Virus record (IMG/VR): IMGVR_UViG_3300032236_001100
Span: 20,756 to 84,755 of that record
Strand: one strand, 5' to 3'
Length of the DNA: 64,000 nucleotides
DNA from: a virus
The position numbers and the translations under genes are program-made. How positions within the stretch are numbered: the stretch's first letter is position 1; the number at the start of each line of letters is the position of its first letter. The notes under the pieces are model-generated. The model worked only from the letters and a program-made list of their open reading frames with translations, was not told the origin of the DNA and searched no databases. Positions 1-64,000 of the stretch are shown here, piece after piece.

Positions 1-195
1 CACCAGTTTGGCAACCCAGTACGAATGGGCCAGCACCGTGAACGAGATCCTGCCATGCCCCAGGTAACGCGATGTGCGATTCAACGAGGTAACGATATCC
101 TCGATCTGGATCGTTTCAGGATCAGGATCGAACGGAAACACCGTCTGGCCGGTGGTCGTCTCGATGAAGGCATCTTCTGCACGGATGGGCTTCAC
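1..195 (-). CDS. HD-superfamily 5'-deoxynucleotidase (YfbR-like), truncated by window edge
   Basis: Not in ORF track. GTG at 195 overlaps the thyX stop; translates MKPIRAEDAFIETTTGQTVFPFDPDPETIQIEDIVTSLNRTSRYLGHGRISFTVLAHSYWV, matching the phage YfbR-like N-terminal pattern (IEDI..L...R..GH...(S/T)V..HS). Confidence 0.75.
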   Translation of the reverse strand, partial: MKPIRAEDAFIETTTGQTVFPFDPDPETIQIEDIVTSLNRTSRYLGHGRISFTVLAHSYWVAKLV

Positions 196-1169
196 TTGGA
201 TGTTCCCCCATCGGACTTGAGCGTGATACTCTTGGGCAGGATTCGCTGGAGTTTCTCAAGAAGCTCGTTCAATTCACGCCGGTTGTAGTATGACGTGTGG
301 CTGTACTCACCGACGACCAGGCTATCGCAGAATCCCTGAATGGCCTTAACGCCTTCATCTTGGATTGGAAAAGACATGCAAACGCACTCCAGCATGGACC
401 GGATCGCGTTGACTTCCATGCGAGACAGCGTCACACCATGCAGCACATAGTCTTCAAATGCACTATATGTCATCGGGAACAGCGGACGAACGAACGATTC
501 GTAGATCGCTTTTGCATACTGGGCGATCTCCAGCTGGGCAGACAGTCGCTTGCGTGTGAACCCAAGCAGGTTATGCAAATCAATCTTCCAGATGGCTGTT
601 GTGTACTGGCTCAGAGGCAGGTCTTTGCGTGCCTGCTCCCTGGCAACACCCAACCTCAATCTGGCCTGATAGACATTCTTGATGGAGTCGTGAAGCCGAA
701 ACTCCTGGTAGCTGAGATACTCCCCTGGCGTATCAAATCCCATATGCTCGACAGCATAGTCAATGTCTCCAGGCCATTCCGTCAAATATCCTTGACTACC
801 CTGCCTGTTTGACTTGGACTGCAAACGCCATTCGTTTGGATTGGTCTCAGCCATGTCGTCACAGGCTTCGCTGTAACGAGTGCTAATCTCGTTCACATTT
901 GCCGTTCTATGCCTGATCCACTGCCGCCACGCATCCATCGGGATGTGGATCTTGAATTTGAGTTCAGCCATCTCGAATGGACTGGTATGGCCGTGCCGCA
1001 TCATGTACCGCAACAGCGTCTCGTCGTTCGATACTGTCTTGGTGCCCTTGCCGTAGCTGACACGGGCAGCATCGCAGATGTCTGAATCCGAACCCATGAC
1101 ATCAATCAGCTGGACATAGCCCTTGTCCAGCACGGGCACCTTCTTGCCGATCAGTTCTTGCTTGTTCAA
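192..1169 (-). CDS. thyX: Flavin-dependent thymidylate synthase
   Basis: AARVSY, GHTSPFE, RQWIRHRTANVNEISTRY (RHRx7S) and REQARKDLP motifs. Confidence 0.95.
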   Translation of the reverse strand: MNKQELIGKKVPVLDKGYVQLIDVMGSDSDICDAARVSYGKGTKTVSNDETLLRYMMRHGHTSPFEMAELKFKIHIPMDAWRQWIRHRTANVNEISTRYSEACDDMAETNPNEWRLQSKSNRQGSQGYLTEWPGDIDYAVEHMGFDTPGEYLSYQEFRLHDSIKNVYQARLRLGVAREQARKDLPLSQYTTAIWKIDLHNLLGFTRKRLSAQLEIAQYAKAIYESFVRPLFPMTYSAFEDYVLHGVTLSRMEVNAIRSMLECVCMSFPIQDEGVKAIQGFCDSLVVGEYSHTSYYNRRELNELLEKLQRILPKSITLKSDGGTSK

Positions 1170-1237
1170 TGCGTCTTCTCGTTTGGTTGAGAGATGTTGC
1201 TGGTGTATTCTAGAAAGAAACCGAGGTTAGCCTCGTC

Positions 1238-1438
1238 CTATGATTGTCCTACCTTGTGTTCGCCTACCTTGCTGATGTTGCTTGCCAGTTCTTCCTGGCG
1301 GTTCCTAACGTCCGTCTCTTCTCCTCTGGCTACGGATCGCACCATCGTGATCACGTCTTCTTTTCGCAGATAGACAGCGTCACGCCAGACAATAAAACGA
1401 AAATCGGTCTTTTCTGGCTGTTCTTCCATGTCATTCAC
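1238..1438 (-). CDS. Hypothetical protein
   Basis: 66 aa, start overlaps upstream stop. Confidence 0.6.
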   Translation of the reverse strand: MNDMEEQPEKTDFRFIVWRDAVYLRKEDVITMVRSVARGEETDVRNRQEELASNISKVGEHKVGQS

Positions 1439-1755
1439 GGTTGATCTCCAGTGACCGATTGGTTCCGCATGACAATAGCATTCTCGATAGCATGAACTAG
1501 GCTTATCGCCATGTCATCGCCTCTGCGTTTGTCTTTGGCTATTCTTACAGCATTGGGCGAGACCGCCATGAAATCCTGAATGATGGCGTTAGCCTGGTCG
1601 GCACACGCACCACATAGGGGCTCAACGCCATCGGCATAAGTCAGCAGGTGCAAACCAGAGCAATCGTAAAGCCACTCGTCACAACGTCCGCAGAACTTGA
1701 ACGTCTGGTGCTGCTCAAGATTAGCAAGCGGAACCATCTCAAACTTGAAAGCCAT
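1435..1755 (-). CDS. Hypothetical protein, two CxxC (possible Zn ribbon)
   Basis: CGRC...CGAC; AAGGA RBS. Confidence 0.6.
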   Translation of the reverse strand: MAFKFEMVPLANLEQHQTFKFCGRCDEWLYDCSGLHLLTYADGVEPLCGACADQANAIIQDFMAVSPNAVRIAKDKRRGDDMAISLVHAIENAIVMRNQSVTGDQP

Positions 1756-1840
1756 CGTCTATCCTTTTGCGTGTATGGACGTGGGAAGTCCGTGCCCTGC
1801 TGGTCGCGCAGGGCACGCTGAATTTTGAGTTTGCTTACGA

Positions 1841-2332
1841 TCACAGAATCGCTGGCGTTTCGTACTTACAGGCTATCTGCCGTGGCTTGATCCAGATCCA
1901 GATTCGACGCTGGCCCAGCGACTCGACTGCTTCCTTGAACTGGTCCCACGGAACCCGGCTCTTGCCCTGGATCTCTTCGTACTTGATCCTGCCACCCCAC
2001 GGGGCCAAGGAGCGAGCAGCATCAAACACGGTCTGCTCGACCTTGCTGAGATCGCCTGGAATCCTCAGCACCGGCAGCTTCGGCGGGTTGAAGATGATCA
2101 CGCCGCAGGAAATCTTGCCACCATCCTCCATGTATCTTGGCAGATAGACACGGCTATCGTCGATGATCCCGACAGTCCTCATATAGTCCAGATGCATGTC
2201 GGCTACGTCAAACTTGACAGAAGCCCTGCTGGCCACGCCCCTGGTAGATGGGTAGTCGCTGGGCCTGGACTCGTACATGTACTTGAACGCCCGGTAAACC
2301 CGATACTGCTCGGCATCCAATGTGTACTTCAT
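1841..2332 (-). CDS. Hypothetical protein, possible winged-helix
   Basis: ATGA-coupled to sigma gene; YPSTRGVA..A..HL..M...G.I resembles LexA-type wHTH. Confidence 0.55.
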   Translation of the reverse strand: MKYTLDAEQYRVYRAFKYMYESRPSDYPSTRGVASRASVKFDVADMHLDYMRTVGIIDDSRVYLPRYMEDGGKISCGVIIFNPPKLPVLRIPGDLSKVEQTVFDAARSLAPWGGRIKYEEIQGKSRVPWDQFKEAVESLGQRRIWIWIKPRQIACKYETPAIL

Positions 2333-2970
2333 GCTACACCCCTTTCACGACGGTCCATCGCAATCTTGAGAGCGTGCAGGCAACGAGAACAAACCTGATC
2401 CGCTCGCTGACGACTGAAGCCGAAGATCTGGGCGATCTCAGGTAAGCTGTGAATTGGCCGTCCCATCAGGCCCCATCGCATCTCAGCAATTTCCCGATCA
2501 CGGCCATCCAGCACAGCCAGGAGCGACTCCACTTCCTCCCTGCGCTTCTGAGACTGCTTATCTGTTTCAGTTTGTTGCGATGCGTAATAATCCATCGAAG
2601 TAAACTCACCCTCCTGGTGAACCGAGATCTCAACATCGGAACTCTCAGGGATATGAATGATCCCCTCAGCATAGTTATGCTTGATCTCGCCACGCACCTT
2701 CCAGTACACGTAGGTGCTGACCAATGTCTTGCGTGAGAAGTCGAAGTCACGCATCGCCTTCCACAAGCCTGTCTCGCCGTCCGTCAGCATGCAGTTCCGC
2801 ATGTACGGCCCCTCGTACCAGGCCGCATGCTTCTTGCAGATCGTCATCACCAGAGCGCGATTCAGCTGGACAAACTCCGTCACAGCTTCCTGGTCGCCCG
2901 TCTCCTGGTACTTCCTAATCAACTCGCGGTTTCGTTCTTCGCGAGTAACCTTTCTTACTCTCGTCGCCAT
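2329..2970 (-). CDS. Sigma-70 family RNA polymerase sigma factor (1)
   Basis: Region 2 (GETGLWKAMRDFDFSRKTLVSTYVYWKVR) and region 4 HTH (SLPEIAQIFGFSRQRADQV); start placed at MATRVRK. Confidence 0.85.
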   Translation of the reverse strand: MATRVRKVTREERNRELIRKYQETGDQEAVTEFVQLNRALVMTICKKHAAWYEGPYMRNCMLTDGETGLWKAMRDFDFSRKTLVSTYVYWKVRGEIKHNYAEGIIHIPESSDVEISVHQEGEFTSMDYYASQQTETDKQSQKRREEVESLLAVLDGRDREIAEMRWGLMGRPIHSLPEIAQIFGFSRQRADQVCSRCLHALKIAMDRRERGVA

Positions 2971-3484
2971 CCTCGTGGTCCTCTCGGTGAATGTGCTTGA
3001 AGCCGTTGGGTACAGCCTCAAACCTCTTGATATCGAACGAAGGGTTCTTCTTTTTCTTGTTGCACCGGCGAGGGGTGGCAATCACCCAGGCGTGGCCTGA
3101 GTAAATCTCAGCCGCCCAGTACGTTTTGACAAGGCCAGGGCTTGATGGCCGCACCTTGCATTCGTGATACTCAACCTCGCCGTTCGGCAGAAACACAACA
3201 AAATCAGGCTTGTAGGCCACATTGAACTTGCGGGACAGCACAAGGACATGGGCCTCATATTGAAATGACTTGATCTCTCCTCTCTTCTTCCTGGCTTCCA
3301 AGATCAGCGCGTACCGCGAACTTTGCTCGTCCATTGACTGGTCGAACACAATCCTCGAAACGCCTGCCGGATCTTGTCCTGCGATCAACCGATCCGCTTC
3401 TTTGCGACTCAGACGAGATCGACCCAAGTTGGCCTCAAAGTCAACTGGACGTGTTCCTGAAGTCAGGAAACAGATCGTTGGCAA
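2915..3484 (-). CDS. PD-(D/E)xK nuclease, DUF1064-like
   Basis: YKPDFVV...EYHECK motif preceded by GEIKSFQYE. Confidence 0.7.
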   Translation of the reverse strand: MPTICFLTSGTRPVDFEANLGRSRLSRKEADRLIAGQDPAGVSRIVFDQSMDEQSSRYALILEARKKRGEIKSFQYEAHVLVLSRKFNVAYKPDFVVFLPNGEVEYHECKVRPSSPGLVKTYWAAEIYSGHAWVIATPRRCNKKKKNPSFDIKRFEAVPNGFKHIHREDHEDGDESKKGYSRRTKPRVD

Positions 3485-3746
3485 TCAAAGCCATTGCAGA
3501 ATGCGATAGTTCCTGAAACCCATCGTCCGCTTTGCCAGCAAAGCCGTGCATCGCGATCTTTGTTACCGATTGAATCTCATCGAACTCGAATCCTTGAGAC
3601 TGCAAGTCCTCGATCATGTCCGCAAAATCAAACCAGGCAATCGCTACTTGACGGCCAAAATGATCCCCAAACCTGAACCTGATATCGTCGAGCGTCAGTT
3701 TAGGTCGGGGTTGTGCCATCGGTGGTGCTGCGAGGTGCAATTCCAA
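3441..3746 (-). CDS. Hypothetical protein
   Basis: In-operon ORF; true start possibly at MAQPR. Confidence 0.5.
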   Translation of the reverse strand: MELHLAAPPMAQPRPKLTLDDIRFRFGDHFGRQVAIAWFDFADMIEDLQSQGFEFDEIQSVTKIAMHGFAGKADDGFQELSHSAMALIANDLFPDFRNTSS

Positions 3747-3804
3747 CAGTCACGGTCAGGATGGAAAGACGATAGCACAAGGTTGGTGATAAAGTCAACA
3801 GAAA

Positions 3805-3816
3805 GTTGACGGCAAC
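3805..3816. promoter_or_regulatory. Operator-like 12-bp quasi-palindrome GTTGACGGCAAC
   Basis: Member of GTTRACGKYAAC family also at 9997, 10889 and 17854. Confidence 0.55.
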
Positions 3817-3822
3817 ATAAAT

Positions 3823-3857
3823 AAAAAAAGCGGACCTCCCCGCAAGGAAGTCCGCTT
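3823..3857 (-). terminator. Rho-independent terminator after dnaN
   Basis: AAGCGGAC...GTCCGCTT stem with A7 on plus (U tract on minus). Confidence 0.75.
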
Positions 3858-3886
3858 GTAGCGGCATCGACATTTCGAGCAAGCAA

Positions 3887-4999
3887 TTAGATGTCCCTGG
3901 TTAACGGGCAAACAACACCCAGAAAGCCATCGTCCGTGACCAGCTTGATGTGACCCTTTGGCCCTCGCAACTGGACTTCGATCTGCTTTCCTGGCATCGA
4001 ACCCAGAACATCACGCATGATGCAGGGATCAAACGTCACGGTGGTTGCTGTGTCAATCTGCCTGGAGACCAGATCCACTTCCACGACCGAATTCCCGGTC
4101 TCGCTCCGGTTGCCCACCATCACCGTCTCGTCTGCGTCCATGTCCACGCCCGATGAGTCATGGCTGGCCGTGACAGCCGAAGCATCCAGTGCTGCCTTGA
4201 AGGCGTCTGTTTCAACGATGAACGTGCCTACCGGCTGATCGTCAGGGATAGCGTCTTCCCAGCGCGGAAATCGTCCCTGAGTCAAGGCTGTGACCAGTTC
4301 CACATCGCCAAACCGAAAGGCCACTCGGTTGGGACTGGTGCCAATCGAGATCATGTCGGTTTCGCCCAGTCCAGCCGAGATTCGCTCGACAATCTTCAGC
4401 GTACTGGCTGGCACCATCACTGGGGCAAAAGTTGGAACCTCACCCTTGGCCAGCTTCAGCTTTTGCAGCGACAGCCGCCTGCCGTCCGTGCCAAGACAGG
4501 TCAGGATCTCGCCTTGGAAGATATGGGCAATGGCCGAGAGAGCATACGTTGTCGAACCCGGATCAGCGGCATAGCTTGTCCGCTTGATTGCCGCTCGATA
4601 CTCAGATGCGTTCACCCATGCCTGGCCTTCAACTTCACTCCAGGCATCAGGGAACGTGTGGGGATCTTCGGTAGCGAAGCTCCACTTAGCCTTGCCGCAT
4701 TGCACCTTGAGCTTGCCGTCTTCTGGCTCGTACTGGATCGTCACATCCGAGTCCGACTTGGTTGATTTGATCGCCGCAGCAAATCGCTCGTGAGGGATCA
4801 GCATCACGCCATCGTCGGCCTTGGCCGCGACTCGCTTCCTGATCAGGATCTCGTTGTTCGTGCCCACAAACTCCACCACTCCATCGGTCGCTCGCATAAA
4901 CACGCATTGAAGCGAGACCTTGGGCGAGTTTTTGTTGATGGCATGGCCAACCGCCATGAGTGCGTCTTCCAGACTCTTCCGACTGATCACGATCTTCAC
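3887..4999 (-). CDS. dnaN: DNA polymerase III beta sliding clamp
   Basis: 370 aa; GTDGRRLS, GRFPRWEDAIP, C-terminal GVVCP. Confidence 0.92.
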   Translation of the reverse strand: MKIVISRKSLEDALMAVGHAINKNSPKVSLQCVFMRATDGVVEFVGTNNEILIRKRVAAKADDGVMLIPHERFAAAIKSTKSDSDVTIQYEPEDGKLKVQCGKAKWSFATEDPHTFPDAWSEVEGQAWVNASEYRAAIKRTSYAADPGSTTYALSAIAHIFQGEILTCLGTDGRRLSLQKLKLAKGEVPTFAPVMVPASTLKIVERISAGLGETDMISIGTSPNRVAFRFGDVELVTALTQGRFPRWEDAIPDDQPVGTFIVETDAFKAALDASAVTASHDSSGVDMDADETVMVGNRSETGNSVVEVDLVSRQIDTATTVTFDPCIMRDVLGSMPGKQIEVQLRGPKGHIKLVTDDGFLGVVCPLTRDI

Positions 5000-6699
5000 T
5001 TGGATTTGAACTCCCTGAACTTGGCGAACCTGTCATTGGTTGCATGCCTTGCCTCTTCCCTGCTTAGACTCAACGCGCGTTCCTCACTCCATCCCTGACC
5101 CATGAGGAATTTCACCTGGCTATAGCTGGACCTCTTGCGGAAGTCCCTGTCGGCCCAGAACTCCACAGCCTTCAAAGCCTGGTCGGGCGTCAGGCTGCGT
5201 GTGTCATGGATGCCGTAGCTCTTGAGAACATTCTTGATGTTCTCACCCACTTCATTATGGGAATAATTGTGGACAGGCTGCTGAATGGGCGAGGCTAGGG
5301 CAACGCCCAACGGGTCCAGCTCACGCCGACGATACGATACGGCACGCTCCCTGGCGGCAATCTGAAGCCGCATGACCGTGTCGGCCTTCTTCTTTTCTCT
5401 GGCTTCCCTGGCACGTTCACGCCGCTCTTCGTCTTCCTTCTCACGCTCACGCTGTCTCTTCGCCATTTCCAGAATGGTTAGCGGATCAAAGTCCTGCCCC
5501 TTCATGCCTCTGGCGATCTCACGACCAATCTGGCACAGGCGAGGATCGGGCTCGTCCTCAAAGAACAGATCCAAGGTGGATACTGGTCCTTCGTCGTCGC
5601 ACTCCCAGGCGAAGCCGATGACCCACCCCACGGTTTTCCCGGTCTCCGGTGAAATGCGTGTGATCCGTCCAATCTGTTGCATGGCAAGGCCGTGCGACTT
5701 GGTTGGCCTACCCATGATCGCGCAGTCGCAGCTGGGGAAGTCTACGCCCACGTTCAACAACTGGCACGAGATAATCACGTCCAGTTCGTCCTCGTCGAAC
5801 TGCCGGGTGATTCCGTCTCTGTCCGGGTTCTCGCCATGCACGGCCCTGGCTCGTAGGCCCATCGCACTGTATGCCGACTCAAACGCATAAGCCGTTTTGA
5901 CATCGGGCGTGAAGTGGATCGCCTTGCGAACGCCCAGGCGTTTCATTTCCATCCTGGCACCGTTGGCCATCTTGTCCACGGAACCAGAGATCCGGTCTTC
6001 CAGTTCCTGCTGGCTGTAATCCTTGCCGTACTTCGTGATTGTCTTCTTGAGGCCACGCAGGTCGATACCCACGTTGCACTCCACCATCCGCACCGGCACG
6101 AGGTGGCCGTTACTGATCGCGCCCGGTCTCCCATCCGGGTAGTCCTTGAGCGGATAGTGGTAGGCAATACTCTCGAAGATGTCAGGCACCAGCGGCTTGC
6201 CATCCGCTCGATACGGGGTAGCCGACAAGCCCACCCAGTATTTGATGCCACTGAAGTAGCTCATGAGCATCTTGATCGTCGAGCCCTGAGCCGACTGGCA
6301 TTCGTCAATAATGCCATAGACAAACTCGTCTGGCCTCCAGAGCGAGAGCCTCTTGGGTGAGCCTAGTGTCTGCCTGGTGGCGATCACGCAGTCGTAGCCG
6401 CCCATCAGGGCCATCGAGTCCTTGGCTCGCCTGTCGCCCATCTCCACGGCTGTGGCGATGCCCCAGCGGTGGAACTTATCCTCGGTCTGCTCGACAAGGC
6501 GTCTCATGTCTGCAATAAACAAGCACTTGCCATTGTCCCTGATCTTATCGACCAACTTTGCAGCAGTCACCGTCTTCCCGGTGCCAGTCGCTGCGTGAAT
6601 GATGGTCTTGCTTCGGCCTTCCTGCCATTCCTTGAGAACGGCTTCAATCATCTCGGCTTGGACATCATCTCTTGTGGGGGTGGATCGCATGGCAATCAA
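4996..6699 (-). CDS. Superfamily 2 DExx helicase
   Basis: ATGTGKT, IIDECQ, GLSATP, GVDFP, QQIGRITR. Confidence 0.92.
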   Translation of the reverse strand: MIAMRSTPTRDDVQAEMIEAVLKEWQEGRSKTIIHAATGTGKTVTAAKLVDKIRDNGKCLFIADMRRLVEQTEDKFHRWGIATAVEMGDRRAKDSMALMGGYDCVIATRQTLGSPKRLSLWRPDEFVYGIIDECQSAQGSTIKMLMSYFSGIKYWVGLSATPYRADGKPLVPDIFESIAYHYPLKDYPDGRPGAISNGHLVPVRMVECNVGIDLRGLKKTITKYGKDYSQQELEDRISGSVDKMANGARMEMKRLGVRKAIHFTPDVKTAYAFESAYSAMGLRARAVHGENPDRDGITRQFDEDELDVIISCQLLNVGVDFPSCDCAIMGRPTKSHGLAMQQIGRITRISPETGKTVGWVIGFAWECDDEGPVSTLDLFFEDEPDPRLCQIGREIARGMKGQDFDPLTILEMAKRQREREKEDEERRERAREAREKKKADTVMRLQIAARERAVSYRRRELDPLGVALASPIQQPVHNYSHNEVGENIKNVLKSYGIHDTRSLTPDQALKAVEFWADRDFRKRSSYSQVKFLMGQGWSEERALSLSREEARHATNDRFAKFREFKSK

Positions 6700-7680
6700 T
6701 CAAGCTCCTGGGATGGTATAGCCTCTTCCACGGCAGCTGGGGCAGTTGGTTTTCGTTCCCCGGATGTACCCGGTAGATCCACCTTCCTGCTGGTTGAAAC
6801 AGTCGATGCAGGCCAGCCAGCCGCTCTCTCGGTTGCCGCTCACGTTATTGCCGCCCCGTGGGTGGGGGATACGGTGAAACGTGAATAGCCGCGAGACAAA
6901 CGCGCCTAACGGGGCACCAATTGGACGAGTCCGATCAGCTTCGAGATAAGCCCGTCGAAGCTCTGGCATGTACGTGTCCATTGCACGCCGGTAAGCCAGA
7001 ACGTCGTGGTCAAACCCCACTCGGCATCGTGGCGTCAGTTTGTCACGCACTTTGAGCGTGGCCAGGAACGCCTGGTCGTCGGCTTCAGGGTCGTCAGGAT
7101 CGCCTTCGACCTGAGACTCGACCGGATCGGAAACCGATCCTTCGCCAGCGATTGCCGCTCGCTCGTCGTCACCGCCAGGAATCAGAACTTCAATCTCATC
7201 GGGCGCAACAATGATCGGCTCGTCTAGACTGTCTCCGCGCGAAAACTCCTGCTGTAACCCGTGGGCAGCTTTCTTGACGATAGCTGCGCTCGGTTGCTCG
7301 CCTCCAGCAAGTTCGACGGCCTTGTCCCATGCCTTGATCTTCTCTTCCTGTGGCAGAGAGACCAGAGGCCGGATCTGGGTCTCACTCGTGGGAGTGACGC
7401 TGTGCCCGGCCAGTTCCTCGACGGTCCTGCTCGCCTGGATCAGCCGGTAAGCATGAGCCTTGTGGAAGTTGAACCGATCCCGCATGTACTCCGCAAAGGA
7501 TGGATGCGACTCTCGATACAATCGACGCTCATTGATCTCACGAATCGCATCGCAGATCCTGAGCCACGACTCGAAGTTCCTATCGACCAGCGACTCCAGG
7601 CGTTGCAGATCATCTCGCTCCTTGTCGTCCAAGGGCAGTTCAGACATCAATTCGTTCACATCAACGTGGGACAGACTCAT
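6700..7680 (-). CDS. DNA-binding protein with DUF3102/ParB-HTH-like N-terminus and C-terminal CxxC..CxxC
   Basis: AIREINERRLYRESHPSFAEYMRDRFNFHKAHAYRLIQA..ETQIRPL pattern; CIDC/CPSC. Confidence 0.6.
   Translation of the reverse strand: MSLSHVDVNELMSELPLDDKERDDLQRLESLVDRNFESWLRICDAIREINERRLYRESHPSFAEYMRDRFNFHKAHAYRLIQASRTVEELAGHSVTPTSETQIRPLVSLPQEEKIKAWDKAVELAGGEQPSAAIVKKAAHGLQQEFSRGDSLDEPIIVAPDEIEVLIPGGDDERAAIAGEGSVSDPVESQVEGDPDDPEADDQAFLATLKVRDKLTPRCRVGFDHDVLAYRRAMDTYMPELRRAYLEADRTRPIGAPLGAFVSRLFTFHRIPHPRGGNNVSGNRESGWLACIDCFNQQEGGSTGYIRGTKTNCPSCRGRGYTIPGA
7231..7246. repeat. Degenerate copy (14/16) of 16-bp palindrome
   Basis: GTCTCCGCGCGAAAAC inside the 6700..7680 CDS. Confidence 0.65.
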
Positions 7681-8627
7681 AAAGCAGACTCCTCGGGTGC
7701 GTTGTACTTACGGCCCAGGTCGTTCACGGCATCCTTCCAGCTCGCATAAACGCCCAGTGCCGCGCCAAGGTCGAACAGGCTTAACTTCTCGCCTCGGCCA
7801 AGATCAGAGTAATACCCGCTCGCCACACTGAACGATGCGCTCGGGTTGCGATCCTCAGTACGGATCGACTTGCACTTCACGAAGCTCGAAGCGTTCGGGC
7901 TATGTGTCACAACTCGCAGGCCCCACGCTTCAGCCAAAGCCAATTTATCGAGATCTGGGATCGACTGTATGACGGTACGGTGATTGTAAAATCCACCGCT
8001 CTGCACCTTCGGTCCTTCGTACTGCACAATCGGCTTGAATTCCGACTGGACAGGCGGAACCGAGAAGACCTTGTGTTGCAGCCAGATCGGCATTGCAGCC
8101 GCTTCAGCCTGGTCGTCAGGACCAACGATCCAGCGGTAAGGTATGATCTCGCCGTTCACTTCTTTTGTGCTTGGCGGTATCTTTGCCAACCGCCCGTCAC
8201 CCAGCAGTTCGATCAACTCATGCTTGGCTGTCTCGTCCTTCCAGATGATCCGGTACGGGGCATCCCACCACCACTGAAACCACCACTGCTGGCCACCGCG
8301 AGGCGTGGCAACCACCCAAGTTTTCAGGTTGGGCGTTCCCGCGAGGTCAAGCCAGCGATTCCAGATCTTGATGGCGGTTGGCCCATCGAGATCCAGAACG
8401 ATGTGCGAGGCGACTCTACCCATCGGGATCTGGATATTCGTCTGCCTCTCGCCGCAAGGGCCTTCCCTTGCAGCGAGGCTGGCAAACTTGCTGGCCGACT
8501 GGTCGTTATCCCTGTCTTCCTTGAACGGATAGCAGGGATGACCGTGGACAGGGCACGAGGCCAGAGGATTGAATCCCAAGGCTCGAAATCGGTTGGCGGC
8601 ATCAATCGCCGCTTGAGGCAGGTCCAT
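7677..8627 (-). CDS. Bifunctional primase-polymerase (Prim-Pol)
   Basis: NIQIPMG, VLDLDG, ATPRGG, KIPPS, YRW motifs. Confidence 0.8.
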   Translation of the reverse strand: MDLPQAAIDAANRFRALGFNPLASCPVHGHPCYPFKEDRDNDQSASKFASLAAREGPCGERQTNIQIPMGRVASHIVLDLDGPTAIKIWNRWLDLAGTPNLKTWVVATPRGGQQWWFQWWWDAPYRIIWKDETAKHELIELLGDGRLAKIPPSTKEVNGEIIPYRWIVGPDDQAEAAAMPIWLQHKVFSVPPVQSEFKPIVQYEGPKVQSGGFYNHRTVIQSIPDLDKLALAEAWGLRVVTHSPNASSFVKCKSIRTEDRNPSASFSVASGYYSDLGRGEKLSLFDLGAALGVYASWKDAVNDLGRKYNAPEESAL

Positions 8628-8642
8628 TGCACTGCCCCCTGG

Positions 8643-9668
8643 TCAAAATGGGATCGTGCTTTCCTGGTGCAGAAGCTCTTCGGCCTTCTCGATGAAACGA
8701 GTCAGAAGTTCAGCGTTAGCTTCACGCTGGATATCGGGAATGCTCTGGCCAACCATCCTGCCGATCTCGTCCATCGTTTCCAGGCAGGCAGCGTTATCTA
8801 GAGGCTGGTTGCGAGTCTCGATGATTTTGGCCACGATCTTGCGAACACGGTCTCGCTGCGCCTTAATTGCGAAGTCGCCAGCCGCAGCAACGACCGGCGT
8901 GGAGATCACAGCAGGAGCAGGCTGCTCCGCAGGCGAAGAATTGCCGGTGAACTCATCCAGCTTTTGAACGCAGATGGCGACCATCTCTGCGGTCTGGCCT
9001 TCGTCCCACTCTGACCACTTCGGGGGGAAACCCAAGATCTTGCCCTGCGTACCCACATACTTGAGCAGGTCGCAACCGAACTTGGCGTCCATTTCCTTGG
9101 CCCAGTAAAACAATGCGCCGCCCTTGGCAGGCAGGCGACCATACTGAGCATGAGGCCCTGAATTGGATGGAGTTGGGCCAGCAGGTCGAGGTTGAGCCTG
9201 GGGCTGTGCCTGGTAGCCACCGTTGGACTGCTGCTGAGGCTGACGAGGTGGTTCCTGGTGAGATGCACCGGGCGCATCAGTTCCAGCTTCATAGTCCACC
9301 ACGCCAACATCATAGAGATGCCTGCCCATACCTGTGGCATGAGAAACCGCTCGCTTGAAAGCGTCGGTCACGCCACCTTTGAATTCGGCTACCTGGGTAT
9401 ACTGGCCCGCGCCACTCTTGGTGATGATGCTGCCATCATCCATCTTCATGCTGAACTTGCAGATCACGCCATTGTTGTGGACCTCGTAGTCAGTCCACCA
9501 ATTTTCAGGGCCAAGAACCAAATCCAGGCGATTCTCGTAGCACCTCGCATCGACGTATGCAGCATCACCTGCCCGTTGGCCCTTGCCGAACAAGGGCTTG
9601 TACTTGATCTGCTCTGCGGAAAATGGCTCGCTCAGTGCCTGAAACAGTTTTTCGTACTTTGTGGCCAT
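8643..9668 (-). CDS. Rad52/22-family single-strand annealing protein
   Basis: AYVDAR..NRLD.VLGPENW, KGGVTDAFKRA, GMGRHLY; AGGAG RBS before MATKY. Confidence 0.85.
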   Translation of the reverse strand: MATKYEKLFQALSEPFSAEQIKYKPLFGKGQRAGDAAYVDARCYENRLDLVLGPENWWTDYEVHNNGVICKFSMKMDDGSIITKSGAGQYTQVAEFKGGVTDAFKRAVSHATGMGRHLYDVGVVDYEAGTDAPGASHQEPPRQPQQQSNGGYQAQPQAQPRPAGPTPSNSGPHAQYGRLPAKGGALFYWAKEMDAKFGCDLLKYVGTQGKILGFPPKWSEWDEGQTAEMVAICVQKLDEFTGNSSPAEQPAPAVISTPVVAAAGDFAIKAQRDRVRKIVAKIIETRNQPLDNAACLETMDEIGRMVGQSIPDIQREANAELLTRFIEKAEELLHQESTIPF

Positions 9669-9743
9669 GCTCGCTCCTGTTGTGTTTGAGCAACTCATTA
9701 TTCAAACGAACACTATTGCAACTATGAAAACGATGGCGTTAAC

Positions 9744-9974
9744 TTACTGGTGAGTTGCCAGAGAGTTAACTGGCGATAGAGTTGAACTAGAGCGACTGGA
9801 AGGAGGTGCCAGCACGACTCTCAACTCTTCAATGGCGTCTTCCGCGAGGAACTTCACGGTTCCGTAGTCCTCGTGTGGAATCTGCCTGGAAAACACAAGA
9901 AGGCCGATCAGCCTTCGATCAACGCCAAGAACCTTGGCCACCTGACCAAAAGTCCGTTTCTGATTGTCTCCCAT
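9744..9974 (-). CDS. Cro/excisionase-like small HTH protein
   Basis: RTFGQVAKVLGVDRRLI; divergent from repressor. Confidence 0.6.
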   Translation of the reverse strand: MGDNQKRTFGQVAKVLGVDRRLIGLLVFSRQIPHEDYGTVKFLAEDAIEELRVVLAPPSSRSSSTLSPVNSLATHQ

Positions 9975-9996
9975 GATATTGCCCCAGTGAGTGTCA

Positions 9997-10030
9997 GTTG
10001 CCGTTAACTTGACATCAACATTGTGGCAAC
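9997..10030. promoter_or_regulatory. Tandem operator-like sites in the cro/repressor switch
   Basis: GTTGCCGTTAAC (9997-10008), CTTGACATCAAC (10008-10019, contains TTGACA), ATTGTGGCAAC. Confidence 0.6.
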
Positions 10031-10077
10031 GATTTGGCATCGTGTCAAGCTGACCCACAAACTGAGAGGAGAGTCCG

Positions 10078-10548
10078 ATGGCATTCGGTGAAGAAAACGA
10101 CTATATGACGGCTTATCGCAACCGAATCCGCGAGGTTGCTCGGGCCTATGTCGAAAACAAAAAAATGAAACAGGTAGACTTTGCGGATGTCACCGGCCTG
10201 GGCAAGGAACGGATCTCCGCGATCCTGGGCGACCGGCCAACCTTCACGATCTCGATCTACGTGCTTGAGCATCTGGCCAAGGGCATGGGGACGACCATTG
10301 ACTGGCTGATCAGTGGACGCTCAATCTACCCGCCACCGAAGACATCAGATAAGGGTGGCGACTTGACTGAACAAGAAGCGGAACTGATCCTTTTGGCCAA
10401 AGCTGTCTCCAGTAACGATCCCGAACCGTCACGGTTAATGACGGCTCGGAATCGAATCCTGGGATTGACAAGTCCGGTTCTCGGCCAGGTGGCTCTTCAG
10501 GAACCTGAGAAGACACGCAACGGAGGAACTGGGCGAAAATCGTCCTGA
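10078..10548 (+). CDS. XRE-family HTH repressor
   Basis: MKQVDFADVTGLGKERISAIL...LAKGMGTTIDWLISG. Confidence 0.85.
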   Translation: MAFGEENDYMTAYRNRIREVARAYVENKKMKQVDFADVTGLGKERISAILGDRPTFTISIYVLEHLAKGMGTTIDWLISGRSIYPPPKTSDKGGDLTEQEAELILLAKAVSSNDPEPSRLMTARNRILGLTSPVLGQVALQEPEKTRNGGTGRKSS

Positions 10549-10739
10549 CGAGGAACAACCGTCACGTTACTGATGGCGTACTTGCCATCTTCGGTGATCT
10601 TCCAGTTATTCTGATCGCCGGGATCGAAGAGCCGGGCATCCGAGATCGTGAACTCCAGGCACGTCTCCGACGTGATTGGGATTCGGACTCGGTCCCGGCT
10701 TTCGTCTTTCTGTCCACACTGCACAAAGAAGGAGGGCAT
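10497..10739 (-). CDS. Hypothetical protein
   Basis: GAGAGG RBS before MPSFF; convergent overlap with repressor. Confidence 0.45.
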   Translation of the reverse strand: MPSFFVQCGQKDESRDRVRIPITSETCLEFTISDARLFDPGDQNNWKITEDGKYAISNVTVVPRQDDFRPVPPLRVFSGS

Positions 10740-10849
10740 CGCAATCGCCTCTCTCACACGCAAAAAGGTAAGGTTGAGCTTTCAGATTACCGATGTCGTT
10801 CTTAGTGTGCAATGGTATAGATGCGCGATTTATTTTTCTCACCGATAGC

Positions 10850-11095
10850 AAAAATGGTAAGGGGTGGTAAGGCTAAAATTGGCACAAAGTTGACGTTAAC
10901 ATTAATAGCAACTTACCACGTTAATACTGCCAATAAATAGGTGTACGCAAGAACAATGAAATCCACAATCACTGGTAAATAAATGACTTAGGGATAATTG
11001 TGCTTTTAGAAACTACGATGCGTAGAAAGTGTGTTTGACTCTATAAAATAGATGTTTATGATAATTCTAAAAGTGGTAGGTACCATTTTTAGGAG
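10850..11095. other. Candidate attP / integrase promoter region
   Basis: AT-rich; TGGTAAG direct copies at 10855 and 10865 and inverted at 10912; IHF-like AATAAATGACTTA at 10978-10990; operator GTTGACGTTAAC at 10889. Confidence 0.45.
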
Positions 11096-11102
11096 AACAT
11101 CA

Positions 11103-12194
11103 ATGCCTCGGCTTACTAAAGGGAAAGTTCCCCTCTTACGGCAGCATTCGAGTGGCCAGTGGACCGTCAGGCTGTCAGGTTTCGACCATTACCTTGGGCA
11201 CGACAAGGAAGCCGCTCAGACGAAGTACGGCGAACTGATCGGCCAGTGGGAGTCACGGGGACGCAAGCCAGTCTTTGAGACCAAGACTGACGGCAAGACC
11301 GTGTCCGAGGTCGCTGACCTCTACCTGGAGCATTGCCGGTCCTATTACGTGAAGCGTGGCAAGGTCACGTCTCAGGTCAAGAACATTGAGCAGGCCCTGG
11401 CGGGAATGGTCGAACTGTACGGCAGTGCCCAGATCGACAGCTTTGGGCCACGCGACATGATTAACGTCATTAACCACTGGATCGAATCAGGAATCGTGCG
11501 CAGGTCAGTTAATGACAGGCATCGGATCATTGCCCAGTTCTTCCGCTGGTGCGGAGTCTGGGGCTACTTGCCGGTGGACGCATGGATGAGAGTCAAGGTC
11601 GTCGAGAGCCAGAAGGAGGGCCGCTCTAAGGCCCCCGACCTGCCGGAGCGCGAGCCGCCTCGGTTGGAGCATGTCCGTGCCGTCCAAGAGATCGTCTGCG
11701 ACCGGGTCTCGGACATGATCGAACTCCAGATGATCACCGGCATGCGGTCCTGTGAGATCTGTGCCATGCGACCGCTGGACATCGACATGTCGGGTGAAAT
11801 CTGGGTCTACACCGTCAGACCGGAATTCAACAAGACGACACACAAAAAAAAGAAACGGGTGGTGATGCTTGGCTCCAAATGCCAGGAGATACTGAAAAAG
11901 TACATCGCCATCCGCAAGCCCGACCAGGAGGTGTTTCGGACCCAGTACAATGGACCTTACACTCCACCGAATTATCGGGGCGTGATCCGGTTCTCGTGCA
12001 TCAAGCTCGGGATACCCATCTGGTTTCCCCACCTGCTGCGTCATCATGCCGCCACGGAGATTCGGGCCAAGTACGGCCTTGACGCTGCCAGGGCCATCCT
12101 GGGCCACTCAGACGTGTTCACCACCATGAACTATGCCAAGCCCAGCCCTGACGCTGAACTGACCAAGAGGGTGGTGAAAGACCGCGAAGGTTGA
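11103..12194 (+). CDS. int: Tyrosine integrase
   Basis: TGMRSCE (R), NKT (K), HLLRH, LGHS, TTMNY; AGGAGA RBS before MPRLTK. Confidence 0.93.
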   Translation: MPRLTKGKVPLLRQHSSGQWTVRLSGFDHYLGHDKEAAQTKYGELIGQWESRGRKPVFETKTDGKTVSEVADLYLEHCRSYYVKRGKVTSQVKNIEQALAGMVELYGSAQIDSFGPRDMINVINHWIESGIVRRSVNDRHRIIAQFFRWCGVWGYLPVDAWMRVKVVESQKEGRSKAPDLPEREPPRLEHVRAVQEIVCDRVSDMIELQMITGMRSCEICAMRPLDIDMSGEIWVYTVRPEFNKTTHKKKKRVVMLGSKCQEILKKYIAIRKPDQEVFRTQYNGPYTPPNYRGVIRFSCIKLGIPIWFPHLLRHHAATEIRAKYGLDAARAILGHSDVFTTMNYAKPSPDAELTKRVVKDREG

Positions 12195-12228
12195 CGGTTC
12201 AGCCAGATGCTTCTATCATTGATGTGAA

Positions 12229-12259
12229 GCGATTGCTCTTGATCGGAAGAGTCAATCGC
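12229..12259. terminator. Hairpin downstream of integrase
   Basis: GCGATTG-CTCTT...AAGAG-T-CAATCGC stem; no clear U tract. Confidence 0.4.
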
Positions 12260-12374
12260 ACCGAAGCATGGCTCTCGCGTGCGTCGTCCTCTTGTGGGTT
12301 TGGGTCAATAAGAGCCATCTGGTGAAAACCGGGTGGCTCTTATTGTTTGATGGCCAGGCAATGCTAGAATCAAT

Positions 12375-12390
12375 GTCTCCGCGCGGAGAC
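12375..12390. repeat. 16-bp perfect palindrome GTCTCCGCGCGGAGAC, copy 1
   Basis: Exact match; 22 bp upstream of the 12413 start. Confidence 0.95.
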
Positions 12391-12412
12391 TGATCCATAC
12401 TGGAGCCAAACC

Positions 12413-12913
12413 ATGTACTGCCGACCTTGGATTGACTTGAAGCACAAAAAGAATGGCTACTTCGTGATCCGCGAGGACAACAACGAAGGCGGCAAGAACG
12501 AGGTCATTGCCAAGTACGGACTGGACGAGTACCAGGCTGCACGCGAACGGGCAATTCATGAGACCGAGGAACACAAGAGCCAGTTGACAGAGACTCGCCG
12601 TGATGGCGAAGGCGAGGTCATCTATACCAGCTCGCACGTCAACCAGATGCTTCAGATTGGCAAAGATATCGCAGCCGATTTCTGTCAGCTGTTACTGGAC
12701 GAGAATCGGCTGCCGGTGAAGAAGTGGATTCCTGTGTTCGACGAGGCTTGGAAGGGCATTCCTGAATGCTACAGGCCACACTTGCATCTGCTCGGCCTGG
12801 AGGAAGGGACTCAGGACTGGCATCACATCGAGTACGGTGGTGCCGCTCATGCGATCACGATCTTGAGTCCGATCATGCGTAACCGGCGACCACAGGATTA
12901 TCGCGAGCAGTGA
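12413..12913 (+). CDS. Hypothetical protein
   Basis: 166 aa, GGAG RBS. Confidence 0.7.
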   Translation: MYCRPWIDLKHKKNGYFVIREDNNEGGKNEVIAKYGLDEYQAARERAIHETEEHKSQLTETRRDGEGEVIYTSSHVNQMLQIGKDIAADFCQLLLDENRLPVKKWIPVFDEAWKGIPECYRPHLHLLGLEEGTQDWHHIEYGGAAHAITILSPIMRNRRPQDYREQ

Positions 12914-12931
12914 CTGGTCGCTGACCGCCAG

Positions 12932-13234
12932 TCAAAACTCTTCTCTTGACTCGACCTTGCATCTTGGCTCAAGCGATAAGCTGACCTTGCGAACGCCAAC
13001 GATCTTGTCGCCCACCCACAAGGTGAAAGTCAGAGGCCACTCACGCAATAATGTGGTCGGGCGGCTTGACCTGTAGAAATCAGCAGCGATCTCTTCTGCT
13101 GCGTAGTCGATGCTCTGGGGATCGTTGATGTCGATGCCGCTCAGGCAAACATAGCGTCTTGCTGAGATGTTCCTATCCAGCTCCTTGACCCCGTAGATCA
13201 CAGGGCATGGAAGCATCTCCTTGGGTATATCCAC
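12932..13234 (-). CDS. Hypothetical protein
   Basis: In minus-strand operon. Confidence 0.6.
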   Translation of the reverse strand: MDIPKEMLPCPVIYGVKELDRNISARRYVCLSGIDINDPQSIDYAAEEIAADFYRSSRPTTLLREWPLTFTLWVGDKIVGVRKVSLSLEPRCKVESREEF

Positions 13235-13237
13235 GAG

Positions 13238-13759
13238 TCATTCCTTCTCTGGTTGTTCAGTCAGCCGGTCGTAAGCTGATTTCCACATGCGAACCCTGGC
13301 GACAGCCTCAAGCAGATCGGTCGTACCGAGAGCTTCTTCGATCTCCTGAGCGAACCGCACACGAGATGGCCGATGGTCAGCCATCTCATCAGTGGGTGCC
13401 ACTTCAATGCGTGGCTCTTGGCTTTGAATAAAAGGATCGTCAAACGAACGTCCTGAACCACCTTCAGGATGGTCCGTGTAGCACAGTACTTGTCTTGTTG
13501 CCTGATGCATGTCCCAGGCCACCCAGGCGTGAGAATGCATTTTGGTATGGCTGTTGTGTCCAGCTAACTCGGAGAACCTTCTACCAATCGCTCGCAACTC
13601 TTCATTCATCTGATGCTTAGCATCGCCCTTGATCTGAGTGTTGTCGATAGCATCTTCGAGAGCGATGGCGAACTGACCCATGTGCGAACGAGCCAACGTG
13701 TGCAAGGCCGCGCTGATCACGCCTAGCTGAGTTTTGTTGCAGATGATCTTGTAGTTCAC
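13238..13759 (-). CDS. Hypothetical protein
   Basis: 173 aa in operon. Confidence 0.65.
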   Translation of the reverse strand: MNYKIICNKTQLGVISAALHTLARSHMGQFAIALEDAIDNTQIKGDAKHQMNEELRAIGRRFSELAGHNSHTKMHSHAWVAWDMHQATRQVLCYTDHPEGGSGRSFDDPFIQSQEPRIEVAPTDEMADHRPSRVRFAQEIEEALGTTDLLEAVARVRMWKSAYDRLTEQPEKE

Positions 13760-13768
13760 GTTTATGCC

Positions 13769-13981
13769 TTATAGCCAGGGGCCATTATGATGCACCACAG
13801 GATCTCGCCCGTAATGGTCTTCCAAGCCTGGTTCATAGTCGTAATGCGTGGGCTTGCCCATCTCACTGGCACTACGAGCAAGCAACCAGCCAAGGCCGAT
13901 CAAGCCCAAGCCAGAGACTAACGCAAGCAAAGCTGTTAACGCCGAGATCTGAGTATCGCTCAATCCAATGTAGCCTGGCAT
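13769..13981 (-). CDS. Small membrane protein
   Basis: One hydrophobic helix (ISALTALLALVSGLGLIGLGWLL); AAGGAGA RBS. Confidence 0.6.
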   Translation of the reverse strand: MPGYIGLSDTQISALTALLALVSGLGLIGLGWLLARSASEMGKPTHYDYEPGLEDHYGRDPVVHHNGPWL

Positions 13982-14268
13982 GCTGTCTCCTTGTTAATGG
14001 CTTCGCTCAACTTGGACACTACGCTTGCTGGTAGTCTGGGGCCTTCAAATTTGATGATGTGCTGCACCGCTTCTTGAAGCTGATTGAGTTCAGCGCGGAG
14101 TCGCGTAACCTCTTCATGCCGGTCAATGGCGGCATCGGCCACTTTGGAGCGACCTGCGTCGATAGAAACAATGCCTTGCAGCAAGCTAAGAAAGCTCTCG
14201 CGGTCTAAAGAAAAGTTCGTGCCTTTTGGTGTTTCTTGAACTGTTGCAATCGTGTCTTGGAGATTCAC
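13960..14268 (-). CDS. Hypothetical coiled-coil protein
   Basis: AAGGAG RBS, heptad pattern. Confidence 0.6.
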   Translation of the reverse strand: MNLQDTIATVQETPKGTNFSLDRESFLSLLQGIVSIDAGRSKVADAAIDRHEEVTRLRAELNQLQEAVQHIIKFEGPRLPASVVSKLSEAINKETACQATLD

Positions 14269-14324
14269 TCTCTCGCTCCTTGCGGGGGCGGTTGCAGTCC
14301 CGCCCGTCCGAGGTTTTAGTTAAC

Positions 14325-14834
14325 TCAGGCTGTCGGCTGATGAGGGTTAATACTCACCGACACGTTGCTGCCACTGCCAGAGATGCCCAGGTAGCCCGTG
14401 CCGTTAATGGAAGCAAATTCGTTTGTCCCGCCCGTTGTGTTGTAATGCCATCCTGAAGATTCTGTCCATTCAGGCGCATAAGCCGCTTTACCAAAAATCC
14501 ATCCGGCGTCGGTCTGGATCGAAAACGTCGCACTCTTGCCGGTGACGTTCAAGTAAATGGTGGAGTCGGGATGCGAGGCACCAAACACAGTGACTGTGCC
14601 CTTCGCCGTGATCAGGGTGGAGTCGCCGTCCACAAATGACGTGCCAGACATCGAGCCTTTGACGATGTCGCCGGTCCCCCAAAACTTTGTCCACTGATGT
14701 GGAGGAGTCTGGACAGCACTATGATGCACATGAGCAGCAACCGGCTTGTGATGGGCCACCGGACCATGTCCCAGTGCGCTCAAGCTGACGATTGAATCAA
14801 GACTCTCGACTGCGGGAGAAAAAGAACGTCGCAT
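14325..14834 (-). CDS. Exported beta-rich protein with Planctomycete-type N-terminal motif
   Basis: MRRSFSPAVESLDSIVSLS resembles the RR...(L/V)E.LE.R.LL planctomycete extracellular motif; His-rich linker; GAGAGG RBS. Confidence 0.6.
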   Translation of the reverse strand: MRRSFSPAVESLDSIVSLSALGHGPVAHHKPVAAHVHHSAVQTPPHQWTKFWGTGDIVKGSMSGTSFVDGDSTLITAKGTVTVFGASHPDSTIYLNVTGKSATFSIQTDAGWIFGKAAYAPEWTESSGWHYNTTGGTNEFASINGTGYLGISGSGSNVSVSINPHQPTA

Positions 14835-14931
14835 TGGTAAATTCCTCTCGATAGGGTGATTGGTCAGAATCATCAGATTTGCATGGATGCAGGCGGCTTC
14901 GTCTGCCGCCGCATTAAAGATCAGCTAGCGA

Positions 14932-15204
14932 TCACTCAGCATCGTCTGCGTCATACGCAAACAGATCGTCAGTGATTGCCACGGAAGCATCAGGCCGAAC
15001 GATAGCGGACACATCAGCGAAGTTGATGAGGCCGCTCTTCGTTTCAAGCCACTTGCAGACTTGACCGTCTTCAGCTGACACGATGATCGAGCCCTGCTCG
15101 TCAACGCGAAGTTCCTCGGCAATCGTAACTCCAGATTGCATGATAAACAGGAACTTTTCCAGCTTGTACTCGGTCTCAGTCTTCTTCTCTTCGTCTTGTG
15201 CCAT
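14932..15204 (-). CDS. Hypothetical protein
   Basis: AGGAGG RBS, acidic. Confidence 0.65.
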   Translation of the reverse strand: MAQDEEKKTETEYKLEKFLFIMQSGVTIAEELRVDEQGSIIVSAEDGQVCKWLETKSGLINFADVSAIVRPDASVAITDDLFAYDADDAE

Positions 15205-15237
15205 TTAGCACCTCCTGCACTGATATAGCGAGGATTC

Positions 15238-15732
15238 TCAGCGGATGATTAGTGAACGCGATCTCACTACTTCAAAACGCTGGTCAGTCAGGATGTTGTT
15301 CTTCCACGACTGATAAGCCGCATCGCCATCCAACTCGATCTTGGTGCGACGATACTCGGATGGGATGTCTTCGACGACTCCCGTCCATTTGATGGACGGC
15401 CTGCTGGCCTGCTGGATGCGAGCCGAAAACCGAGGCGTCTTGATGCGGTCCAATTCCATCGCCTGGAGGCTTTTTGACATGTACGCCTTGAGACTGGCAG
15501 CGCGATTTTCAGCCACCTTCTTCCTGGCCTGAAGACGTTTGATTTCGGTCGCGAACGATTCGGCCTCCGACTCGGCTTCGCGTACCAGGCAGCACATCGA
15601 GTCGATCTTCGTCTCCAGGTTCTCTTGCAAGCCGTCAAACGACTGCTCAACTTCCGGCGAGAGTTCGCCATCGGATTCTTCGATCTGTTGCATCAGAATA
15701 CGGTACGCATTGGGGATTTCGTACAGTTTCAC
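15238..15732 (-). CDS. Siphovirus Gp157 / Mu Gam-like protein
   Basis: KLYEI...EIKRLQARKKVAENRAASLKAY...KTPRFS pattern; GTG start. Confidence 0.85.
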   Translation of the reverse strand: MKLYEIPNAYRILMQQIEESDGELSPEVEQSFDGLQENLETKIDSMCCLVREAESEAESFATEIKRLQARKKVAENRAASLKAYMSKSLQAMELDRIKTPRFSARIQQASRPSIKWTGVVEDIPSEYRRTKIELDGDAAYQSWKNNILTDQRFEVVRSRSLIIR

Positions 15733-15826
15733 GGGTTGCCCTCTTCGATCCAGTGGACTAGGTAAAAGAACAGAAACATCAAGCCGACTAAACCAGCGGC
15801 TAATCCGACATTCACAAGTACGCCCA

Positions 15827-16348
15827 TCAGGGAACACCTGCTAAACCACGCACTTGCGATGGGTCTTGCTTCTTCTTGGCCAAAGAAGTCTTTCTGATCA
15901 GAACGTCACCCTTGCGGATAGCATCCCAGGCTTGCCAACCCTCACCGCACACGAGAACAACAGGATCGGCCTTCTCTTCGTTCTCGGTACGCCCATCCTT
16001 GATTTCCACCATGTGGCCAGATTTGGTCAGGCCCCAGTTCGGGCGATTGATACGCTCAACAACCAATGCTTTGGGTTGCTTGCGAGTTGCCACATAACCT
16101 GGATCATGAGGCTTATCTTGCAGCTCCATCCAAGCCTGGGTGAACGCATACTCCAAGTCCTTGAGTCGGTCAGGCTGGGCCTCGAAGATGTCCCAGGCTC
16201 GGTCATTGAATCGCAGCCAGGAAGCCTCCAGGCCGTTCATGAGCAACGCCCGGCCCCACTCAGCCCAGGGCGCATCGCACGGACCTTCCATCGCCTCGAT
16301 GGTGGACTCAATGACATCGTCGTCCAAGAGATCGAATGGATCAGGCAC
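15827..16348 (-). CDS. Hypothetical protein
   Basis: GTG start overlapping upstream stop. Confidence 0.55.
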   Translation of the reverse strand: MPDPFDLLDDDVIESTIEAMEGPCDAPWAEWGRALLMNGLEASWLRFNDRAWDIFEAQPDRLKDLEYAFTQAWMELQDKPHDPGYVATRKQPKALVVERINRPNWGLTKSGHMVEIKDGRTENEEKADPVVLVCGEGWQAWDAIRKGDVLIRKTSLAKKKQDPSQVRGLAGVP

Positions 16349-17033
16349 TTTCGATCTCCCCTGGCTTGAGTTCACCTTTACTCCAGGGAACCATGATCCC
16401 GAAGTGGTTGTCGGACGAACCAATTTCGATCCACCCGGACATCACGGCTGATTCGTTCCAGAGCGACTCACGACAAATGATCCGCAGACATGTATCAGCC
16501 TGCTGAACGCATAACGCTTGACCCACAAGAGCCTGGTCAACCAGGAACACCTTGTCCGCAAACCTGGGATGCGTGAAGTAGACGATGTCCTGTTCCAGAA
16601 CCGTCTTCTGCTGACTGGCCTTCTGGAGTTCGCTGGACTCTTCGGCGTTATCGAAGAAGTCACGAGGCAGCAGGATGCAATCGGCGTTACCAAATGACTT
16701 ACGCCCCAGCATGTCCTCCACGATATCCCAGAAGCTCCAGGTCGCATCAGGACGAGCATGACCAAGGTACGAGTCCAGGTCGCACAAGCACTTGTTCTCG
16801 AAGAGATAGTGCAGCGAAATGATGGACTTGATGTGACCGGGCATGAGCGATTCAAAGGTAACGGGATCGTCGGCAGGCTCCCCTTCGGGATTGGGCCATG
16901 CAACCACCTCTTGCTGCGTGGTCTCAGGCGACTTGTCAGGCGAGTCCTCACGGTGGCATCGAGCCACCAGTGGGAACCTGTTCGCCGTCATCGTGATGGC
17001 AAGCTCGGACACGTTTTTCATTGGTCTAACCAC
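16341..17033 (-). CDS. Hypothetical protein
   Basis: 230 aa in operon. Confidence 0.6.
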   Translation of the reverse strand: MVRPMKNVSELAITMTANRFPLVARCHREDSPDKSPETTQQEVVAWPNPEGEPADDPVTFESLMPGHIKSIISLHYLFENKCLCDLDSYLGHARPDATWSFWDIVEDMLGRKSFGNADCILLPRDFFDNAEESSELQKASQQKTVLEQDIVYFTHPRFADKVFLVDQALVGQALCVQQADTCLRIICRESLWNESAVMSGWIEIGSSDNHFGIMVPWSKGELKPGEIESA

Positions 17034-17842
17034 CGTATTGCTTGAATTGCCCTGAACTTGTCAATAACACCCCAGTAGCGTAAAAATGGTCGCAATGGCC
17101 ACTCGAGAACCTCGCTTCTGGAAACACGGTCCCTGATACTCTTCCTGCTGTGCGTGCTACCGAATGCTCCCATCTTTTTCAGCAGTAGAAACTCATCGAG
17201 ATCCACGGTTGAAAACACTTGGCAAAGGTGAGTTTGCTTGTTTGGGATGCCTGGTATTTTCAGGTCCGGCGCGCCGTCAAACTGGCTGCACCAACAGTTC
17301 TTTCTGGAGTGGCGAGGTGATCCGATGTCAAAGTATTCATAGCGACTCGTGAAACCAAGTCTTCTGAGCAGGTGAACGACAAGACGCCTTGTGAATTCAA
17401 TGTGCGTCCGAGCCATGTTTCCGGTCGCACAAACATTCAGCACCTCGATCTGATGCTTGTTGATCCACTCGGCAATCTTTGCAGACTTGTCCGAGATCGG
17501 CCTTTCTATTGGGCACAAGTAAGAAAGTCTTCGGTAGTCATGAACATACGTGCGAACCACCAAAGCACCAGACGCATGCATCGGCCCAATCCACAGTGTT
17601 GCGTCCGAATCTCTCACTGTTCGTCGAGTGACTTCTTTCTTTGCAGACCAAGAAGCATCCTTGTGTGTTTCAATCTCTTTGACTCCGTAGGGCACCAGCC
17701 ATGTGTCGTGCCATTCTCCTTGACGGAAAAACGGCAGGCACCAGCCTCCTGTCTCTAGGCCGTACCGCCTGGCGGCAATCAGAGCCTCTTGGCAAGCACC
17801 AGGCTTGCAGTTCGTGACAATCTTTGTGAGTGTGGTAGTCAT
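17018..17842 (-). CDS. SLOG-superfamily protein (putative MoCo-carrier-like)
   Basis: ALIAARRYGLETGGWC...TRRTVRDSDATL...IEVLNV pattern. Confidence 0.7.
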   Translation of the reverse strand: MTTTLTKIVTNCKPGACQEALIAARRYGLETGGWCLPFFRQGEWHDTWLVPYGVKEIETHKDASWSAKKEVTRRTVRDSDATLWIGPMHASGALVVRTYVHDYRRLSYLCPIERPISDKSAKIAEWINKHQIEVLNVCATGNMARTHIEFTRRLVVHLLRRLGFTSRYEYFDIGSPRHSRKNCWCSQFDGAPDLKIPGIPNKQTHLCQVFSTVDLDEFLLLKKMGAFGSTHSRKSIRDRVSRSEVLEWPLRPFLRYWGVIDKFRAIQAIRWLDQ

Positions 17843-17853
17843 GTTGCAATAAA

Positions 17854-17865
17854 GTTAACGTCAAC
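17854..17865. promoter_or_regulatory. Operator-like GTTAACGTCAAC in divergent promoter region
   Basis: 14-bp exact reverse-complement match to 10887-10900. Confidence 0.6.
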
Positions 17866-17931
17866 TTGCCTGATCCGTCAAGCCTCGTTATATTCATTGG
17901 GCGAAAATTTTTCTCTGGTGCCAAAATCCCA

Positions 17932-18735
17932 ATGCCATACACAATTCGGAACCGCATGGGCGGCGAGATCTGCACGATTGCAGAAGCCGATACCGTTCGG
18001 CAGGCCGTGGAGATCGCATCTCTCCGCGAGATCAGCCTGTCCTACGCCAATCTGCATGGAGCCACGCTCTGCGCTCTGGACGCACCCAACGTGGACCTGT
18101 GCCACGCCGACCTGACCGGGTGCAACCTGAGTTACTCCAACCTGAGAGACGCCAAGCTCTTATTCGCAGACTTCGGTGGATCGACCCTGAAGTCCGCAAA
18201 CCTGTTTGGCGCAAATGCCATCTACGCCAATTTTCATGAGTGCAACCTCACAGGGTCCAACATGAAGCACATGGATCTGACGGGAGCCAACCTGTCAGAC
18301 GCTGACCTTACGAGCTGCAATCTGTTCAAGGCCGATCTTGATGGTGCCGTGGTCAGTAGGGCAACGGGACTTGATACAGCAGAAGGAGCATCGCTCGCAT
18401 TAGCCAAGCAGCGAATTGTTCCAGATACAGGTCCGTTCCGTGGCTACAAGGCGTTCCGCGATGGCGTGGTCGCTCTCGTGGTGATCCAAAAGACTGTCAA
18501 CAGGACAAATGGCCCGAATCGCTGGTGCCGCGCGGAATCAGTCACAGTTATCAGAATCTACAACGGCGACAACGCCGTCACGCTCAAGCAAGGCAGAATC
18601 TATGGCGTAACGGGCGTCATAAGGGCCGATGGATTTGACAGCTCGCCCACGGACGAAGGTCAGGGAATCTCGTTCTTCATGACACGCGAAGAGGCCGAGG
18701 CGTTCGACTGGTCCCCAGAGGATGACAACTCATGA
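17932..18735 (+). CDS. Pentapeptide-repeat protein with C-terminal DUF5758-like domain
   Basis: A(D/N)Lxx repeats, then GPFRGYK...CRAE...GISFFMTREEA. Confidence 0.85.
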   Translation: MPYTIRNRMGGEICTIAEADTVRQAVEIASLREISLSYANLHGATLCALDAPNVDLCHADLTGCNLSYSNLRDAKLLFADFGGSTLKSANLFGANAIYANFHECNLTGSNMKHMDLTGANLSDADLTSCNLFKADLDGAVVSRATGLDTAEGASLALAKQRIVPDTGPFRGYKAFRDGVVALVVIQKTVNRTNGPNRWCRAESVTVIRIYNGDNAVTLKQGRIYGVTGVIRADGFDSSPTDEGQGISFFMTREEAEAFDWSPEDDNS

Positions 18736-19241
18736 AGCTGATCGTAGGAATTGACCCTGGTATCTCAGGGGGTGTTGCCATCATGGATACTGAAGGCAAT
18801 GCCAAGTCGTGGTATCCCATGCCCGTGACCAATGGCAAGAAGAACACGATTGACCCGGTGGGCCTGAGCGGCCTGCTCATGTACAAAGACGATGTCTTGA
18901 TTGCCGACATCATTAAGCTGTGCGTGATCGAGGATGTTCATGCCATGCCCAAGCAGGGCGTCTCATCCATGTTTTCGTTTGGCAGGTCACTGGGCATCAT
19001 CCAGGGGGTGGTCGCTACGCTGGGCATTCCCTACCAGTTTGTCACGCCCCAGAAGTGGAAGAAAACCGTACTGGACGGGTTCCCCAACAAAGACAAGAAC
19101 GATGCTGCCACGTTCTGTAACCGGCGATGGCCCTATGCTGACTTCCGTGCTTCCACGCGAAGCAAGAAGCCACACGAAGGCATTGTCGAAGCCATGTGCA
19201 TGGCCGAATACGGCAGGAGGGTGCTATGCCCGAACGTGTGA
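18732..19241 (+). CDS. RuvC-like Holliday junction resolvase
   Basis: VGIDPG, VIEDVHAMPKQGVSSMFSFG, VTPQKWKK, EGIVEA. Confidence 0.88.
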   Translation: MKLIVGIDPGISGGVAIMDTEGNAKSWYPMPVTNGKKNTIDPVGLSGLLMYKDDVLIADIIKLCVIEDVHAMPKQGVSSMFSFGRSLGIIQGVVATLGIPYQFVTPQKWKKTVLDGFPNKDKNDAATFCNRRWPYADFRASTRSKKPHEGIVEAMCMAEYGRRVLCPNV

Positions 19242-19480
19242 GCGCGAGAGCCATCTACGACCTGTTGATCGAACACAAGCGACCAGGCGATGGTTTGCCC
19301 GATCCACTTGATGCCACGCTTCTGGCGAACGCCAAGCGTCTTTATGACGCTGTCGTCAAGTTCGAGAAAGTGGCAGGCAAGTACAGGGATAGCTCGGAAG
19401 TTCTGGATAACCTTGACTGCTGGGGCGAAGTGACAGAAGCAATCGAGAGGATCGACGGGAGTATCTATGACAACAATTGA
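19226..19480 (+). CDS. Hypothetical protein
   Basis: GGAGG RBS before MPERV. Confidence 0.55.
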   Translation: MPERVSARAIYDLLIEHKRPGDGLPDPLDATLLANAKRLYDAVVKFEKVAGKYRDSSEVLDNLDCWGEVTEAIERIDGSIYDNN

Positions 19481-19967
19481 CGACAAAGCCTGGATAGCAG
19501 AGTGCGAGGAGCAGAACTACAAGCTGGCGTTGATCGAAGTCGAGATGGCTCTTTCATCATTGATCAATGCTTGGGGTAGCCGCAAACCGATCAAGCCCCA
19601 TCTGGATCAGGGCAAGTATGCCCTCAAAGAGCTTCAACGATTGCGGATCGACGGATACTACTCAATTGTTTGCCGTGAGGCACCAAGCAAACTGGAGCCT
19701 GCCAGGGAAGCAATCAGTGAGCAGATCTCGCTCACGGCAACCGAGAAGAAGGAAGACAATCACTCGGTCCTACATTACGATCTGGAAAATTCCACCGTAA
19801 CGATCAGCACGGAGGAACACGAATACCTGCCAAGATTGCTGGCTGTCTACGTGCCGCCATTCCATCCACCCAGTGACGGTGGATTGATCAAGGTGGTTGC
19901 CCACCTTTACAGCGTCGTCAACGGAATGGCGTTCTACTCGCTTGAAATCGACCGCAGCGATTCTTGA
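19467..19967 (+). CDS. Hypothetical protein
   Basis: 166 aa, GGAG RBS. Confidence 0.6.
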   Translation: MTTIDDKAWIAECEEQNYKLALIEVEMALSSLINAWGSRKPIKPHLDQGKYALKELQRLRIDGYYSIVCREAPSKLEPAREAISEQISLTATEKKEDNHSVLHYDLENSTVTISTEEHEYLPRLLAVYVPPFHPPSDGGLIKVVAHLYSVVNGMAFYSLEIDRSDS

Positions 19968-19974
19968 TCCCACG

Positions 19975-20015
19975 AAAAAACCCGCCTGACCATTTGGCCG
20001 GGCGGGTTCTATTTT
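19975..20015. terminator. Bidirectional terminator between convergent operons
   Basis: A6-CCCGCC...GGCGGG-TTCTATTTT. Confidence 0.8.
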
Positions 20016-20024
20016 ATGTTGGTT

Positions 20025-20040
20025 GTCTCCGCGCGGAGAC
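20025..20040. repeat. 16-bp palindrome, copy 2
   Basis: Exact; overlaps the last base of the sigma-2 TAG stop. Confidence 0.95.
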
Positions 20041-20711
20041 TAATCTTCGAGGATCGCCTTGAGTTCGTCTTTGGCCAGATGATAGAGAACCCTGGCCCAG
20101 CTGCCCGTCACGCCAAACTCGGCTCCAATGTCCGAGAACAGCATCGGGTTGCCATCGTCCCAACCGTGCCGCATCTTGATGATCTCGCGGCTCACGATGG
20201 GTAGCATGTCAAGCATATCGGTCAGATATTCGCGTTCATCCAGATTGTCGATCTGGTGGAAGTCGCCATCGTCCTGCAATCCTTCGCAATGCTCCACCCA
20301 TGTCTCAATCTGGCTCACATCCGTGGCACCCACAGCTTCCAGAGCAAACGCAGCGATCCTCTGGTCATGATACGTGTCTGACTTCACATCGCCAGGCAGT
20401 GGCACAATCAGCATGCCTCGCAGCTTGCGGATCATCCTGCGCAGGATCGACCGCTTGGCATACACATAGAATATCGTGCCTGATGCCAGGTCAAAGTGAC
20501 GTGATGCCAGCAAGAGAGCAATCGAGCCTTCCTGAACCATGTCAGGGGCCAGCGATTGCCGCCTGGGTTTCGACCAGCCGTGCATCACCTGTTTCGCGCA
20601 ATGCTTGATCAGAGGGATATTGATACGAATAAGTTCGTCTGTCGCCTCAGTATCGCCCTGCTGGACGAGAGTGACGAGACGCCGGTTAATGACATCATCT
20701 ATTTCACACAC
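20040..20711 (-). CDS. Sigma-70 family RNA polymerase sigma factor (2)
   Basis: DMVQEGSIALLLASRHFDLASGTIFYVYAKRSI; region 4 FSDIGAEFGVTGSWARVL. Confidence 0.85.
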   Translation of the reverse strand: MCEIDDVINRRLVTLVQQGDTEATDELIRINIPLIKHCAKQVMHGWSKPRRQSLAPDMVQEGSIALLLASRHFDLASGTIFYVYAKRSILRRMIRKLRGMLIVPLPGDVKSDTYHDQRIAAFALEAVGATDVSQIETWVEHCEGLQDDGDFHQIDNLDEREYLTDMLDMLPIVSREIIKMRHGWDDGNPMLFSDIGAEFGVTGSWARVLYHLAKDELKAILED

Positions 20712-21894
20712 TGGCTTTTCCTGGCTTTAAGTTGAGATCCTTGAGGATTCCTGTGGCTTCGAGTGCTGCAATCAGTTTGTCCCCGGTGTTTGACCATGAG
20801 AAACGTCTAGCCTGCTCTGCCGACTTTGGTGCCATCTCTGCAATCAGTTCTCGGTTGCGATGGGAAAACTGAAACTTGTTGACCATGTCCTCGTAAACCG
20901 GGACCATCCAGTCGCCTTTTGCCTCGTAAGTATCACGAGCGGTATCCCAGTCGTAATCCACAGGCACGCATGTACCGGGCGCATAATAGTCAGCCATTGC
21001 CGTACCAAGGCAGGTGATCGGCGGTCGGCCTAACGCCATGAACTGGTGAATGTGCAGGCCCCAGCCCTCGCCACGCGAGCAGAACGCTCCTACGGTCGCC
21101 TGACGGCACCAGTCCACTAGCTCCTCGGTAGACATCGTGTGATCGTAGATCTTGATCCGGCGATCTCGTGGGAGCCTGGATAAGTACGTCGCACAGTCGG
21201 TGAAGCACTTGATACGGAACTCGACTGGCTCATCGCCTTTGGGGAACGCCTCGCAGAACGCCCTGGCCATGTCCACCGTATTCTTGCGGATGCCGCCATG
21301 CGAGTGCCGTGCTGCCGTGGCAAAGATCGTCGGGCCGTCTACCGGAGGTGGTCCCAGGTATTGCCATTCGGTGGGATCAATTCCCAAAGGCACCACATAG
21401 ATCGGCTTCGTCACGCCTTGTTGCTGGAAGCAGTGCCTGTTGAACGTGCAAGGCACAATCACAGACTCAGACTGATTGAACACGCCCACGGCATGATCAG
21501 CCATGTGGGTAGACTCCCACATGGTGAAGAAGATCGACTTCTTGGTTTCACGTAGGGGCGTGGACGGCACCGATAGCAGCAGTTCCCAGCGGTCCACCGG
21601 CAGCGAGACCAGCCGATCCCTGATGAACGGCTGGACTGGAGCAAACTCCTCGACCACTGAAATCGGATCATACGCGACCGGAATTCCTCGGGCTTCCAGC
21701 TCCATTCCCAGCCGCTCGGCCAGCTGGCCGTATCCCCCGTGAGCGTAGAGATGGCAGCGGATTACAATGCGCTGGTTCGGCGTCTGATAGCGAGAAACCA
21801 CGCCACCGACCGGCACCGGGTTATCTCGCCGGTCAGCACACTGGTTCAGGCTTTGCAGCCAGGCGATCCGATTGGGACTGGTATTCTGGGACAT
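20704..21894 (-). CDS. GT-B glycosyltransferase (GT4-like)
   Basis: TMWEST, VVPLGID, RKN, SRGEGWGL motifs. Confidence 0.85.
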   Translation of the reverse strand: MSQNTSPNRIAWLQSLNQCADRRDNPVPVGGVVSRYQTPNQRIVIRCHLYAHGGYGQLAERLGMELEARGIPVAYDPISVVEEFAPVQPFIRDRLVSLPVDRWELLLSVPSTPLRETKKSIFFTMWESTHMADHAVGVFNQSESVIVPCTFNRHCFQQQGVTKPIYVVPLGIDPTEWQYLGPPPVDGPTIFATAARHSHGGIRKNTVDMARAFCEAFPKGDEPVEFRIKCFTDCATYLSRLPRDRRIKIYDHTMSTEELVDWCRQATVGAFCSRGEGWGLHIHQFMALGRPPITCLGTAMADYYAPGTCVPVDYDWDTARDTYEAKGDWMVPVYEDMVNKFQFSHRNRELIAEMAPKSAEQARRFSWSNTGDKLIAALEATGILKDLNLKPGKASV

Positions 21895-21977
21895 GCAATC
21901 AACCTACGAAAACACCGAAAAGAATCCACCGTATTATTATAGCCAGAAAGTACACATGTATATCTAGTGATGCGAAG

Positions 21978-22535
21978 TCAATCCACGATGGGCAGGTCTG
22001 GGCAAACGTGGCAGTCGTGCCTGTAGACGATCACATGGTCTTTCTTGACGCACCGGGCAGCACCGCAGCATAGTTCCAGCCGCTTGGGGCAAGTCCGTAT
22101 TCGCCTGCCGATGGCATCGCCCATGCCCAGCACCGGCACCGGCGGTTCGATGATGCTTTCCACGGAAGGACACAGGACCGGCCTGCAAGCCATCCTGGCG
22201 ATCTCGTGAGCCAGGTCGATGTTTGACTCAACGTACAGCGGCAAGCCGCTCAGACGGTAAGCCTCGGCCTTCCAGCGAGCCATCTGCTCGAAGCCTGGGT
22301 ATTCGTCGGTGGGCCGCATGACCAGGCGGTAGACCACGAGTTCGTGTTTGGCGAACCAGTCCAGGGTGAGGTCGCGGTAGGAATCGCTTCGGCCCGTGAT
22401 CACCAACTGGATCGGGTGCGTGGGCACGTACAGGGGCCGGGCATTCGCCGGATCGAAGATCCCGCCAGTCGGGTCCTCGCAAAGAATGCCGTCGAGGTCG
22501 AAAGCGGCCTGTGCTGTGTCGTGCGCAAAGATCAT
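21978..22535 (-). CDS. HAD-family phosphatase with Cys-rich tail
   Basis: FDLDGIL, ITGRS, LVMRP, WK, YVES. Confidence 0.7.
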   Translation of the reverse strand: MIFAHDTAQAAFDLDGILCEDPTGGIFDPANARPLYVPTHPIQLVITGRSDSYRDLTLDWFAKHELVVYRLVMRPTDEYPGFEQMARWKAEAYRLSGLPLYVESNIDLAHEIARMACRPVLCPSVESIIEPPVPVLGMGDAIGRRIRTCPKRLELCCGAARCVKKDHVIVYRHDCHVCPDLPIVD

Positions 22536-25177
22536 TTGTAGAAGATCGTGTAGGTAACATCGTCGAAGCTGACGTAGGTATCGCTTGTGTCACCGCCAGC
22601 CGCTACGCCATTCAGGATCAGCTTGATGTTGGAGTTGGATGCCTGCATCCCGGTAGGGACCAGGGTGTTCGAGCAAACCACCTGTCGCCAGGTATTGGGA
22701 AAGGCTGGCTGGATCTGCTCGGACATCCGCATGGTGCCCACAGTATTACCATTGCTGTCGGCAAGAACGTGCGGTCCATAGGTACTGGAAACGACACCGC
22801 CCCGTCCGTTTTCTTTGAGGTTCAAGCCAATCGACTGGACTTGGGCACCAGCAGGCACCCCCAGGCTCTGCCATGTGCCTGAGTAAACGAACGAGAATGG
22901 AACATCGGCAGCATGCGTACTGCTGGCAAACCCAGACAGGCACCCGTTGGTGGCTCCATGCGAGCTATCCCAAATCGTGCCGATCGTACCATCGTAAGTG
23001 GGGTAGCCAGTCCAACCTTCGCTGTTGGACGTGAAAGTAAATTGCTTTTGCTTGATCGAGTAGTCACTTCGCTTGCCATGCGAAATCGAGACTGAGGTGA
23101 TACCGAGTATGGTCGATGCATCACCAGTGACAGCATAAGTATCGGTTTCGGTGGTCGAATTGTAAGTAGGAGAGGAAAGACCTACTTGTATTTTAGTGTT
23201 ATATCCACTGGCTGTCTGTCTTCCCAATATCGTTCCGCTGGGTAATGTGTTGCCATTAAGAGAGGCACACTGCGGATGATTTCCGATCATCCAGTAAAAT
23301 AAGTCCAGATGAGGTCCATAGTAACCTCCTGCATTCTTTGTTGAAGAACTAAAATTGTCGTAATAGTAGACAGGATAACCCTGGACAATCTCAAATCTGT
23401 CTTTTTCGACATTGTATGATGCACAATCCTGAAGAATAGTGCTTGTAAATAAACACCTCTCTGGAATCAATTCGGGCGGACCAGCTAGACCATAGTTACT
23501 GTTGCCAACCGCATGCATCGAAGCCAGGGAAGCCTTGTTTGATTGATTGTTGTCCGAAATTGAAACGGGGTCCATCAGGATCGGCAGCGTGTTCAATGTA
23601 GTCGTATCAAAGTTAGATGCCGTAATAGTAACACCAGAGACTCCAAGATCACTGGCAAGCGAGCCTGTAAATAAAAACTCATACGACTGTCCATAGCCAG
23701 TGCTTACATACGATGAAGCTGACTCCGTGACGATATCCTGGTCGCGTCCTGCGTAACTTCCCGTGTAATATCCGTTAAACTTATAGGCTGCAATCGTCAA
23801 CGTAGGTCGGTAGTTGTAATAGTCCATATTAAAGTAATACCAGTACACAATATTTGTCTGCGTGGAGTTCGTCTTGTATCCAGACGCAACAGTAAAATAA
23901 AGAGTCGTATGCGTTGCCTGCGTGTAAGCTAGATCGCTGTGCTTATGCAAAAGCGAGCCATCGGAAGGATAACCAACACTTGTGTCTTTGGTTAAACTAG
24001 GATCAAACGAAACGCAAGCGTTTACAAGATTATTGCCTATATTACTGTCAGAAATCTGAACGTAATTTCCAGGCCCATAAGCAAACTCATCAAGAGAAAC
24101 TGAGTACTTATAATAGTTGGAAAAATTATCCTGGCACCCAACGTCTTCCAGTGTCACATAGCTCAACCCAGTGACTGCCGGTAGGCCCGTGGCAGAAAAA
24201 TCGAATTTAACTTGAATTGGATTATTGGTCGCGGATGAGGTGGCCACATATTCTTTGAGGCCAGTGCCTGTCTCTGTCCCATAGGCAACAGGTCGCTCAA
24301 CCGAACTTCGCACTATGGTCGATACCGTCGCGGTCAATGTCGTGGATTCAATGTTGCTCTGGGTTGTTCCTGCCGTCCTGCTCATTCGCCACGAAATAGC
24401 ATATGTACCACTTACGGTTGCAGTTCCTGAGTACACTGTACCAGTGCGTAGCGACCATCCAGCCCCGGAGTAGTCTAACTGAGTCGCACCGCCATTGTTA
24501 TCCGAGACTTTAAGGGATCGCAACGCTCGTGGCCGAGAACGATACACTAGAGATGAGGCCAAAGGATAGCTGCTAAGATAAAATTGACTTGGCGTGTTCA
24601 CTGCCGAAAGTGGACTCAGTGTACCAGAAAAGTAAATCCGATAGGTCAGAGAAGACAAATAGTCATTAAAGACTGAGGTTTTGTCGCTCAGGATTTGAGC
24701 GTAATAGCCAGGAACCACAACAACACTGCTTGTCTGACTCGGGTCAATCACCCAGAAGCCATCGGCATTGCGTTTGAAATGATAGGACGCACCTGTAGAG
24801 ATATCGGCAGGATATCCATCACGGTCGATCCAGATGGGGTAAGGCACCTTGAATCCAACGTACCCACTGCGATCCGTTCTGCCGACAAACCGTGGGTGTT
24901 CACTTTCGTAGAAATTGATGCCCGATGGAATGCTAGTCACAGGCTGGAAACCAATACCAATAGCCACGTATTGATTTTCTAACGGCAAGCCGTTGCAACC
25001 AAACAGACGGATCAGGAAGTTGATGCTCTTGCCTTTGCCGTTCTGTTGGCCATTGGATGTCATCATGACATCCTGCGCGAACTGGCCAACCTTGTCAGCC
25101 AGACTGTTTGTGGATCGGGCAAGACGATCAGACCTCTGTTCCAGAAATCGCAAGCGTGCTTCGATCTCACTAATCAT
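22532..25177 (-). CDS. Tail fibre / receptor-binding protein
   Basis: 881 aa, S/T/Y-rich, N-terminal coiled coil, distal tail position. Confidence 0.6.
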   Translation of the reverse strand: MISEIEARLRFLEQRSDRLARSTNSLADKVGQFAQDVMMTSNGQQNGKGKSINFLIRLFGCNGLPLENQYVAIGIGFQPVTSIPSGINFYESEHPRFVGRTDRSGYVGFKVPYPIWIDRDGYPADISTGASYHFKRNADGFWVIDPSQTSSVVVVPGYYAQILSDKTSVFNDYLSSLTYRIYFSGTLSPLSAVNTPSQFYLSSYPLASSLVYRSRPRALRSLKVSDNNGGATQLDYSGAGWSLRTGTVYSGTATVSGTYAISWRMSRTAGTTQSNIESTTLTATVSTIVRSSVERPVAYGTETGTGLKEYVATSSATNNPIQVKFDFSATGLPAVTGLSYVTLEDVGCQDNFSNYYKYSVSLDEFAYGPGNYVQISDSNIGNNLVNACVSFDPSLTKDTSVGYPSDGSLLHKHSDLAYTQATHTTLYFTVASGYKTNSTQTNIVYWYYFNMDYYNYRPTLTIAAYKFNGYYTGSYAGRDQDIVTESASSYVSTGYGQSYEFLFTGSLASDLGVSGVTITASNFDTTTLNTLPILMDPVSISDNNQSNKASLASMHAVGNSNYGLAGPPELIPERCLFTSTILQDCASYNVEKDRFEIVQGYPVYYYDNFSSSTKNAGGYYGPHLDLFYWMIGNHPQCASLNGNTLPSGTILGRQTASGYNTKIQVGLSSPTYNSTTETDTYAVTGDASTILGITSVSISHGKRSDYSIKQKQFTFTSNSEGWTGYPTYDGTIGTIWDSSHGATNGCLSGFASSTHAADVPFSFVYSGTWQSLGVPAGAQVQSIGLNLKENGRGGVVSSTYGPHVLADSNGNTVGTMRMSEQIQPAFPNTWRQVVCSNTLVPTGMQASNSNIKLILNGVAAGGDTSDTYVSFDDVTYTIFYK

Positions 25178-25323
25178 GATGCGCTGCTCTGCTGGACCGA
25201 AGTTGTCATCTGAAGTTGTGTATTGGCATTCTCGTACTGCTCCGTGATCCTGCGGAGCAATGCTTCCAGGCGAGCCACTTTCTTTTCAAGGAACCGAAGA
25301 CGAGCTTCAATGTCGCCAACCAT
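25174..25323 (-). CDS. 49-aa coiled-coil peptide paralogous to the N-terminus of the downstream fibre
   Basis: Not in ORF track. MVGDIEARLRFLEKKVARLEALLRRITEQYENANTQLQMTTSVQQSSAS; GAGGA RBS; ATGA coupling to 25177. Confidence 0.7.
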   Translation of the reverse strand: MVGDIEARLRFLEKKVARLEALLRRITEQYENANTQLQMTTSVQQSSAS

Positions 25324-25333
25324 AATTATATCC

Positions 25334-28300
25334 TCAGTCGTCAATCAGGTTTGGGAACGCCCGCGAAACCCCTTGGGGCATGTCAGGGCCATCAAGCACA
25401 TAGTCTGGCTTGAGTGTCTTGTCGAAATATTTCTTGGGCTTCTTGGGAAGAGTGGAGTCCACAGGCTTCTGTGCTTCCTGTTCGTTCCTTGACAAAGGAC
25501 GTGGACCGGAAAGCACTCCTTCCAAGATAGATGTATCCTGGGGCGGTCCTTGTTCATTACCTGCAATCATCTTGCGTGCCGCCTTACGTCCCTTGTCGTT
25601 CCACTCACCGTCATCTGGCGACTCTTTTCTGGATCGCATCTTTTCAGCATAGCTTCGCTGGTCGTAAGGATCTCCTGTTGGAGAATCCGAGACGCGATTG
25701 GATGGTTCGGCTTGCTCATTCGACTTTCGGACTTGCAACTGCTGGGCATAGCTTCGCTGATCACGAGGGCCAACAAAGTTCGAGCTATCCTGAGACTTGC
25801 CGCCCGTTGGATACAGGGTTGGTTCCTGCGAAGCCTTTTTGTCAATCATTTTCTGGGCGTAGCTGCGTGTATCCTTGGGGCCAATAAAGTCCTTACCAGC
25901 CGGTGCCCCTTCGGGATTGGCGGCTTTCTGCCTTTGGGCCACAAAAGACTCTGCGGCGTTTGGACGTTTGGGTCCACCCTCAATCGGAGCTGGAGGTCCG
26001 ACAAACTGCGGGATAGACGGTGCCTTCAATGGAGGCGTTACCGCATATTCGCCATTAGGACCTTTGCCAATCCTTGGTGGACCTACGAATTCGCTACTAC
26101 CCTGTGGCTGGGACTGCGCTGCCTGCTGGGGATTTGCGGATGGCTGCCCCTGATTGCCACCAAGGCTTGCCAGGCCATTGACGGCTGTGCCTAGACCTGG
26201 GATTGCAGAAGCAGGGTTCGCAGCCTGAGCCTCGCCCAATCCAGCCAAGCCCTGAAGTGCCGTCCCTAGACCAGGGATAGCAGCAGCAGGATTAGCGGCT
26301 TCCAAAGGCTGGCCACGCTGCTGACCCCTCATGGGCAGGCCAGCAGCATCATTGGAAAAGATATCGTTGAGTATCCCGTTCTGTTCGGCTGTTGGGCCAT
26401 CAAACCCATTAGGCATCCCAAACCCGAAGCCTAGCCCGCCCGATGGGCCACCAAAATTCATTCCTTCCACGCCAAGCCCTTCAAACTCGCCGTCCATGCC
26501 GAGAGTTGATCCATAACCGTTGTTGGAAGAAAGGGCCTGCTCAATACTGGTGGCCGTGAGCCCAGCCTGGACAGCAGCAAACGCCGGGTGGACGTAGTAA
26601 CTTGTTCCTGTGGCTGGTTGCTTGACGTTATTAAAATCCATGATCGTCGTGAAGTTGTCGCTGTTTGGCGAGCTATTCCAAACGATTCGTGTAACGCGAA
26701 CTGGGCAATTGATTGCCGTCAGGCCAAGATCCTGCGATGCTCCCGCAAATTCATTGACCGAAAAGTTCAAGCCAAGCCTCGGCTGAATAGCCGGGGTATA
26801 AAGGCCCATGTATGTCACGGAGCCATTATACTTCACGTCTTTGTAGCACTCTTGCAGCATCTGGCAAACGGCCTGATACTGACTTGCCTGGCGTGGGTCA
26901 ACCCAGTTATCGTCATTAAATGTCAGCGTGCGAGCAATCCCGGTCGCCGTGTAGAACGTGCCAGAATAATTCTGTGTCCCAGACGTGTCAGCCGGGTACG
27001 AGGCCGTGAGCGAGCCCAGGCTATATGGCACCACCACACGCACGTCATACGGAGGCGTGACGTTCGATCCACCCTTGTTGAGATTGTCTTGTGTGTTGAA
27101 TGGCTTGACGGTCGGCTCGCGGAACCTGATGATGCCGTTGACCTTGTCTACTTCAAACAAGGCGGGTCCGCATGCCGTGTTGTATTCCGAGTAGCCGCCA
27201 GTTGAACCGTTCGTCCAAAAGATCAGCGATGCAGGATATTTGATCAGCTGCATCGTGGTCGCCACAGCCCACGGGATTGGCTGGGGAAACGAGTTCATCA
27301 GGTGCGAGGCTACGTAGCTGTTCGCAATCGAGTATTCCCGCCACACGTTGGCTGATGTGCCCTGCGTACCCACGATCTTGTAGCGATTGTAGCTGGAGCC
27401 GACGATTGGAATATCGCCGTTCCATGAGACCAATGCGCTACCACCTTTGCTTAATGCATTATTAGCATTCAGCCTGCGCGATTCAGCAAACGTGATTGAT
27501 CCCGATCCGCTTCCGCTGGAGTATTGCAGGTAGATCCAGGCTTTATTGGCGTTCCACTGATTGGCCGTCCATGATTCCTGGGTATTGTCAGACGTGCAAA
27601 CGCAATCGACTGTAGACAGGCTGGAAACCGAACCTACCGAGACCATGCCAGCCGGGTTGGCAAACTGGTCCCAGTTCCAGTTGTTCTGCTGGGTGGTTGT
27701 CCAGGTTGGGACCAAAGTCCCTTCCTTGACTGACAGGATTGCCGCCTCGGCCTTGGAGTATCCACGGTACTCCACGCGACCGTAACAATCAGAACTGTCT
27801 GGCTTGCACGTAAACTGAGCCGGGTCAATCGGGTCCACGCCAAACGCCAGCGTGGTTACACCATAGTTAAACGCATTCTCGAACCGCAGGTAATTCCGGC
27901 CCGTAGTCGTGTCATATTGCACGCGAATGCAGTATCGGCATTGCCACGAGCCCAGAACGCCCTGTAAAGCATCCAGTAAACGTGGCCCACCAATATTGAT
28001 GACATCGGGCGGCACGATGGTCATGGCATCCAGGTCGGCCTGGATGTATCCATAGATACCGGCAGCGTTCAGCTTCGACATGTGATTGTCAAGAACAATC
28101 TTGAACATCTGTCCAACTTGCAGGCCGGAAAACGATGGGTTGTAGTTTGGGTCGTCTGATCGCAAGTTAAACGTATAGTCTGGCGTATCATAACTGCTAA
28201 TCACAGGTATAAGGTTGGCCCAGTATTTCAGGCCCATCGCCGTGTAACTTATCGTCCACTGAACATCTTCTGAGTAGTCATAGCTGATATCGACAATCTT

Positions 28301-28507
28301 TCCAACAAAACATGGATTAGATGCCGAGTCCAGTTTGATGGTGACAGGCATACCAAAGGCATACGAACCAGGAGGGCAGATATGCGTCTCGCTGAACGTA
28401 AACGTATCGTTTTCATCGGTCGTGTATTCAAGCATGTTCGGCAGGAACGTGCTGTCGCCTGCCGAAAGATTGACTTGCTGGTTGTTGATGAAAATCGAAA
28501 ATCGCAT
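25334..28507 (-). CDS. Baseplate hub / tail-tip protein with long low-complexity C-terminus
   Basis: Immediately after tape measure; beta-rich first ~630 aa, then G/P/Q/K-rich repeats. Confidence 0.6.
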   Translation of the reverse strand: MRFSIFINNQQVNLSAGDSTFLPNMLEYTTDENDTFTFSETHICPPGSYAFGMPVTIKLDSASNPCFVGKIVDISYDYSEDVQWTISYTAMGLKYWANLIPVISSYDTPDYTFNLRSDDPNYNPSFSGLQVGQMFKIVLDNHMSKLNAAGIYGYIQADLDAMTIVPPDVINIGGPRLLDALQGVLGSWQCRYCIRVQYDTTTGRNYLRFENAFNYGVTTLAFGVDPIDPAQFTCKPDSSDCYGRVEYRGYSKAEAAILSVKEGTLVPTWTTTQQNNWNWDQFANPAGMVSVGSVSSLSTVDCVCTSDNTQESWTANQWNANKAWIYLQYSSGSGSGSITFAESRRLNANNALSKGGSALVSWNGDIPIVGSSYNRYKIVGTQGTSANVWREYSIANSYVASHLMNSFPQPIPWAVATTMQLIKYPASLIFWTNGSTGGYSEYNTACGPALFEVDKVNGIIRFREPTVKPFNTQDNLNKGGSNVTPPYDVRVVVPYSLGSLTASYPADTSGTQNYSGTFYTATGIARTLTFNDDNWVDPRQASQYQAVCQMLQECYKDVKYNGSVTYMGLYTPAIQPRLGLNFSVNEFAGASQDLGLTAINCPVRVTRIVWNSSPNSDNFTTIMDFNNVKQPATGTSYYVHPAFAAVQAGLTATSIEQALSSNNGYGSTLGMDGEFEGLGVEGMNFGGPSGGLGFGFGMPNGFDGPTAEQNGILNDIFSNDAAGLPMRGQQRGQPLEAANPAAAIPGLGTALQGLAGLGEAQAANPASAIPGLGTAVNGLASLGGNQGQPSANPQQAAQSQPQGSSEFVGPPRIGKGPNGEYAVTPPLKAPSIPQFVGPPAPIEGGPKRPNAAESFVAQRQKAANPEGAPAGKDFIGPKDTRSYAQKMIDKKASQEPTLYPTGGKSQDSSNFVGPRDQRSYAQQLQVRKSNEQAEPSNRVSDSPTGDPYDQRSYAEKMRSRKESPDDGEWNDKGRKAARKMIAGNEQGPPQDTSILEGVLSGPRPLSRNEQEAQKPVDSTLPKKPKKYFDKTLKPDYVLDGPDMPQGVSRAFPNLIDD

Positions 28508-28529
28508 GGTTTTCCTTTGGTATCAGTTT

Positions 28530-28557
28530 ATTATAGCAAGAATATACGCATGCGAAA
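28530..28557 (-). promoter_or_regulatory. Sigma70-like promoter
   Basis: Minus strand TTTCGC-N16-TATAAT with extended -10 TG. Confidence 0.5.
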
Positions 28558-28559
28558 CA

Positions 28560-31500
28560 TCATTGATTTGTGGCGTTCATGCTGCGTTGCTGCATGATCG
28601 AGTTTCTTGCCATTCGGGCAGCTTCTTCCTGCTCTTTCTTGAGTTTTTGGGCTTGTATTGCACGCGCATTTCCGGCGCGAACAATGTTCTTCATGGTCGA
28701 TGTTGATCTTGATATCGCGCCCATCCACTGGTCAGCAGCATTGCCATCCGCGCCTTTGGCGGCGGCACCCATGAAGTTCTGCTGGATCGACCTTTGAAGC
28801 ATGCGTCTCGCAAGCTCTGTAGCTTGATCCTCCGTGTAGCCAGCCTGCATCACGCGACCCGCTACCCCATTGCCCATCTGCCCCATGATCTCATCGGCAC
28901 CCATCCCTTGGGCTCTCATTCCTGCAACGTAGGCATTTAATTCTGGCCCAAAGTGCTGCATCAGCTGGCCGGTATGATGCTCGAACTGAGCATTTGCCTG
29001 GTTGTACGCCTTCTGCTGCTTTGCGGTCAATTTCTTTTGAACGCCTTCAGCTTTACGCTCTTGAGCGACCGCTTCTCTAACCAGCGGCTGCTTGTTGTAC
29101 GCTTCGTTCAATGCGCCCTGAACGTCGCCGCCACGGCCAGAGACAGAATCATTGGCATTCTTGATGCTCTCTTTAGCCACCCTGGAAGCAAGCTCGGCTA
29201 TTTCTTTTTCGTCCGTTTTCCCAAGACCTTCCTTGAGGTGCTTGGTGATGATCGGAACTAAATACTCCTCAAGCTGCTTTTCATTGGCACCTTCGCTCAT
29301 GGCCTTGAGCGTATTGACATCCAGACCGCGACGACCCATTGAGCTTTCGATTTGCTTGGCTTCAGCTTTTAGCTTGTTTTCTTTTTTGGTTTTGTCGCTT
29401 TCGGCTTCTTCTTTTGCCTTATCTGCCTTTTTATCAATTCGCTGCTTGGCATTCCCAGAGACTTGGTCCGTCTCAATTTGAAGCACCGCTTCGGGCACAA
29501 CCCTGTCAATCACGTCTTGCTTGATATCGTCGCTAATAGACTTGACGGAATTGACGATTGCCGCGATCTTTTCTTTGGCGGCTTCTTCGATCTTTTTGCG
29601 AGCCGTGTCCATACCGGCTTCGTCCAGGTCTCCCTTCCCTACGGCCATCTCTAGTTCTTCGGCCTTCTCATCCATTGCCTTTCTGACTTCTCTGTTCACG
29701 TTGCTCACGGCGCGGTCGATGCGGCGTTCTCTTTCTTTCATGGGTGCATTGGCCACCCTTTCGGCTTCAGCCTTGGCATCAGACTTCCGCTCGGCGACAA
29801 CCTTCTTGAAATCGTCTAGGGCTTCCAGTGGTTCCTTGGCACCGTCAGCCACTTTCCTGGCTTCCTCCTGATCGGCCTTGTCGAACTTTCCAATAGCCTC
29901 TTTGACCTTTTCCTCTTCCTCGAACGCAAAATCATCGCCCGAATAGCGGTTCTTTTTGGCGTTCTCCGAGGTGATCTCGCCTGCAAATCCGCTCAACTTG
30001 GCAACGTCAACCCCAGTAGCCTCCAGTGGTTTACGATTTCGTTCCAGGGCTTTCGTGAATGTCTTCTCTGACCCCGGAACGGCAGCCAGGTAGTCAGACA
30101 TGATTTTTGTGCCACGCTTTGACTGTTCTTCATTTATGCGATTAACTTCGCCTTGGGCTCTTTCTAGCGCAATAGCAATCCCAGCGGCTTCTTCAAGCGT
30201 TGCGCTCTCAAGTGACTTTTCGTGTCGCTTCACGTCTTTCATTGCCTGCGACCGCTGGCTTTTCTCCTTATCTGTAAGAAGCGATTCGTCCTGTGTTAAA
30301 ACGCGCTTGATATTTTCTGCGCCAGTAATTTGAACGTCTTCGCCATTTGGACCCTTGACAGTCTGGGCTCCTCCATTAGATGCCAGCAGCTTCTTGGCTG
30401 ACTCCTCTGCCTGCATCTCGTCTACAGTTTTTTCTTCGAGTGCTGCTTTCAGTAGCTTTTGTCGGTCTTCGAGGTCATTAAGCTGAACCTCAAGCTCATT
30501 TAGCTGACGCTTGTCTACATGAAAAACATAATTCATGGCGTTGAGAACCTTGATCTTGGTTTCAACGCTTTCAATCTGTCCTTCGAGCGTAGTGAGATCG
30601 ACTTTCTTGAAGAATTTGGAGATCTGCGGTCCCCACATGGTCAAGGCCATGAACGCCGATGAAACCAAGCCGATGCCAGCGGCCCACTTCATGGCCTCTT
30701 CGTGATTGGCACCCCCAGCTTTGGCAAACTCTTCCGTCATACCCGGAAGGTTGTTCATGATCGCCAGGATGCCGTAGTTCAAGTCCTGTGCGGCCTGCGA
30801 AGAATAATAAATCGCTCGCGATAAGTGCTGAGAACGGGTCGAGGCTTCCTCCATGCCCTGCCCTGTCTTTATCAGACTATCGGCAAGTTCCTTGACGCCA
30901 GCACCAGACCTGCTAGATAGTTCAATTAAGCCCTGCTCTGTTTTTCCTAGATTGATATTAGCAGCAGACTGGCTTTTGGTCGCCGCCTCAAGGTTCGCTA
31001 GGTTTGCCGCAGAAGGCAGCTTGTTATATCTGTCTTGTGCTTCGATCAGTTCGCTTTGGGTTTTAGCTGCCTGCTTTTGAGCGTTCAAATAATCACGAAC
31101 CGTATCGGCAACCTCTTTGAACGTCACGCCAGAGGCAGAAAGTGCGGTTGCTAGATTCTTTTCAAGTGCGATGACTTTCTTATCGCTATCGGCAACATCA
31201 TCAACAAACTTGTCCCGCATGTCCGCGAGTGATTTTAGCTTATTGACATCTGCTGCGGCACCTTTGGCTGACTCTTGTGTAATTGCCCGAAGTGTATCGA
31301 CGAGCTTCTTTTCTTTTTCGACACGATCTTCTTTTGCTGCTGTAAGTTCCGACTCTGCTCTCGCGACATTTCCGGCTGAAGCGGCTACTGCGGATTCGTT
31401 TTGTTGTCGTAGCCTGGACTGTTCTTCCAAAGATTCCTTGGCAAGCTCCAAGCCTTTCTTTTCAGCCTCTTCTTTTGTTTTTAGCCTTGCCTTTTCAGCA

Positions 31501-33320
31501 GCTTCCTCTTCACGAATTGCTTCTGAGCCAATCTGGGAAGCGGTCTTGACTTTGGTGGCCGTGTCGAGAGCAGACTTTGCCTGTGCGTCATCTGTAGCAA
31601 TCGCGTTCTTTTCGAGTTTCTCTCGCTCTTCGGCTATCGAGTTATACTTTTCGACAGCTGTACCCAGTGCGCCAACAGCCAATGCGCGGTCATGAGCAGT
31701 TGCTGCCGTGTTGTGCTTGTCGTCTTCCTCAATAGCTTTTGCGGCGTCCAGGTACGCTCTTTTGACATCCTGTTCTGCTGCTGCCAGGTCGTGCGAATTT
31801 TTAATAACGTCGCGCACATTGACCGCAGCATTTGCCATCGCGTCATTATTGTTTGTGGTGGCCTTCGTGTCGGCAATTACGGCAGCTGCATGCCTTGCTT
31901 TCGCCTCGGTCAATATTGGCTCAAGCTGGATCTTCTTTTCGATGTCTTGGAGCGACACCATGCTCAGGCTGTTATATGCTTTTTCTACTGCCGCAAGATG
32001 CAATGTCGATTCGGTTAGCTCCTTACGTGCAGAATCTAATTCTTTGGATGTGGCAGAAACGTCGCCACGGCTTGCCGAAGAAGCCATATTGGCATCATGA
32101 GCATCAGACTTGTTTTTAGCTAAGTCGGAGTCAATAGATTTTTTTGCCTCGTCCGCAAGGATGCGACTTGCTTCAGCCGACTTCTTCAATTCTTCCTTGC
32201 GGTCCAGATCGCGCTGGATTATCGCATTGCGAAACGCTTCAATCCTGCGCTCGTTTGATTCTTTTTCTTTCTTCTCTTCTTCATTTCGGATCTTTTCTTG
32301 CTCTTCGGCGGCACGCTTGGATTCAGCCGTAAGGATGCGGTTTGCTTCTGCTTCATTCTTGGCATCTTCCTTGCGGTCTAGATCGCGTTGGATTATCGCG
32401 TTCCTGAACGCTTCACGCTTACGCTTGAGCGATTCCTTTTCCTGCTTCTCTTGATCCTTGCGTATCTTTTCTTGTTCTTCGGCTGCACGCTTCTCCTCAT
32501 CCGCGAGGATGCGGTTTGCTTCTGCTGCCCTCTTTAGTTCTTCTTTGCGATCCAGGTCGCGTTGGATTATTGCATTCCTGAACGCTTCCGCTCTGCGTTT
32601 AAGCGAGTCCTTCTCCTTCCTCTCCTCTTCCCTGCGTGCCTTTTCCTCTTCCTTGTGTATCTTTTCCTGTTCGTCTGCTGCACGCTTCGCTTCAGCCGCA
32701 AGGATGCGATTTGCTTCGGCCTCATTCTTTGCGTCTTCTTTGCGTTGAAGGTCTCTCTGTATTATCGCGTTGCGAAATGCTTCTGCCCTGCGTTTAAGCG
32801 ATTCCTTTTCCTGCTTCTCTTGGTCCTTACGAATCTTTTCTTGATCGGCGGCTGCACGTTTCTCCTCAGCCGCAAGGACTCGATTCGCTTCAGCCGCATT
32901 CTTGGCGTCTTCTTTCCGTTGAAGATCACGTTGGATTATTGCATTCTTGAATGCTTCTGCTCTGCGTTTAAGAGAGTCTCTCTCTTTCTTCTCCTCATCC
33001 TTGCGTATCTTTTCCTGCTCATCAGCGGCACGCTTCGCCTCCTCCGCAAGGATGCGATTTGCTTCGGCTCGCTCCTTCTCTGATTTGGCAATAGCCTTAT
33101 TGCTCGTTTCAACAATCTTGGCGTATTTGGATACGTCGCCTGATAATTCTTGGACCTTTTCGATCCAATCGTCAATATTTAACGCATTGTTCCTGAATTG
33201 ATCTGTAGCTTTGTTTAGCTCCAGTACAAAGTTCTCGATCTTTTCTTTTGCAGCATCGACAATGCTTCCACCCTGAGCCTGGATGTCAAGAACGATCTGC
33301 TGATTAAACTGGTTGCTCAT
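28560..33320 (-). CDS. Tape measure protein
   Basis: 1586 aa, A/K/E-rich helical, central hydrophobic segment (AAQDLNYGILAIMNNLP...). Confidence 0.8.
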   Translation of the reverse strand: MSNQFNQQIVLDIQAQGGSIVDAAKEKIENFVLELNKATDQFRNNALNIDDWIEKVQELSGDVSKYAKIVETSNKAIAKSEKERAEANRILAEEAKRAADEQEKIRKDEEKKERDSLKRRAEAFKNAIIQRDLQRKEDAKNAAEANRVLAAEEKRAAADQEKIRKDQEKQEKESLKRRAEAFRNAIIQRDLQRKEDAKNEAEANRILAAEAKRAADEQEKIHKEEEKARREEERKEKDSLKRRAEAFRNAIIQRDLDRKEELKRAAEANRILADEEKRAAEEQEKIRKDQEKQEKESLKRKREAFRNAIIQRDLDRKEDAKNEAEANRILTAESKRAAEEQEKIRNEEEKKEKESNERRIEAFRNAIIQRDLDRKEELKKSAEASRILADEAKKSIDSDLAKNKSDAHDANMASSASRGDVSATSKELDSARKELTESTLHLAAVEKAYNSLSMVSLQDIEKKIQLEPILTEAKARHAAAVIADTKATTNNNDAMANAAVNVRDVIKNSHDLAAAEQDVKRAYLDAAKAIEEDDKHNTAATAHDRALAVGALGTAVEKYNSIAEEREKLEKNAIATDDAQAKSALDTATKVKTASQIGSEAIREEEAAEKARLKTKEEAEKKGLELAKESLEEQSRLRQQNESAVAASAGNVARAESELTAAKEDRVEKEKKLVDTLRAITQESAKGAAADVNKLKSLADMRDKFVDDVADSDKKVIALEKNLATALSASGVTFKEVADTVRDYLNAQKQAAKTQSELIEAQDRYNKLPSAANLANLEAATKSQSAANINLGKTEQGLIELSSRSGAGVKELADSLIKTGQGMEEASTRSQHLSRAIYYSSQAAQDLNYGILAIMNNLPGMTEEFAKAGGANHEEAMKWAAGIGLVSSAFMALTMWGPQISKFFKKVDLTTLEGQIESVETKIKVLNAMNYVFHVDKRQLNELEVQLNDLEDRQKLLKAALEEKTVDEMQAEESAKKLLASNGGAQTVKGPNGEDVQITGAENIKRVLTQDESLLTDKEKSQRSQAMKDVKRHEKSLESATLEEAAGIAIALERAQGEVNRINEEQSKRGTKIMSDYLAAVPGSEKTFTKALERNRKPLEATGVDVAKLSGFAGEITSENAKKNRYSGDDFAFEEEEKVKEAIGKFDKADQEEARKVADGAKEPLEALDDFKKVVAERKSDAKAEAERVANAPMKERERRIDRAVSNVNREVRKAMDEKAEELEMAVGKGDLDEAGMDTARKKIEEAAKEKIAAIVNSVKSISDDIKQDVIDRVVPEAVLQIETDQVSGNAKQRIDKKADKAKEEAESDKTKKENKLKAEAKQIESSMGRRGLDVNTLKAMSEGANEKQLEEYLVPIITKHLKEGLGKTDEKEIAELASRVAKESIKNANDSVSGRGGDVQGALNEAYNKQPLVREAVAQERKAEGVQKKLTAKQQKAYNQANAQFEHHTGQLMQHFGPELNAYVAGMRAQGMGADEIMGQMGNGVAGRVMQAGYTEDQATELARRMLQRSIQQNFMGAAAKGADGNAADQWMGAISRSTSTMKNIVRAGNARAIQAQKLKKEQEEAARMARNSIMQQRSMNATNQ
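32140..33070 (-). repeat. 58-aa (174-bp) tandem repeat in TMP, five full copies plus a partial
   Basis: AEANRIL...AFRNAIIQRDL units; equivalent positions 33055, 32881, 32707, 32512, 32338, 32164. Confidence 0.9.
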
Positions 33321-33907
33321 ATTCCCAACATCCCCTCAAAGAACCCTGCTGGCTCGCCACCACCCCTGACGCCCACAACTGCGTCAACACCGAACATTCT
33401 TACGACTTCTTCTTCGACAGCCTTTTCGATCTCTTCCACCCACTCAGCGTGCATGCCCACCACGTCACGAATCGGTCGCTCGGCACCGCTCTTGAAGCGA
33501 ACACCATTCCGTGAATTACAGACCGTGCGATGCGTGACCAGCCAGGGCTCGGTTGTAGGCCAGGAAAGGATAACCTGAGCGGAATCTGGACCTGTCATCC
33601 CGGCTGTCACCGAAGCATCCGCAATGAGGCGAGAACCCTCTCGGTCTGGAATCAGCGGTGGGCCGTCTCCTTTGCCTGCACGCCTACGTCTCTTGACTGT
33701 TGACTCAACGATTGGCTCAAGCTCTTTCCCGTACTTGTCAATCTTGGTCAGTCTGGCTTTTCTGTTTTCCTCAAACATCACGGTCACGAGACGTTCCAGA
33801 AGTGGCGTCATGTCGGGATCTTTCCATGCCGCCAGGATATGCAAGATCGGAGACAGCGGAGTCGCTGCTTCGTCATAATGCAAGCTGACACTGAACATGG
33901 AAGTCAC
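33317..33907 (-). CDS. Virion morphogenesis / tail completion protein (Mu gpG-like)
   Basis: DMTPLLERL...D..G..LEP..ST.KRR...GPPLI pattern. Confidence 0.55.
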   Translation of the reverse strand: MTSMFSVSLHYDEAATPLSPILHILAAWKDPDMTPLLERLVTVMFEENRKARLTKIDKYGKELEPIVESTVKRRRRAGKGDGPPLIPDREGSRLIADASVTAGMTGPDSAQVILSWPTTEPWLVTHRTVCNSRNGVRFKSGAERPIRDVVGMHAEWVEEIEKAVEEEVVRMFGVDAVVGVRGGGEPAGFFEGMLGI

Positions 33908-33915
33908 CCTGAACT

Positions 33916-33966
33916 AAAAGAAAACGGGGGAGTCCGGGGCCTGGCCAACGCTCCCAAACTCCCCCG
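33916..33966 (-). terminator. Terminator after tail tube
   Basis: CGGGGGAGT...ACTCCCCCG stem with A tract on plus. Confidence 0.65.
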
Positions 33967-33992
33967 CGAATATAGACGGCAGTAGAGATTTA

Positions 33993-34910
33993 TCAGACCA
34001 CGGTAACAGCCAGATCCGTGGCAGAAGTCGGGTCAAGGTAGCTGGTGAACGACAGGGTTTCGTACTGGTCGGTTTCCCAGCCGCGATCCACGCTGTAGCT
34101 GTCCAGGTAGTCAGCCGACTGAAGGTTGAACTGCAAGCTGTTGGAGCCGTTCACATACTTCAGCAAGCAGTTCGCCTGAGCGGTCTGATTGACGAATGCC
34201 TGGCGATAGGTGGTATTTTCCTTGGAAAGCACCACGCTCCAGTTCACATTGCGTCCCACGAGGTTGGCACGATTGATCCACTGGCTTTCCAAGAAAGGCA
34301 TGTGGAGCGTGTTGTCAACCGTGATCGAGATGCTCTTGTAACCACTGATCACCGTACCACCGATGGTGATCTGGCCACTGGAGTGATAGTGCGTGTACGG
34401 AATCGTGGCTGGAAAGTCGGTCCCAGGATTGGGAGCCGCCAGCGAGCCAGGAGGCGTATCTTCCTTCTGGGCGATCAGACTGAAGTTACCCATGAGCATG
34501 TCGGACGAGTCATCCGACGTGAACGTGGCCTGATCGACCCGGACCCCGTTGAACCGACGAATTTCAAACCCGTCGAACATGTCCACGGTGTACGAAGGCA
34601 GCTGGTAGCGACCGTTGACCAGCTGAGGAGTACAGGCGAAATTCACCAACGAACCGGCCAGACTGGGCCAGATCGGGATCTTGAGCGAACCGGCCACGCT
34701 CTTGCGGACGATAAACTTCCGCAACTTGCGCTGGAGCGAATTGCATCCTGCGGTGCTGATAGTGAATGGGTTAGGCGTGGTGGTCATATCCATCGCGCCA
34801 GCTTCCATGAAGATGGTATAGAAGCCAGACACGCCAGTAGGGTAAGTACCCCAGTAGTTCTGGTTTTCAAGATACCACTTCGCATATACGCAACTGCCTG
34901 CTACGGCCAT
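33993..34910 (-). CDS. Major tail (tube) protein
   Basis: 305 aa beta-rich; LPSYTVD...RRFNGVRVDQATF; own terminator. Confidence 0.75.
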   Translation of the reverse strand: MAVAGSCVYAKWYLENQNYWGTYPTGVSGFYTIFMEAGAMDMTTTPNPFTISTAGCNSLQRKLRKFIVRKSVAGSLKIPIWPSLAGSLVNFACTPQLVNGRYQLPSYTVDMFDGFEIRRFNGVRVDQATFTSDDSSDMLMGNFSLIAQKEDTPPGSLAAPNPGTDFPATIPYTHYHSSGQITIGGTVISGYKSISITVDNTLHMPFLESQWINRANLVGRNVNWSVVLSKENTTYRQAFVNQTAQANCLLKYVNGSNSLQFNLQSADYLDSYSVDRGWETDQYETLSFTSYLDPTSATDLAVTVV

Positions 34911-34930
34911 CGGGCGTCTCCTTTAAAAGT

Positions 34931-34946
34931 GTCTCCGCGCGGAGAC
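34931..34946. repeat. 16-bp palindrome, copy 3 (extends to 18 bp)
   Basis: Exact; between the 34953 stop and the tail-tube RBS. Confidence 0.95.
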
Positions 34947-34952
34947 ATTGAA

Positions 34953-35459
34953 TTAAGCTGCGTTGACCTGGATCTTCATGCTGTAAGTCGCTACTGACCG
35001 GATCGCATAAAGACCCTGCCCGACAGCGACGATATCGTTGGTCCCACCTTTGAACTCGGAACTCTGCACGATGTTGTTCTGGGGGTCCATGCGATCGCGC
35101 ACACTATCAGAACCATAACGTGCTGCGGGCTTCAGGGCATGCCGTACCGCATGAAATAGGCGTAACATGTCAGTTTCGTCGAGTCCTGCCGTGAATAACT
35201 CCAGGTTAATTGTCCATATACCGCGATGCATGTGTTCGGTCCATTGACCCATCGGATAGGGTCCGCACCGCACGCGAATGACCGGCATCAGGGCAGGATC
35301 GGGGATCTGCTGGACGACCGGCGTATACTCGGCACCATCAGCCAACGTCCAGACCTTGACGTTCGCAGCCTGAAGGTTGGGATCTGACCGCAGGATTGCA
35401 ACCAGGCCCAGGAACGGCACCTCTTCAGGTGCCTTTTCGAGCATGTTCAGGGTTGCCAA
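34953..35459 (-). CDS. Tail terminator-like protein
   Basis: Upstream of tail tube; ILRSDPNL...MPVIRV pattern. Confidence 0.5.
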   Translation of the reverse strand: MATLNMLEKAPEEVPFLGLVAILRSDPNLQAANVKVWTLADGAEYTPVVQQIPDPALMPVIRVRCGPYPMGQWTEHMHRGIWTINLELFTAGLDETDMLRLFHAVRHALKPAARYGSDSVRDRMDPQNNIVQSSEFKGGTNDIVAVGQGLYAIRSVATYSMKIQVNAA

Positions 35460-36067
35460 GGTTCACGCTCCGATAATCCAGCGTTGGCGTAGTAGGTGTA
35501 AGCGAACTGGCCGGTCAGCCACCGCTGCCTGGTCGGGTTCTTGCGGCTCCCCATGTCGTTCCGTTCCAGCCGGATCGTCCAGGGATAAACAAAGCCGCCA
35601 TAGCGTCGGTTGGTAGGATTGGTCAGGACGTTGATCGCTGACCCTTCGAGCTTGTCCAGTTCCTCGACCGAATTCTCGGGATCGCCCATGATCACTTCGA
35701 GGACCAGCGAGTACCGAACCGTCCTGGTAGCCACCTGCTGCGATCCGTCCTGCTGGTGAGCCGCCGGTAAAGGCACGATCATGGCCACGGAATATCCATC
35801 CATTGTGGACCGCGACAGTTCAGGCTTGGAGACCAGCAGCACCTCGTCGAACTTGCCAGTATTCTGGAGCAACTGAATAATGCCGAACCCCAGATTCGTC
35901 CCGTAGAAGGCATCGCGATCCGAATGTGCCCACTTCAGGTATCCAGGCTGACTACCTGTGAACCAGTAAGACTTCAAACCCCAGGCCATGTGTTGGCGCA
36001 CCGGGTCAGGGGCCGGCTGGCGACCATAAGTCCAATACCGATACGCCGAACTCACGCCGAGTGCCAT
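35447..36067 (-). CDS. Neck/tail-completion-like protein, paralog of 39107..39637
   Basis: DRDAFYGTNLGFGIIQLL...YGGFVYPW. Confidence 0.5.
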   Translation of the reverse strand: MALGVSSAYRYWTYGRQPAPDPVRQHMAWGLKSYWFTGSQPGYLKWAHSDRDAFYGTNLGFGIIQLLQNTGKFDEVLLVSKPELSRSTMDGYSVAMIVPLPAAHQQDGSQQVATRTVRYSLVLEVIMGDPENSVEELDKLEGSAINVLTNPTNRRYGGFVYPWTIRLERNDMGSRKNPTRQRWLTGQFAYTYYANAGLSEREPWQP

Positions 36068-36078
36068 GCGACCTCCAA

Positions 36079-36621
36079 TCAGGGCTGGTCAATCAGACCC
36101 ACGATGGTGAACGAGTCGCCGGAAGTCGGCGTGGCTGGCCAGGGGCGAGCAAACGTGAAGGTGCGCGTCACACCCACGTAAGACGTGATACGTCGAGCCA
36201 CTCCAGCCAGGGTGCCACTGGTGAACACAAGGCACATGCCGGTGTAAAACTGATCGACTGCCTGAAGTCCAGTATTGGCACCGAAGCTGAACGTCGTGAT
36301 CGAGGTGGGAGCCACGCTGCCGGTGATCGGGCTGATCGGATCGGACGTGTAATACCAGCCACCCTCAACAGTCACGCCCGACGTGGTGGAACTGGCGTAC
36401 CAGTGCAGGATGTTGGCATTGGTTTCAGCCTGGGAAAGCGGGAACACGTAGAAGCCGCCACCGACCTCGGTGGGATGCACCGCGCTGGTCGCCACAGGCG
36501 TGGCCGCATCCTTCGACAGGTATCCCGTGATGTTGGCCGCATCACCAGTCTTGGCCGTTCCCGTCGAATCGGTCGCATAAACCGAAACCACCTGACCGGC
36601 CACGTTCTTGTAAAAAGGCAT
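36079..36621 (-). CDS. Virion structural protein, paralog of the C-terminus of 39634..41844
   Basis: FYTGMCLVFTSGTLAGVARRITSY...GDSFTIVG. Confidence 0.55.
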   Translation of the reverse strand: MPFYKNVAGQVVSVYATDSTGTAKTGDAANITGYLSKDAATPVATSAVHPTEVGGGFYVFPLSQAETNANILHWYASSTTSGVTVEGGWYYTSDPISPITGSVAPTSITTFSFGANTGLQAVDQFYTGMCLVFTSGTLAGVARRITSYVGVTRTFTFARPWPATPTSGDSFTIVGLIDQP

Positions 36622-36641
36622 CTCTGACTACTCCGATCAGG

Positions 36642-39110
36642 TTAACCGAAAAATCGATTCTTGTTACGTGAAACGTTACGACGGCCCCCTTGCCTGCCTT
36701 GTGGTGCTGGCCGGTTGTCTGCGGCACCGTAGTGAGCCGTGCGAGCCGTTCCGATAGCAGGCACCGAGGCCAGCGTAGGTGTGTAGGCAGCAGCGAATGC
36801 CTGATAGCACTTGCTGGCATCGCTCCAGACGCCCCAGGAGCCTGCCTGACGAGCCCTGAGAGCCGAGTCGAGCGAACTTAGGCTTGAGCCCAGGCTGTTG
36901 TCCTGAGCCCAGCCAGCGAGCTTGTACGTGCCGCGACTGAATGCCGGTGTACTTGCCAGGGCAATGCCATTGGTATCACGGCCCTTGGCCTGCCATGCTG
37001 CAAAGCTCTTGGTCGAAACGTCAGGCCAGTAAAATGCCGAGTTCTGGGTGCTGATCTGGTAGGCGTTGTAGTTGACCTGAGCCTGGGTTGTCACATCGAA
37101 CGAGCCGGAACTGAGTCGTGCCGAACGAAGCGGCGTGCCCTGGTAGTCCACACCCGTCCCTGGTCGGTTTACCACCAAATTGTGATCAATCAGGGCTTTC
37201 TGGTTCGGCAGCTTGTTGCCCAAACTGTAAGAGCCAGCATCAACTGCCGTGTTGTGCCGGATTGCGATCCAGTTGTGGGCATAAGCACTGGTGCTGTCCC
37301 AATGAACCCAGTTAACGCCATCGTAGTTTGTGATCGCTACGCGCTTTTCGTTTACACCGGAATTGCCTACGAAGATATTGTACGAAATCCTGGCTTCCGG
37401 CTTGTCGCTATCAGCCGCATCAAGCACCGAACTGTAAACACCTGCATCTTGAAACACGCACTTCTTGAGTGAGACCGTGCTGCCACCACTGAAGTGCGAG
37501 GCATTTCCTGCGAATATCGAGTACCAGCAACCACCCCCGCCTCGCTGCTGGATACCACTCAAGCAACCATCGAACACCCAGCACCCATCCACGATCAAGT
37601 CATGAGACATCGTGGAAATGTAGCCATTGTGATTGTAGAAGTCGTTATTGCTGGGATCGGTCAAGTCTTTCCAGCCATTGTGGCTAAACAGCGTGTCTTT
37701 GAACGTCCAGTTGCCACAGTGCGCGATGAAAATGCCCGACACATGCTTCGAGCCAGGAGCAGCACTGGCCAGGGCCGTATGAATGATCGACTTGTGTATC
37801 ATGCAGCCAATTGAGGCGATAAACTGGGCCGAACCATAGCCAGCCACAAGACAAATGTTCTGGAACAAGCAATCGCTGATGATCACATAGTCTTGAGTCT
37901 TATTTGTGACCCATGTATCACCGTTGGCGATCAGGCTCGTGTCGCGCACGAACGCCAGTCCGCGAAAATACTGGTAAGGCCACGTTCCATAGGTGGCTCG
38001 GCCACCGTTGGTCGTGTCTCCCTGGCCAAACCAGAACCAACCGTTGGTGTTCATGCCAGGATCAGACGAGTCCTGAAGCACGGGACGAGTACCAGGGTCA
38101 GCACCGTAGGCTGGGTTCCAGTAGCTCTCGAACAGAGTCGGCGTGGTCAAGCCCGTGCCCCAGTGCGCCGTGACCCATTGGTCGGCAGGCCATGTATCGC
38201 CCCTCAGCCAGCAGAACCGTACATTCTTCTGACTGGAACTGACCTGCGAATCAGCGTAGTTCTTGGTTTTATAAGGCTTGGCCAGTGTGCCAGCATCACT
38301 GCTGTCTGTACCATGACTGTATGAGATATACACCGTCTTGGAGAACGTGAACGATTCGACGGCCAGGAACCCGCTCGCGTTGACGACCGACTGGTTATCT
38401 GCCGTGGTTGAGACTGCTGCCGTGCCGTTGCCCAGGCCATCGACGATCAGGTTGGCCGGTGCCGAAATCGTGACCGCAGACCCGCATGGCAGGGGCGAAC
38501 TTGTCCGTACATTCACCTTGAGGCAGACCGACTGCGGTGCCCAGGTCGACCCGCTGCCATTGAAGCTGGTCAGAGTGTAGCTTGTCGCGCCCGTGCTGGA
38601 GTAAGTACCAACGAGGTGAAAGTTCGTGTATACCGGGCTTTGCGTGGCCGCATAGATTCGCAGAGTTTGACCGGCCTGCAAGGCTTTGCGCCAACCAAAC
38701 GTCACGGAACCCGATGCTGGGACCACCACTCCCGACTCATTGGAGTACGAGTAGATTGGTGGCGAGGTATAGATCTCATTGCCACTGGCATCGGCAATCG
38801 TCACCAGAAATACATAGCTGCCAGCCGAGATGCTGCCGCCCGTGGTGGGAGGCAACACCCAGGCAAGCGGCATGTTGTAGTCTTCGCATCGAACTCCCAT
38901 GATCTCGGCGGCAACGCCATTGACCTGAATCGTCAATCCTGCGTCGATTCCAGGGATCTCGTCGAAGAAACCACAGTCGGTGGATCGCACCAATGCCGAC
39001 TGGCCGACCGCAACTCCAGCCTCGAACTGAAGGCGAACATTTTGCCCGTCGCCAAGGACGGTGGCCGATGTCAGCTGGAATTGCCGTGGCATATGTGTTT
39101 CCCTTGTCAA
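36642..39110 (-). CDS. Right-handed beta-helix (pectate-lyase-like) virion appendage protein
   Basis: VYIS...G.DS..GT...PYKT, LRGDTW, HNGYIS and Asn-ladder strands. Confidence 0.6.
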   Translation of the reverse strand: MTRETHMPRQFQLTSATVLGDGQNVRLQFEAGVAVGQSALVRSTDCGFFDEIPGIDAGLTIQVNGVAAEIMGVRCEDYNMPLAWVLPPTTGGSISAGSYVFLVTIADASGNEIYTSPPIYSYSNESGVVVPASGSVTFGWRKALQAGQTLRIYAATQSPVYTNFHLVGTYSSTGATSYTLTSFNGSGSTWAPQSVCLKVNVRTSSPLPCGSAVTISAPANLIVDGLGNGTAAVSTTADNQSVVNASGFLAVESFTFSKTVYISYSHGTDSSDAGTLAKPYKTKNYADSQVSSSQKNVRFCWLRGDTWPADQWVTAHWGTGLTTPTLFESYWNPAYGADPGTRPVLQDSSDPGMNTNGWFWFGQGDTTNGGRATYGTWPYQYFRGLAFVRDTSLIANGDTWVTNKTQDYVIISDCLFQNICLVAGYGSAQFIASIGCMIHKSIIHTALASAAPGSKHVSGIFIAHCGNWTFKDTLFSHNGWKDLTDPSNNDFYNHNGYISTMSHDLIVDGCWVFDGCLSGIQQRGGGGCWYSIFAGNASHFSGGSTVSLKKCVFQDAGVYSSVLDAADSDKPEARISYNIFVGNSGVNEKRVAITNYDGVNWVHWDSTSAYAHNWIAIRHNTAVDAGSYSLGNKLPNQKALIDHNLVVNRPGTGVDYQGTPLRSARLSSGSFDVTTQAQVNYNAYQISTQNSAFYWPDVSTKSFAAWQAKGRDTNGIALASTPAFSRGTYKLAGWAQDNSLGSSLSSLDSALRARQAGSWGVWSDASKCYQAFAAAYTPTLASVPAIGTARTAHYGAADNRPAPQGRQGGRRNVSRNKNRFFG

Positions 39111-39637
39111 ACAGTCTGGAACGTGTCGTCGGACATGGTGCTTGGAACCCGATATCCAAACTGTCCAGAAAGTTGACGCCGCTTATCGGGCACGTTGTAC
39201 GATTGATTTGCAGATCGGCTTAACCGCGAAAGCCAGGGCAAGCAAAAGCCACCATACTCCCGGCTGTCTTTACTCATAATCGCATTTAAAGCAATGGATT
39301 CGAGTTGATCTAGAAGATTATAGGCAGTTTCCTGCCATGTTTCATGGACCTCGAAAATCAGCGAGTAGGGAACGATCCTGATTCGGGTGCCTGGAGTGCC
39401 GTCATTCTCGAACCGCACCCCTTGAACCTCGAAGATTGCCGCCACGCGATGCTCGGACGACAGCCAGTTTTCATCGGCCTTGCGACCAACCGCAATCGAG
39501 TCGAATGCGCTGGTTTTGTCAAGCAACTGCGTCAGGCCAAGGCCATAGTCGGTCCCGTAGAATGCATCAGCATCACGGAACGGGCCACGCATGGACCGTG
39601 CGAGGTTCCAGTAGTTTGGGTTTGAGGGACGAATCAT
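39107..39637 (-). CDS. Neck/tail-completion-like protein, paralog of 35447..36067
   Basis: DADAFYGTDYGLGLTQLL...YGGFCLPW. Confidence 0.5.
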   Translation of the reverse strand: MIRPSNPNYWNLARSMRGPFRDADAFYGTDYGLGLTQLLDKTSAFDSIAVGRKADENWLSSEHRVAAIFEVQGVRFENDGTPGTRIRIVPYSLIFEVHETWQETAYNLLDQLESIALNAIMSKDSREYGGFCLPWLSRLSRSANQSYNVPDKRRQLSGQFGYRVPSTMSDDTFQTV

Positions 39638-41844
39638 TCAATGCGTCCCATGATGATGAACGTGTCAGAAAGACTGGGAATGGTAGGCCATGCCGTGGCA
39701 AAGGTCAGCACCTTGGTAACGCCATCGTAGCCCGAGATCCGGCGAGCCATTCCCGAAAGAGCCCCACTGGTGAACAGCAGGACCGAACCCACGTAAAATC
39801 CACCCTGGCTGGAGAGGTACGAGTCGCCCGTGAACGAGGTGGTGCTGATCGAGCCGGATGCCACCGAAGACGATAGGTACGTCGAAACTTCGGTCGAGAG
39901 CAGGTGAAACACCGGCATGCAACCCGTGATCGAGAACGAAAGCCCAACAAGGTCGGCGTTCATGACGGCAGCAGGAACTTGGGACCAGACCCAGGTTTGC
40001 CCGGTGGCATCGTAAGTTGCTGATCCACTGACCGAACCGGATACACCGTTCGCGTAATAGGTGGCCGAGACAGTACCCGAAGTCACTTCTTGGCCGGTGG
40101 CGATGCTTACGAATCGGCCAATCGGCAGGTTACTCAGATTGGCATTGCGTGGAACCACCGGATTTGCTCCCAAGATGCGAGGGCGTGCCTCAGTGACGTA
40201 AAGGAAGTATTTGGATACCTGCCAGATCGTGGGCTGGCCGACCTGAAGCGAAGAAGCAACCCCTGCCGAAATCGTGATGGTGGACGTTAGATTGGCAGTT
40301 CCAACCACAAGGCTTGAGCCAATTCCTGCTGAAAGCGAAACAGCCGCCGATACCGCAGGAGTTCCTGTCCTGAGCGTCGATGCAATCCCTACCGACTGGA
40401 GCAGCGATGCCAGCGTGATCGGTTGCCCAACCGCCGATGTCGCGGCAATCCCAGCTGACACCTGAACAGTCGAAGTTCTGACCGGGCTCCCGACAACGGC
40501 AGTCGATGCGATTCCAGACTGAACTGTTACTGAAGCCGTTGCCGATACGGTGCCAACCTGACCAGTGCTTGGGATTCCAGCTGAAGCCAACAACGAAGGG
40601 ATCACGCTGGGCTGAATCGCACCAATCGAGAGGAATCCCTGCGAAACTCCTAATCCTGTTCCCGGCTGCACGGCCCCAATCGACACGAAGCCAACCGAAG
40701 GCACTCTGGCTGCGACCGGCGATCCTGCGACCAGAACTGAAGAAATGCCGCTTGAAGAAGAAACCTGAGTCCCAATGACCGGGTTTCCAACATTTAAACT
40801 GGACGCGCTTCCAATTTGGGAAACAACAGTTGTGTTAGACGTTACGCCGCCAGAAACAAGCGAAGAAGCGATTCCCGACGAAGCGAAAATGGGCGTGTCA
40901 GTCTTTGGTGATCCAACGACTAATAGAGAAGCTATTCCGCTTGATGTTACGGCCAGACCACTGATCGTTGCCTGTCCAACAATTAATGATGATTGTCCAC
41001 CTATTGAAGACGAAACATTCGGAATGGTTGTTGTAGAACCAACAACGCTTTGCGATGACACGCCAACGAAAGAGTTTTGTGTTAATGGTACAGATGGCTG
41101 CACAGCACCAATGCTGACATATCCCAGGCTTATGCCAGAAGATGTGCCGGGCTGAACTGCACCGATAGACAAATAGCTTGGCTTAGGAGGAACTAATATT
41201 GGATACCATATAGCGGACACTCTGAATCCGCTATATGCCGTTGCAGGCGAAACAGACCATGCTACGTTAAGAGTTGATCCCGTAGCGAAGGTGCCATAAG
41301 CTAGGCCGATCCCTGTGCTTTTTCCAGATACAAACGTGGAGGAAGCCAGCGAATAGCCAGTGGTATTGGTTGATAGCGATGTTGGCCCGACAAGATTCCC
41401 ACCATAGTCAGTACCCCACATTCCATCAAGCAAAACTGCCAAGCATTTGTCGGATGATGTGGGAATGCCAATCCCAAAACTATCAGTAAAATTTTGCGAT
41501 GCGTCAGTTTTGAGCCCTGTACTTACCTGATAGAACGCACCAACGCCCGAAAATCCAACCGCAGCTATTGAGGGATACCCCGAAGCTGTGGAGCTTATTG
41601 TTGTTGCTGTGAACGTGTGGCCGGAACCTACCGTAGGATTTGCGCAAGAATAAAGATAAGCTCCGTTAGACGAATTTCCTACAAGGGAATAAGTGTTGCC
41701 AAAACTATCGGTAATAGAAACGGCAGCAGCTGTGGAAACACCCAGTACCAAAAACGTCGCGCCGGTAGTATTAACTGCCGACGTTGTGACGCTCTTGCTA
41801 TTGTTGCTGCTGGCCGAAACGCTAAATACCGAAGCTATTGCCAC
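39634..41844 (-). CDS. Fibre-like structural protein with internal repeats
   Basis: SIGA(V/I)QP x4; many ~19-aa (S/A)GIAS..(V)VG.P units. Confidence 0.6.
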   Translation of the reverse strand: MAIASVFSVSASSNNSKSVTTSAVNTTGATFLVLGVSTAAAVSITDSFGNTYSLVGNSSNGAYLYSCANPTVGSGHTFTATTISSTASGYPSIAAVGFSGVGAFYQVSTGLKTDASQNFTDSFGIGIPTSSDKCLAVLLDGMWGTDYGGNLVGPTSLSTNTTGYSLASSTFVSGKSTGIGLAYGTFATGSTLNVAWSVSPATAYSGFRVSAIWYPILVPPKPSYLSIGAVQPGTSSGISLGYVSIGAVQPSVPLTQNSFVGVSSQSVVGSTTTIPNVSSSIGGQSSLIVGQATISGLAVTSSGIASLLVVGSPKTDTPIFASSGIASSLVSGGVTSNTTVVSQIGSASSLNVGNPVIGTQVSSSSGISSVLVAGSPVAARVPSVGFVSIGAVQPGTGLGVSQGFLSIGAIQPSVIPSLLASAGIPSTGQVGTVSATASVTVQSGIASTAVVGSPVRTSTVQVSAGIAATSAVGQPITLASLLQSVGIASTLRTGTPAVSAAVSLSAGIGSSLVVGTANLTSTITISAGVASSLQVGQPTIWQVSKYFLYVTEARPRILGANPVVPRNANLSNLPIGRFVSIATGQEVTSGTVSATYYANGVSGSVSGSATYDATGQTWVWSQVPAAVMNADLVGLSFSITGCMPVFHLLSTEVSTYLSSSVASGSISTTSFTGDSYLSSQGGFYVGSVLLFTSGALSGMARRISGYDGVTKVLTFATAWPTIPSLSDTFIIMGRIE

Positions 41845-41846
41845 AC

Positions 41847-43184
41847 TTACACCTCAAGTTGGCCGGGGAATCCGGCCTGGCGGGAAGCCGCACCAGAAAC
41901 CAACGTGTAATCGTGACTTGCGCCAGGGCTAACAAACGGGGAACTGCTTTCGAGAGTCAATCCTCGCTGCGTGGACTCAAACACGCTGCTGACGTTGCCT
42001 GATGTGTTGCTATAGAAAGCGTTGTTATGCAACGCCAATTGCCAGGAATTGGTCATTGCATTGTTAATTCCGTAGCTTGTACAATTGGAAAAGATATTGT
42101 TGGCCACAAACTGATAGGATGAATTGTTTCCGGTTGTGATCCCAGTGCCGCAGTTATAAAACGTGTTATTGATAACGACAATGTTTGATGAGCCGCCAGA
42201 GTACAAGGCAAGACCAACTGTGCAACTATCAAATAGATTGAAAGCTACAAAATAATTTGTGAGAAGTGTGAGAGCAGGATTGCCACCACGAAACACATTT
42301 CCAATATACATTCCAAAGCTATTGGCTGCTCCATTACTTGCTGGGGCGAAAAGGCATCCAGTTGCGTGGACGAACCCGTAGATGCACGTCCCTCCAGTGA
42401 AACGACATCTATGAACGCGAAGAAACGTAGTGGGAGAAATGCCGGTAGTGTTAGTGGGGTTTGTGAACTCTAGATTTTCAAACCAGCTATAAGCACCTGA
42501 AGTAATATTGTTGCCGCTGGTGGTGGAAAATGTGATCTGAGGGCGTGTTGCTCCTGAAGGTGCCGCCGTAGCTCCGGCAGGTGCCGTGAGCGTGCCGTTG
42601 ATATTGGCGCACTCGTCAATATCGCCAATCGTGCTGTAATAACCACGATACCAGATCGGCTTTGCCGTTAATGCTGTGGGCAATGTGACGGCGGCAGCAT
42701 AGGCGTATGTACCAGCCTTGATGTTGACTCGCAAACCGTTATAGGTTGCTGACGTCATCGCGCCCGACAAGCTAGGCACAGTGCCGTTCATGCACCCGTT
42801 GGTTCCGGTGATACCGAATCCAGCCCATGCACCGCCCACACGACACAATACCGCACCGGCACCACCGCCGCTGGTCAGGCCCGTGGCAAGACCTAGTCCG
42901 GTCGTGCTGTAGCCTGTTCCGCTGGCATACAGCACGGTGATTGTCGTGTTATCGTTGGTTGCAACTTGACCGACAAATCGAGCGATGGTGTCGGCACTGT
43001 TATACAACGAGACCCACGCACCCACGGCCACGCCCGTGAACGCGCCACTGGCTCCGGTGAACGTGATCGTGCCGGTTGAGACTGTGCAAGTGACCGAAGG
43101 AATCGGCGTAGGATTTGATCCATTGTCCGTTCCCGCGTTCAGGTTGCTGCCAGTCGTCTGAATATACAGGTCAAGGAGAGCCAT
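41847..43184 (-). CDS. Beta-helix structural protein
   Basis: INNTFYNC, ANNIFSNC..YGI, HNNAFYSN repeats. Confidence 0.6.
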   Translation of the reverse strand: MALLDLYIQTTGSNLNAGTDNGSNPTPIPSVTCTVSTGTITFTGASGAFTGVAVGAWVSLYNSADTIARFVGQVATNDNTTITVLYASGTGYSTTGLGLATGLTSGGGAGAVLCRVGGAWAGFGITGTNGCMNGTVPSLSGAMTSATYNGLRVNIKAGTYAYAAAVTLPTALTAKPIWYRGYYSTIGDIDECANINGTLTAPAGATAAPSGATRPQITFSTTSGNNITSGAYSWFENLEFTNPTNTTGISPTTFLRVHRCRFTGGTCIYGFVHATGCLFAPASNGAANSFGMYIGNVFRGGNPALTLLTNYFVAFNLFDSCTVGLALYSGGSSNIVVINNTFYNCGTGITTGNNSSYQFVANNIFSNCTSYGINNAMTNSWQLALHNNAFYSNTSGNVSSVFESTQRGLTLESSSPFVSPGASHDYTLVSGAASRQAGFPGQLEV

Positions 43185-43193
43185 GTATCAACC

Positions 43194-43508
43194 TCAGCGA
43201 GTGAGACCGTTGACTTGAATTGCCATTGCCTGCTGCACTGCCGTGGTTGTATCCAGTGCCGTATGAGCCTTCTGGCATTCGGCCAGGAACGCTACAAGCT
43301 GACCCACGGTGATTGGCGGGCGACCATCGGTTGAACTACCGTCGTCAATCACCAGGGACTGATCAGCCGCCTGAAGGACCGTCAGAAGGCCCTGGGCCTG
43401 CACGGTTGCAATCACCGTGGCAACATCTACTGACAAACGAGTGACATCGTCGGCCAGGGGACGAACCACTTGATTGCAAAATCGAACAATCTGAGGATTG
43501 GAGAACAT
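43194..43508 (-). CDS. Hypothetical protein
   Basis: GAGGA RBS before MFSNPQ. Confidence 0.6.
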   Translation of the reverse strand: MFSNPQIVRFCNQVVRPLADDVTRLSVDVATVIATVQAQGLLTVLQAADQSLVIDDGSSTDGRPPITVGQLVAFLAECQKAHTALDTTTAVQQAMAIQVNGLTR

Positions 43509-43546
43509 GACCTGCGGTTCCTCTTCGTAGGGAAGGTATTTCTTGA

Positions 43547-43957
43547 TTAGAGCGTGAACCAGCCGTAAGTACCGTCTGGTGCAACCGTAATGGAACCACC
43601 GTTTGGTGTCACAGGTGTGAGCGTGCCGGTGTCGTACCATGCAATCAGGGGAGACGTAGAGGCTGTGCCGGTGTCCTTGTAAATCACATAGCCCAACGTG
43701 TTACCTGCGCTCGACACAGCAGAAAATGTAGCCGAAGCCGATGTGAACAGTCCGTTTGTTTCGGTTGGCGAGGTCAGCTGGGCTGGCGTGCCAACACTTC
43801 CGCTATTGATCGACGACCAGTACTGGTTGGCCGAGTTGTAGGCCACGGCACCCGTGCCCGTGACCTTGACCAGAGCGATCTTGATCGTGTCGGAACCAAG
43901 ATTAATCCCGCCAGTCAGGAAAGCCTGCTTGGCCAGTGGATAAACTGCGTTTGCCAT
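43547..43957 (-). CDS. Conserved phage structural protein
   Basis: MANAVY..K..FL.G.INL.SDTIK.ALV...IYKDTG...TSPLIA..D...PNGG.IT pattern. Confidence 0.7.
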   Translation of the reverse strand: MANAVYPLAKQAFLTGGINLGSDTIKIALVKVTGTGAVAYNSANQYWSSINSGSVGTPAQLTSPTETNGLFTSASATFSAVSSAGNTLGYVIYKDTGTASTSPLIAWYDTGTLTPVTPNGGSITVAPDGTYGWFTL

Positions 43958-43974
43958 CGTGATCTACCCCTAAG

Positions 43975-45273
43975 TTAACTGGCCCGTGCGACCAGTGATG
44001 CTTCGAGTCCATATTTCTTGTGATAAACCAGAGCTTCTGCTGCCCGTGTGCCGCCCACGTAACCCTTGCGATGATGCCAAGCATCCGTGCCGCTCAGGCT
44101 CATCAGGATTCGCACCACAACACCGTTATACGTGTCTACGTTGGTCGTCACCGTGCGGCGGCTTTTATGCAAGTGTCCCAGGTGCCACTCGCGACACGTC
44201 GCATCTGCAAAGTCCTGGGGCCGTTCTGTGGCCATGATGATTGGCAGATCAACATGTCTCTCTTCGTTGCCGTGCGTGTAGCCGATCAGGTTTGAGCCGT
44301 ATTTCACATATTTGCGCGAGGTTGGCTCGAAATCGACCGTCACGTTGCTGGCATTGCGGAACCAGGCATTGAGCGTGCGGATCAGGTGAAAGCTTGCGAT
44401 CCGATCATGATTGCCGGGAACATAGAGTAGCTTGACATCGGCCACTTTCTGAAACAACTCGACCACCTCGATCATCGCCTCTTCGCCTGCCACGATGATC
44501 TTCGTAAATCGGCTGTCCACATCCTGGGGCGTGCCTGCCGTAGTCGTGTTATCCGGCTTATCGACATGAAAGAAATCCTGGCCGACCGCGATTACCACCT
44601 GTTCCAGCGGGTACACCGTACCCATCGACACAAATTTGCGAGCCGCTTCTACCAGGGCTTTACGAGCATGGTCGATGTTATAGCTTGATCCGGTCTCCGG
44701 TGCCCAAGCCAGCTTGCCAAAATGCACGTCATATGGATCGAACACCAGCATGTGGTCGCGTGCTTTGGTGCGAATCGACGGGGCCGGATACTTGGGGGCA
44801 TGCTTCTGAATGCGCTCGAACAGAATGCTGGATGCGTCGATGTAGGGCTTGGGCAGGATACGCCTGAGCGTCAGGCTAACCTTCCACATCTGCTTGGTGA
44901 TCGGTTGCTCTGGCTTACGCTGACCCTTGTCATCAAATCCGACATGCAGTTTCAGTGGTACGTTCCAACCACCACACTTCCATTCCACCACACACCAGAC
45001 TGAGGTATCGACCTTGCCGTATGCGATTGCGTCTTCCAGAGTGCGGATTTGCCGGTCGCTCAAGTATGAGACTTCGCAGGAGTCACCTTTTTCGACAACG
45101 CCCAGGCTGTCCACCTTCTGGCATTTCTCGTCGAACTGTCCTGCCTCCTTGCAGACATCAATAATCGTTTGCCGATGACAACCAACCATCCTTGCGGCAT
45201 GCGTCTTGTTGCCGTTGCACTGGGCAACGGCCTTCAAGATCTCAGCTTTTTGCTGGTCGGTCAAAGGGCTCAT
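43975..45273 (-). CDS. HTH-fused calcineurin-like metallophosphoesterase
   Basis: GNKTHAARMVG HTH; DVH, GQDFFH, PGNHD, THG, GHLH. Confidence 0.85.
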   Translation of the reverse strand: MSPLTDQQKAEILKAVAQCNGNKTHAARMVGCHRQTIIDVCKEAGQFDEKCQKVDSLGVVEKGDSCEVSYLSDRQIRTLEDAIAYGKVDTSVWCVVEWKCGGWNVPLKLHVGFDDKGQRKPEQPITKQMWKVSLTLRRILPKPYIDASSILFERIQKHAPKYPAPSIRTKARDHMLVFDPYDVHFGKLAWAPETGSSYNIDHARKALVEAARKFVSMGTVYPLEQVVIAVGQDFFHVDKPDNTTTAGTPQDVDSRFTKIIVAGEEAMIEVVELFQKVADVKLLYVPGNHDRIASFHLIRTLNAWFRNASNVTVDFEPTSRKYVKYGSNLIGYTHGNEERHVDLPIIMATERPQDFADATCREWHLGHLHKSRRTVTTNVDTYNGVVVRILMSLSGTDAWHHRKGYVGGTRAAEALVYHKKYGLEASLVARAS

Positions 45274-45281
45274 GATGCCTC

Positions 45282-45590
45282 TCAGGAGTCGGCAGCGATC
45301 CGGCGAATGGCACGATACGCTTCGATCAGGGCAAGGTTGCGAGCCGAGGTCACATCCTCGTCATTGATGGATGCGACCGGGTCATCCGACTTGATCGGAC
45401 TGTCTTCGCCTACAAACTCAGGCGGCATGGGAGCATACTGAGACACAAAGTCAGCCAGAAGCTCCAGGCGATCATTTTGCTGGCCGTATGGCACTCGACG
45501 ATAAAACGGCACCGAGGGCTTCTTGGTCCCGGTAGATGGTTCATTCTTCTTGGGAGGCTTGGGATTGCCCCGACTCTTTGCTGGCGACAT
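45282..45590 (-). CDS. Hypothetical protein, basic N-terminus
   Basis: GGAG RBS before MSPAKS. Confidence 0.55.
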   Translation of the reverse strand: MSPAKSRGNPKPPKKNEPSTGTKKPSVPFYRRVPYGQQNDRLELLADFVSQYAPMPPEFVGEDSPIKSDDPVASINDEDVTSARNLALIEAYRAIRRIAADS

Positions 45591-45631
45591 CTCGAAACTC
45601 CAAGGGAATGAACCATCACCGAAACACAAAC

Positions 45632-45739
45632 TTAGCAGCCCTTCTTGGGCATCTTCACCGAACCGTTCGAGGACTTCGGTGCCGACTTGGGCGACTTGCC
45701 ACCCTTGGACGATCCATTGCTGCTCTTGGGTGCGGCCAT
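45632..45739 (-). CDS. 35-aa Lys/Ser/Pro-rich peptide
   Basis: Not in ORF track. MAAPKSSNGSSKGGKSPKSAPKSSNGSVKMPKKGC; AAGGAGA RBS; upstream TTTCAC-N17-TATAAT. Confidence 0.6.
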   Translation of the reverse strand: MAAPKSSNGSSKGGKSPKSAPKSSNGSVKMPKKGC

Positions 45740-45790
45740 TGCGATTCTCCTTGTTGACATATAAACCAAATGATTATAGGAAGATTACGG

Positions 45791-46480
45791 TCAGCGTGAA
45801 AGCCGACCGGCGAAACGAGGCGTTGGCGGCTCGTCGGTTCCAGTTGGACCCCACCGCAGCTCAAATGTGCGGGATGTCTCGTCGCTCAGTTCGCCGTATC
45901 GCTTGCTCTTGAACAGCCACAGGTCGTTGCCATCGGCCTGCTTGCTCATATCAAGGTAGCGATAGTAAAGCACTTTCTCGACACACAGTTTGCGCAGCTG
46001 GCGAGGGTCCATCAACTGGCCTGGTTGGTGGAATGGCAGGTTAAGCGTCATGCCGTAAGTCTGCATCAGTTCATAGCTGATCTCTTCGATGATCGGATCA
46101 AGCGTCTTGATCACGAACTGGATGCCCGACAGGGCTCCCGGTGGGCAAGGGGGTTTTCCCACGCCAGTCGTGCGACCAATCGCCCTGAGCGTCAGCGAAT
46201 TGCCACTCACGCTGTCCACGGCATAGATGTCGCCATTGCTGCCAAAGATGTTAGCTGGCTTCATGAGCCAGATCACATGGCCAGAGACCACGCCCAGGCT
46301 GGCGAAGTTGTTGCTGGCACTGGTGATCACCCAGGGCGACGAATCAGCCATGTACCCATCGTTGCCACTCGCCAGCTTATAACTGTCGGGAGCCACGCGC
46401 GTGAAATCATCCATCACTCGAAGAGCGATATGCTCATCAAGGCAGAATGGCGTGACGGTGAGTGGCGACTGAGTAGTCAC
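45791..46480 (-). CDS. Head-tail adaptor-like protein
   Basis: Position after MCP; helical C-terminus. Confidence 0.5.
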   Translation of the reverse strand: MTTQSPLTVTPFCLDEHIALRVMDDFTRVAPDSYKLASGNDGYMADSSPWVITSASNNFASLGVVSGHVIWLMKPANIFGSNGDIYAVDSVSGNSLTLRAIGRTTGVGKPPCPPGALSGIQFVIKTLDPIIEEISYELMQTYGMTLNLPFHQPGQLMDPRQLRKLCVEKVLYYRYLDMSKQADGNDLWLFKSKRYGELSDETSRTFELRWGPTGTDEPPTPRFAGRLSR

Positions 46481-46483
46481 GGG

Positions 46484-46873
46484 TTATGCCTTCTTGGGTT
46501 GTGCCTGAGCAAGTGCCGGTGCTGGAGCCGGTTGCGGCTTGGGCTGCTCGTCGATCTGACTCAAGATCAGTTTCACCCAGTCACGAATGTTCGATTCAGC
46601 CAGCTTGAACGCATCGGCTGTTGCCAAAGCCGTCTTCAGTTCCGACTGAGCCACGAAGCAGGTCTCGGGCGACATGCGACTGGTCGTGTCGATCTCGGCA
46701 TTGATGCGATTCAGTAGTGTTGCCAGATTGGAGCGAACATTCTTGAGAACACCGATGTGAATCAAGATCTGAACGGCTTCAGGGCTGATCCCCTGCGGCA
46801 GCGGACCAACAAAAAAAGCGTCCCAGGAAGGTGATTCAAGGGGACGCTCAAACGAGCGAGTGGGATTGATCAT
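46484..46873 (-). CDS. Hypothetical protein
   Basis: 129 aa in head operon. Confidence 0.55.
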   Translation of the reverse strand: MINPTRSFERPLESPSWDAFFVGPLPQGISPEAVQILIHIGVLKNVRSNLATLLNRINAEIDTTSRMSPETCFVAQSELKTALATADAFKLAESNIRDWVKLILSQIDEQPKPQPAPAPALAQAQPKKA

Positions 46874-46891
46874 CGTGGTCCCGGTCTAGAG

Positions 46892-46933
46892 AAAACCCCC
46901 GCAGAAGACAAGTATGATTTCTTCTGCGGGGGT
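46892..46933 (-). terminator. Terminator after major capsid gene
   Basis: 14-bp stem ACCCCCGCAGAAGA/TCTTCTGCGGGGGT plus A tract. Confidence 0.8.
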
Positions 46934-46952
46934 AGGATAAACCTGTTAGTTA

Positions 46953-48089
46953 TCAGGCGAAGCTGGAGATACCTTCACGCCAGGCGTGCCACTTGGGGTG
47001 GCCGATTTCGACGGCAATGTCGGCAATCCAATCACCTTCGTAGGCATCGCCACGACGACCACGAGGAACCCAGGTTTCCTGTCGGAGATACCGGAGCTTC
47101 ACGTCGCTGGAGGTCAGAGCGATGGCAGTACCAGCCTTCAGCTGGTAGCTGGGCAGCATCAAGACCGGGGCACCCAGGAAGGGCACGGCGATCTGATTGA
47201 ACGCGATACCGAGGACAGGAGTGTAGCTCGTGTCCATCGTTACGGGGTAGCCCCAGGTCGCTACGCCAGTCATAAAATCGCTGGAAACGATGAGTAAGTC
47301 AGGGTTTCCACCGCCAGCGAACGCCTTGTTCAGCGTGTCACTGATGAACGACAGCTTGGTGTAGCTGGAAGCTGCACTCGTGGTGACGTTGCCGCTGTCG
47401 ATCAGGGTTTTGATGCCCTTCATCTTGGCGCGGTCGCCAGGGTTCTGTGGCTTCTGGCCACCTGCGTAATAGCAGGCATACTCCATGTCACGGAGCATTT
47501 CGACAGCCTTGGTGCGCTGCTCGAAGGTCAGGATGTCAGGAACACCCTGGGGCAGACGGACAGAGGTCTGGGCGTTAGCCTTACCGCTGATCTGTACAGG
47601 GAACTGGAAGGTTTGCACGTACTGTTCGATAGACGTGCGGATCGAGCGAGTCGAGTCCTGGTTGACTTCAGCACCCGTTCGGCTGTTGTACATCAGGGTG
47701 ACAGCAGTGGTGTTCGTGTGAGTCGCAGCCGTGCTGGACTCAGCACCACGCACCACGGTCACGCTGGTGCCGTTGCTGTTGATTGCGGTGACTTCCAGCT
47801 TTTCGCTGTCCACCAGGATCACGTCGCCCACCAGCAACCGAGTGTTGTCACTCAGGGTCACGGTGGTGCCAGTCGTGTCAGAAACAGCAGCACCGAGGGT
47901 GATGCCAGTTCGCTGACGAACGTCATAGGTGATCATCTGGAAAGTTTCGCCCTCAGCCTGGAGGCGAGGAAGGCGATTCACCAGCGGGGCTTCCTGAATG
48001 AAGATTTCACGCAGGAAGGGGTGCAGGACGGTCTGGGTTTCTACGCCAAACCCGACAGGTCCAAATAGGCCCTGATAGTTACTTGGCAC
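46953..48089 (-). CDS. Major capsid protein (DUF5309/SU10-like) with beta-tulip-like insertion
   Basis: QYVQTFQFPVQISG, EMLRDME, R.MKGI motifs; follows scaffold; own terminator. Confidence 0.85.
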   Translation of the reverse strand: MPSNYQGLFGPVGFGVETQTVLHPFLREIFIQEAPLVNRLPRLQAEGETFQMITYDVRQRTGITLGAAVSDTTGTTVTLSDNTRLLVGDVILVDSEKLEVTAINSNGTSVTVVRGAESSTAATHTNTTAVTLMYNSRTGAEVNQDSTRSIRTSIEQYVQTFQFPVQISGKANAQTSVRLPQGVPDILTFEQRTKAVEMLRDMEYACYYAGGQKPQNPGDRAKMKGIKTLIDSGNVTTSAASSYTKLSFISDTLNKAFAGGGNPDLLIVSSDFMTGVATWGYPVTMDTSYTPVLGIAFNQIAVPFLGAPVLMLPSYQLKAGTAIALTSSDVKLRYLRQETWVPRGRRGDAYEGDWIADIAVEIGHPKWHAWREGISSFA

Positions 48090-48145
48090 GAGAATTTCTC
48101 CTATTCAAACTCGAAACATACTGCCGGGTTGGCAGGAAACGTGAA

Positions 48146-48961
48146 TTAGTTACGCTGCTTCATTCCAAGGCCAAAGCCGATGGCAGCGTCTTTGCTGTTC
48201 ATCGCCTCTTTATATGCCTTGAAGATGGACTCGATGGGATCGTCGGACGAAGCTGAAGCCTGGTTAGCAGGCTCACGACCAGCCCCGTTATTGGAAACGC
48301 CTGCGCCACCTCGGGTGGCTGGTTTCAGGAAGTGTTCAAACTCATCGGTCGCGAGAATCTGGGGGATCACGTCACTGGCCGACTTGCCGTCCGCTCGGTT
48401 CTTGACGATCACGTTGCCACTGTCTTCACGGGTCACATCGAACCGTTCGTCCAGCAGTCGTCGCACCTGAGCCGCAGCCGCAGCCGAGACAAACTCTTTG
48501 CCCTCCAGGGCACGACCGATGACGTTCTCTTTCTTTTCGGCCAGGTAGATCTGTTCGATCTTCTCGGCGCGGGCAGCTTCAGCCTGCCATTTGGCAGTGG
48601 CCTCTTCCTGGGCCTTTCGCATCAGTTCTTCGGCACGCTGGCTGGCAGCTGCCTGCTCTTCCTTGAACTGCTTGAACTGCTCTTCGATGGCCTTGGCCGC
48701 GCCGTCTTTGACCGCGATTTGTTCCAGGGCTGCCTTGCGTTCCTTCTCAAGTGCCTTTGCTTGCTCGGCCTCGAATTTCGCCAGCTTCTCCTGAAGAACC
48801 TTGTTCTCCTGGGCAATCTTGGCGACCTGGATCGGGTCGAACTCGGCCTTGAGCGTCTGAGTGACAGTTTCGGCGGCAGGGGCCGCTACGGGAGCGGCTT
48901 TTGCCTGGACTTGTTCGTTGCCGGTTTCAGCCACAGCAGACTTCGCATCAGAAGGATTCAA
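48146..48961 (-). CDS. Capsid scaffolding protein
   Basis: A/E/K coiled coil, HFLKP..RGGAG; between portal and MCP. Confidence 0.75.
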   Translation of the reverse strand: MNPSDAKSAVAETGNEQVQAKAAPVAAPAAETVTQTLKAEFDPIQVAKIAQENKVLQEKLAKFEAEQAKALEKERKAALEQIAVKDGAAKAIEEQFKQFKEEQAAASQRAEELMRKAQEEATAKWQAEAARAEKIEQIYLAEKKENVIGRALEGKEFVSAAAAAQVRRLLDERFDVTREDSGNVIVKNRADGKSASDVIPQILATDEFEHFLKPATRGGAGVSNNGAGREPANQASASSDDPIESIFKAYKEAMNSKDAAIGFGLGMKQRN

Positions 48962-49049
48962 GTATGCACCTCATACGAAAGTAACCATAACGGCTGATAG
49001 GTAATGCGGCAACAAACCGCATTCCAGGCCGTTAAAACAGACCAAACGA

Positions 49050-50837
49050 TTAAAGCGTAGGCCCATCGGGCGGGTTGATTACGTCTTCGATATCAAGGCT
49101 ACGACTGGGGATTTGTGCGGCAGGCGCGCTCGGTGCCAGCAGGCTGTCAGTGCCACCCTTGTCTGCAATGCCGCCCCCACCAGGGCCGATAATGCCTGGC
49201 GAGCCTGGTGGCAGCACAATCGTGGGCATGACCGTGTGCTTGTATTCCACCCACTGGTCGATCTCGTTGCAGAAGTCTTCGTATTCTGCGTCGGTGCGAC
49301 CGGGCAGTGACAATCGCACAATCGTCTTGAGATATTCTGATTCGATGCTGGGCAGCGTACCGGCACCCATCGCCACCTGCTGCAATCGACTCATGACTTG
49401 CGTCACTTCATCAGCGGTTTGCAAGTCGAACTTGCGAGGGTACGTGACGCTGACCGTGTCTTCGTCCATGTCGCCGTGCGGCTGGATCTCGCCATTGCTC
49501 ATCACCCAGAGCGCATACTGGGCAATCAGTCGTTCTGCCGAGTTCAAGACAGCGGCCAGGCTGGAGAGCAGGTCGTTGCCTTCACGGAAGTCAAAAGCCA
49601 TCGCAGCTGCCGAGACAGCCTTGTTTGACGAGCCTGAGAGAGCCGCCTCGCGGTCGGCTTCACGCAAATTTGCCTCAATGGTCTTCTGAATGAACTCCAT
49701 GCCATCCTTCGGAAAGTTCACCGTACTCCAGTGAATGGCATTGGTGCCGTCCTTGTTACTCCAGATCGGCAGGATGCGTTCAGGCCCAACCGGGATCGTG
49801 TTGTCGCCTGCAAGGTACTTCTCTGGTCCCTGGAGCATGGGGAACGCCTGGGTTGTGTTGCCCAGGATCTGTTCCGAGGACAGGTTGTAGACTTCACGCT
49901 GGCGTTCTGCGATAGACTCGTAACGCGACTGGCCGACGTTCTTACAGCGTGGCTTCTTGCGGTCGAAGATCCGCACAATCGGTGGCCTGCCATACGAGTA
50001 GGTGCCACTGTCAAGCTCGATACCTTCGTCCGAGTACAATGTCCAGCCATCTTGACGCCAGTGCCGGTAGTTCCAGCGGAACTGCAACCGGACAAAGCTC
50101 TGCTGGATGGTCGAATCTTCATCGACCAGTTCTCGAACCAGCACTTCGCTGTATTGCCGGTTGGGAAACAGCTTCCACCACAGCACATTCTCGGGCAGGT
50201 AGTAGTTCACCACGCACTTATCAAGACCATATTGCCGCTCATCGGCCTTGGTCATGATCTGCACGTCTGGCGGTGCCTGGGGATGGTCAAACACGAGGTC
50301 CATCTGGCCAAGAACCAGGAACATGGGTGCAAACTCGTTCTGCATCCAGTGGTCGATGTTGGTGCCGCAGCCATCGACGTTCTTCCACCATTCGACGACT
50401 TGATCTGGACCCGTTCGCCCAACTTCCTGAGCGTAGATTCGACTCAGGTGCTTCTCGATAGACCTCTGCACCAGTGGTGGCACCGGCGTGCGTTCCCGTC
50501 GCAGCTCGAACGGATCGACTGCCGGTGCATCATCACGAGGATCGGGATATTCTCGCGGGTGACGAATCAGGTTGTACCGGCGTAGCTGAATCCGATAGAC
50601 GTTGGCAATAGTGCGCTCGGGGCGTGCAGCCGCCGCACCAGGCACAACACGCTGGTAGCTGAACTCATAAGGAAACTCACCATACGTGGCAAACCGATAG
50701 CGGTTGCCGCCTTCGAGCGAGTCCAGCAAAAAGTTCCAGCGATCCACATGCTCCAGGTATTCACGCGACCGTCTCTGGATGATCTCCAGGTTTCGATCGA
50801 GAACCGTATTGGCATGTGTCGGTGTATTCACTGGCAT
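49050..50837 (-). CDS. Portal protein
   Basis: LIRHPRE, W.NVDG.G..I, YPRKFDL; after terminase. Confidence 0.85.
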   Translation of the reverse strand: MPVNTPTHANTVLDRNLEIIQRRSREYLEHVDRWNFLLDSLEGGNRYRFATYGEFPYEFSYQRVVPGAAAARPERTIANVYRIQLRRYNLIRHPREYPDPRDDAPAVDPFELRRERTPVPPLVQRSIEKHLSRIYAQEVGRTGPDQVVEWWKNVDGCGTNIDHWMQNEFAPMFLVLGQMDLVFDHPQAPPDVQIMTKADERQYGLDKCVVNYYLPENVLWWKLFPNRQYSEVLVRELVDEDSTIQQSFVRLQFRWNYRHWRQDGWTLYSDEGIELDSGTYSYGRPPIVRIFDRKKPRCKNVGQSRYESIAERQREVYNLSSEQILGNTTQAFPMLQGPEKYLAGDNTIPVGPERILPIWSNKDGTNAIHWSTVNFPKDGMEFIQKTIEANLREADREAALSGSSNKAVSAAAMAFDFREGNDLLSSLAAVLNSAERLIAQYALWVMSNGEIQPHGDMDEDTVSVTYPRKFDLQTADEVTQVMSRLQQVAMGAGTLPSIESEYLKTIVRLSLPGRTDAEYEDFCNEIDQWVEYKHTVMPTIVLPPGSPGIIGPGGGGIADKGGTDSLLAPSAPAAQIPSRSLDIEDVINPPDGPTL

Positions 50838-53800
50838 TTAGAAAAGCCCCTTGAAACTTGTTCGCCGGAATTCCAGTTCCACTTTTTCTTCGTCGGGTTG
50901 AATCATCAGGTCGGTCAGGGCAAACACCATCGCGTCCATCCGGTTAGGCGACGGTCCACCTGGCTCGAAGTCGCACATCTCGGATTCGAGCTTGGGCAGT
51001 TCGCCAACGATATGGATCTTGCCCTGCTCGGCCAGCGCACCAATTGGCTCGGCTCGCACATATTTCGACCGGCTGGCATGCACCCGCTTCTGCACGATAT
51101 TCGGGTTTACAGCCAGCAGCACGTCTCGCACCATGTCGCCGCCATGATTCGATTCCCAGACCACACTATTGGCCTGATGCCGACCATACGCTTCAGCTAC
51201 TGCCCTGCCCCACGCATCAGGGGAGCCCGATGTCGAGTGATCGCCCAGGATATAGCCGTGGCCATCGGTCCCCAGGCCAGCTACCACAATTCCTGCCTCA
51301 TCACCCTTGCCAGCCTCGGTCGGCATGCCATGCACAAACTTGGCCATGTCGCCAATCTTGCCTGCCGGGTCCACGCCAACCACGACCTTCTTGATATCCA
51401 CGCCATAAGGAACCGCTCGCACACGCAGAGCATCCAGTTGCTCCTGATTCCAGAGTGCGTTTTGGTTCTGGAGCAGCACCTCGGCATGCAACTCCTGACG
51501 ACCGATGCGTGTTCCCTCATATTTGGAGACAACGCTCTCGAAGAACTTCTCTGGCAGATTGTGCCGATTGGCATACGTGGAGGCACGCGACATCACCGTG
51601 AACTTGTCGGCAATAATCGCTCTAAGCGTGGGCGTGGGCTGAGGCGTTGTCGATACTACGATCTGGGGATTAACACCAAGACGCATGCCCAGCAAAAGAT
51701 TATCCCACACCGCAGCTTGGGCCTTTGACCATTTGCAGTTGTGGGTCAGGATGCCGTTTGCAAAATACTCGTGTTCGCCTTCGACCTCGATGTTATAGAC
51801 CGGGCTTCTTTCGGGAAGCCTCTCCACGCTCACGCTTCTCGGCCCAACGCTGCCTTCACGGCAGGAGGTCAGGCTTTTCAGTGTGCTGCCCGGCTTCACA
51901 TTCGCTAGTGGAACCCATCCTTCACCCTCAACCCACACAGGATGCCCAGCAGTACCGACAATGGAACTCCCATCGTCTGCTATCAGGCGATACACAACGG
52001 CTGAATCTGTTGTTTTCCATGCCGCAACGACTGGTCGATAACCAGCACGAGTCAGCACCATGTCGCCAGGAATGACCTGAGAGATTGGCTTATCAGAATT
52101 AACGCAAGTGATTACAGTGTCAGGAGTTAGACACAGTTCGTCGCACCAAGCAAAGTGATGCTGCGGTCCGCGCAGCTGGTCGGGCTGTTCGCCTGAGTAG
52201 ATGTATGCGACCGATCCGTTGGGCCAAACGACCTCGGCTTTCGACGGGATATAGACCGGCGTGAACCAAGGTGGCGATACCGCCAGCAGACCCGACGCAC
52301 CCTCAATTTGCACACGCCGAACTTCGCTGACCGTCTCATTGACCAGAGCAATGCGTATCTGTTCGCCACGGGCAGCGTGTGACTCAACCTGATAGCGAAT
52401 CCACTCGGCAGCAGATCGGGTGTTGTGCGTTGGGATCATCGCCTTGCCAGCCAGGTACATCCTGTTGGGCGAATCTACCGAGATGCATCGCATGAGCTTC
52501 GGCTGGATACGACGAATGCCGACAATCATCCGCTGACGGATCTCCAGGGTGCGTTCCGTGAGATCCTTGAATACCCTGGCTTTACGAGGCAGCGAGAATG
52601 GGTTGAGTAGCGATGGACTCCATGTCACGCGATACTTCGGGCCGTAGTCTTTGCCATTCAGCGTTGCTCGGCCAACGCTCAGGACAGGCTTATCGCCAAG
52701 CGTGCAGACAAGTTCCTTGACGAACTCTGCCAGATGCTCATGCTTGGTGCAGAATTCCACGGTCAGACGACCGGGATCAAAGTATCCATCGCCATCACAT
52801 AGGCCACGCAGTAGTTCAAGACGCTGCTGCACGCTTGCCCTGAGATACCTGCGATCAATATGAAAGTCTCTGGCACCTAAGCTTGTCAGCAGGTCAGAAA
52901 TGCCATAAATGCGTATCCTGGTCTGGCCAGCCGCAACATTCCGTTCGCATGATTCAAACCTGTAACCGTCTTTGGCTAGGCACGACTCGACATGCTTGTC
53001 GTCGAACTCACCGTTCCAGCTGCCTGCCGTTACGTCGTGGTCTCGCTTGCTGCCATTGGCAACGTAGTAGCCCAAAGTCCAAGGCTTGACCGGCAATTCA
53101 ATCTCAGGTAGCTGGAGCGGCCTCGTGCATGGGATCGAGTGGTTGTTGTCCTGACGTTTGCCAGTAAATTGCGTGTCAACAATATCCTGCGTAACCTTGA
53201 CGGTTGGGCCTTTGGAGTTCTTGCGAACCTTGGCTTCGCCTGCCCTATAGCCACCAGCATTTCGGTGCTTGGCATAGGCCGTTCGGCAAACGCCTACCGT
53301 TGTTGATGCGGCTCGCTCAGACATGCCCGAAGCAATCAGTGACGCCATCCGCTCAATTTTGTCTCGGCTTACCCTCATGCCGTTGCCAAGCACCTGCTTG
53401 GAACGCCATTTGACCCAGTCTTCCGGGAAGTCCGAGGAATCCTCGTATTGTGATCGCAGGTAGGCTTTGCGGTCGGCATGGGTCCATGTCACCCACTGGT
53501 GATCGCTGCATGCTTCAATCGTGCTGCCATCCGAAAACTCAAGCTCGTAGGCGACTTCAGGAACCTCAAACGGTGAAATGCTTGTGACTTTGCAAGGCTT
53601 GCCTTGCTCGTCGAACACCTCGTCGCCAACACGCAGCTCGCCCATCGTTGACCAGCCGGTTGGCGTGGCAATCGGCGTTTCGACCGAAAGCAGCTTACCT
53701 GCCGAACGACCTGCCATGAGCAACCAAGCCAGCCACTCGCCAACAGGTGGTCGTTGATGGTCAAGGGCGCGTGGATGCTTCTTGCATGTCTTGGTTTCTG

Positions 53801-53933
53801 GGTTGTACTCACTGCACATGCAGGGTTTACCGTACCAGTCATAGACTGGACCCAGCTTCTTGATCGTCTCTCGCCTGCGAAGTTCGAGTTCAGCGAGAGC
53901 GCGTTGCTTATGCGTGAGTGTGTCGTCAGACAT
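50838..53933 (-). CDS. terL: Terminase large subunit with two inteins (about 475 aa after splicing)
   Basis: Split Walker A GRSAGK/T, LRGPQ, WCDE, VSTTP, GRQEL, VGVDPA, DEAGIVV, PNRMDA. Confidence 0.93.
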   Translation of the reverse strand: MSDDTLTHKQRALAELELRRRETIKKLGPVYDWYGKPCMCSEYNPETKTCKKHPRALDHQRPPVGEWLAWLLMAGRSAGKLLSVETPIATPTGWSTMGELRVGDEVFDEQGKPCKVTSISPFEVPEVAYELEFSDGSTIEACSDHQWVTWTHADRKAYLRSQYEDSSDFPEDWVKWRSKQVLGNGMRVSRDKIERMASLIASGMSERAASTTVGVCRTAYAKHRNAGGYRAGEAKVRKNSKGPTVKVTQDIVDTQFTGKRQDNNHSIPCTRPLQLPEIELPVKPWTLGYYVANGSKRDHDVTAGSWNGEFDDKHVESCLAKDGYRFESCERNVAAGQTRIRIYGISDLLTSLGARDFHIDRRYLRASVQQRLELLRGLCDGDGYFDPGRLTVEFCTKHEHLAEFVKELVCTLGDKPVLSVGRATLNGKDYGPKYRVTWSPSLLNPFSLPRKARVFKDLTERTLEIRQRMIVGIRRIQPKLMRCISVDSPNRMYLAGKAMIPTHNTRSAAEWIRYQVESHAARGEQIRIALVNETVSEVRRVQIEGASGLLAVSPPWFTPVYIPSKAEVVWPNGSVAYIYSGEQPDQLRGPQHHFAWCDELCLTPDTVITCVNSDKPISQVIPGDMVLTRAGYRPVVAAWKTTDSAVVYRLIADDGSSIVGTAGHPVWVEGEGWVPLANVKPGSTLKSLTSCREGSVGPRSVSVERLPERSPVYNIEVEGEHEYFANGILTHNCKWSKAQAAVWDNLLLGMRLGVNPQIVVSTTPQPTPTLRAIIADKFTVMSRASTYANRHNLPEKFFESVVSKYEGTRIGRQELHAEVLLQNQNALWNQEQLDALRVRAVPYGVDIKKVVVGVDPAGKIGDMAKFVHGMPTEAGKGDEAGIVVAGLGTDGHGYILGDHSTSGSPDAWGRAVAEAYGRHQANSVVWESNHGGDMVRDVLLAVNPNIVQKRVHASRSKYVRAEPIGALAEQGKIHIVGELPKLESEMCDFEPGGPSPNRMDAMVFALTDLMIQPDEEKVELEFRRTSFKGLF
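51738..52133 (-). mobile_element. Mini-intein (class 1) just after Walker B
   Basis: 132 aa, CLTPDT...GTAGHP...VYNIEV...ILTHN/C. Confidence 0.9.
52422..53693 (-). mobile_element. Class 3 intein with LAGLIDADG endonuclease, in Walker A
   Basis: 424 aa, LLSVETPIATP...IPTHN/T; HQW, RCISV, THN (W-C-T triad); LLRGLCDGDG. Confidence 0.88.
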
Positions 53934-53942
53934 TAAACTATG

Positions 53943-54443
53943 TTATTTGCGACGAATAGAAATATGCTGAATGAACTCAGTGTGGTAATCATCGCCCAAA
54001 GAAGACTTTTGCCCCATGCTGCGAAACGATCTCTTTGTGTCGATGGGAACAAAACGCGATGCAATAGATGCGTCTACGTCGCCTGGGTAATCGTATTTAT
54101 GGACTGCTATTCGCTTGGAATTGGTTTCAACAAGGTTGATCACTGCCTTGTTGAACTTTTCGTCACCCATATACTTGCCACTGTCTTTGAGTGCTTTCTT
54201 GATGTCCCTGATCTGGAAAATGCCATTTCGATTTTGATTCAGTTCTGTTCTCTCTCTTTTTGACCTGAGAAACCTGATCGCCCGAAGCACTTCATTGGCA
54301 TCGGATCGGTCTATGTTGCGGTCAGGCTGGCGTGGAGTCTTTGGCTTGGATGTGGCATTAGGATGATCGGCTGGCTTGTTTGGACGCTGGTTTGCCCTGT
54401 TGCGATTCGCAGTCGACTTGTTTCCCGATCCTCCAGATCCCAT
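53943..54443 (-). CDS. Basic hypothetical protein
   Basis: MGSGGSG start overlapping DUF4417 stop, a typical partner arrangement. Confidence 0.6.
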   Translation of the reverse strand: MGSGGSGNKSTANRNRANQRPNKPADHPNATSKPKTPRQPDRNIDRSDANEVLRAIRFLRSKRERTELNQNRNGIFQIRDIKKALKDSGKYMGDEKFNKAVINLVETNSKRIAVHKYDYPGDVDASIASRFVPIDTKRSFRSMGQKSSLGDDYHTEFIQHISIRRK

Positions 54444-55129
54444 TACTGTGGACTCCACGGCAGTTCGGGCCAGTCGGCAGTGCTGTAACGCTCAATCATT
54501 TCCAGTCGCTTGGTCTCAAACATCTCGTCGCGGTTTCGCCAGCTAGTTCGAGCTTTGCTCCAGTACCAGCCGTTCGACTCGCTATAGGTCTTGATCTCGC
54601 GGCCACCACCAAACACCAGAAACATGTCAGGAGTGCGACCACAGCGTTGGAGGGCGATCTTGTAGGATCGGTCCAGATCAGCCGTGGTTGTATCGGCGTG
54701 GCAGCGTGTGGCGTAGGAAGGCCAGCCTTGCGGAACGCCCCAGAGGCCGACTCCTGTCTCCAGAAGCCAGCGCGAGACATTCAGGTCCACCACGAGCTTC
54801 ACGCCCTTGGATGCCCACCATCTGGCGATCTTGCGCTTGCGATAGATGCACCAGAGAGCCTCGATCCTCGGCTGTTCGTCCCAGGTCGAGAAGTTTGGCT
54901 CGACCGTCACGGCGATCTCGTGATGGATCAGCTTCTCGGGATGCTTCTGGATGGCCGAGAAGATGAAGTCCCAGGCGTAGAAGTGTGTCGCTCGGCCTGG
55001 GTAAACGGCACCCGTCTTGTTCTCGCCCCATTTGATCCACGGCAGGATCACGTCACTGGGCTTTGCCGCTGACGCGATGTCAAGGGTGGGAAAGTCCCAA
55101 TGATCGGCTGTGGCGAGCATGTCTTGCAT
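54443..55129 (-). CDS. DUF4417-family protein
   Basis: HFYAWDF.F, EPNFSTW, WCIYRKR.IARWW...G. Confidence 0.75.
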   Translation of the reverse strand: MQDMLATADHWDFPTLDIASAAKPSDVILPWIKWGENKTGAVYPGRATHFYAWDFIFSAIQKHPEKLIHHEIAVTVEPNFSTWDEQPRIEALWCIYRKRKIARWWASKGVKLVVDLNVSRWLLETGVGLWGVPQGWPSYATRCHADTTTADLDRSYKIALQRCGRTPDMFLVFGGGREIKTYSESNGWYWSKARTSWRNRDEMFETKRLEMIERYSTADWPELPWSPQ

Positions 55130-55133
55130 AAAA

Positions 55134-55227
55134 AGCAGTGGCGGGACTCGAACCCGCATGAACCCAACCTAGTCGATTGTCACCGGCCAGGACGTGTCGC
55201 CGTTGTCACATTACGGGCCACACTGCT
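55134..55227 (-). ncRNA. tRNA-like RNA with non-canonical extended anticodon arm
   Basis: 7-bp acceptor AGCAGTG/CACTGCT, perfect T-arm GCGGG-TTCGAGT-CCCGC; no canonical anticodon loop; no CCA. Confidence 0.65.
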
Positions 55228-55305
55228 GAGAACCCCTCAAAGTGTGCGTAGTCAGGACAACCAGAGGCATGAGGGGTGTTGAGCGTCCATGCTCCGAGGT
55301 GTGTA

Positions 55306-55803
55306 TCAGGCCGATGCGGAATCGGTTGCCACTGGCGACTTACGCTTTCGCACGTAAGTCATGACATATCCATCCTGATCGGGATCTTGAAAGTAATTGC
55401 GGATCACCTGAATGGCCTGAAACCCGGTCGCTCGAAAGAACAGCTGGGCGTGCAGATTGCTTTCAGGGACCGTGAGCAGCAGTTTGCGTCTGTTGCCAAA
55501 CGCCTTGAGCCTGGCTGTCATCCAGTTCATCAGGCAACGGCCAATCCCCAGGCGTTGGTATCGCGGGTCCACGGCAATATTGTCGATGCGTGGGTGCGTC
55601 TTGTGGATCGAGTAGAACATGTGGGCGACCACATGCCCTTCCAGTTCTGCGACAACGCCATGCCTGTCTGCGGCTCGCATCGCCTCATAGATAAACGACT
55701 CACTCCACGGATCGTGGAAGCAAGCGTTCTCGATCTCAAGCACCGATGGAACGTCCCTGGTTTCCATCCATCGGATCGTGATCTCGTTTTGAGGGATGCC
55801 CAT
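55306..55803 (-). CDS. rimI: RimI-like GNAT acetyltransferase
   Basis: IRWM..RD..SVLEIE..CF..PWS, NIAVDP.YQRLGIG, V.ESNL.AQLFF...GF. Confidence 0.85.
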   Translation of the reverse strand: MGIPQNEITIRWMETRDVPSVLEIENACFHDPWSESFIYEAMRAADRHGVVAELEGHVVAHMFYSIHKTHPRIDNIAVDPRYQRLGIGRCLMNWMTARLKAFGNRRKLLLTVPESNLHAQLFFRATGFQAIQVIRNYFQDPDQDGYVMTYVRKRKSPVATDSASA

Positions 55804-55807
55804 CAGG

Positions 55808-56122
55808 TCAGTTTCCTGGGGTGATAACCGAAGGCGCATCGGGCAGAACCGACACGAGCTTGTCGATGCTCTCTTGGAGCTTGTCCAACTCGTCCTGAGT
55901 GGGTGCTTCGGCCAGCTGGGCCTTCAGGGCAGCGATGTCGCCTTGCAGGCCAGCAATGTGGGCGATCAGCTTCTCTTGGACGATGGCAAGTTGAGCAATC
56001 TTGTCGGGCAGCTTGGACACGGGGATCTCCTGTTGTGTGACTGATGCCAGGAAAACGGCAGTAAGAAAAAAAATAGCGAAGATTGAAATAAGGGTGACGA
56101 TAACGCTCACTGCATTTCTCAT
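55808..56122 (-). CDS. Membrane-anchored coiled-coil protein
   Basis: N-terminal TM helix then heptads. Confidence 0.55.
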   Translation of the reverse strand: MRNAVSVIVTLISIFAIFFLTAVFLASVTQQEIPVSKLPDKIAQLAIVQEKLIAHIAGLQGDIAALKAQLAEAPTQDELDKLQESIDKLVSVLPDAPSVITPGN

Positions 56123-56136
56123 GTCTGGACTCAGGA

Positions 56137-56152
56137 GTCTCCGCGCGGAGAC
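56137..56152. repeat. 16-bp palindrome, copy 4
   Basis: Exact; 1 bp after the bfr-like stop. Confidence 0.95.
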
Positions 56153-56153
56153 A

Positions 56154-56618
56154 TCAGACGAGGTTGGCCAGGTAGTTCTGGAGGCTGATATCTTTGATGA
56201 TCTTCTGGATTGCCGTGATTTCGCGCACGGAGTCTTCGCTGCCACGCAGGTTCTTGGCAAACAGCTTGGCCGTCAGTTCGTCACCGGCATCACGGCTGGT
56301 CGTAACAGCCTCACGCTCGAACTCCGCAGCAGTAGACTCAAGACCAAGGTTCGCTTCCAAGATCCCTGGATAGTCATCACGAGGCCATTCGGGCGCATCA
56401 TGCTCATAATCGGGCGCAGTATCGTAGAATTCCAGGCGAGCCATGAGGCGAGACAAATGGACCCGCTCTTCTTCTACGTCAGCCGCAGCACGCTCGGCCA
56501 GCTTGGAGTAACCCAGCCGCTCAAAATGCTCTTTCTGGCCGGTGTATGTCTCGATGGCCAGCAAATGCATGCCGACCGAACCTTGCAACGCCTCGATAAC
56601 CTTCTTGTCGGCTTTCAC
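56154..56618 (-). CDS. Bacterioferritin-like protein
   Basis: MKADKKVIEAL, AIETY, GYSKLAE, EERVH..RL..RLEF; 154 aa. Confidence 0.8.
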   Translation of the reverse strand: MKADKKVIEALQGSVGMHLLAIETYTGQKEHFERLGYSKLAERAAADVEEERVHLSRLMARLEFYDTAPDYEHDAPEWPRDDYPGILEANLGLESTAAEFEREAVTTSRDAGDELTAKLFAKNLRGSEDSVREITAIQKIIKDISLQNYLANLV

Positions 56619-56634
56619 TTGTGCTGTGCCCTTC

Positions 56635-57300
56635 TTAACTGGCGAGATCCGGCCTTGCGACCGATGTCATGTGGCTGTTGATCCACGATTGCTGCGTTTG
56701 CATGCCTGCGTAATGAAGCACGAAGCAATCCTTCGTCCAGTGCTTCTCAGGATACTCGCCAATGTATGCGTTGAGTGTTTTGCAGTCGCTACGCAGTCCG
56801 ATATGGCTTTGGATCTCAGCGTTGCGTTCCCAGATGCGAATCAAAGCCATATTTTCCCACCACGGGTGATTCACGAGGTCGCGTTGCACGTCGGCTTCCG
56901 TGAACCACCTGTGAACAATACTCGACCGACTACGAACGAGCATCTGGCCACTGTTCTTGTTGCCTGCGGAGTCGATCCACCAGGCTCCATGCACGCCAGG
57001 ATCGCAAAACACGTCCGAAACAATGCTAGAAAGCGAGATTTCAGGGTTAGTGATGATTGAATCAGCGTCAGAAAGCCACAGGAAGTCGAACTCAGGAAGG
57101 TCGAGATGTGCCAGCCAGAACCCAATCTTTGACCAGGCGACTGGCCGAGTGGGGTCATGGAACCCAGATCCACCGACGATATGAGAATGGCCCCATCGGT
57201 ATGCGTACTGATCCTTGGAACGCATGCCGGGGGCCATCAGTCGCGTGTAATCCTTGCCGATACTCAGCGTCAGGATGGCAATCCGTGGCGAGTTGCTCAC
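56635..57300 (-). CDS. GT34/MNN10-like glycosyltransferase
   Basis: K..YA.RWG, RPVAWSKI, WLSDADSIITN, NSG, WWENMAL, FVLHYAG. Confidence 0.8.
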   Translation of the reverse strand: MSNSPRIAILTLSIGKDYTRLMAPGMRSKDQYAYRWGHSHIVGGSGFHDPTRPVAWSKIGFWLAHLDLPEFDFLWLSDADSIITNPEISLSSIVSDVFCDPGVHGAWWIDSAGNKNSGQMLVRSRSSIVHRWFTEADVQRDLVNHPWWENMALIRIWERNAEIQSHIGLRSDCKTLNAYIGEYPEKHWTKDCFVLHYAGMQTQQSWINSHMTSVARPDLAS

Positions 57301-57794
57301 TTCGGTTTGGTCTTCTTGTTGTCTTTGGTTGTTGGCACCTGCACACACTGAATTTCAGCATTGTGCGGACAGACTTCCGGCTTGCCCAGCTTGGAGACCA
57401 TGTCCACCAACTGCTGGTCCTTGAGCTTCACAGCATCGCTCAAAGATGTAATCTGCTCCTTCAGGCTCTCTCGCTCGGCTTCTGCTCTTGCCCTAGCTTC
57501 AGAGGCAGCGGAAGTCGCCGTGTCGAGCTTGCCGTGCAGAGATAGCACCTGTTCGGCCACATACTCGCGTTGGGCAGCTTCGTCCTTGAGTCGTTCATCA
57601 CGATCCTGCTGGACCTTTTTCTGGCGAAGAGCCAAAAGCGTGGTCCCTACAGAAATAATACCGAGATTCAATACCGTGATCGTTTCGCCCAGTGTAGACG
57701 GCAGATACGATGCAAATAATTGCGATGTTGCTGCGCTGGCATACATGGCATAGCCATAACTGCCAAGCGATGAATGCTCAACGTGCAGAGACAT
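57297..57794 (-). CDS. Membrane coiled-coil protein (holin-like candidate)
   Basis: Hydrophobic segment then long coiled coil. Confidence 0.45.
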   Translation of the reverse strand: MSLHVEHSSLGSYGYAMYASAATSQLFASYLPSTLGETITVLNLGIISVGTTLLALRQKKVQQDRDERLKDEAAQREYVAEQVLSLHGKLDTATSAASEARARAEAERESLKEQITSLSDAVKLKDQQLVDMVSKLGKPEVCPHNAEIQCVQVPTTKDNKKTKPK

Positions 57795-57946
57795 GAGTCC
57801 ATCTCCATTTCATTCGGGCAAATGGCCCGAAAATATGATTTCCATATAAGATGGCTGCGTCACCGTTGACGCCTTTTTACTCAAATCGTCGCAAGTTGCC
57901 ACTGCGAGGCGAGTTAAAAAATGTGGATTTTCGCGCCGAGGTCGAT

Positions 57947-58630
57947 TTAGCTCACGGCCTGATCAGAAACGAGTGGGCAAGGGACTTCGTAGGGGCTATA
58001 CCGCGAGCCATCGCTGTTGAACAGGTTGCCATCGTCGTCCGAGTGCAGGATCTTCACGTCTGAGCCTGACTGAGACGGATTTGGACCGAGGTTGAGGGCA
58101 ATGGCGCGGATCTTGTCGGCCAGCCGACTGTTCATGGCGGCATCCAGACCATCGGCAATCAGTATTAGCTCGGAGACCGGGTCTAAGGCCACTTGCTTGA
58201 GAATGCCCTTGGTTTCGCTCGCAATCAATTGCAAGGACAAAGGCGTGTCTTCTTCGGCTTCTAGTACGCGAGGGCCACCAGGGAGCCCCAGAGACGGCAC
58301 AGACCCATTCTGAATTCGCTTGAACGCTTCGTCCCACCCGTTGCGAATGTCGGCAATAATGTGTTCGTACCAGTAGAGCAGATCCCACCGCTTCTCGGGA
58401 TCAAGTGTAGCGATGAAAGCCTGAATCCGGCTGATCACCCAGGCTTTCATCGCTTCCGGCGTTTCGCCGTACAGTGATCCCTGGCGCGTGAGCTTGAGGT
58501 ACTCATCGGCGGCACGCCAGAATGCCTCGACGTAGCCACAGTCCGATCCCAGGCCGTCCAGCATGCCTTCGTCGATCTGGACCTTGAATGTTGCCTGGCC
58601 CTGCCAAGAACCCATAAATTGGACAATCAT
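57947..58630 (-). CDS. Hypothetical protein
   Basis: 227 aa, acidic. Confidence 0.65.
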   Translation of the reverse strand: MIVQFMGSWQGQATFKVQIDEGMLDGLGSDCGYVEAFWRAADEYLKLTRQGSLYGETPEAMKAWVISRIQAFIATLDPEKRWDLLYWYEHIIADIRNGWDEAFKRIQNGSVPSLGLPGGPRVLEAEEDTPLSLQLIASETKGILKQVALDPVSELILIADGLDAAMNSRLADKIRAIALNLGPNPSQSGSDVKILHSDDDGNLFNSDGSRYSPYEVPCPLVSDQAVS

Positions 58631-58639
58631 ATCCGCTTG

Positions 58640-59280
58640 TCTCTGGTGCTATGTATTACAATTGTAAGACATGGTTATTTTCTCTGCGCAGACCCGTCCC
58701 ATTATGGGTCATGTATCTTATCTCTGCCTTTACTTCTTGTATTGCTGGGTCTGTCTGGTACTTGCTGTACTTGACTGGCCCTGTGTTGTGCTTGTCTCGC
58801 TTCTCAACACCTGCTGAAGCAATAACAGGTCAACACACAATACAAGATCCAAGACTGAGATCAGTTCCACGAGGCGTCTGTAACAGCTCGAACCTGCAAA
58901 CTCGTCACTACTGCCAGGAGAACCACTTGCGTGGCCATGACCCCCAGGTCGTCAGGGGAACGACGTAGCCTGGAATTTTGAAAAGATGGCATTCGCGACG
59001 TTCGGGTACTGCGTGCCGGGTAACATCGCAGCTGGATCTATCCAGGCACTTGCCTGGTCAACCCTAGTTCCCCCGCAGTATGGCGGGGTCAGGTAAACAG
59101 TAACCAGCATGGCTGGGGAAGCGAACACGGCTAAAGCAAACCCGTGCCACAGAGGCCACCCCTGAAGGGTGTTGAAGACGTGTGGCTTTTACGGCTACGG
59201 CTTTTCACCACGACCGATCACTGTTTTCGCTGGAAAGACAATCCGGTGAAGGCGAACTGCACCTCCACCATAGTAATAAT
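58640..59280. ncRNA. Candidate long structured noncoding RNA or structured DNA element
   Basis: About 650 bp without a credible CDS, with at least 10 inverted-repeat stems. Confidence 0.4.
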
Positions 59281-59320
59281 AACTTGAAATTAAGTTGGCG
59301 GCAAGTCAATGCGGCTATTT

Positions 59321-59872
59321 TTACCACCAGCGGGTCCATTGGTACTTGCCAGGAACGATTTCATCGGCAAAACAGACCGTGCATTCGCCCACAACCCAGG
59401 CCAGACGGCCCGACTTCAGCTCGAACTTGACCGGCTTACCCTTGCCCTGGTCGCCTTGCAGCCGATACTTCCAGTATCCGGTCGCATCAGGAAGGCTATC
59501 AGACCATGATTCGACCACAAATTGCCGCTTTGGCCGAAAAAACGCCTTGTTTTTGGCTTTTTTCCTGTTTTTCTTCTGCGAACGGGTCTTTTTTCGGTGA
59601 CTGAGCGTGACTTCCACCACGCCGACCGGCTTTCCCGTGTCGCTCCAGTCCGGTTCGCACTCCCACGGGGCATCAGTCTCCGCGCGGAGACTGTTTTGAG
59701 CCTGCCCTGACTCAATCGCCCAGGAAAAATACATCTGTTTGCCGGTGGTAGGCCGGTTCTTCCATGCGTCCAGCACCAGCTTGGCCTCGGCGGCAAGCTG
59801 GGCACGCCGGTCAAAGGCCCTGCGGATGGCATTGGAAGCCAGGGAGATCGGGTTGGCGGCAAGCTCGCCCAT
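59321..59872 (-). CDS. Hypothetical protein with K/R-rich segment
   Basis: Start placed at MGELAANP; contains palindrome copy 5 in frame (SLRAET). Confidence 0.55.
   Translation of the reverse strand: MGELAANPISLASNAIRRAFDRRAQLAAEAKLVLDAWKNRPTTGKQMYFSWAIESGQAQNSLRAETDAPWECEPDWSDTGKPVGVVEVTLSHRKKTRSQKKNRKKAKNKAFFRPKRQFVVESWSDSLPDATGYWKYRLQGDQGKGKPVKFELKSGRLAWVVGECTVCFADEIVPGKYQWTRWW
59676..59691. repeat. 16-bp palindrome, copy 5 (extends to 20 bp)
   Basis: CAGTCTCCGCGCGGAGACTG at 59674-59693. Confidence 0.95.
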
Positions 59873-60008
59873 TGCAAGCCTCGAAACGCATGTTGCTAAT
59901 GAATGTACATCAACATCATAGCAACAAAAAACGAGGATGCAAAAGGATTCGCTGCACATTCCTGCGCATTGCTGCGAATCCCTGCGTCTGGATGCGTCTG
60001 ATCTACGT

Positions 60009-60024
60009 GTCTCCGCGCGGAGAC
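60009..60024. repeat. 16-bp palindrome, copy 6
   Basis: Exact; 4 bp after the 60029 stop. Confidence 0.95.
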
Positions 60025-60028
60025 TGTT

Positions 60029-60259
60029 TCAGTCTCGCTCTCCGATCTCGGCCAGGAACTTCTTGGCTTTCTCCAGGTTGTTGCCGTACAGGAAGCCTTC
60101 GTCCAGTAGTGATCCCACAAACTTGACCAGCCTGCGGTGGCTCCAGAGCGTTGCCGCCATAACCTCGGCATGATCCTGGTTGTCGGTGGACTTGATCGCA
60201 TGACAAAGCTGCGAGTCGATCAGGTGCAAAACGTCGGCTGGAGGCTTATTGATTTTCAT
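60029..60259 (-). CDS. Hypothetical protein
   Basis: ATGA-coupled. Confidence 0.6.
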   Translation of the reverse strand: MKINKPPADVLHLIDSQLCHAIKSTDNQDHAEVMAATLWSHRRLVKFVGSLLDEGFLYGNNLEKAKKFLAEIGERD

Positions 60260-60699
60260 GCTTTCGATCTTTCGATGCGATGAATGTCACGAACTCTAAA
60301 AGAAATTACCCTTTTGAATGATGGAGCAAATAAGGCGACGACATGCACTACTTCCGTCCTGTACTCATATGAGTGTATTGAGCAATCCATGTTTGTGTAG
60401 AGCCTTTTGCTTCCATACTCATTCCCCGAAATGATGACCTGATCTCCAATCTTGAGCTTCATTCCCAGGATTGTCAGGTGGTACGACATGTTCTCAACCT
60501 GATCTCTGCCCACGGTCATTCGCATCGGCACAACGTCCCAAGAGCGTGCCTGGGCGACCTCCTTGGTCACGCCCAGCACTTCCAACTGGTGCTGCCAGCA
60601 CTTCTCCTCGGTGGACCTGGCTGTCGCCAAGACCGGCTTGCCGTCAAAGACGCAAACGTAGCCGTATAGGCTTGCACTGCTCATGGATTGTCCTTTCAA
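60256..60699 (-). CDS. Hypothetical protein
   Basis: Coupled to ligase stop; true start possibly MSSAS. Confidence 0.55.
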   Translation of the reverse strand: MKGQSMSSASLYGYVCVFDGKPVLATARSTEEKCWQHQLEVLGVTKEVAQARSWDVVPMRMTVGRDQVENMSYHLTILGMKLKIGDQVIISGNEYGSKRLYTNMDCSIHSYEYRTEVVHVVALFAPSFKRVISFRVRDIHRIERSKA

Positions 60700-61796
60700 T
60701 GGAACTCGGTTCCGTTTTTGCGTTCGAGGTAATCCACCGACACGGACTTGAGCAGCACTCGCCCATAGTTCGGCAGGTTTTTGCTATGCCGATCCTTGAT
60801 GGGCCGAATCACAACGCCTTTCCTGCCCTTGAACGCACCGGCTTTAGATGGATCGCACAAAAGCGTCTGGCCATCCGTCAGTTCTTGGACCTTGGCCATT
60901 GAAAATGGGCCTCGGTACAGGAATGGGGCCGTTTCCACGTCGAACATCTCGCAAACACCGTAGCGTTCATCGTGGTCGATGTACTTGTGGTCAATGCTGA
61001 TATCGAACACTCGAACAGCCTGGCCGGTCAAACCATACTGCATGTCCTGAATGCCAGCACCGTACAGTTCACCAAATACAATGACGTTCCGCTTGTCGCC
61101 ACACAGGTGGTCAAGCAGGTTCTTGATCTCAGGGGTCAAGCCCTGCCAGAACTTGCTGCGGACCCCATTGTTGTCAATCTCCTTGCGTCTCTGGGTCCGT
61201 GATCCGCAGACGTAGGCGTACTCAGCCTCCCCTGTCTCCGGGTTGGACATTAGGATCTTGCCAACCCGAATGTTTGAACCGTGGATCTTTTCTTCGATGA
61301 CAACCTCTTCGCCATCCTCAAGGATGCCAGGGAAATTGCCAATGTTCTCGATGTCGGTGTAAGCATGGAATGCAGCAATAGGCGTTGCGACATCGCCGTC
61401 CACGCATCGCATGGGTGGTTCGTACTTGGTGACTCCATAATGATCAATCACCGACATGCCGACCGGCCACGTAGGATCTTCTGGAGCGGCAATAAATCCG
61501 AAGCTACGCTCACCACGGAACCGTGCCGCCTTGATACGCATGCGACGAAGGAACAATATCTTGCCAACCGAGTCTTTAGTCACGGGTGCAAGGTACTTAG
61601 TGACCCCAAACTTATCGGCCAGGGTCTCTGAGATCACGCTATCAGGAGGGAAGAACACGCATTTGTCGCCCTCCTTGAACTGGCCAATCTTGGAGACCAC
61701 CCACCAGTTCTTGACACGGACCATTTCGACTTTATCCGCATTCGGATGCGGCTTGCGTTCTGCCACCTCGCACACATCGACAATCAGCGTTGACAT
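60696..61796 (-). CDS. ATP-dependent RNA ligase, DRB0094 family
   Basis: N-terminal PHPNAD...GD.CVFFPPDS domain; EKIHGSN, FGELYG, VFDI, LLKSVS. Confidence 0.88.
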   Translation of the reverse strand: MSTLIVDVCEVAERKPHPNADKVEMVRVKNWWVVSKIGQFKEGDKCVFFPPDSVISETLADKFGVTKYLAPVTKDSVGKILFLRRMRIKAARFRGERSFGFIAAPEDPTWPVGMSVIDHYGVTKYEPPMRCVDGDVATPIAAFHAYTDIENIGNFPGILEDGEEVVIEEKIHGSNIRVGKILMSNPETGEAEYAYVCGSRTQRRKEIDNNGVRSKFWQGLTPEIKNLLDHLCGDKRNVIVFGELYGAGIQDMQYGLTGQAVRVFDISIDHKYIDHDERYGVCEMFDVETAPFLYRGPFSMAKVQELTDGQTLLCDPSKAGAFKGRKGVVIRPIKDRHSKNLPNYGRVLLKSVSVDYLERKNGTEFH

Positions 61797-61858
61797 TCAA
61801 TCTTCCTTCTTGCTGTTCTGCTGCGAGAATTGATTCGTACTACCTGCCTGATGAATTA

Positions 61859-62371
61859 TTATAGCTTGACTTGATTGCCCAGGATCTTCTGAAGGTTGAC
61901 CGGCCTGTATCTGGCTTCTTCGATGGACAGCTTGTGATGCGTTTGTGGCGACCACCAGGGAGCTTCGTTGTGGATTTTGTCCGTGTGGTGCCAGTGACCG
62001 TGGATGTTAAGCGTGATCCCCGTAGGCAGGACTTCCACCGGCTTGTGCGTGAACAGCGTCGAGCCAATGGTCAACGCATCGCACACGAAGTCGAATCCAG
62101 CTCGGGTGTACCAGCCGCGAGTCTTGCGGTCATGATTTCCTAAAACCAGCACCTTCTTGCCTGGTAGCGAACGGAGGATTTCCGGCAGCATCTCGTGATA
62201 CTTGAAGATGAGGTCTCCCAGGTTGATCACTGTGTCCTTGTCGGCAACCGATGCCCGGTAGTTCGCAAAGATGATGTCCATGTGATTGCTGGGACGATCG
62301 CACCAGTCGATGATCTTGTCGTGGTACAAATGCCAGTCGGTAGTTACCCAGTCGATCCTTGGTCTAGGCAT
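61859..62371 (-). CDS. Calcineurin-like metallophosphoesterase
   Basis: TDWH, LGD, GNHD, THKP, NIHGHWH. Confidence 0.88.
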   Translation of the reverse strand: MPRPRIDWVTTDWHLYHDKIIDWCDRPSNHMDIIFANYRASVADKDTVINLGDLIFKYHEMLPEILRSLPGKKVLVLGNHDRKTRGWYTRAGFDFVCDALTIGSTLFTHKPVEVLPTGITLNIHGHWHHTDKIHNEAPWWSPQTHHKLSIEEARYRPVNLQKILGNQVKL

Positions 62372-62717
62372 GAGATTGTTGCTCTCTTATCTGGCGTTTC
62401 AGTTCGTCGATCTGCCTGACAGCCTCAAAAAGCCCTGTAGGCCGACCTTGTGCCTTGTAGCAGGCATAACAGCCCTGCACTTCCTTGTAGTCGGCATCAA
62501 GGACAGGCCAGAGAAACAATTTATCGTGTTCCTCGCCACACAAAGCGCATGGCACGGGAGCCGTTTGCTTCTTGCTGATCTTGGGCGGCTTGGGCATGCT
62601 ATCACGCAGCCGCTGGCACTCGGCCCGAGACAGCCTGAGTTCCTCATGGAGTCCCTCGATATACTCGATCATATCTATACGACTAGCGACGCGGACGGAG
62701 CCGGGAATCTCACTCAT
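62364..62717 (-). CDS. Hypothetical Zn-finger protein
   Basis: CALC...CYAC; AAGGAG RBS before MSEIP. Confidence 0.55.
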   Translation of the reverse strand: MSEIPGSVRVASRIDMIEYIEGLHEELRLSRAECQRLRDSMPKPPKISKKQTAPVPCALCGEEHDKLFLWPVLDADYKEVQGCYACYKAQGRPTGLFEAVRQIDELKRQIREQQSHA

Positions 62718-63015
62718 GAGATGACTCCTTGATTCCTGCTGTTTCGACATACAGCAACGCAAGGCGTTCTGCGCTCTCGCACAACAGTTTGGCAATTTCG
62801 CTGGCTTGCATGCTGCCGTAGCTGATTCCCGACTCTGGCTTGTCGCCCAGGATGGTTCGCAGTTTACGCTGCGTCACCACCATGACTTCGGCAGCCTCAA
62901 GATTGTCTTCCGCTTGCTCGGAGAACCACTTTTCGGCTGAATTGACCAGATCTACATCTGGTGCTGTCTTGTCCAATGCATGCCGTCGAAGTTTGTCGAA
63001 TGGCGTGCTGCTCAT
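62710..63015 (-). CDS. Hypothetical protein
   Basis: ATGA-coupled. Confidence 0.6.
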   Translation of the reverse strand: MSSTPFDKLRRHALDKTAPDVDLVNSAEKWFSEQAEDNLEAAEVMVVTQRKLRTILGDKPESGISYGSMQASEIAKLLCESAERLALLYVETAGIKESSHE

Positions 63016-63380
63016 TTTTCCTGCTCCTTGTTGGGTTCGATCTCTGGGAAAAGCAATCTATCTGCGGCCCGTATTGCTTCAGCAGTCGCAAAGAGTGGAG
63101 GTCTTCTTACTGACATGTCTGTAATCTTTTGCCACAATTCACCCCACGCTTTCCCTCGCTCGCACTTGGCATCCCATTCTTCTTTGGTTGCGTATAGCTT
63201 GCCAGGCGATAAGTACTGCCCCCCATCGACTTCAAAAGTAACCTTGTCTGCCCTGAGCCCGTTATGTAGCTTGAGCCACTTGCGACCAACCGCAATAATT
63301 GTGACCATGCAAGACGATCTATATTTCTTGCTGCTGGCAAACCATAACTCCTGGCCAACTTTGTATTCCTGGTCGATCAT
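63012..63380 (-). CDS. Hypothetical protein (SH3-like N-terminus)
   Basis: YKVGQELW...VTIIAVGRKW; AGGAG RBS. Confidence 0.65.
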   Translation of the reverse strand: MIDQEYKVGQELWFASSKKYRSSCMVTIIAVGRKWLKLHNGLRADKVTFEVDGGQYLSPGKLYATKEEWDAKCERGKAWGELWQKITDMSVRRPPLFATAEAIRAADRLLFPEIEPNKEQEK

Positions 63381-63382
63381 TG

Positions 63383-63643
63383 CTATCGACTCCTTTCTTG
63401 CTTGCGAGTTTCTCTCTCGTAGTTACGAATAATATTGTTGACGCGAACAACGTACTCGCTCATCGACTCAGACTCCGCATTCCGAGTAGCGATCTGCGAC
63501 AATGCTTCCTTGGCCCTGGCGTAATCGGTTGCCAATAGCTTCAGGACATCAATCGCCTGATCGCACTCTTTGTCTTGTATGAACGGATTATAGTGTTCAT
63601 CTACGAAATCGCCCAAGACTTCGATTGCTTTCTCAGGACTCAT
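63383..63643 (-). CDS. Hypothetical protein
   Basis: Start placed at MSPEK. Confidence 0.55.
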   Translation of the reverse strand: MSPEKAIEVLGDFVDEHYNPFIQDKECDQAIDVLKLLATDYARAKEALSQIATRNAESESMSEYVVRVNNIIRNYERETRKQERSR

Positions 63644-63965
63644 TGGGCTTTTTCCTTTCGAGGCCAGCAATATGCTCTGCGGCTTTCCTGACAGCCTCGT
63701 TCTCATCTTTGCAAGAGATCCACTTCTCGTGCCTGGATTCGTCAGTACCCAGGTATGCTCGCCAAGTCCCATCAGGAAGTTGTTCGTAGTTTCCCCATTC
63801 GGACAAGTATGATTTTGCGCAGTCGCGATACAGGTCGCATTCAGCCTTGAGCCGTTGCACCTCAAGCGTTAAGAACCTGTATTTATTTTGGAGTTCAGCA
63901 CGGCTCATCATCACGTCAGATTCCAGCAATGCGTGCAACACTTCCACGTCTTGTTCTTCGTTCAC
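63633..63965 (-). CDS. Hypothetical protein
   Basis: AAGGAG RBS. Confidence 0.6.
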   Translation of the reverse strand: MNEEQDVEVLHALLESDVMMSRAELQNKYRFLTLEVQRLKAECDLYRDCAKSYLSEWGNYEQLPDGTWRAYLGTDESRHEKWISCKDENEAVRKAAEHIAGLERKKPNES

Positions 63966-64000
63966 GATTCTTGCTCCTTGTGGGGCGTTCGTCCCGCCCC

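Follow-up and report, generated by a model that had tools for sequence, protein, structure and literature searches.

Results

The stretch of DNA analysed here (the window; 64,000 nt) comprises bases 20756-84755 of the 84,755-bp contig of an uncultured, temperate phage, referred to as G0. It carries six exact copies of a 16-base perfect palindrome, GTCTCCGCGCGGAGAC, which is palindromic through its centre as well as its arms. The first of these copies, site D (12375..12390), lies 180 nt past the stop codon of the tyrosine integrase gene and 4 nt past a promoter-like TTGTTT-16-TAGAAT element (12343-12370); 22 nt separate it from the ATG of a downstream ORF of 166 aa (12413..12913, plus strand). 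This ORF matches no family and is the first gene of a ~3-kb segment that is absent from G1, a syntenic distant relative with ~50% protein identity. Site E (20025..20040) abuts the stop codon of a phage sigma factor gene (20040..20711, minus strand; a second sigma factor gene is at 2329-3081, minus strand), and no gene start follows it. At site F (34931..34946), directly 5' of AAGGAGA, the stop codon of a 168-aa gene precedes the palindrome by 6 nt, and the ATG of the tail tube gene (33993..34910, minus strand; PF18906, E 5e-17) follows it after 20 nt. The copy at 56137..56152 separates two genes: a ferritin-like gene, whose stop codon precedes it by 1 nt, and an ORF for a 104-aa membrane protein (55808-56122, minus strand), whose ATG follows after 14 nt and which opens the putative lysis cluster. 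The last two copies are 333 bp apart: that at 59676..59691 is inside a 212-aa ORF (59321-59959, minus strand), where it codes for SLRAET and is not associated with a start codon, and that at 60009..60024 is 4 nt after the stop codon of a 76-aa ORF (60029-60259, minus strand) and 49 nt before the ATG of the 212-aa ORF. A 14/16 copy (7231..7246) lies within the gene at 6700-7680, in the part coding for a disordered linker, and two 11/16 copies are found on the plus strand at distances of 63 and 129 bp upstream (window positions 7168 and 7102). None of these three is conserved in G1, and the 7231 copy is probably a weak or chance site. The initial annotation, which was made from the window alone, had listed the same six exact copies and the 14/16 copy, and its description of their positions (after stop codons, before a start codon, inside reading frames) is correct at every one of them.

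Two further exact copies are present upstream of the window, at genome positions 6342 and 19343. The whole contig contains eight exact, no one-mismatch and one two-mismatch copies, which are spread across 74 kb at gene junctions. By comparison, Markov models of order 0-4 predict 1e-6 to 4e-5 exact copies per genome, and the rarity claimed previously is borne out (~1e-5 expected versus six exact copies in the window). Dinucleotide-shuffled sequences had a mean of 0.02 matches at up to two mismatches, and none of 100 shuffles reached seven.

G1, which is near-complete with a contig that begins and ends in the same repeat array, contains five exact copies. Two of them are at positions orthologous to copies in G0, i.e. 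inside the 3' end of the dUTPase gene and upstream of the tail tube gene, and at both junctions the flanks have diverged and the 16-mer is unchanged. Similarly, in a ~92%-identical strain from a second sample, the 16-mer is kept at sites A, D and F with changed flanks. Other repeat arrays differ between G0 and G1, whereas the 16-mer is identical. Because the 13 exact copies in the two genomes (8 + 5) are accompanied by no one-mismatch copies at ~50% protein identity, and because the orthologous junctions and the second strain keep the 16-mer between diverged flanks, all 16 positions of the palindrome are, judging from these sequences, under selection. The A or T reported on both sides of every copy holds for all nine copies in G0 but does not extend to G1, in which only 4 of 10 flanking bases are A or T. 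A single near-copy is at the canonical position (G1 28439, 17 nt before an ATG), and it has two non-compensatory changes that lower the stability of the corresponding RNA hairpin from -8.3 to -1.9 kcal/mol; the core TCCGCGCGGA is retained.

Beyond these phages, the 16-mer is absent from more distant relatives (major capsid identity <=45%). A scan of 2.9 million IMG/VR contigs found the site in only one other phage, the unrelated G2 (68.5% GC), which has two exact and two identical 14/16 copies versus 1e-4 to 1e-3 expected. These copies are mostly intragenic and not start-associated, and they could have arisen by chance given a scan of this size. Among the 401 Planctomycetota genomes sampled, none has more than four copies at <=1 mismatch, only two have an exact copy (one each), and a reversed-pattern control gave roughly half as many matches. 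Single scattered copies occur in diverse bacteria and metagenomes among the matches listed. We therefore reject a host REP-like repeat on the basis of the <=4 near-copies per sampled genome; an assembly artefact is likewise rejected. The element is real, selected and phage-specific.

The 16-mer is not an intrinsic terminator in G0. None of the G0 copies is followed by a T-run, one copy is inside the dUTPase coding sequence, and site E is adjoined by a canonical terminator (19975..20006, minus strand; CCCGCC...GGCGGG then TTTTTT) that lies 18 nt downstream and rules out the 16-mer itself as the terminator. Elsewhere, the G1 copy at 5005 is flanked by AAAG and CTTT and embedded in an A-run/T-run hairpin typical of terminators; copies in three unrelated contigs (L276, L283 and L227) are also embedded in hairpins of this type.

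The copies have a defined position relative to start codons. Of the 15 real copies, 10 have a start codon 14-23 nt beyond their end and are situated shortly before the Shine-Dalgarno (SD) sequence, at a distance of 4-11 nt. By an objective start-proximity rule, 7 of the 13 exact copies are start-proximal versus 5.9% of genome positions (P = 3e-6). In long intergenic gaps (118, 218, ~750 and 108 nt), the 16-mer is always at the start-proximal end. At the dUTPase gene, it is built into the last codons (ESPRGD), and the next ATG follows after 23 nt in both phages. Overall, 10 of the 13 exact copies, which are found in early as well as late and accessory regions, are either intergenic or within the final codons of a gene, and three (20025, 59676 and G1 5005) have no nearby start codon. 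Genes preceded by a site include those for the tail tube and the small membrane protein as well as several accessory genes; the most highly expressed genes, e.g. the major capsid gene, are not preceded by one. Two sites are preceded by a promoter-like element, TTGTTT-16-TAGAAT ending at a distance of 4 nt and TTGCCA-17-TAGAAT at 22 nt, and most sites have no recognisable promoter upstream. The positions of the copies do not support the earlier suggestion that the palindrome marks the whole phage chromosome, in that the sites are tied to translation starts and are neither scattered nor clustered.

As a candidate reader of the 16-mer, we considered the 326-aa protein encoded in the replication module at 6700..7680 (minus strand). 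It consists of a DNA-binding fold (residues 18-147), a disordered acidic linker and a C-terminal helical plus Cys4 domain. In the structural model, residues 18-147 have a ParB/Spo0J/Noc/KorB-type DNA-binding fold, an assignment that concerns the fold only. The best alignment was with Spo0J-parS (4umk_C; Z 10.4, rmsd 3.3 A over 117 residues), followed by ParB (6t1f_D, Z 10.0; 1vz0_B, Z 9.8), Noc (7ol9_B, Z 8.6) and KorB (8qa9_A, Z 6.3), although for helical domains a Z score of ~10 can reflect a common arrangement, and the Foldseek E-values are weak (>= 0.017). The ParB-family domains to which it aligns are bound to palindromic sites. The protein lacks the ParB_N (CTPase) domain. A symmetric homodimer is predicted, with a model score of 0.73 versus 0.00 for the best control, a partner pLDDT of at least 71 and at least 50% of contacts shared between runs; of the proteins solved as pairs, 20 of 30 attained this mark, and of those solved as single chains, 1 of 23 did. 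The family to which it belongs has 15,428 clusters at 50% identity and no Pfam model. Two other members have no repeated palindrome nearby, and G2, with its two exact copies, has no member. We regard this protein as the best candidate reader, but as a lead only, and one that is more likely wrong than right. A 90-aa HTH protein encoded just outside the window is a second candidate. The XRE-type repressor (10078-10548) is probably not the reader because it has its own conserved candidate operator: in both phages, a different element (CAACATTGTGGCAAC) precedes the repressor gene.

Searches for a partition system were negative. No ParB_N domain (PF02195) was found at E <= 0.01 in G0 (whose contig lacks ~12 kb), G1 or G2 by a search in which the control genomes matched, and the single ParA model used (AAA_31) had no match in the three phages. 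In a direct comparison, the 16-mer was unrelated to parS (TGTTNCACGTGAAACA).

Discussion

The invariance, conservation and positions of the 16-mer, its absence from hosts and the lack of a partition system are observations; a reading of the site as DNA, by a dimer and with an effect on transcription, is what we infer. In the model that we favor, with a probability of about 45%, the palindrome serves as an operator or roadblock to which a dimeric DNA-binding protein of two-fold symmetry binds. This homodimer, most probably phage-encoded, would read both halves of the 16-mer as a cis-regulatory DNA site. At selected genes, the site is located upstream of the SD sequence but downstream of the transcription start or of the preceding cistron, and once occupied it would gate the downstream cistron in the manner of a lac-type operator or a transcriptional roadblock. 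The geometry of the 16-mer is operator-like, and a two-fold symmetric DNA reader explains why the palindrome continues through its centre. By contrast, the loop of an RNA hairpin need not be self-complementary and would be so by chance in ~1 of 16 cases. A dedicated dimeric reader, as put forward in the initial annotation, is plausible, and the protein named there, at 6700-7680, has the ParB-type fold and is a predicted homodimer; among the DNA-marking roles suggested there, only transcriptional roadblocking fits the positions, while segregation and compaction do not. In a more specific version of the operator model, which we consider rather unlikely, the CTPase-less protein with the ParB-type domain from the replication module binds the invariant 16-bp palindrome as a symmetric dimer and controls a KorB-like global regulon. 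The sites would then precede the start codons of late, lysis and accessory genes at a fixed distance of ~20 nt, and a tailed phage would have such a regulon without the need for a sliding clamp or a partition function.

The spacing to the start codon and the SD sequence fits a role in translation or at the RNA level at least as well. The hairpin mentioned early on as an alternative is a serious rival, albeit a less probable one. In this case, the 16-mer would form, directly ahead of the ribosome binding site, a leader or intercistronic RNA hairpin with a 6-bp stem and a GCGC loop. The hairpin could stabilise the 5' end of the downstream cistron once processing has occurred, be recognised by a sequence-specific RNA-binding protein or endoribonuclease, or work as an anti-SD/SD-decoy switch, GUCUCC being complementary to GGAGAC-type SD sequences. 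The start-proximal placement at 10 junctions and in long gaps, and the dUTPase codons that accommodate the site at a distance to the next ATG kept in both phages, are in line with such a hairpin. In addition, at the early junction at genome position 6324, the 16-mer replaces the CUGACC-loop hairpin of sister leaders; the hairpin (-8.3 kcal/mol) is part of the MFE fold at most sites; the 5' arm is instead paired to the real SD sequence in two leaders of G1; and the same 16-mer acts as a terminator stem elsewhere. However, the 13 copies show neither covariation nor G-U variation across a deep divergence, in contrast to the CUGACC-loop leader hairpins of G0, which have a different stem in each copy. 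Moreover, the loop is palindromic and a GCGC tetraloop is not unusually stable, the stem of the G1 near-copy at 28439 is broken without compensation at the canonical position, and no Rfam family was found in the window. A role in processing or termination would truncate the dUTPase mRNA ahead of its stop codon, and the lack of a site before the most highly expressed genes is also difficult to reconcile with a hairpin.

It is improbable that the reader is not phage-encoded and that the 16-mer binds a regulator or nucleoid protein of the host recruited by the phage. The identity of the site in two phages whose other repeat arrays differ would fit a host factor, as would its presence in G2, which has only the terminase in common with G0, but the near-absence of the 16-mer from the 401 Planctomycetota genomes and the intragenic, possibly fortuitous copies in G2 argue against it. 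Even less probable is a recombination or cassette-boundary sequence at which accessory genes are exchanged or inserted. Such a sequence would account for the observations that site D opens the 3-kb segment peculiar to G0, a 151-aa ORF specific to G0 follows site A, the copies at 59676 and 60009 flank genes absent from or poorly conserved in G1, orthologous junctions lacking the site show no remnant, and two recombinases are encoded. It leaves the constant distance to start codons unexplained, two sites are stable at core genes (dUTPase and tail tube), and, with 6-bp arms and a 4-bp centre, the 16-mer is too short for the known core sites of tyrosine and serine recombinases. The least probable explanation is the one that the initial annotation had placed first, i.e. 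a ParABS-type centromere or Noc-like marking for segregation or compaction: it has in its favor the 16-bp perfect palindromic format, a phage protein with a ParB/Noc-type DNA-binding fold, the degenerate 7231 copy inside the gene for this protein and the precedent of phage N15 with four dispersed IR centromere sites (PMC7205306), but neither a ParB_N CTPase domain nor ParA/AAA_31 was found in G0 or the near-complete G1, the phage probably integrates because it encodes a tyrosine integrase and a serine recombinase, the sites follow translation starts rather than the reader gene or an origin, and the 16-mer resembles neither parS nor NBS nor OB.

The operator model can be compared with several described systems. 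Cluster O mycobacteriophages have a 17-bp dyad repeat (5'-TGTTCGGNNNCCGAACA) in >30 copies per genome, with invariant arms, a variable 3-bp centre and an unknown function and reader (PMC4351075). Like this repeat, the 16-mer is short, dyad-symmetric with invariant arms, confined to one phage lineage, dispersed, chiefly in the spaces between ORFs or close to gene 5' ends, and found at similar positions in related genomes; thus, it shares the invariant arms, lineage specificity, location at ORF boundaries and positional conservation that characterise Cluster O-type repeats. It differs in its copy number (eight and five per genome) and in being invariant at 16/16 positions including the centre, and for the Cluster O repeat, which is from a different host, no fixed spacing to start codons is reported. 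The stoperators of Cluster A phages are asymmetric 13-14 bp sites that are oriented with transcription and halt elongation when bound by the monomeric immunity repressor of the phage (PMC9283540, PMC6550527). They have in common with the 16-mer that many copies of one short site occupy short intergenic spaces in early and late operons, and the arrest of elongation by a bound phage protein that is established for them is proposed for it; unlike them, the 16-mer is a perfect palindrome, and the XRE-type repressor has a different conserved candidate operator. In the KorB-OB, ParB-parS and Noc-NBS systems, a dispersed palindrome on a mobile replicon is bound by a dimer with a ParB-type helix-turn-helix that silences transcription. 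KorB of plasmid RK2 has a CTP-binding N-terminal clamp, slides on DNA, partners with KorA and IncC (ParA) and partitions the plasmid (PMC11790492). The candidate reader resembles KorB in its predicted ParB-type fold, but no CTPase domain or ParA was found here, the sites are start-proximal, and their sequence is unrelated to OB (TTTAGCGGCTAAA). Finally, Cluster K phages have SAS/ESAS repeats with no known function that subclusters share and that occur at genes of different families; the SAS is an asymmetric 13-bp sequence that includes the SD sequence, and 3-7 bp separate it from the start codon (PMC3203893). These repeats too are placed relative to the translation starts of a subset of genes and are absent from the host genome, whereas the 16-mer is a palindrome that ends 14-23 nt before the start codon, and the SD sequence in between is not part of it.

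Short repeats that are invariant and dispersed over gene junctions have been described in a few well-sampled phage groups, in the majority of which both the reader and the function are unknown. The palindrome described here is a sharply defined case: 16 positions are fixed across a deep divergence, the placement relative to start codons is defined, and there is a concrete candidate for the reader. If the RNA hairpin is the correct explanation, G0 would have an unusual system of sequence-specific leader hairpins beside a second, covarying hairpin class. If the KorB-like version of the operator model is true, it would provide a function for a very large uncharacterised protein family (15,428 clusters). 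More generally, little is known about how phages of Planctomycetota-like hosts regulate their genes, and the 16-mer adds to this knowledge.

Distribution of the palindrome in G0

Annotation with Pfam and PHROGs gives the picture of G0, the linear IMG/VR contig under study (84,755 bp, with the window at bases 20756-84755), as a temperate tailed phage. Its integration and immunity genes encode a tyrosine integrase, a serine recombinase and an XRE-type repressor, its transcription genes two sigma factors, its replication and nucleotide genes a helicase, a Rad52-like protein, a beta clamp, ThyX, a dNMP kinase and a dUTPase, and its structure and packaging genes an SU10-type major capsid protein, a putative portal, a tail tube protein and a terminase large subunit with intein domains. 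A Planctomycetota host is likely because the capsid homologues include Isosphaeraceae and Tautonia prophages. The terminase large subunit gene (window 50838-53933, minus strand) carries HINT/intein and LAGLIDADG domains. In a strain ~92-93% identical to G0, present in contigs of run X2 from a second sample, position 52421 is joined to 53694 with 1272 nt skipped; the allele of this strain therefore lacks one of the inteins.

The initial annotation had described dispersed copies of a perfect 16-bp palindrome, GTCTCCGCGCGGAGAC (the 16-mer), and this observation was confirmed. Exact copies were refound at window 12375, 20025, 34931, 56137, 59676 and 60009 and a 14/16 copy at window 7231, and the part of the contig before the window adds two more exact copies, at genome 6342 and 19343. 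Thus, the whole contig contains eight exact copies and a single copy with two mismatches, with one-mismatch copies absent, while 0.02 matches at up to two mismatches are expected from the shuffled window and 1e-6 to 4e-5 copies per genome from Markov models. Neither the 16-mer nor its 14-mer core occurs in the literature searched, the window gave no Rfam or tRNA matches, and the 151-, 166-, 212-, 76- and 58-aa ORFs adjoining 16-mer sites belong to no Pfam or PHROGs family.

Conservation in relatives and occurrence elsewhere

An exact-match scan of 2.9 million IMG/VR contigs found the 16-mer in only two others, the phages G1 and G2. G1 (87.4 kb, 46% GC) is syntenic with G0 at ~65-70% nucleotide and ~50% protein identity and carries five exact copies and one 14/16 copy. 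Two sites are orthologous, and the flanks of both have diverged. The first lies in the last codons of the dUTPase gene, where it specifies the motif V residues ESPRGD, and in each phage it ends 23 nt before the following ATG; the second separates a 168-aa gene from the tail tube gene, 20 nt (G0) and 17 nt (G1) before the ATG of the latter. At the lineage-specific sites, the orthologous junctions of the other phage have no remnant of the 16-mer. Other contig pieces of the X2 strain match just 20 nt around the motif, their loose ends being the altered flanks of site A (preceding the 151-aa ORF), site D (window 12375) and site F (window 34931). Because the exact 16-mer is kept in G1 and in the X2 strain with changed flanks, all 16 positions are, judged by this comparison, under purifying selection. 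An assembly or adapter artefact is ruled out by the presence of the 16-mer in G1, which comes from another sample, and in the ~92% identical strain of run X2; run X1 as assembled independently by Logan shows 0 differences. In more distant relatives (capsid identity ≤45%), the 20 kb examined from each contained nothing comparable to this repeat. Near-identical phages with contigs of 96.8 kb and 92 kb also exist, as do relatives at 53-61% identity (P0004 and P0123); the comparison covers G1, the X2 strain and the 20-kb stretches of the more distant relatives. A tail-tube alignment search for related loci in metagenome and viral collections gave nothing new.

Outside this lineage, a host REP repeat is rejected for the genomes searched, in which copies are scarce: each of 401 sampled Planctomycetota genomes has at most four copies at up to one mismatch, and two of the 401 have an exact copy. 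Scans of bacterial genomes and metagenomes gave, among the matches listed, scattered single copies in unrelated taxa and no contig related to the phage. In a few unrelated contigs (such as L276, L283 and L227), the 16-mer is the core of hairpins that have an A-run on one side and a T-run on the other. In L276 (2436-2730; 50% GC), a pair of convergent genes share the same 22-bp stem, AGGGTCTCCGCGCGGAGACCCT, at their ends; a T-run follows one of the two stems, and the 16-mer is a terminator core there. L283 (100-1300; also L263), a metagenome contig, contains a degenerate CRISPR-like array that repeats every 61 nt and whose "spacers" are differing short palindromes between an A-run and a T-run, one of them the 16-mer. 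G2, an unrelated 87.6-kb phage with 68.5% GC and direct terminal repeats, carries two exact copies and two identical 14/16 variants (GTCTCCGCGCGGGGCC), located at L013:15706, L014:13285, L015:1230 and L016:5565. They are mostly intragenic, CGAAG or CGAG precedes all but one of them, and they may be chance occurrences after a scan of 2.9 million contigs.

Position relative to genes

With sites oriented by the flanking genes, the distance from site end to start codon is 23, 23, 22, 20 and 14 nt in G0 and 21, 17, 17, 19 and 23 nt in G1, and a separate Shine-Dalgarno (SD) sequence lies 4-11 nt past each start-associated site. An objective rule (ATG or GTG 10-30 nt downstream, an SD-like word and an ORF of at least 50 aa) holds for 7 of 13 exact copies vs 5.9% of genome positions (P = 3e-6). 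In four long intergenic gaps (118, 218, ~750 and 108 nt), the 16-mer is invariably at the start-proximal end. The exceptions are site E (window 20025), which abuts the stop codon of a sigma factor gene and is followed 18 nt on by a canonical terminator, window 59676, inside the 212-aa gene, and G1 5005, 11 nt past a stop codon; window 60009, with the next start 49 nt away, is intermediate.

An intrinsic terminator is rejected for G0: a T-run is absent, one copy lies in coding sequence and a real terminator stands beside another. Use of the 16-mer as a promoter by a phage sigma factor or RNA polymerase is likewise rejected, as the flanks have no common motif except the SD sequence; GGxCAAC-like words occur near sites at inconsistent distances, and no RNA polymerase family was found among the large proteins of the phage. 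Sigma-70-like promoters upstream of the sites are convincing in only 2 of 14 cases, the remainder being at background level.

Two other kinds of repeated element were noted. The early junctions of G0 (contig 5164-11930; 11 junctions checked by eye) have the pattern ACCCC-N5-7-GATTTTT, often followed by a CTGACC-loop hairpin on differing stems, and then the SD sequence CGAGAGGA; this looks like a second, separate leader system. G0 also begins with five tandem copies of the palindrome ACTGGCCAGT at a 19-bp period (contig bases 5-90), and G1 starts and ends within an array of CCGGACGTCCGG at a 24-26 bp period (L008:20-60 and L012:7323-7390). The arrays occupy the same genome position, adjoining a weak TerS-like gene, differ in sequence and may be pac-like or origin-like iterons. 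That both ends of G1 lie inside the same array suggests that its contig is essentially complete.

Candidate readers

The candidate protein for binding the 16-mer (its "reader") is a 326-aa protein encoded in the replication module (window 6700-7680, minus strand), which has 48% identity in G1 and no Pfam or PHROG match. In its high-confidence model (mean pLDDT 88), residues 18-147 align with ParB-superfamily DNA-binding domains, several of which have structures in complex with palindromic DNA: Spo0J-parS (4umk_C; Z 10.4, rmsd 3.3 Å over 117 residues), ParB (6t1f_D, Z 10.0; 1vz0_B, Z 9.8), Noc (7ol9_B, Z 8.6), KorB (8qa9_A, Z 6.3) and SopB (3mkz_N, Z 5.4), with weak Foldseek E-values and Z scores that, for helical domains, need caution. 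The alignment starts past the ParB CTPase domain, which is absent from the protein. Modelling supports pairing as a dimer: the dimer model scored 0.73 vs 0.00 for the best control and passed, with a partner pLDDT of at least 71 and at least 50% of contacts in common between runs. Of 30 proteins solved as pairs, 20 reached the same mark, as did 1 of 23 that were solved as single chains.

The family of this protein comprises 15,428 clusters at E ≤ 1e-3; it has no member in G2, and no repeated palindrome was found close to two further members. An exact 16-mer in a bacterial homologue (L104) is a coding coincidence, since the family consensus is LSPxG and the 16-mer encodes LSPRGD; the L104 genome has no multi-copy enrichment. 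Within the part of the candidate gene itself that encodes a disordered linker, three 16-mer-like copies (up to five mismatches) are spaced 63-66 bp apart (window 7102-7246), an arrangement that resembles an origin within an initiator gene, is missing from G1 and has weak statistics.

A second candidate is a 90-aa HTH_23 protein (contig 18803-19075, minus strand), encoded ~270 nt past the conserved dUTPase site, with a recognition helix conserved in G1. Upstream of its gene (contig 19076-19143; G1 L011:9040-9103) is a sigma-70-like promoter, TTGCGT-17-TATGAT, within which GTTATGATATA is common to both phages. Both also keep an element, CAACATTGTGGCAAC, 5' of the XRE-type repressor gene (window 10020-10078; G1 L010:18210-18260), and this is probably the repressor's own operator.

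Discussion

We suggest that the 16-mer is a DNA site with a phage-encoded reader, a reading to which we give a probability of about 0.45. A symmetric dimer would read the 16-mer as DNA. This reading is favored because the palindrome is perfect through its center, because the stems lack covariation, unlike those of the CUGACC-loop hairpins in leaders of this phage, which differ, and because a G1 near-copy at the canonical position has two non-compensatory changes that abolish the hairpin and keep the core. It is also favored because promoter-like elements lie just 5' of two sites, which would give a lac-operator-like geometry.

The dimeric reader or roadblock proposed in the initial annotation survives, and so does its alternative, that the 16-mer acts as RNA, which we regard as possible and somewhat less probable. 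Its tight spacing to the start codon and SD sequence fits a role in RNA, as do its place at the early junction at genome 6324, in the slot where sister leaders have an RNA hairpin, and the use of the same sequence as a terminator stem elsewhere; the palindromic center, the stems without covariation and the non-compensatory changes in the G1 near-copy count against it. That the 16-mer is a DNA site with a reader encoded by the host is improbable. Segregation or compaction, the remaining proposal, is unsupported and a ParABS centromere is rejected: ParB_N and ParA (AAA_31 model) were not found in G1 or in the G0 contig, which lacks ~12 kb, integrases are present and the sites track gene starts.

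Among known systems, a phage-encoded reader acting on a DNA site is closest in proposed mechanism to the stoperators (PMC9283540) and to KorB with its OB regulon (PMC11790492). The 16-mer itself is closest to the SAS/ESAS elements of Cluster K in its association with starts (PMC3203893), and in form to the 17-bp dyad repeat of Cluster O mycobacteriophages, the function of which is unknown (PMC4351075). The only defining features that the 16-mer fits are those of the loosely defined lineage-specific dispersed dyad repeats.
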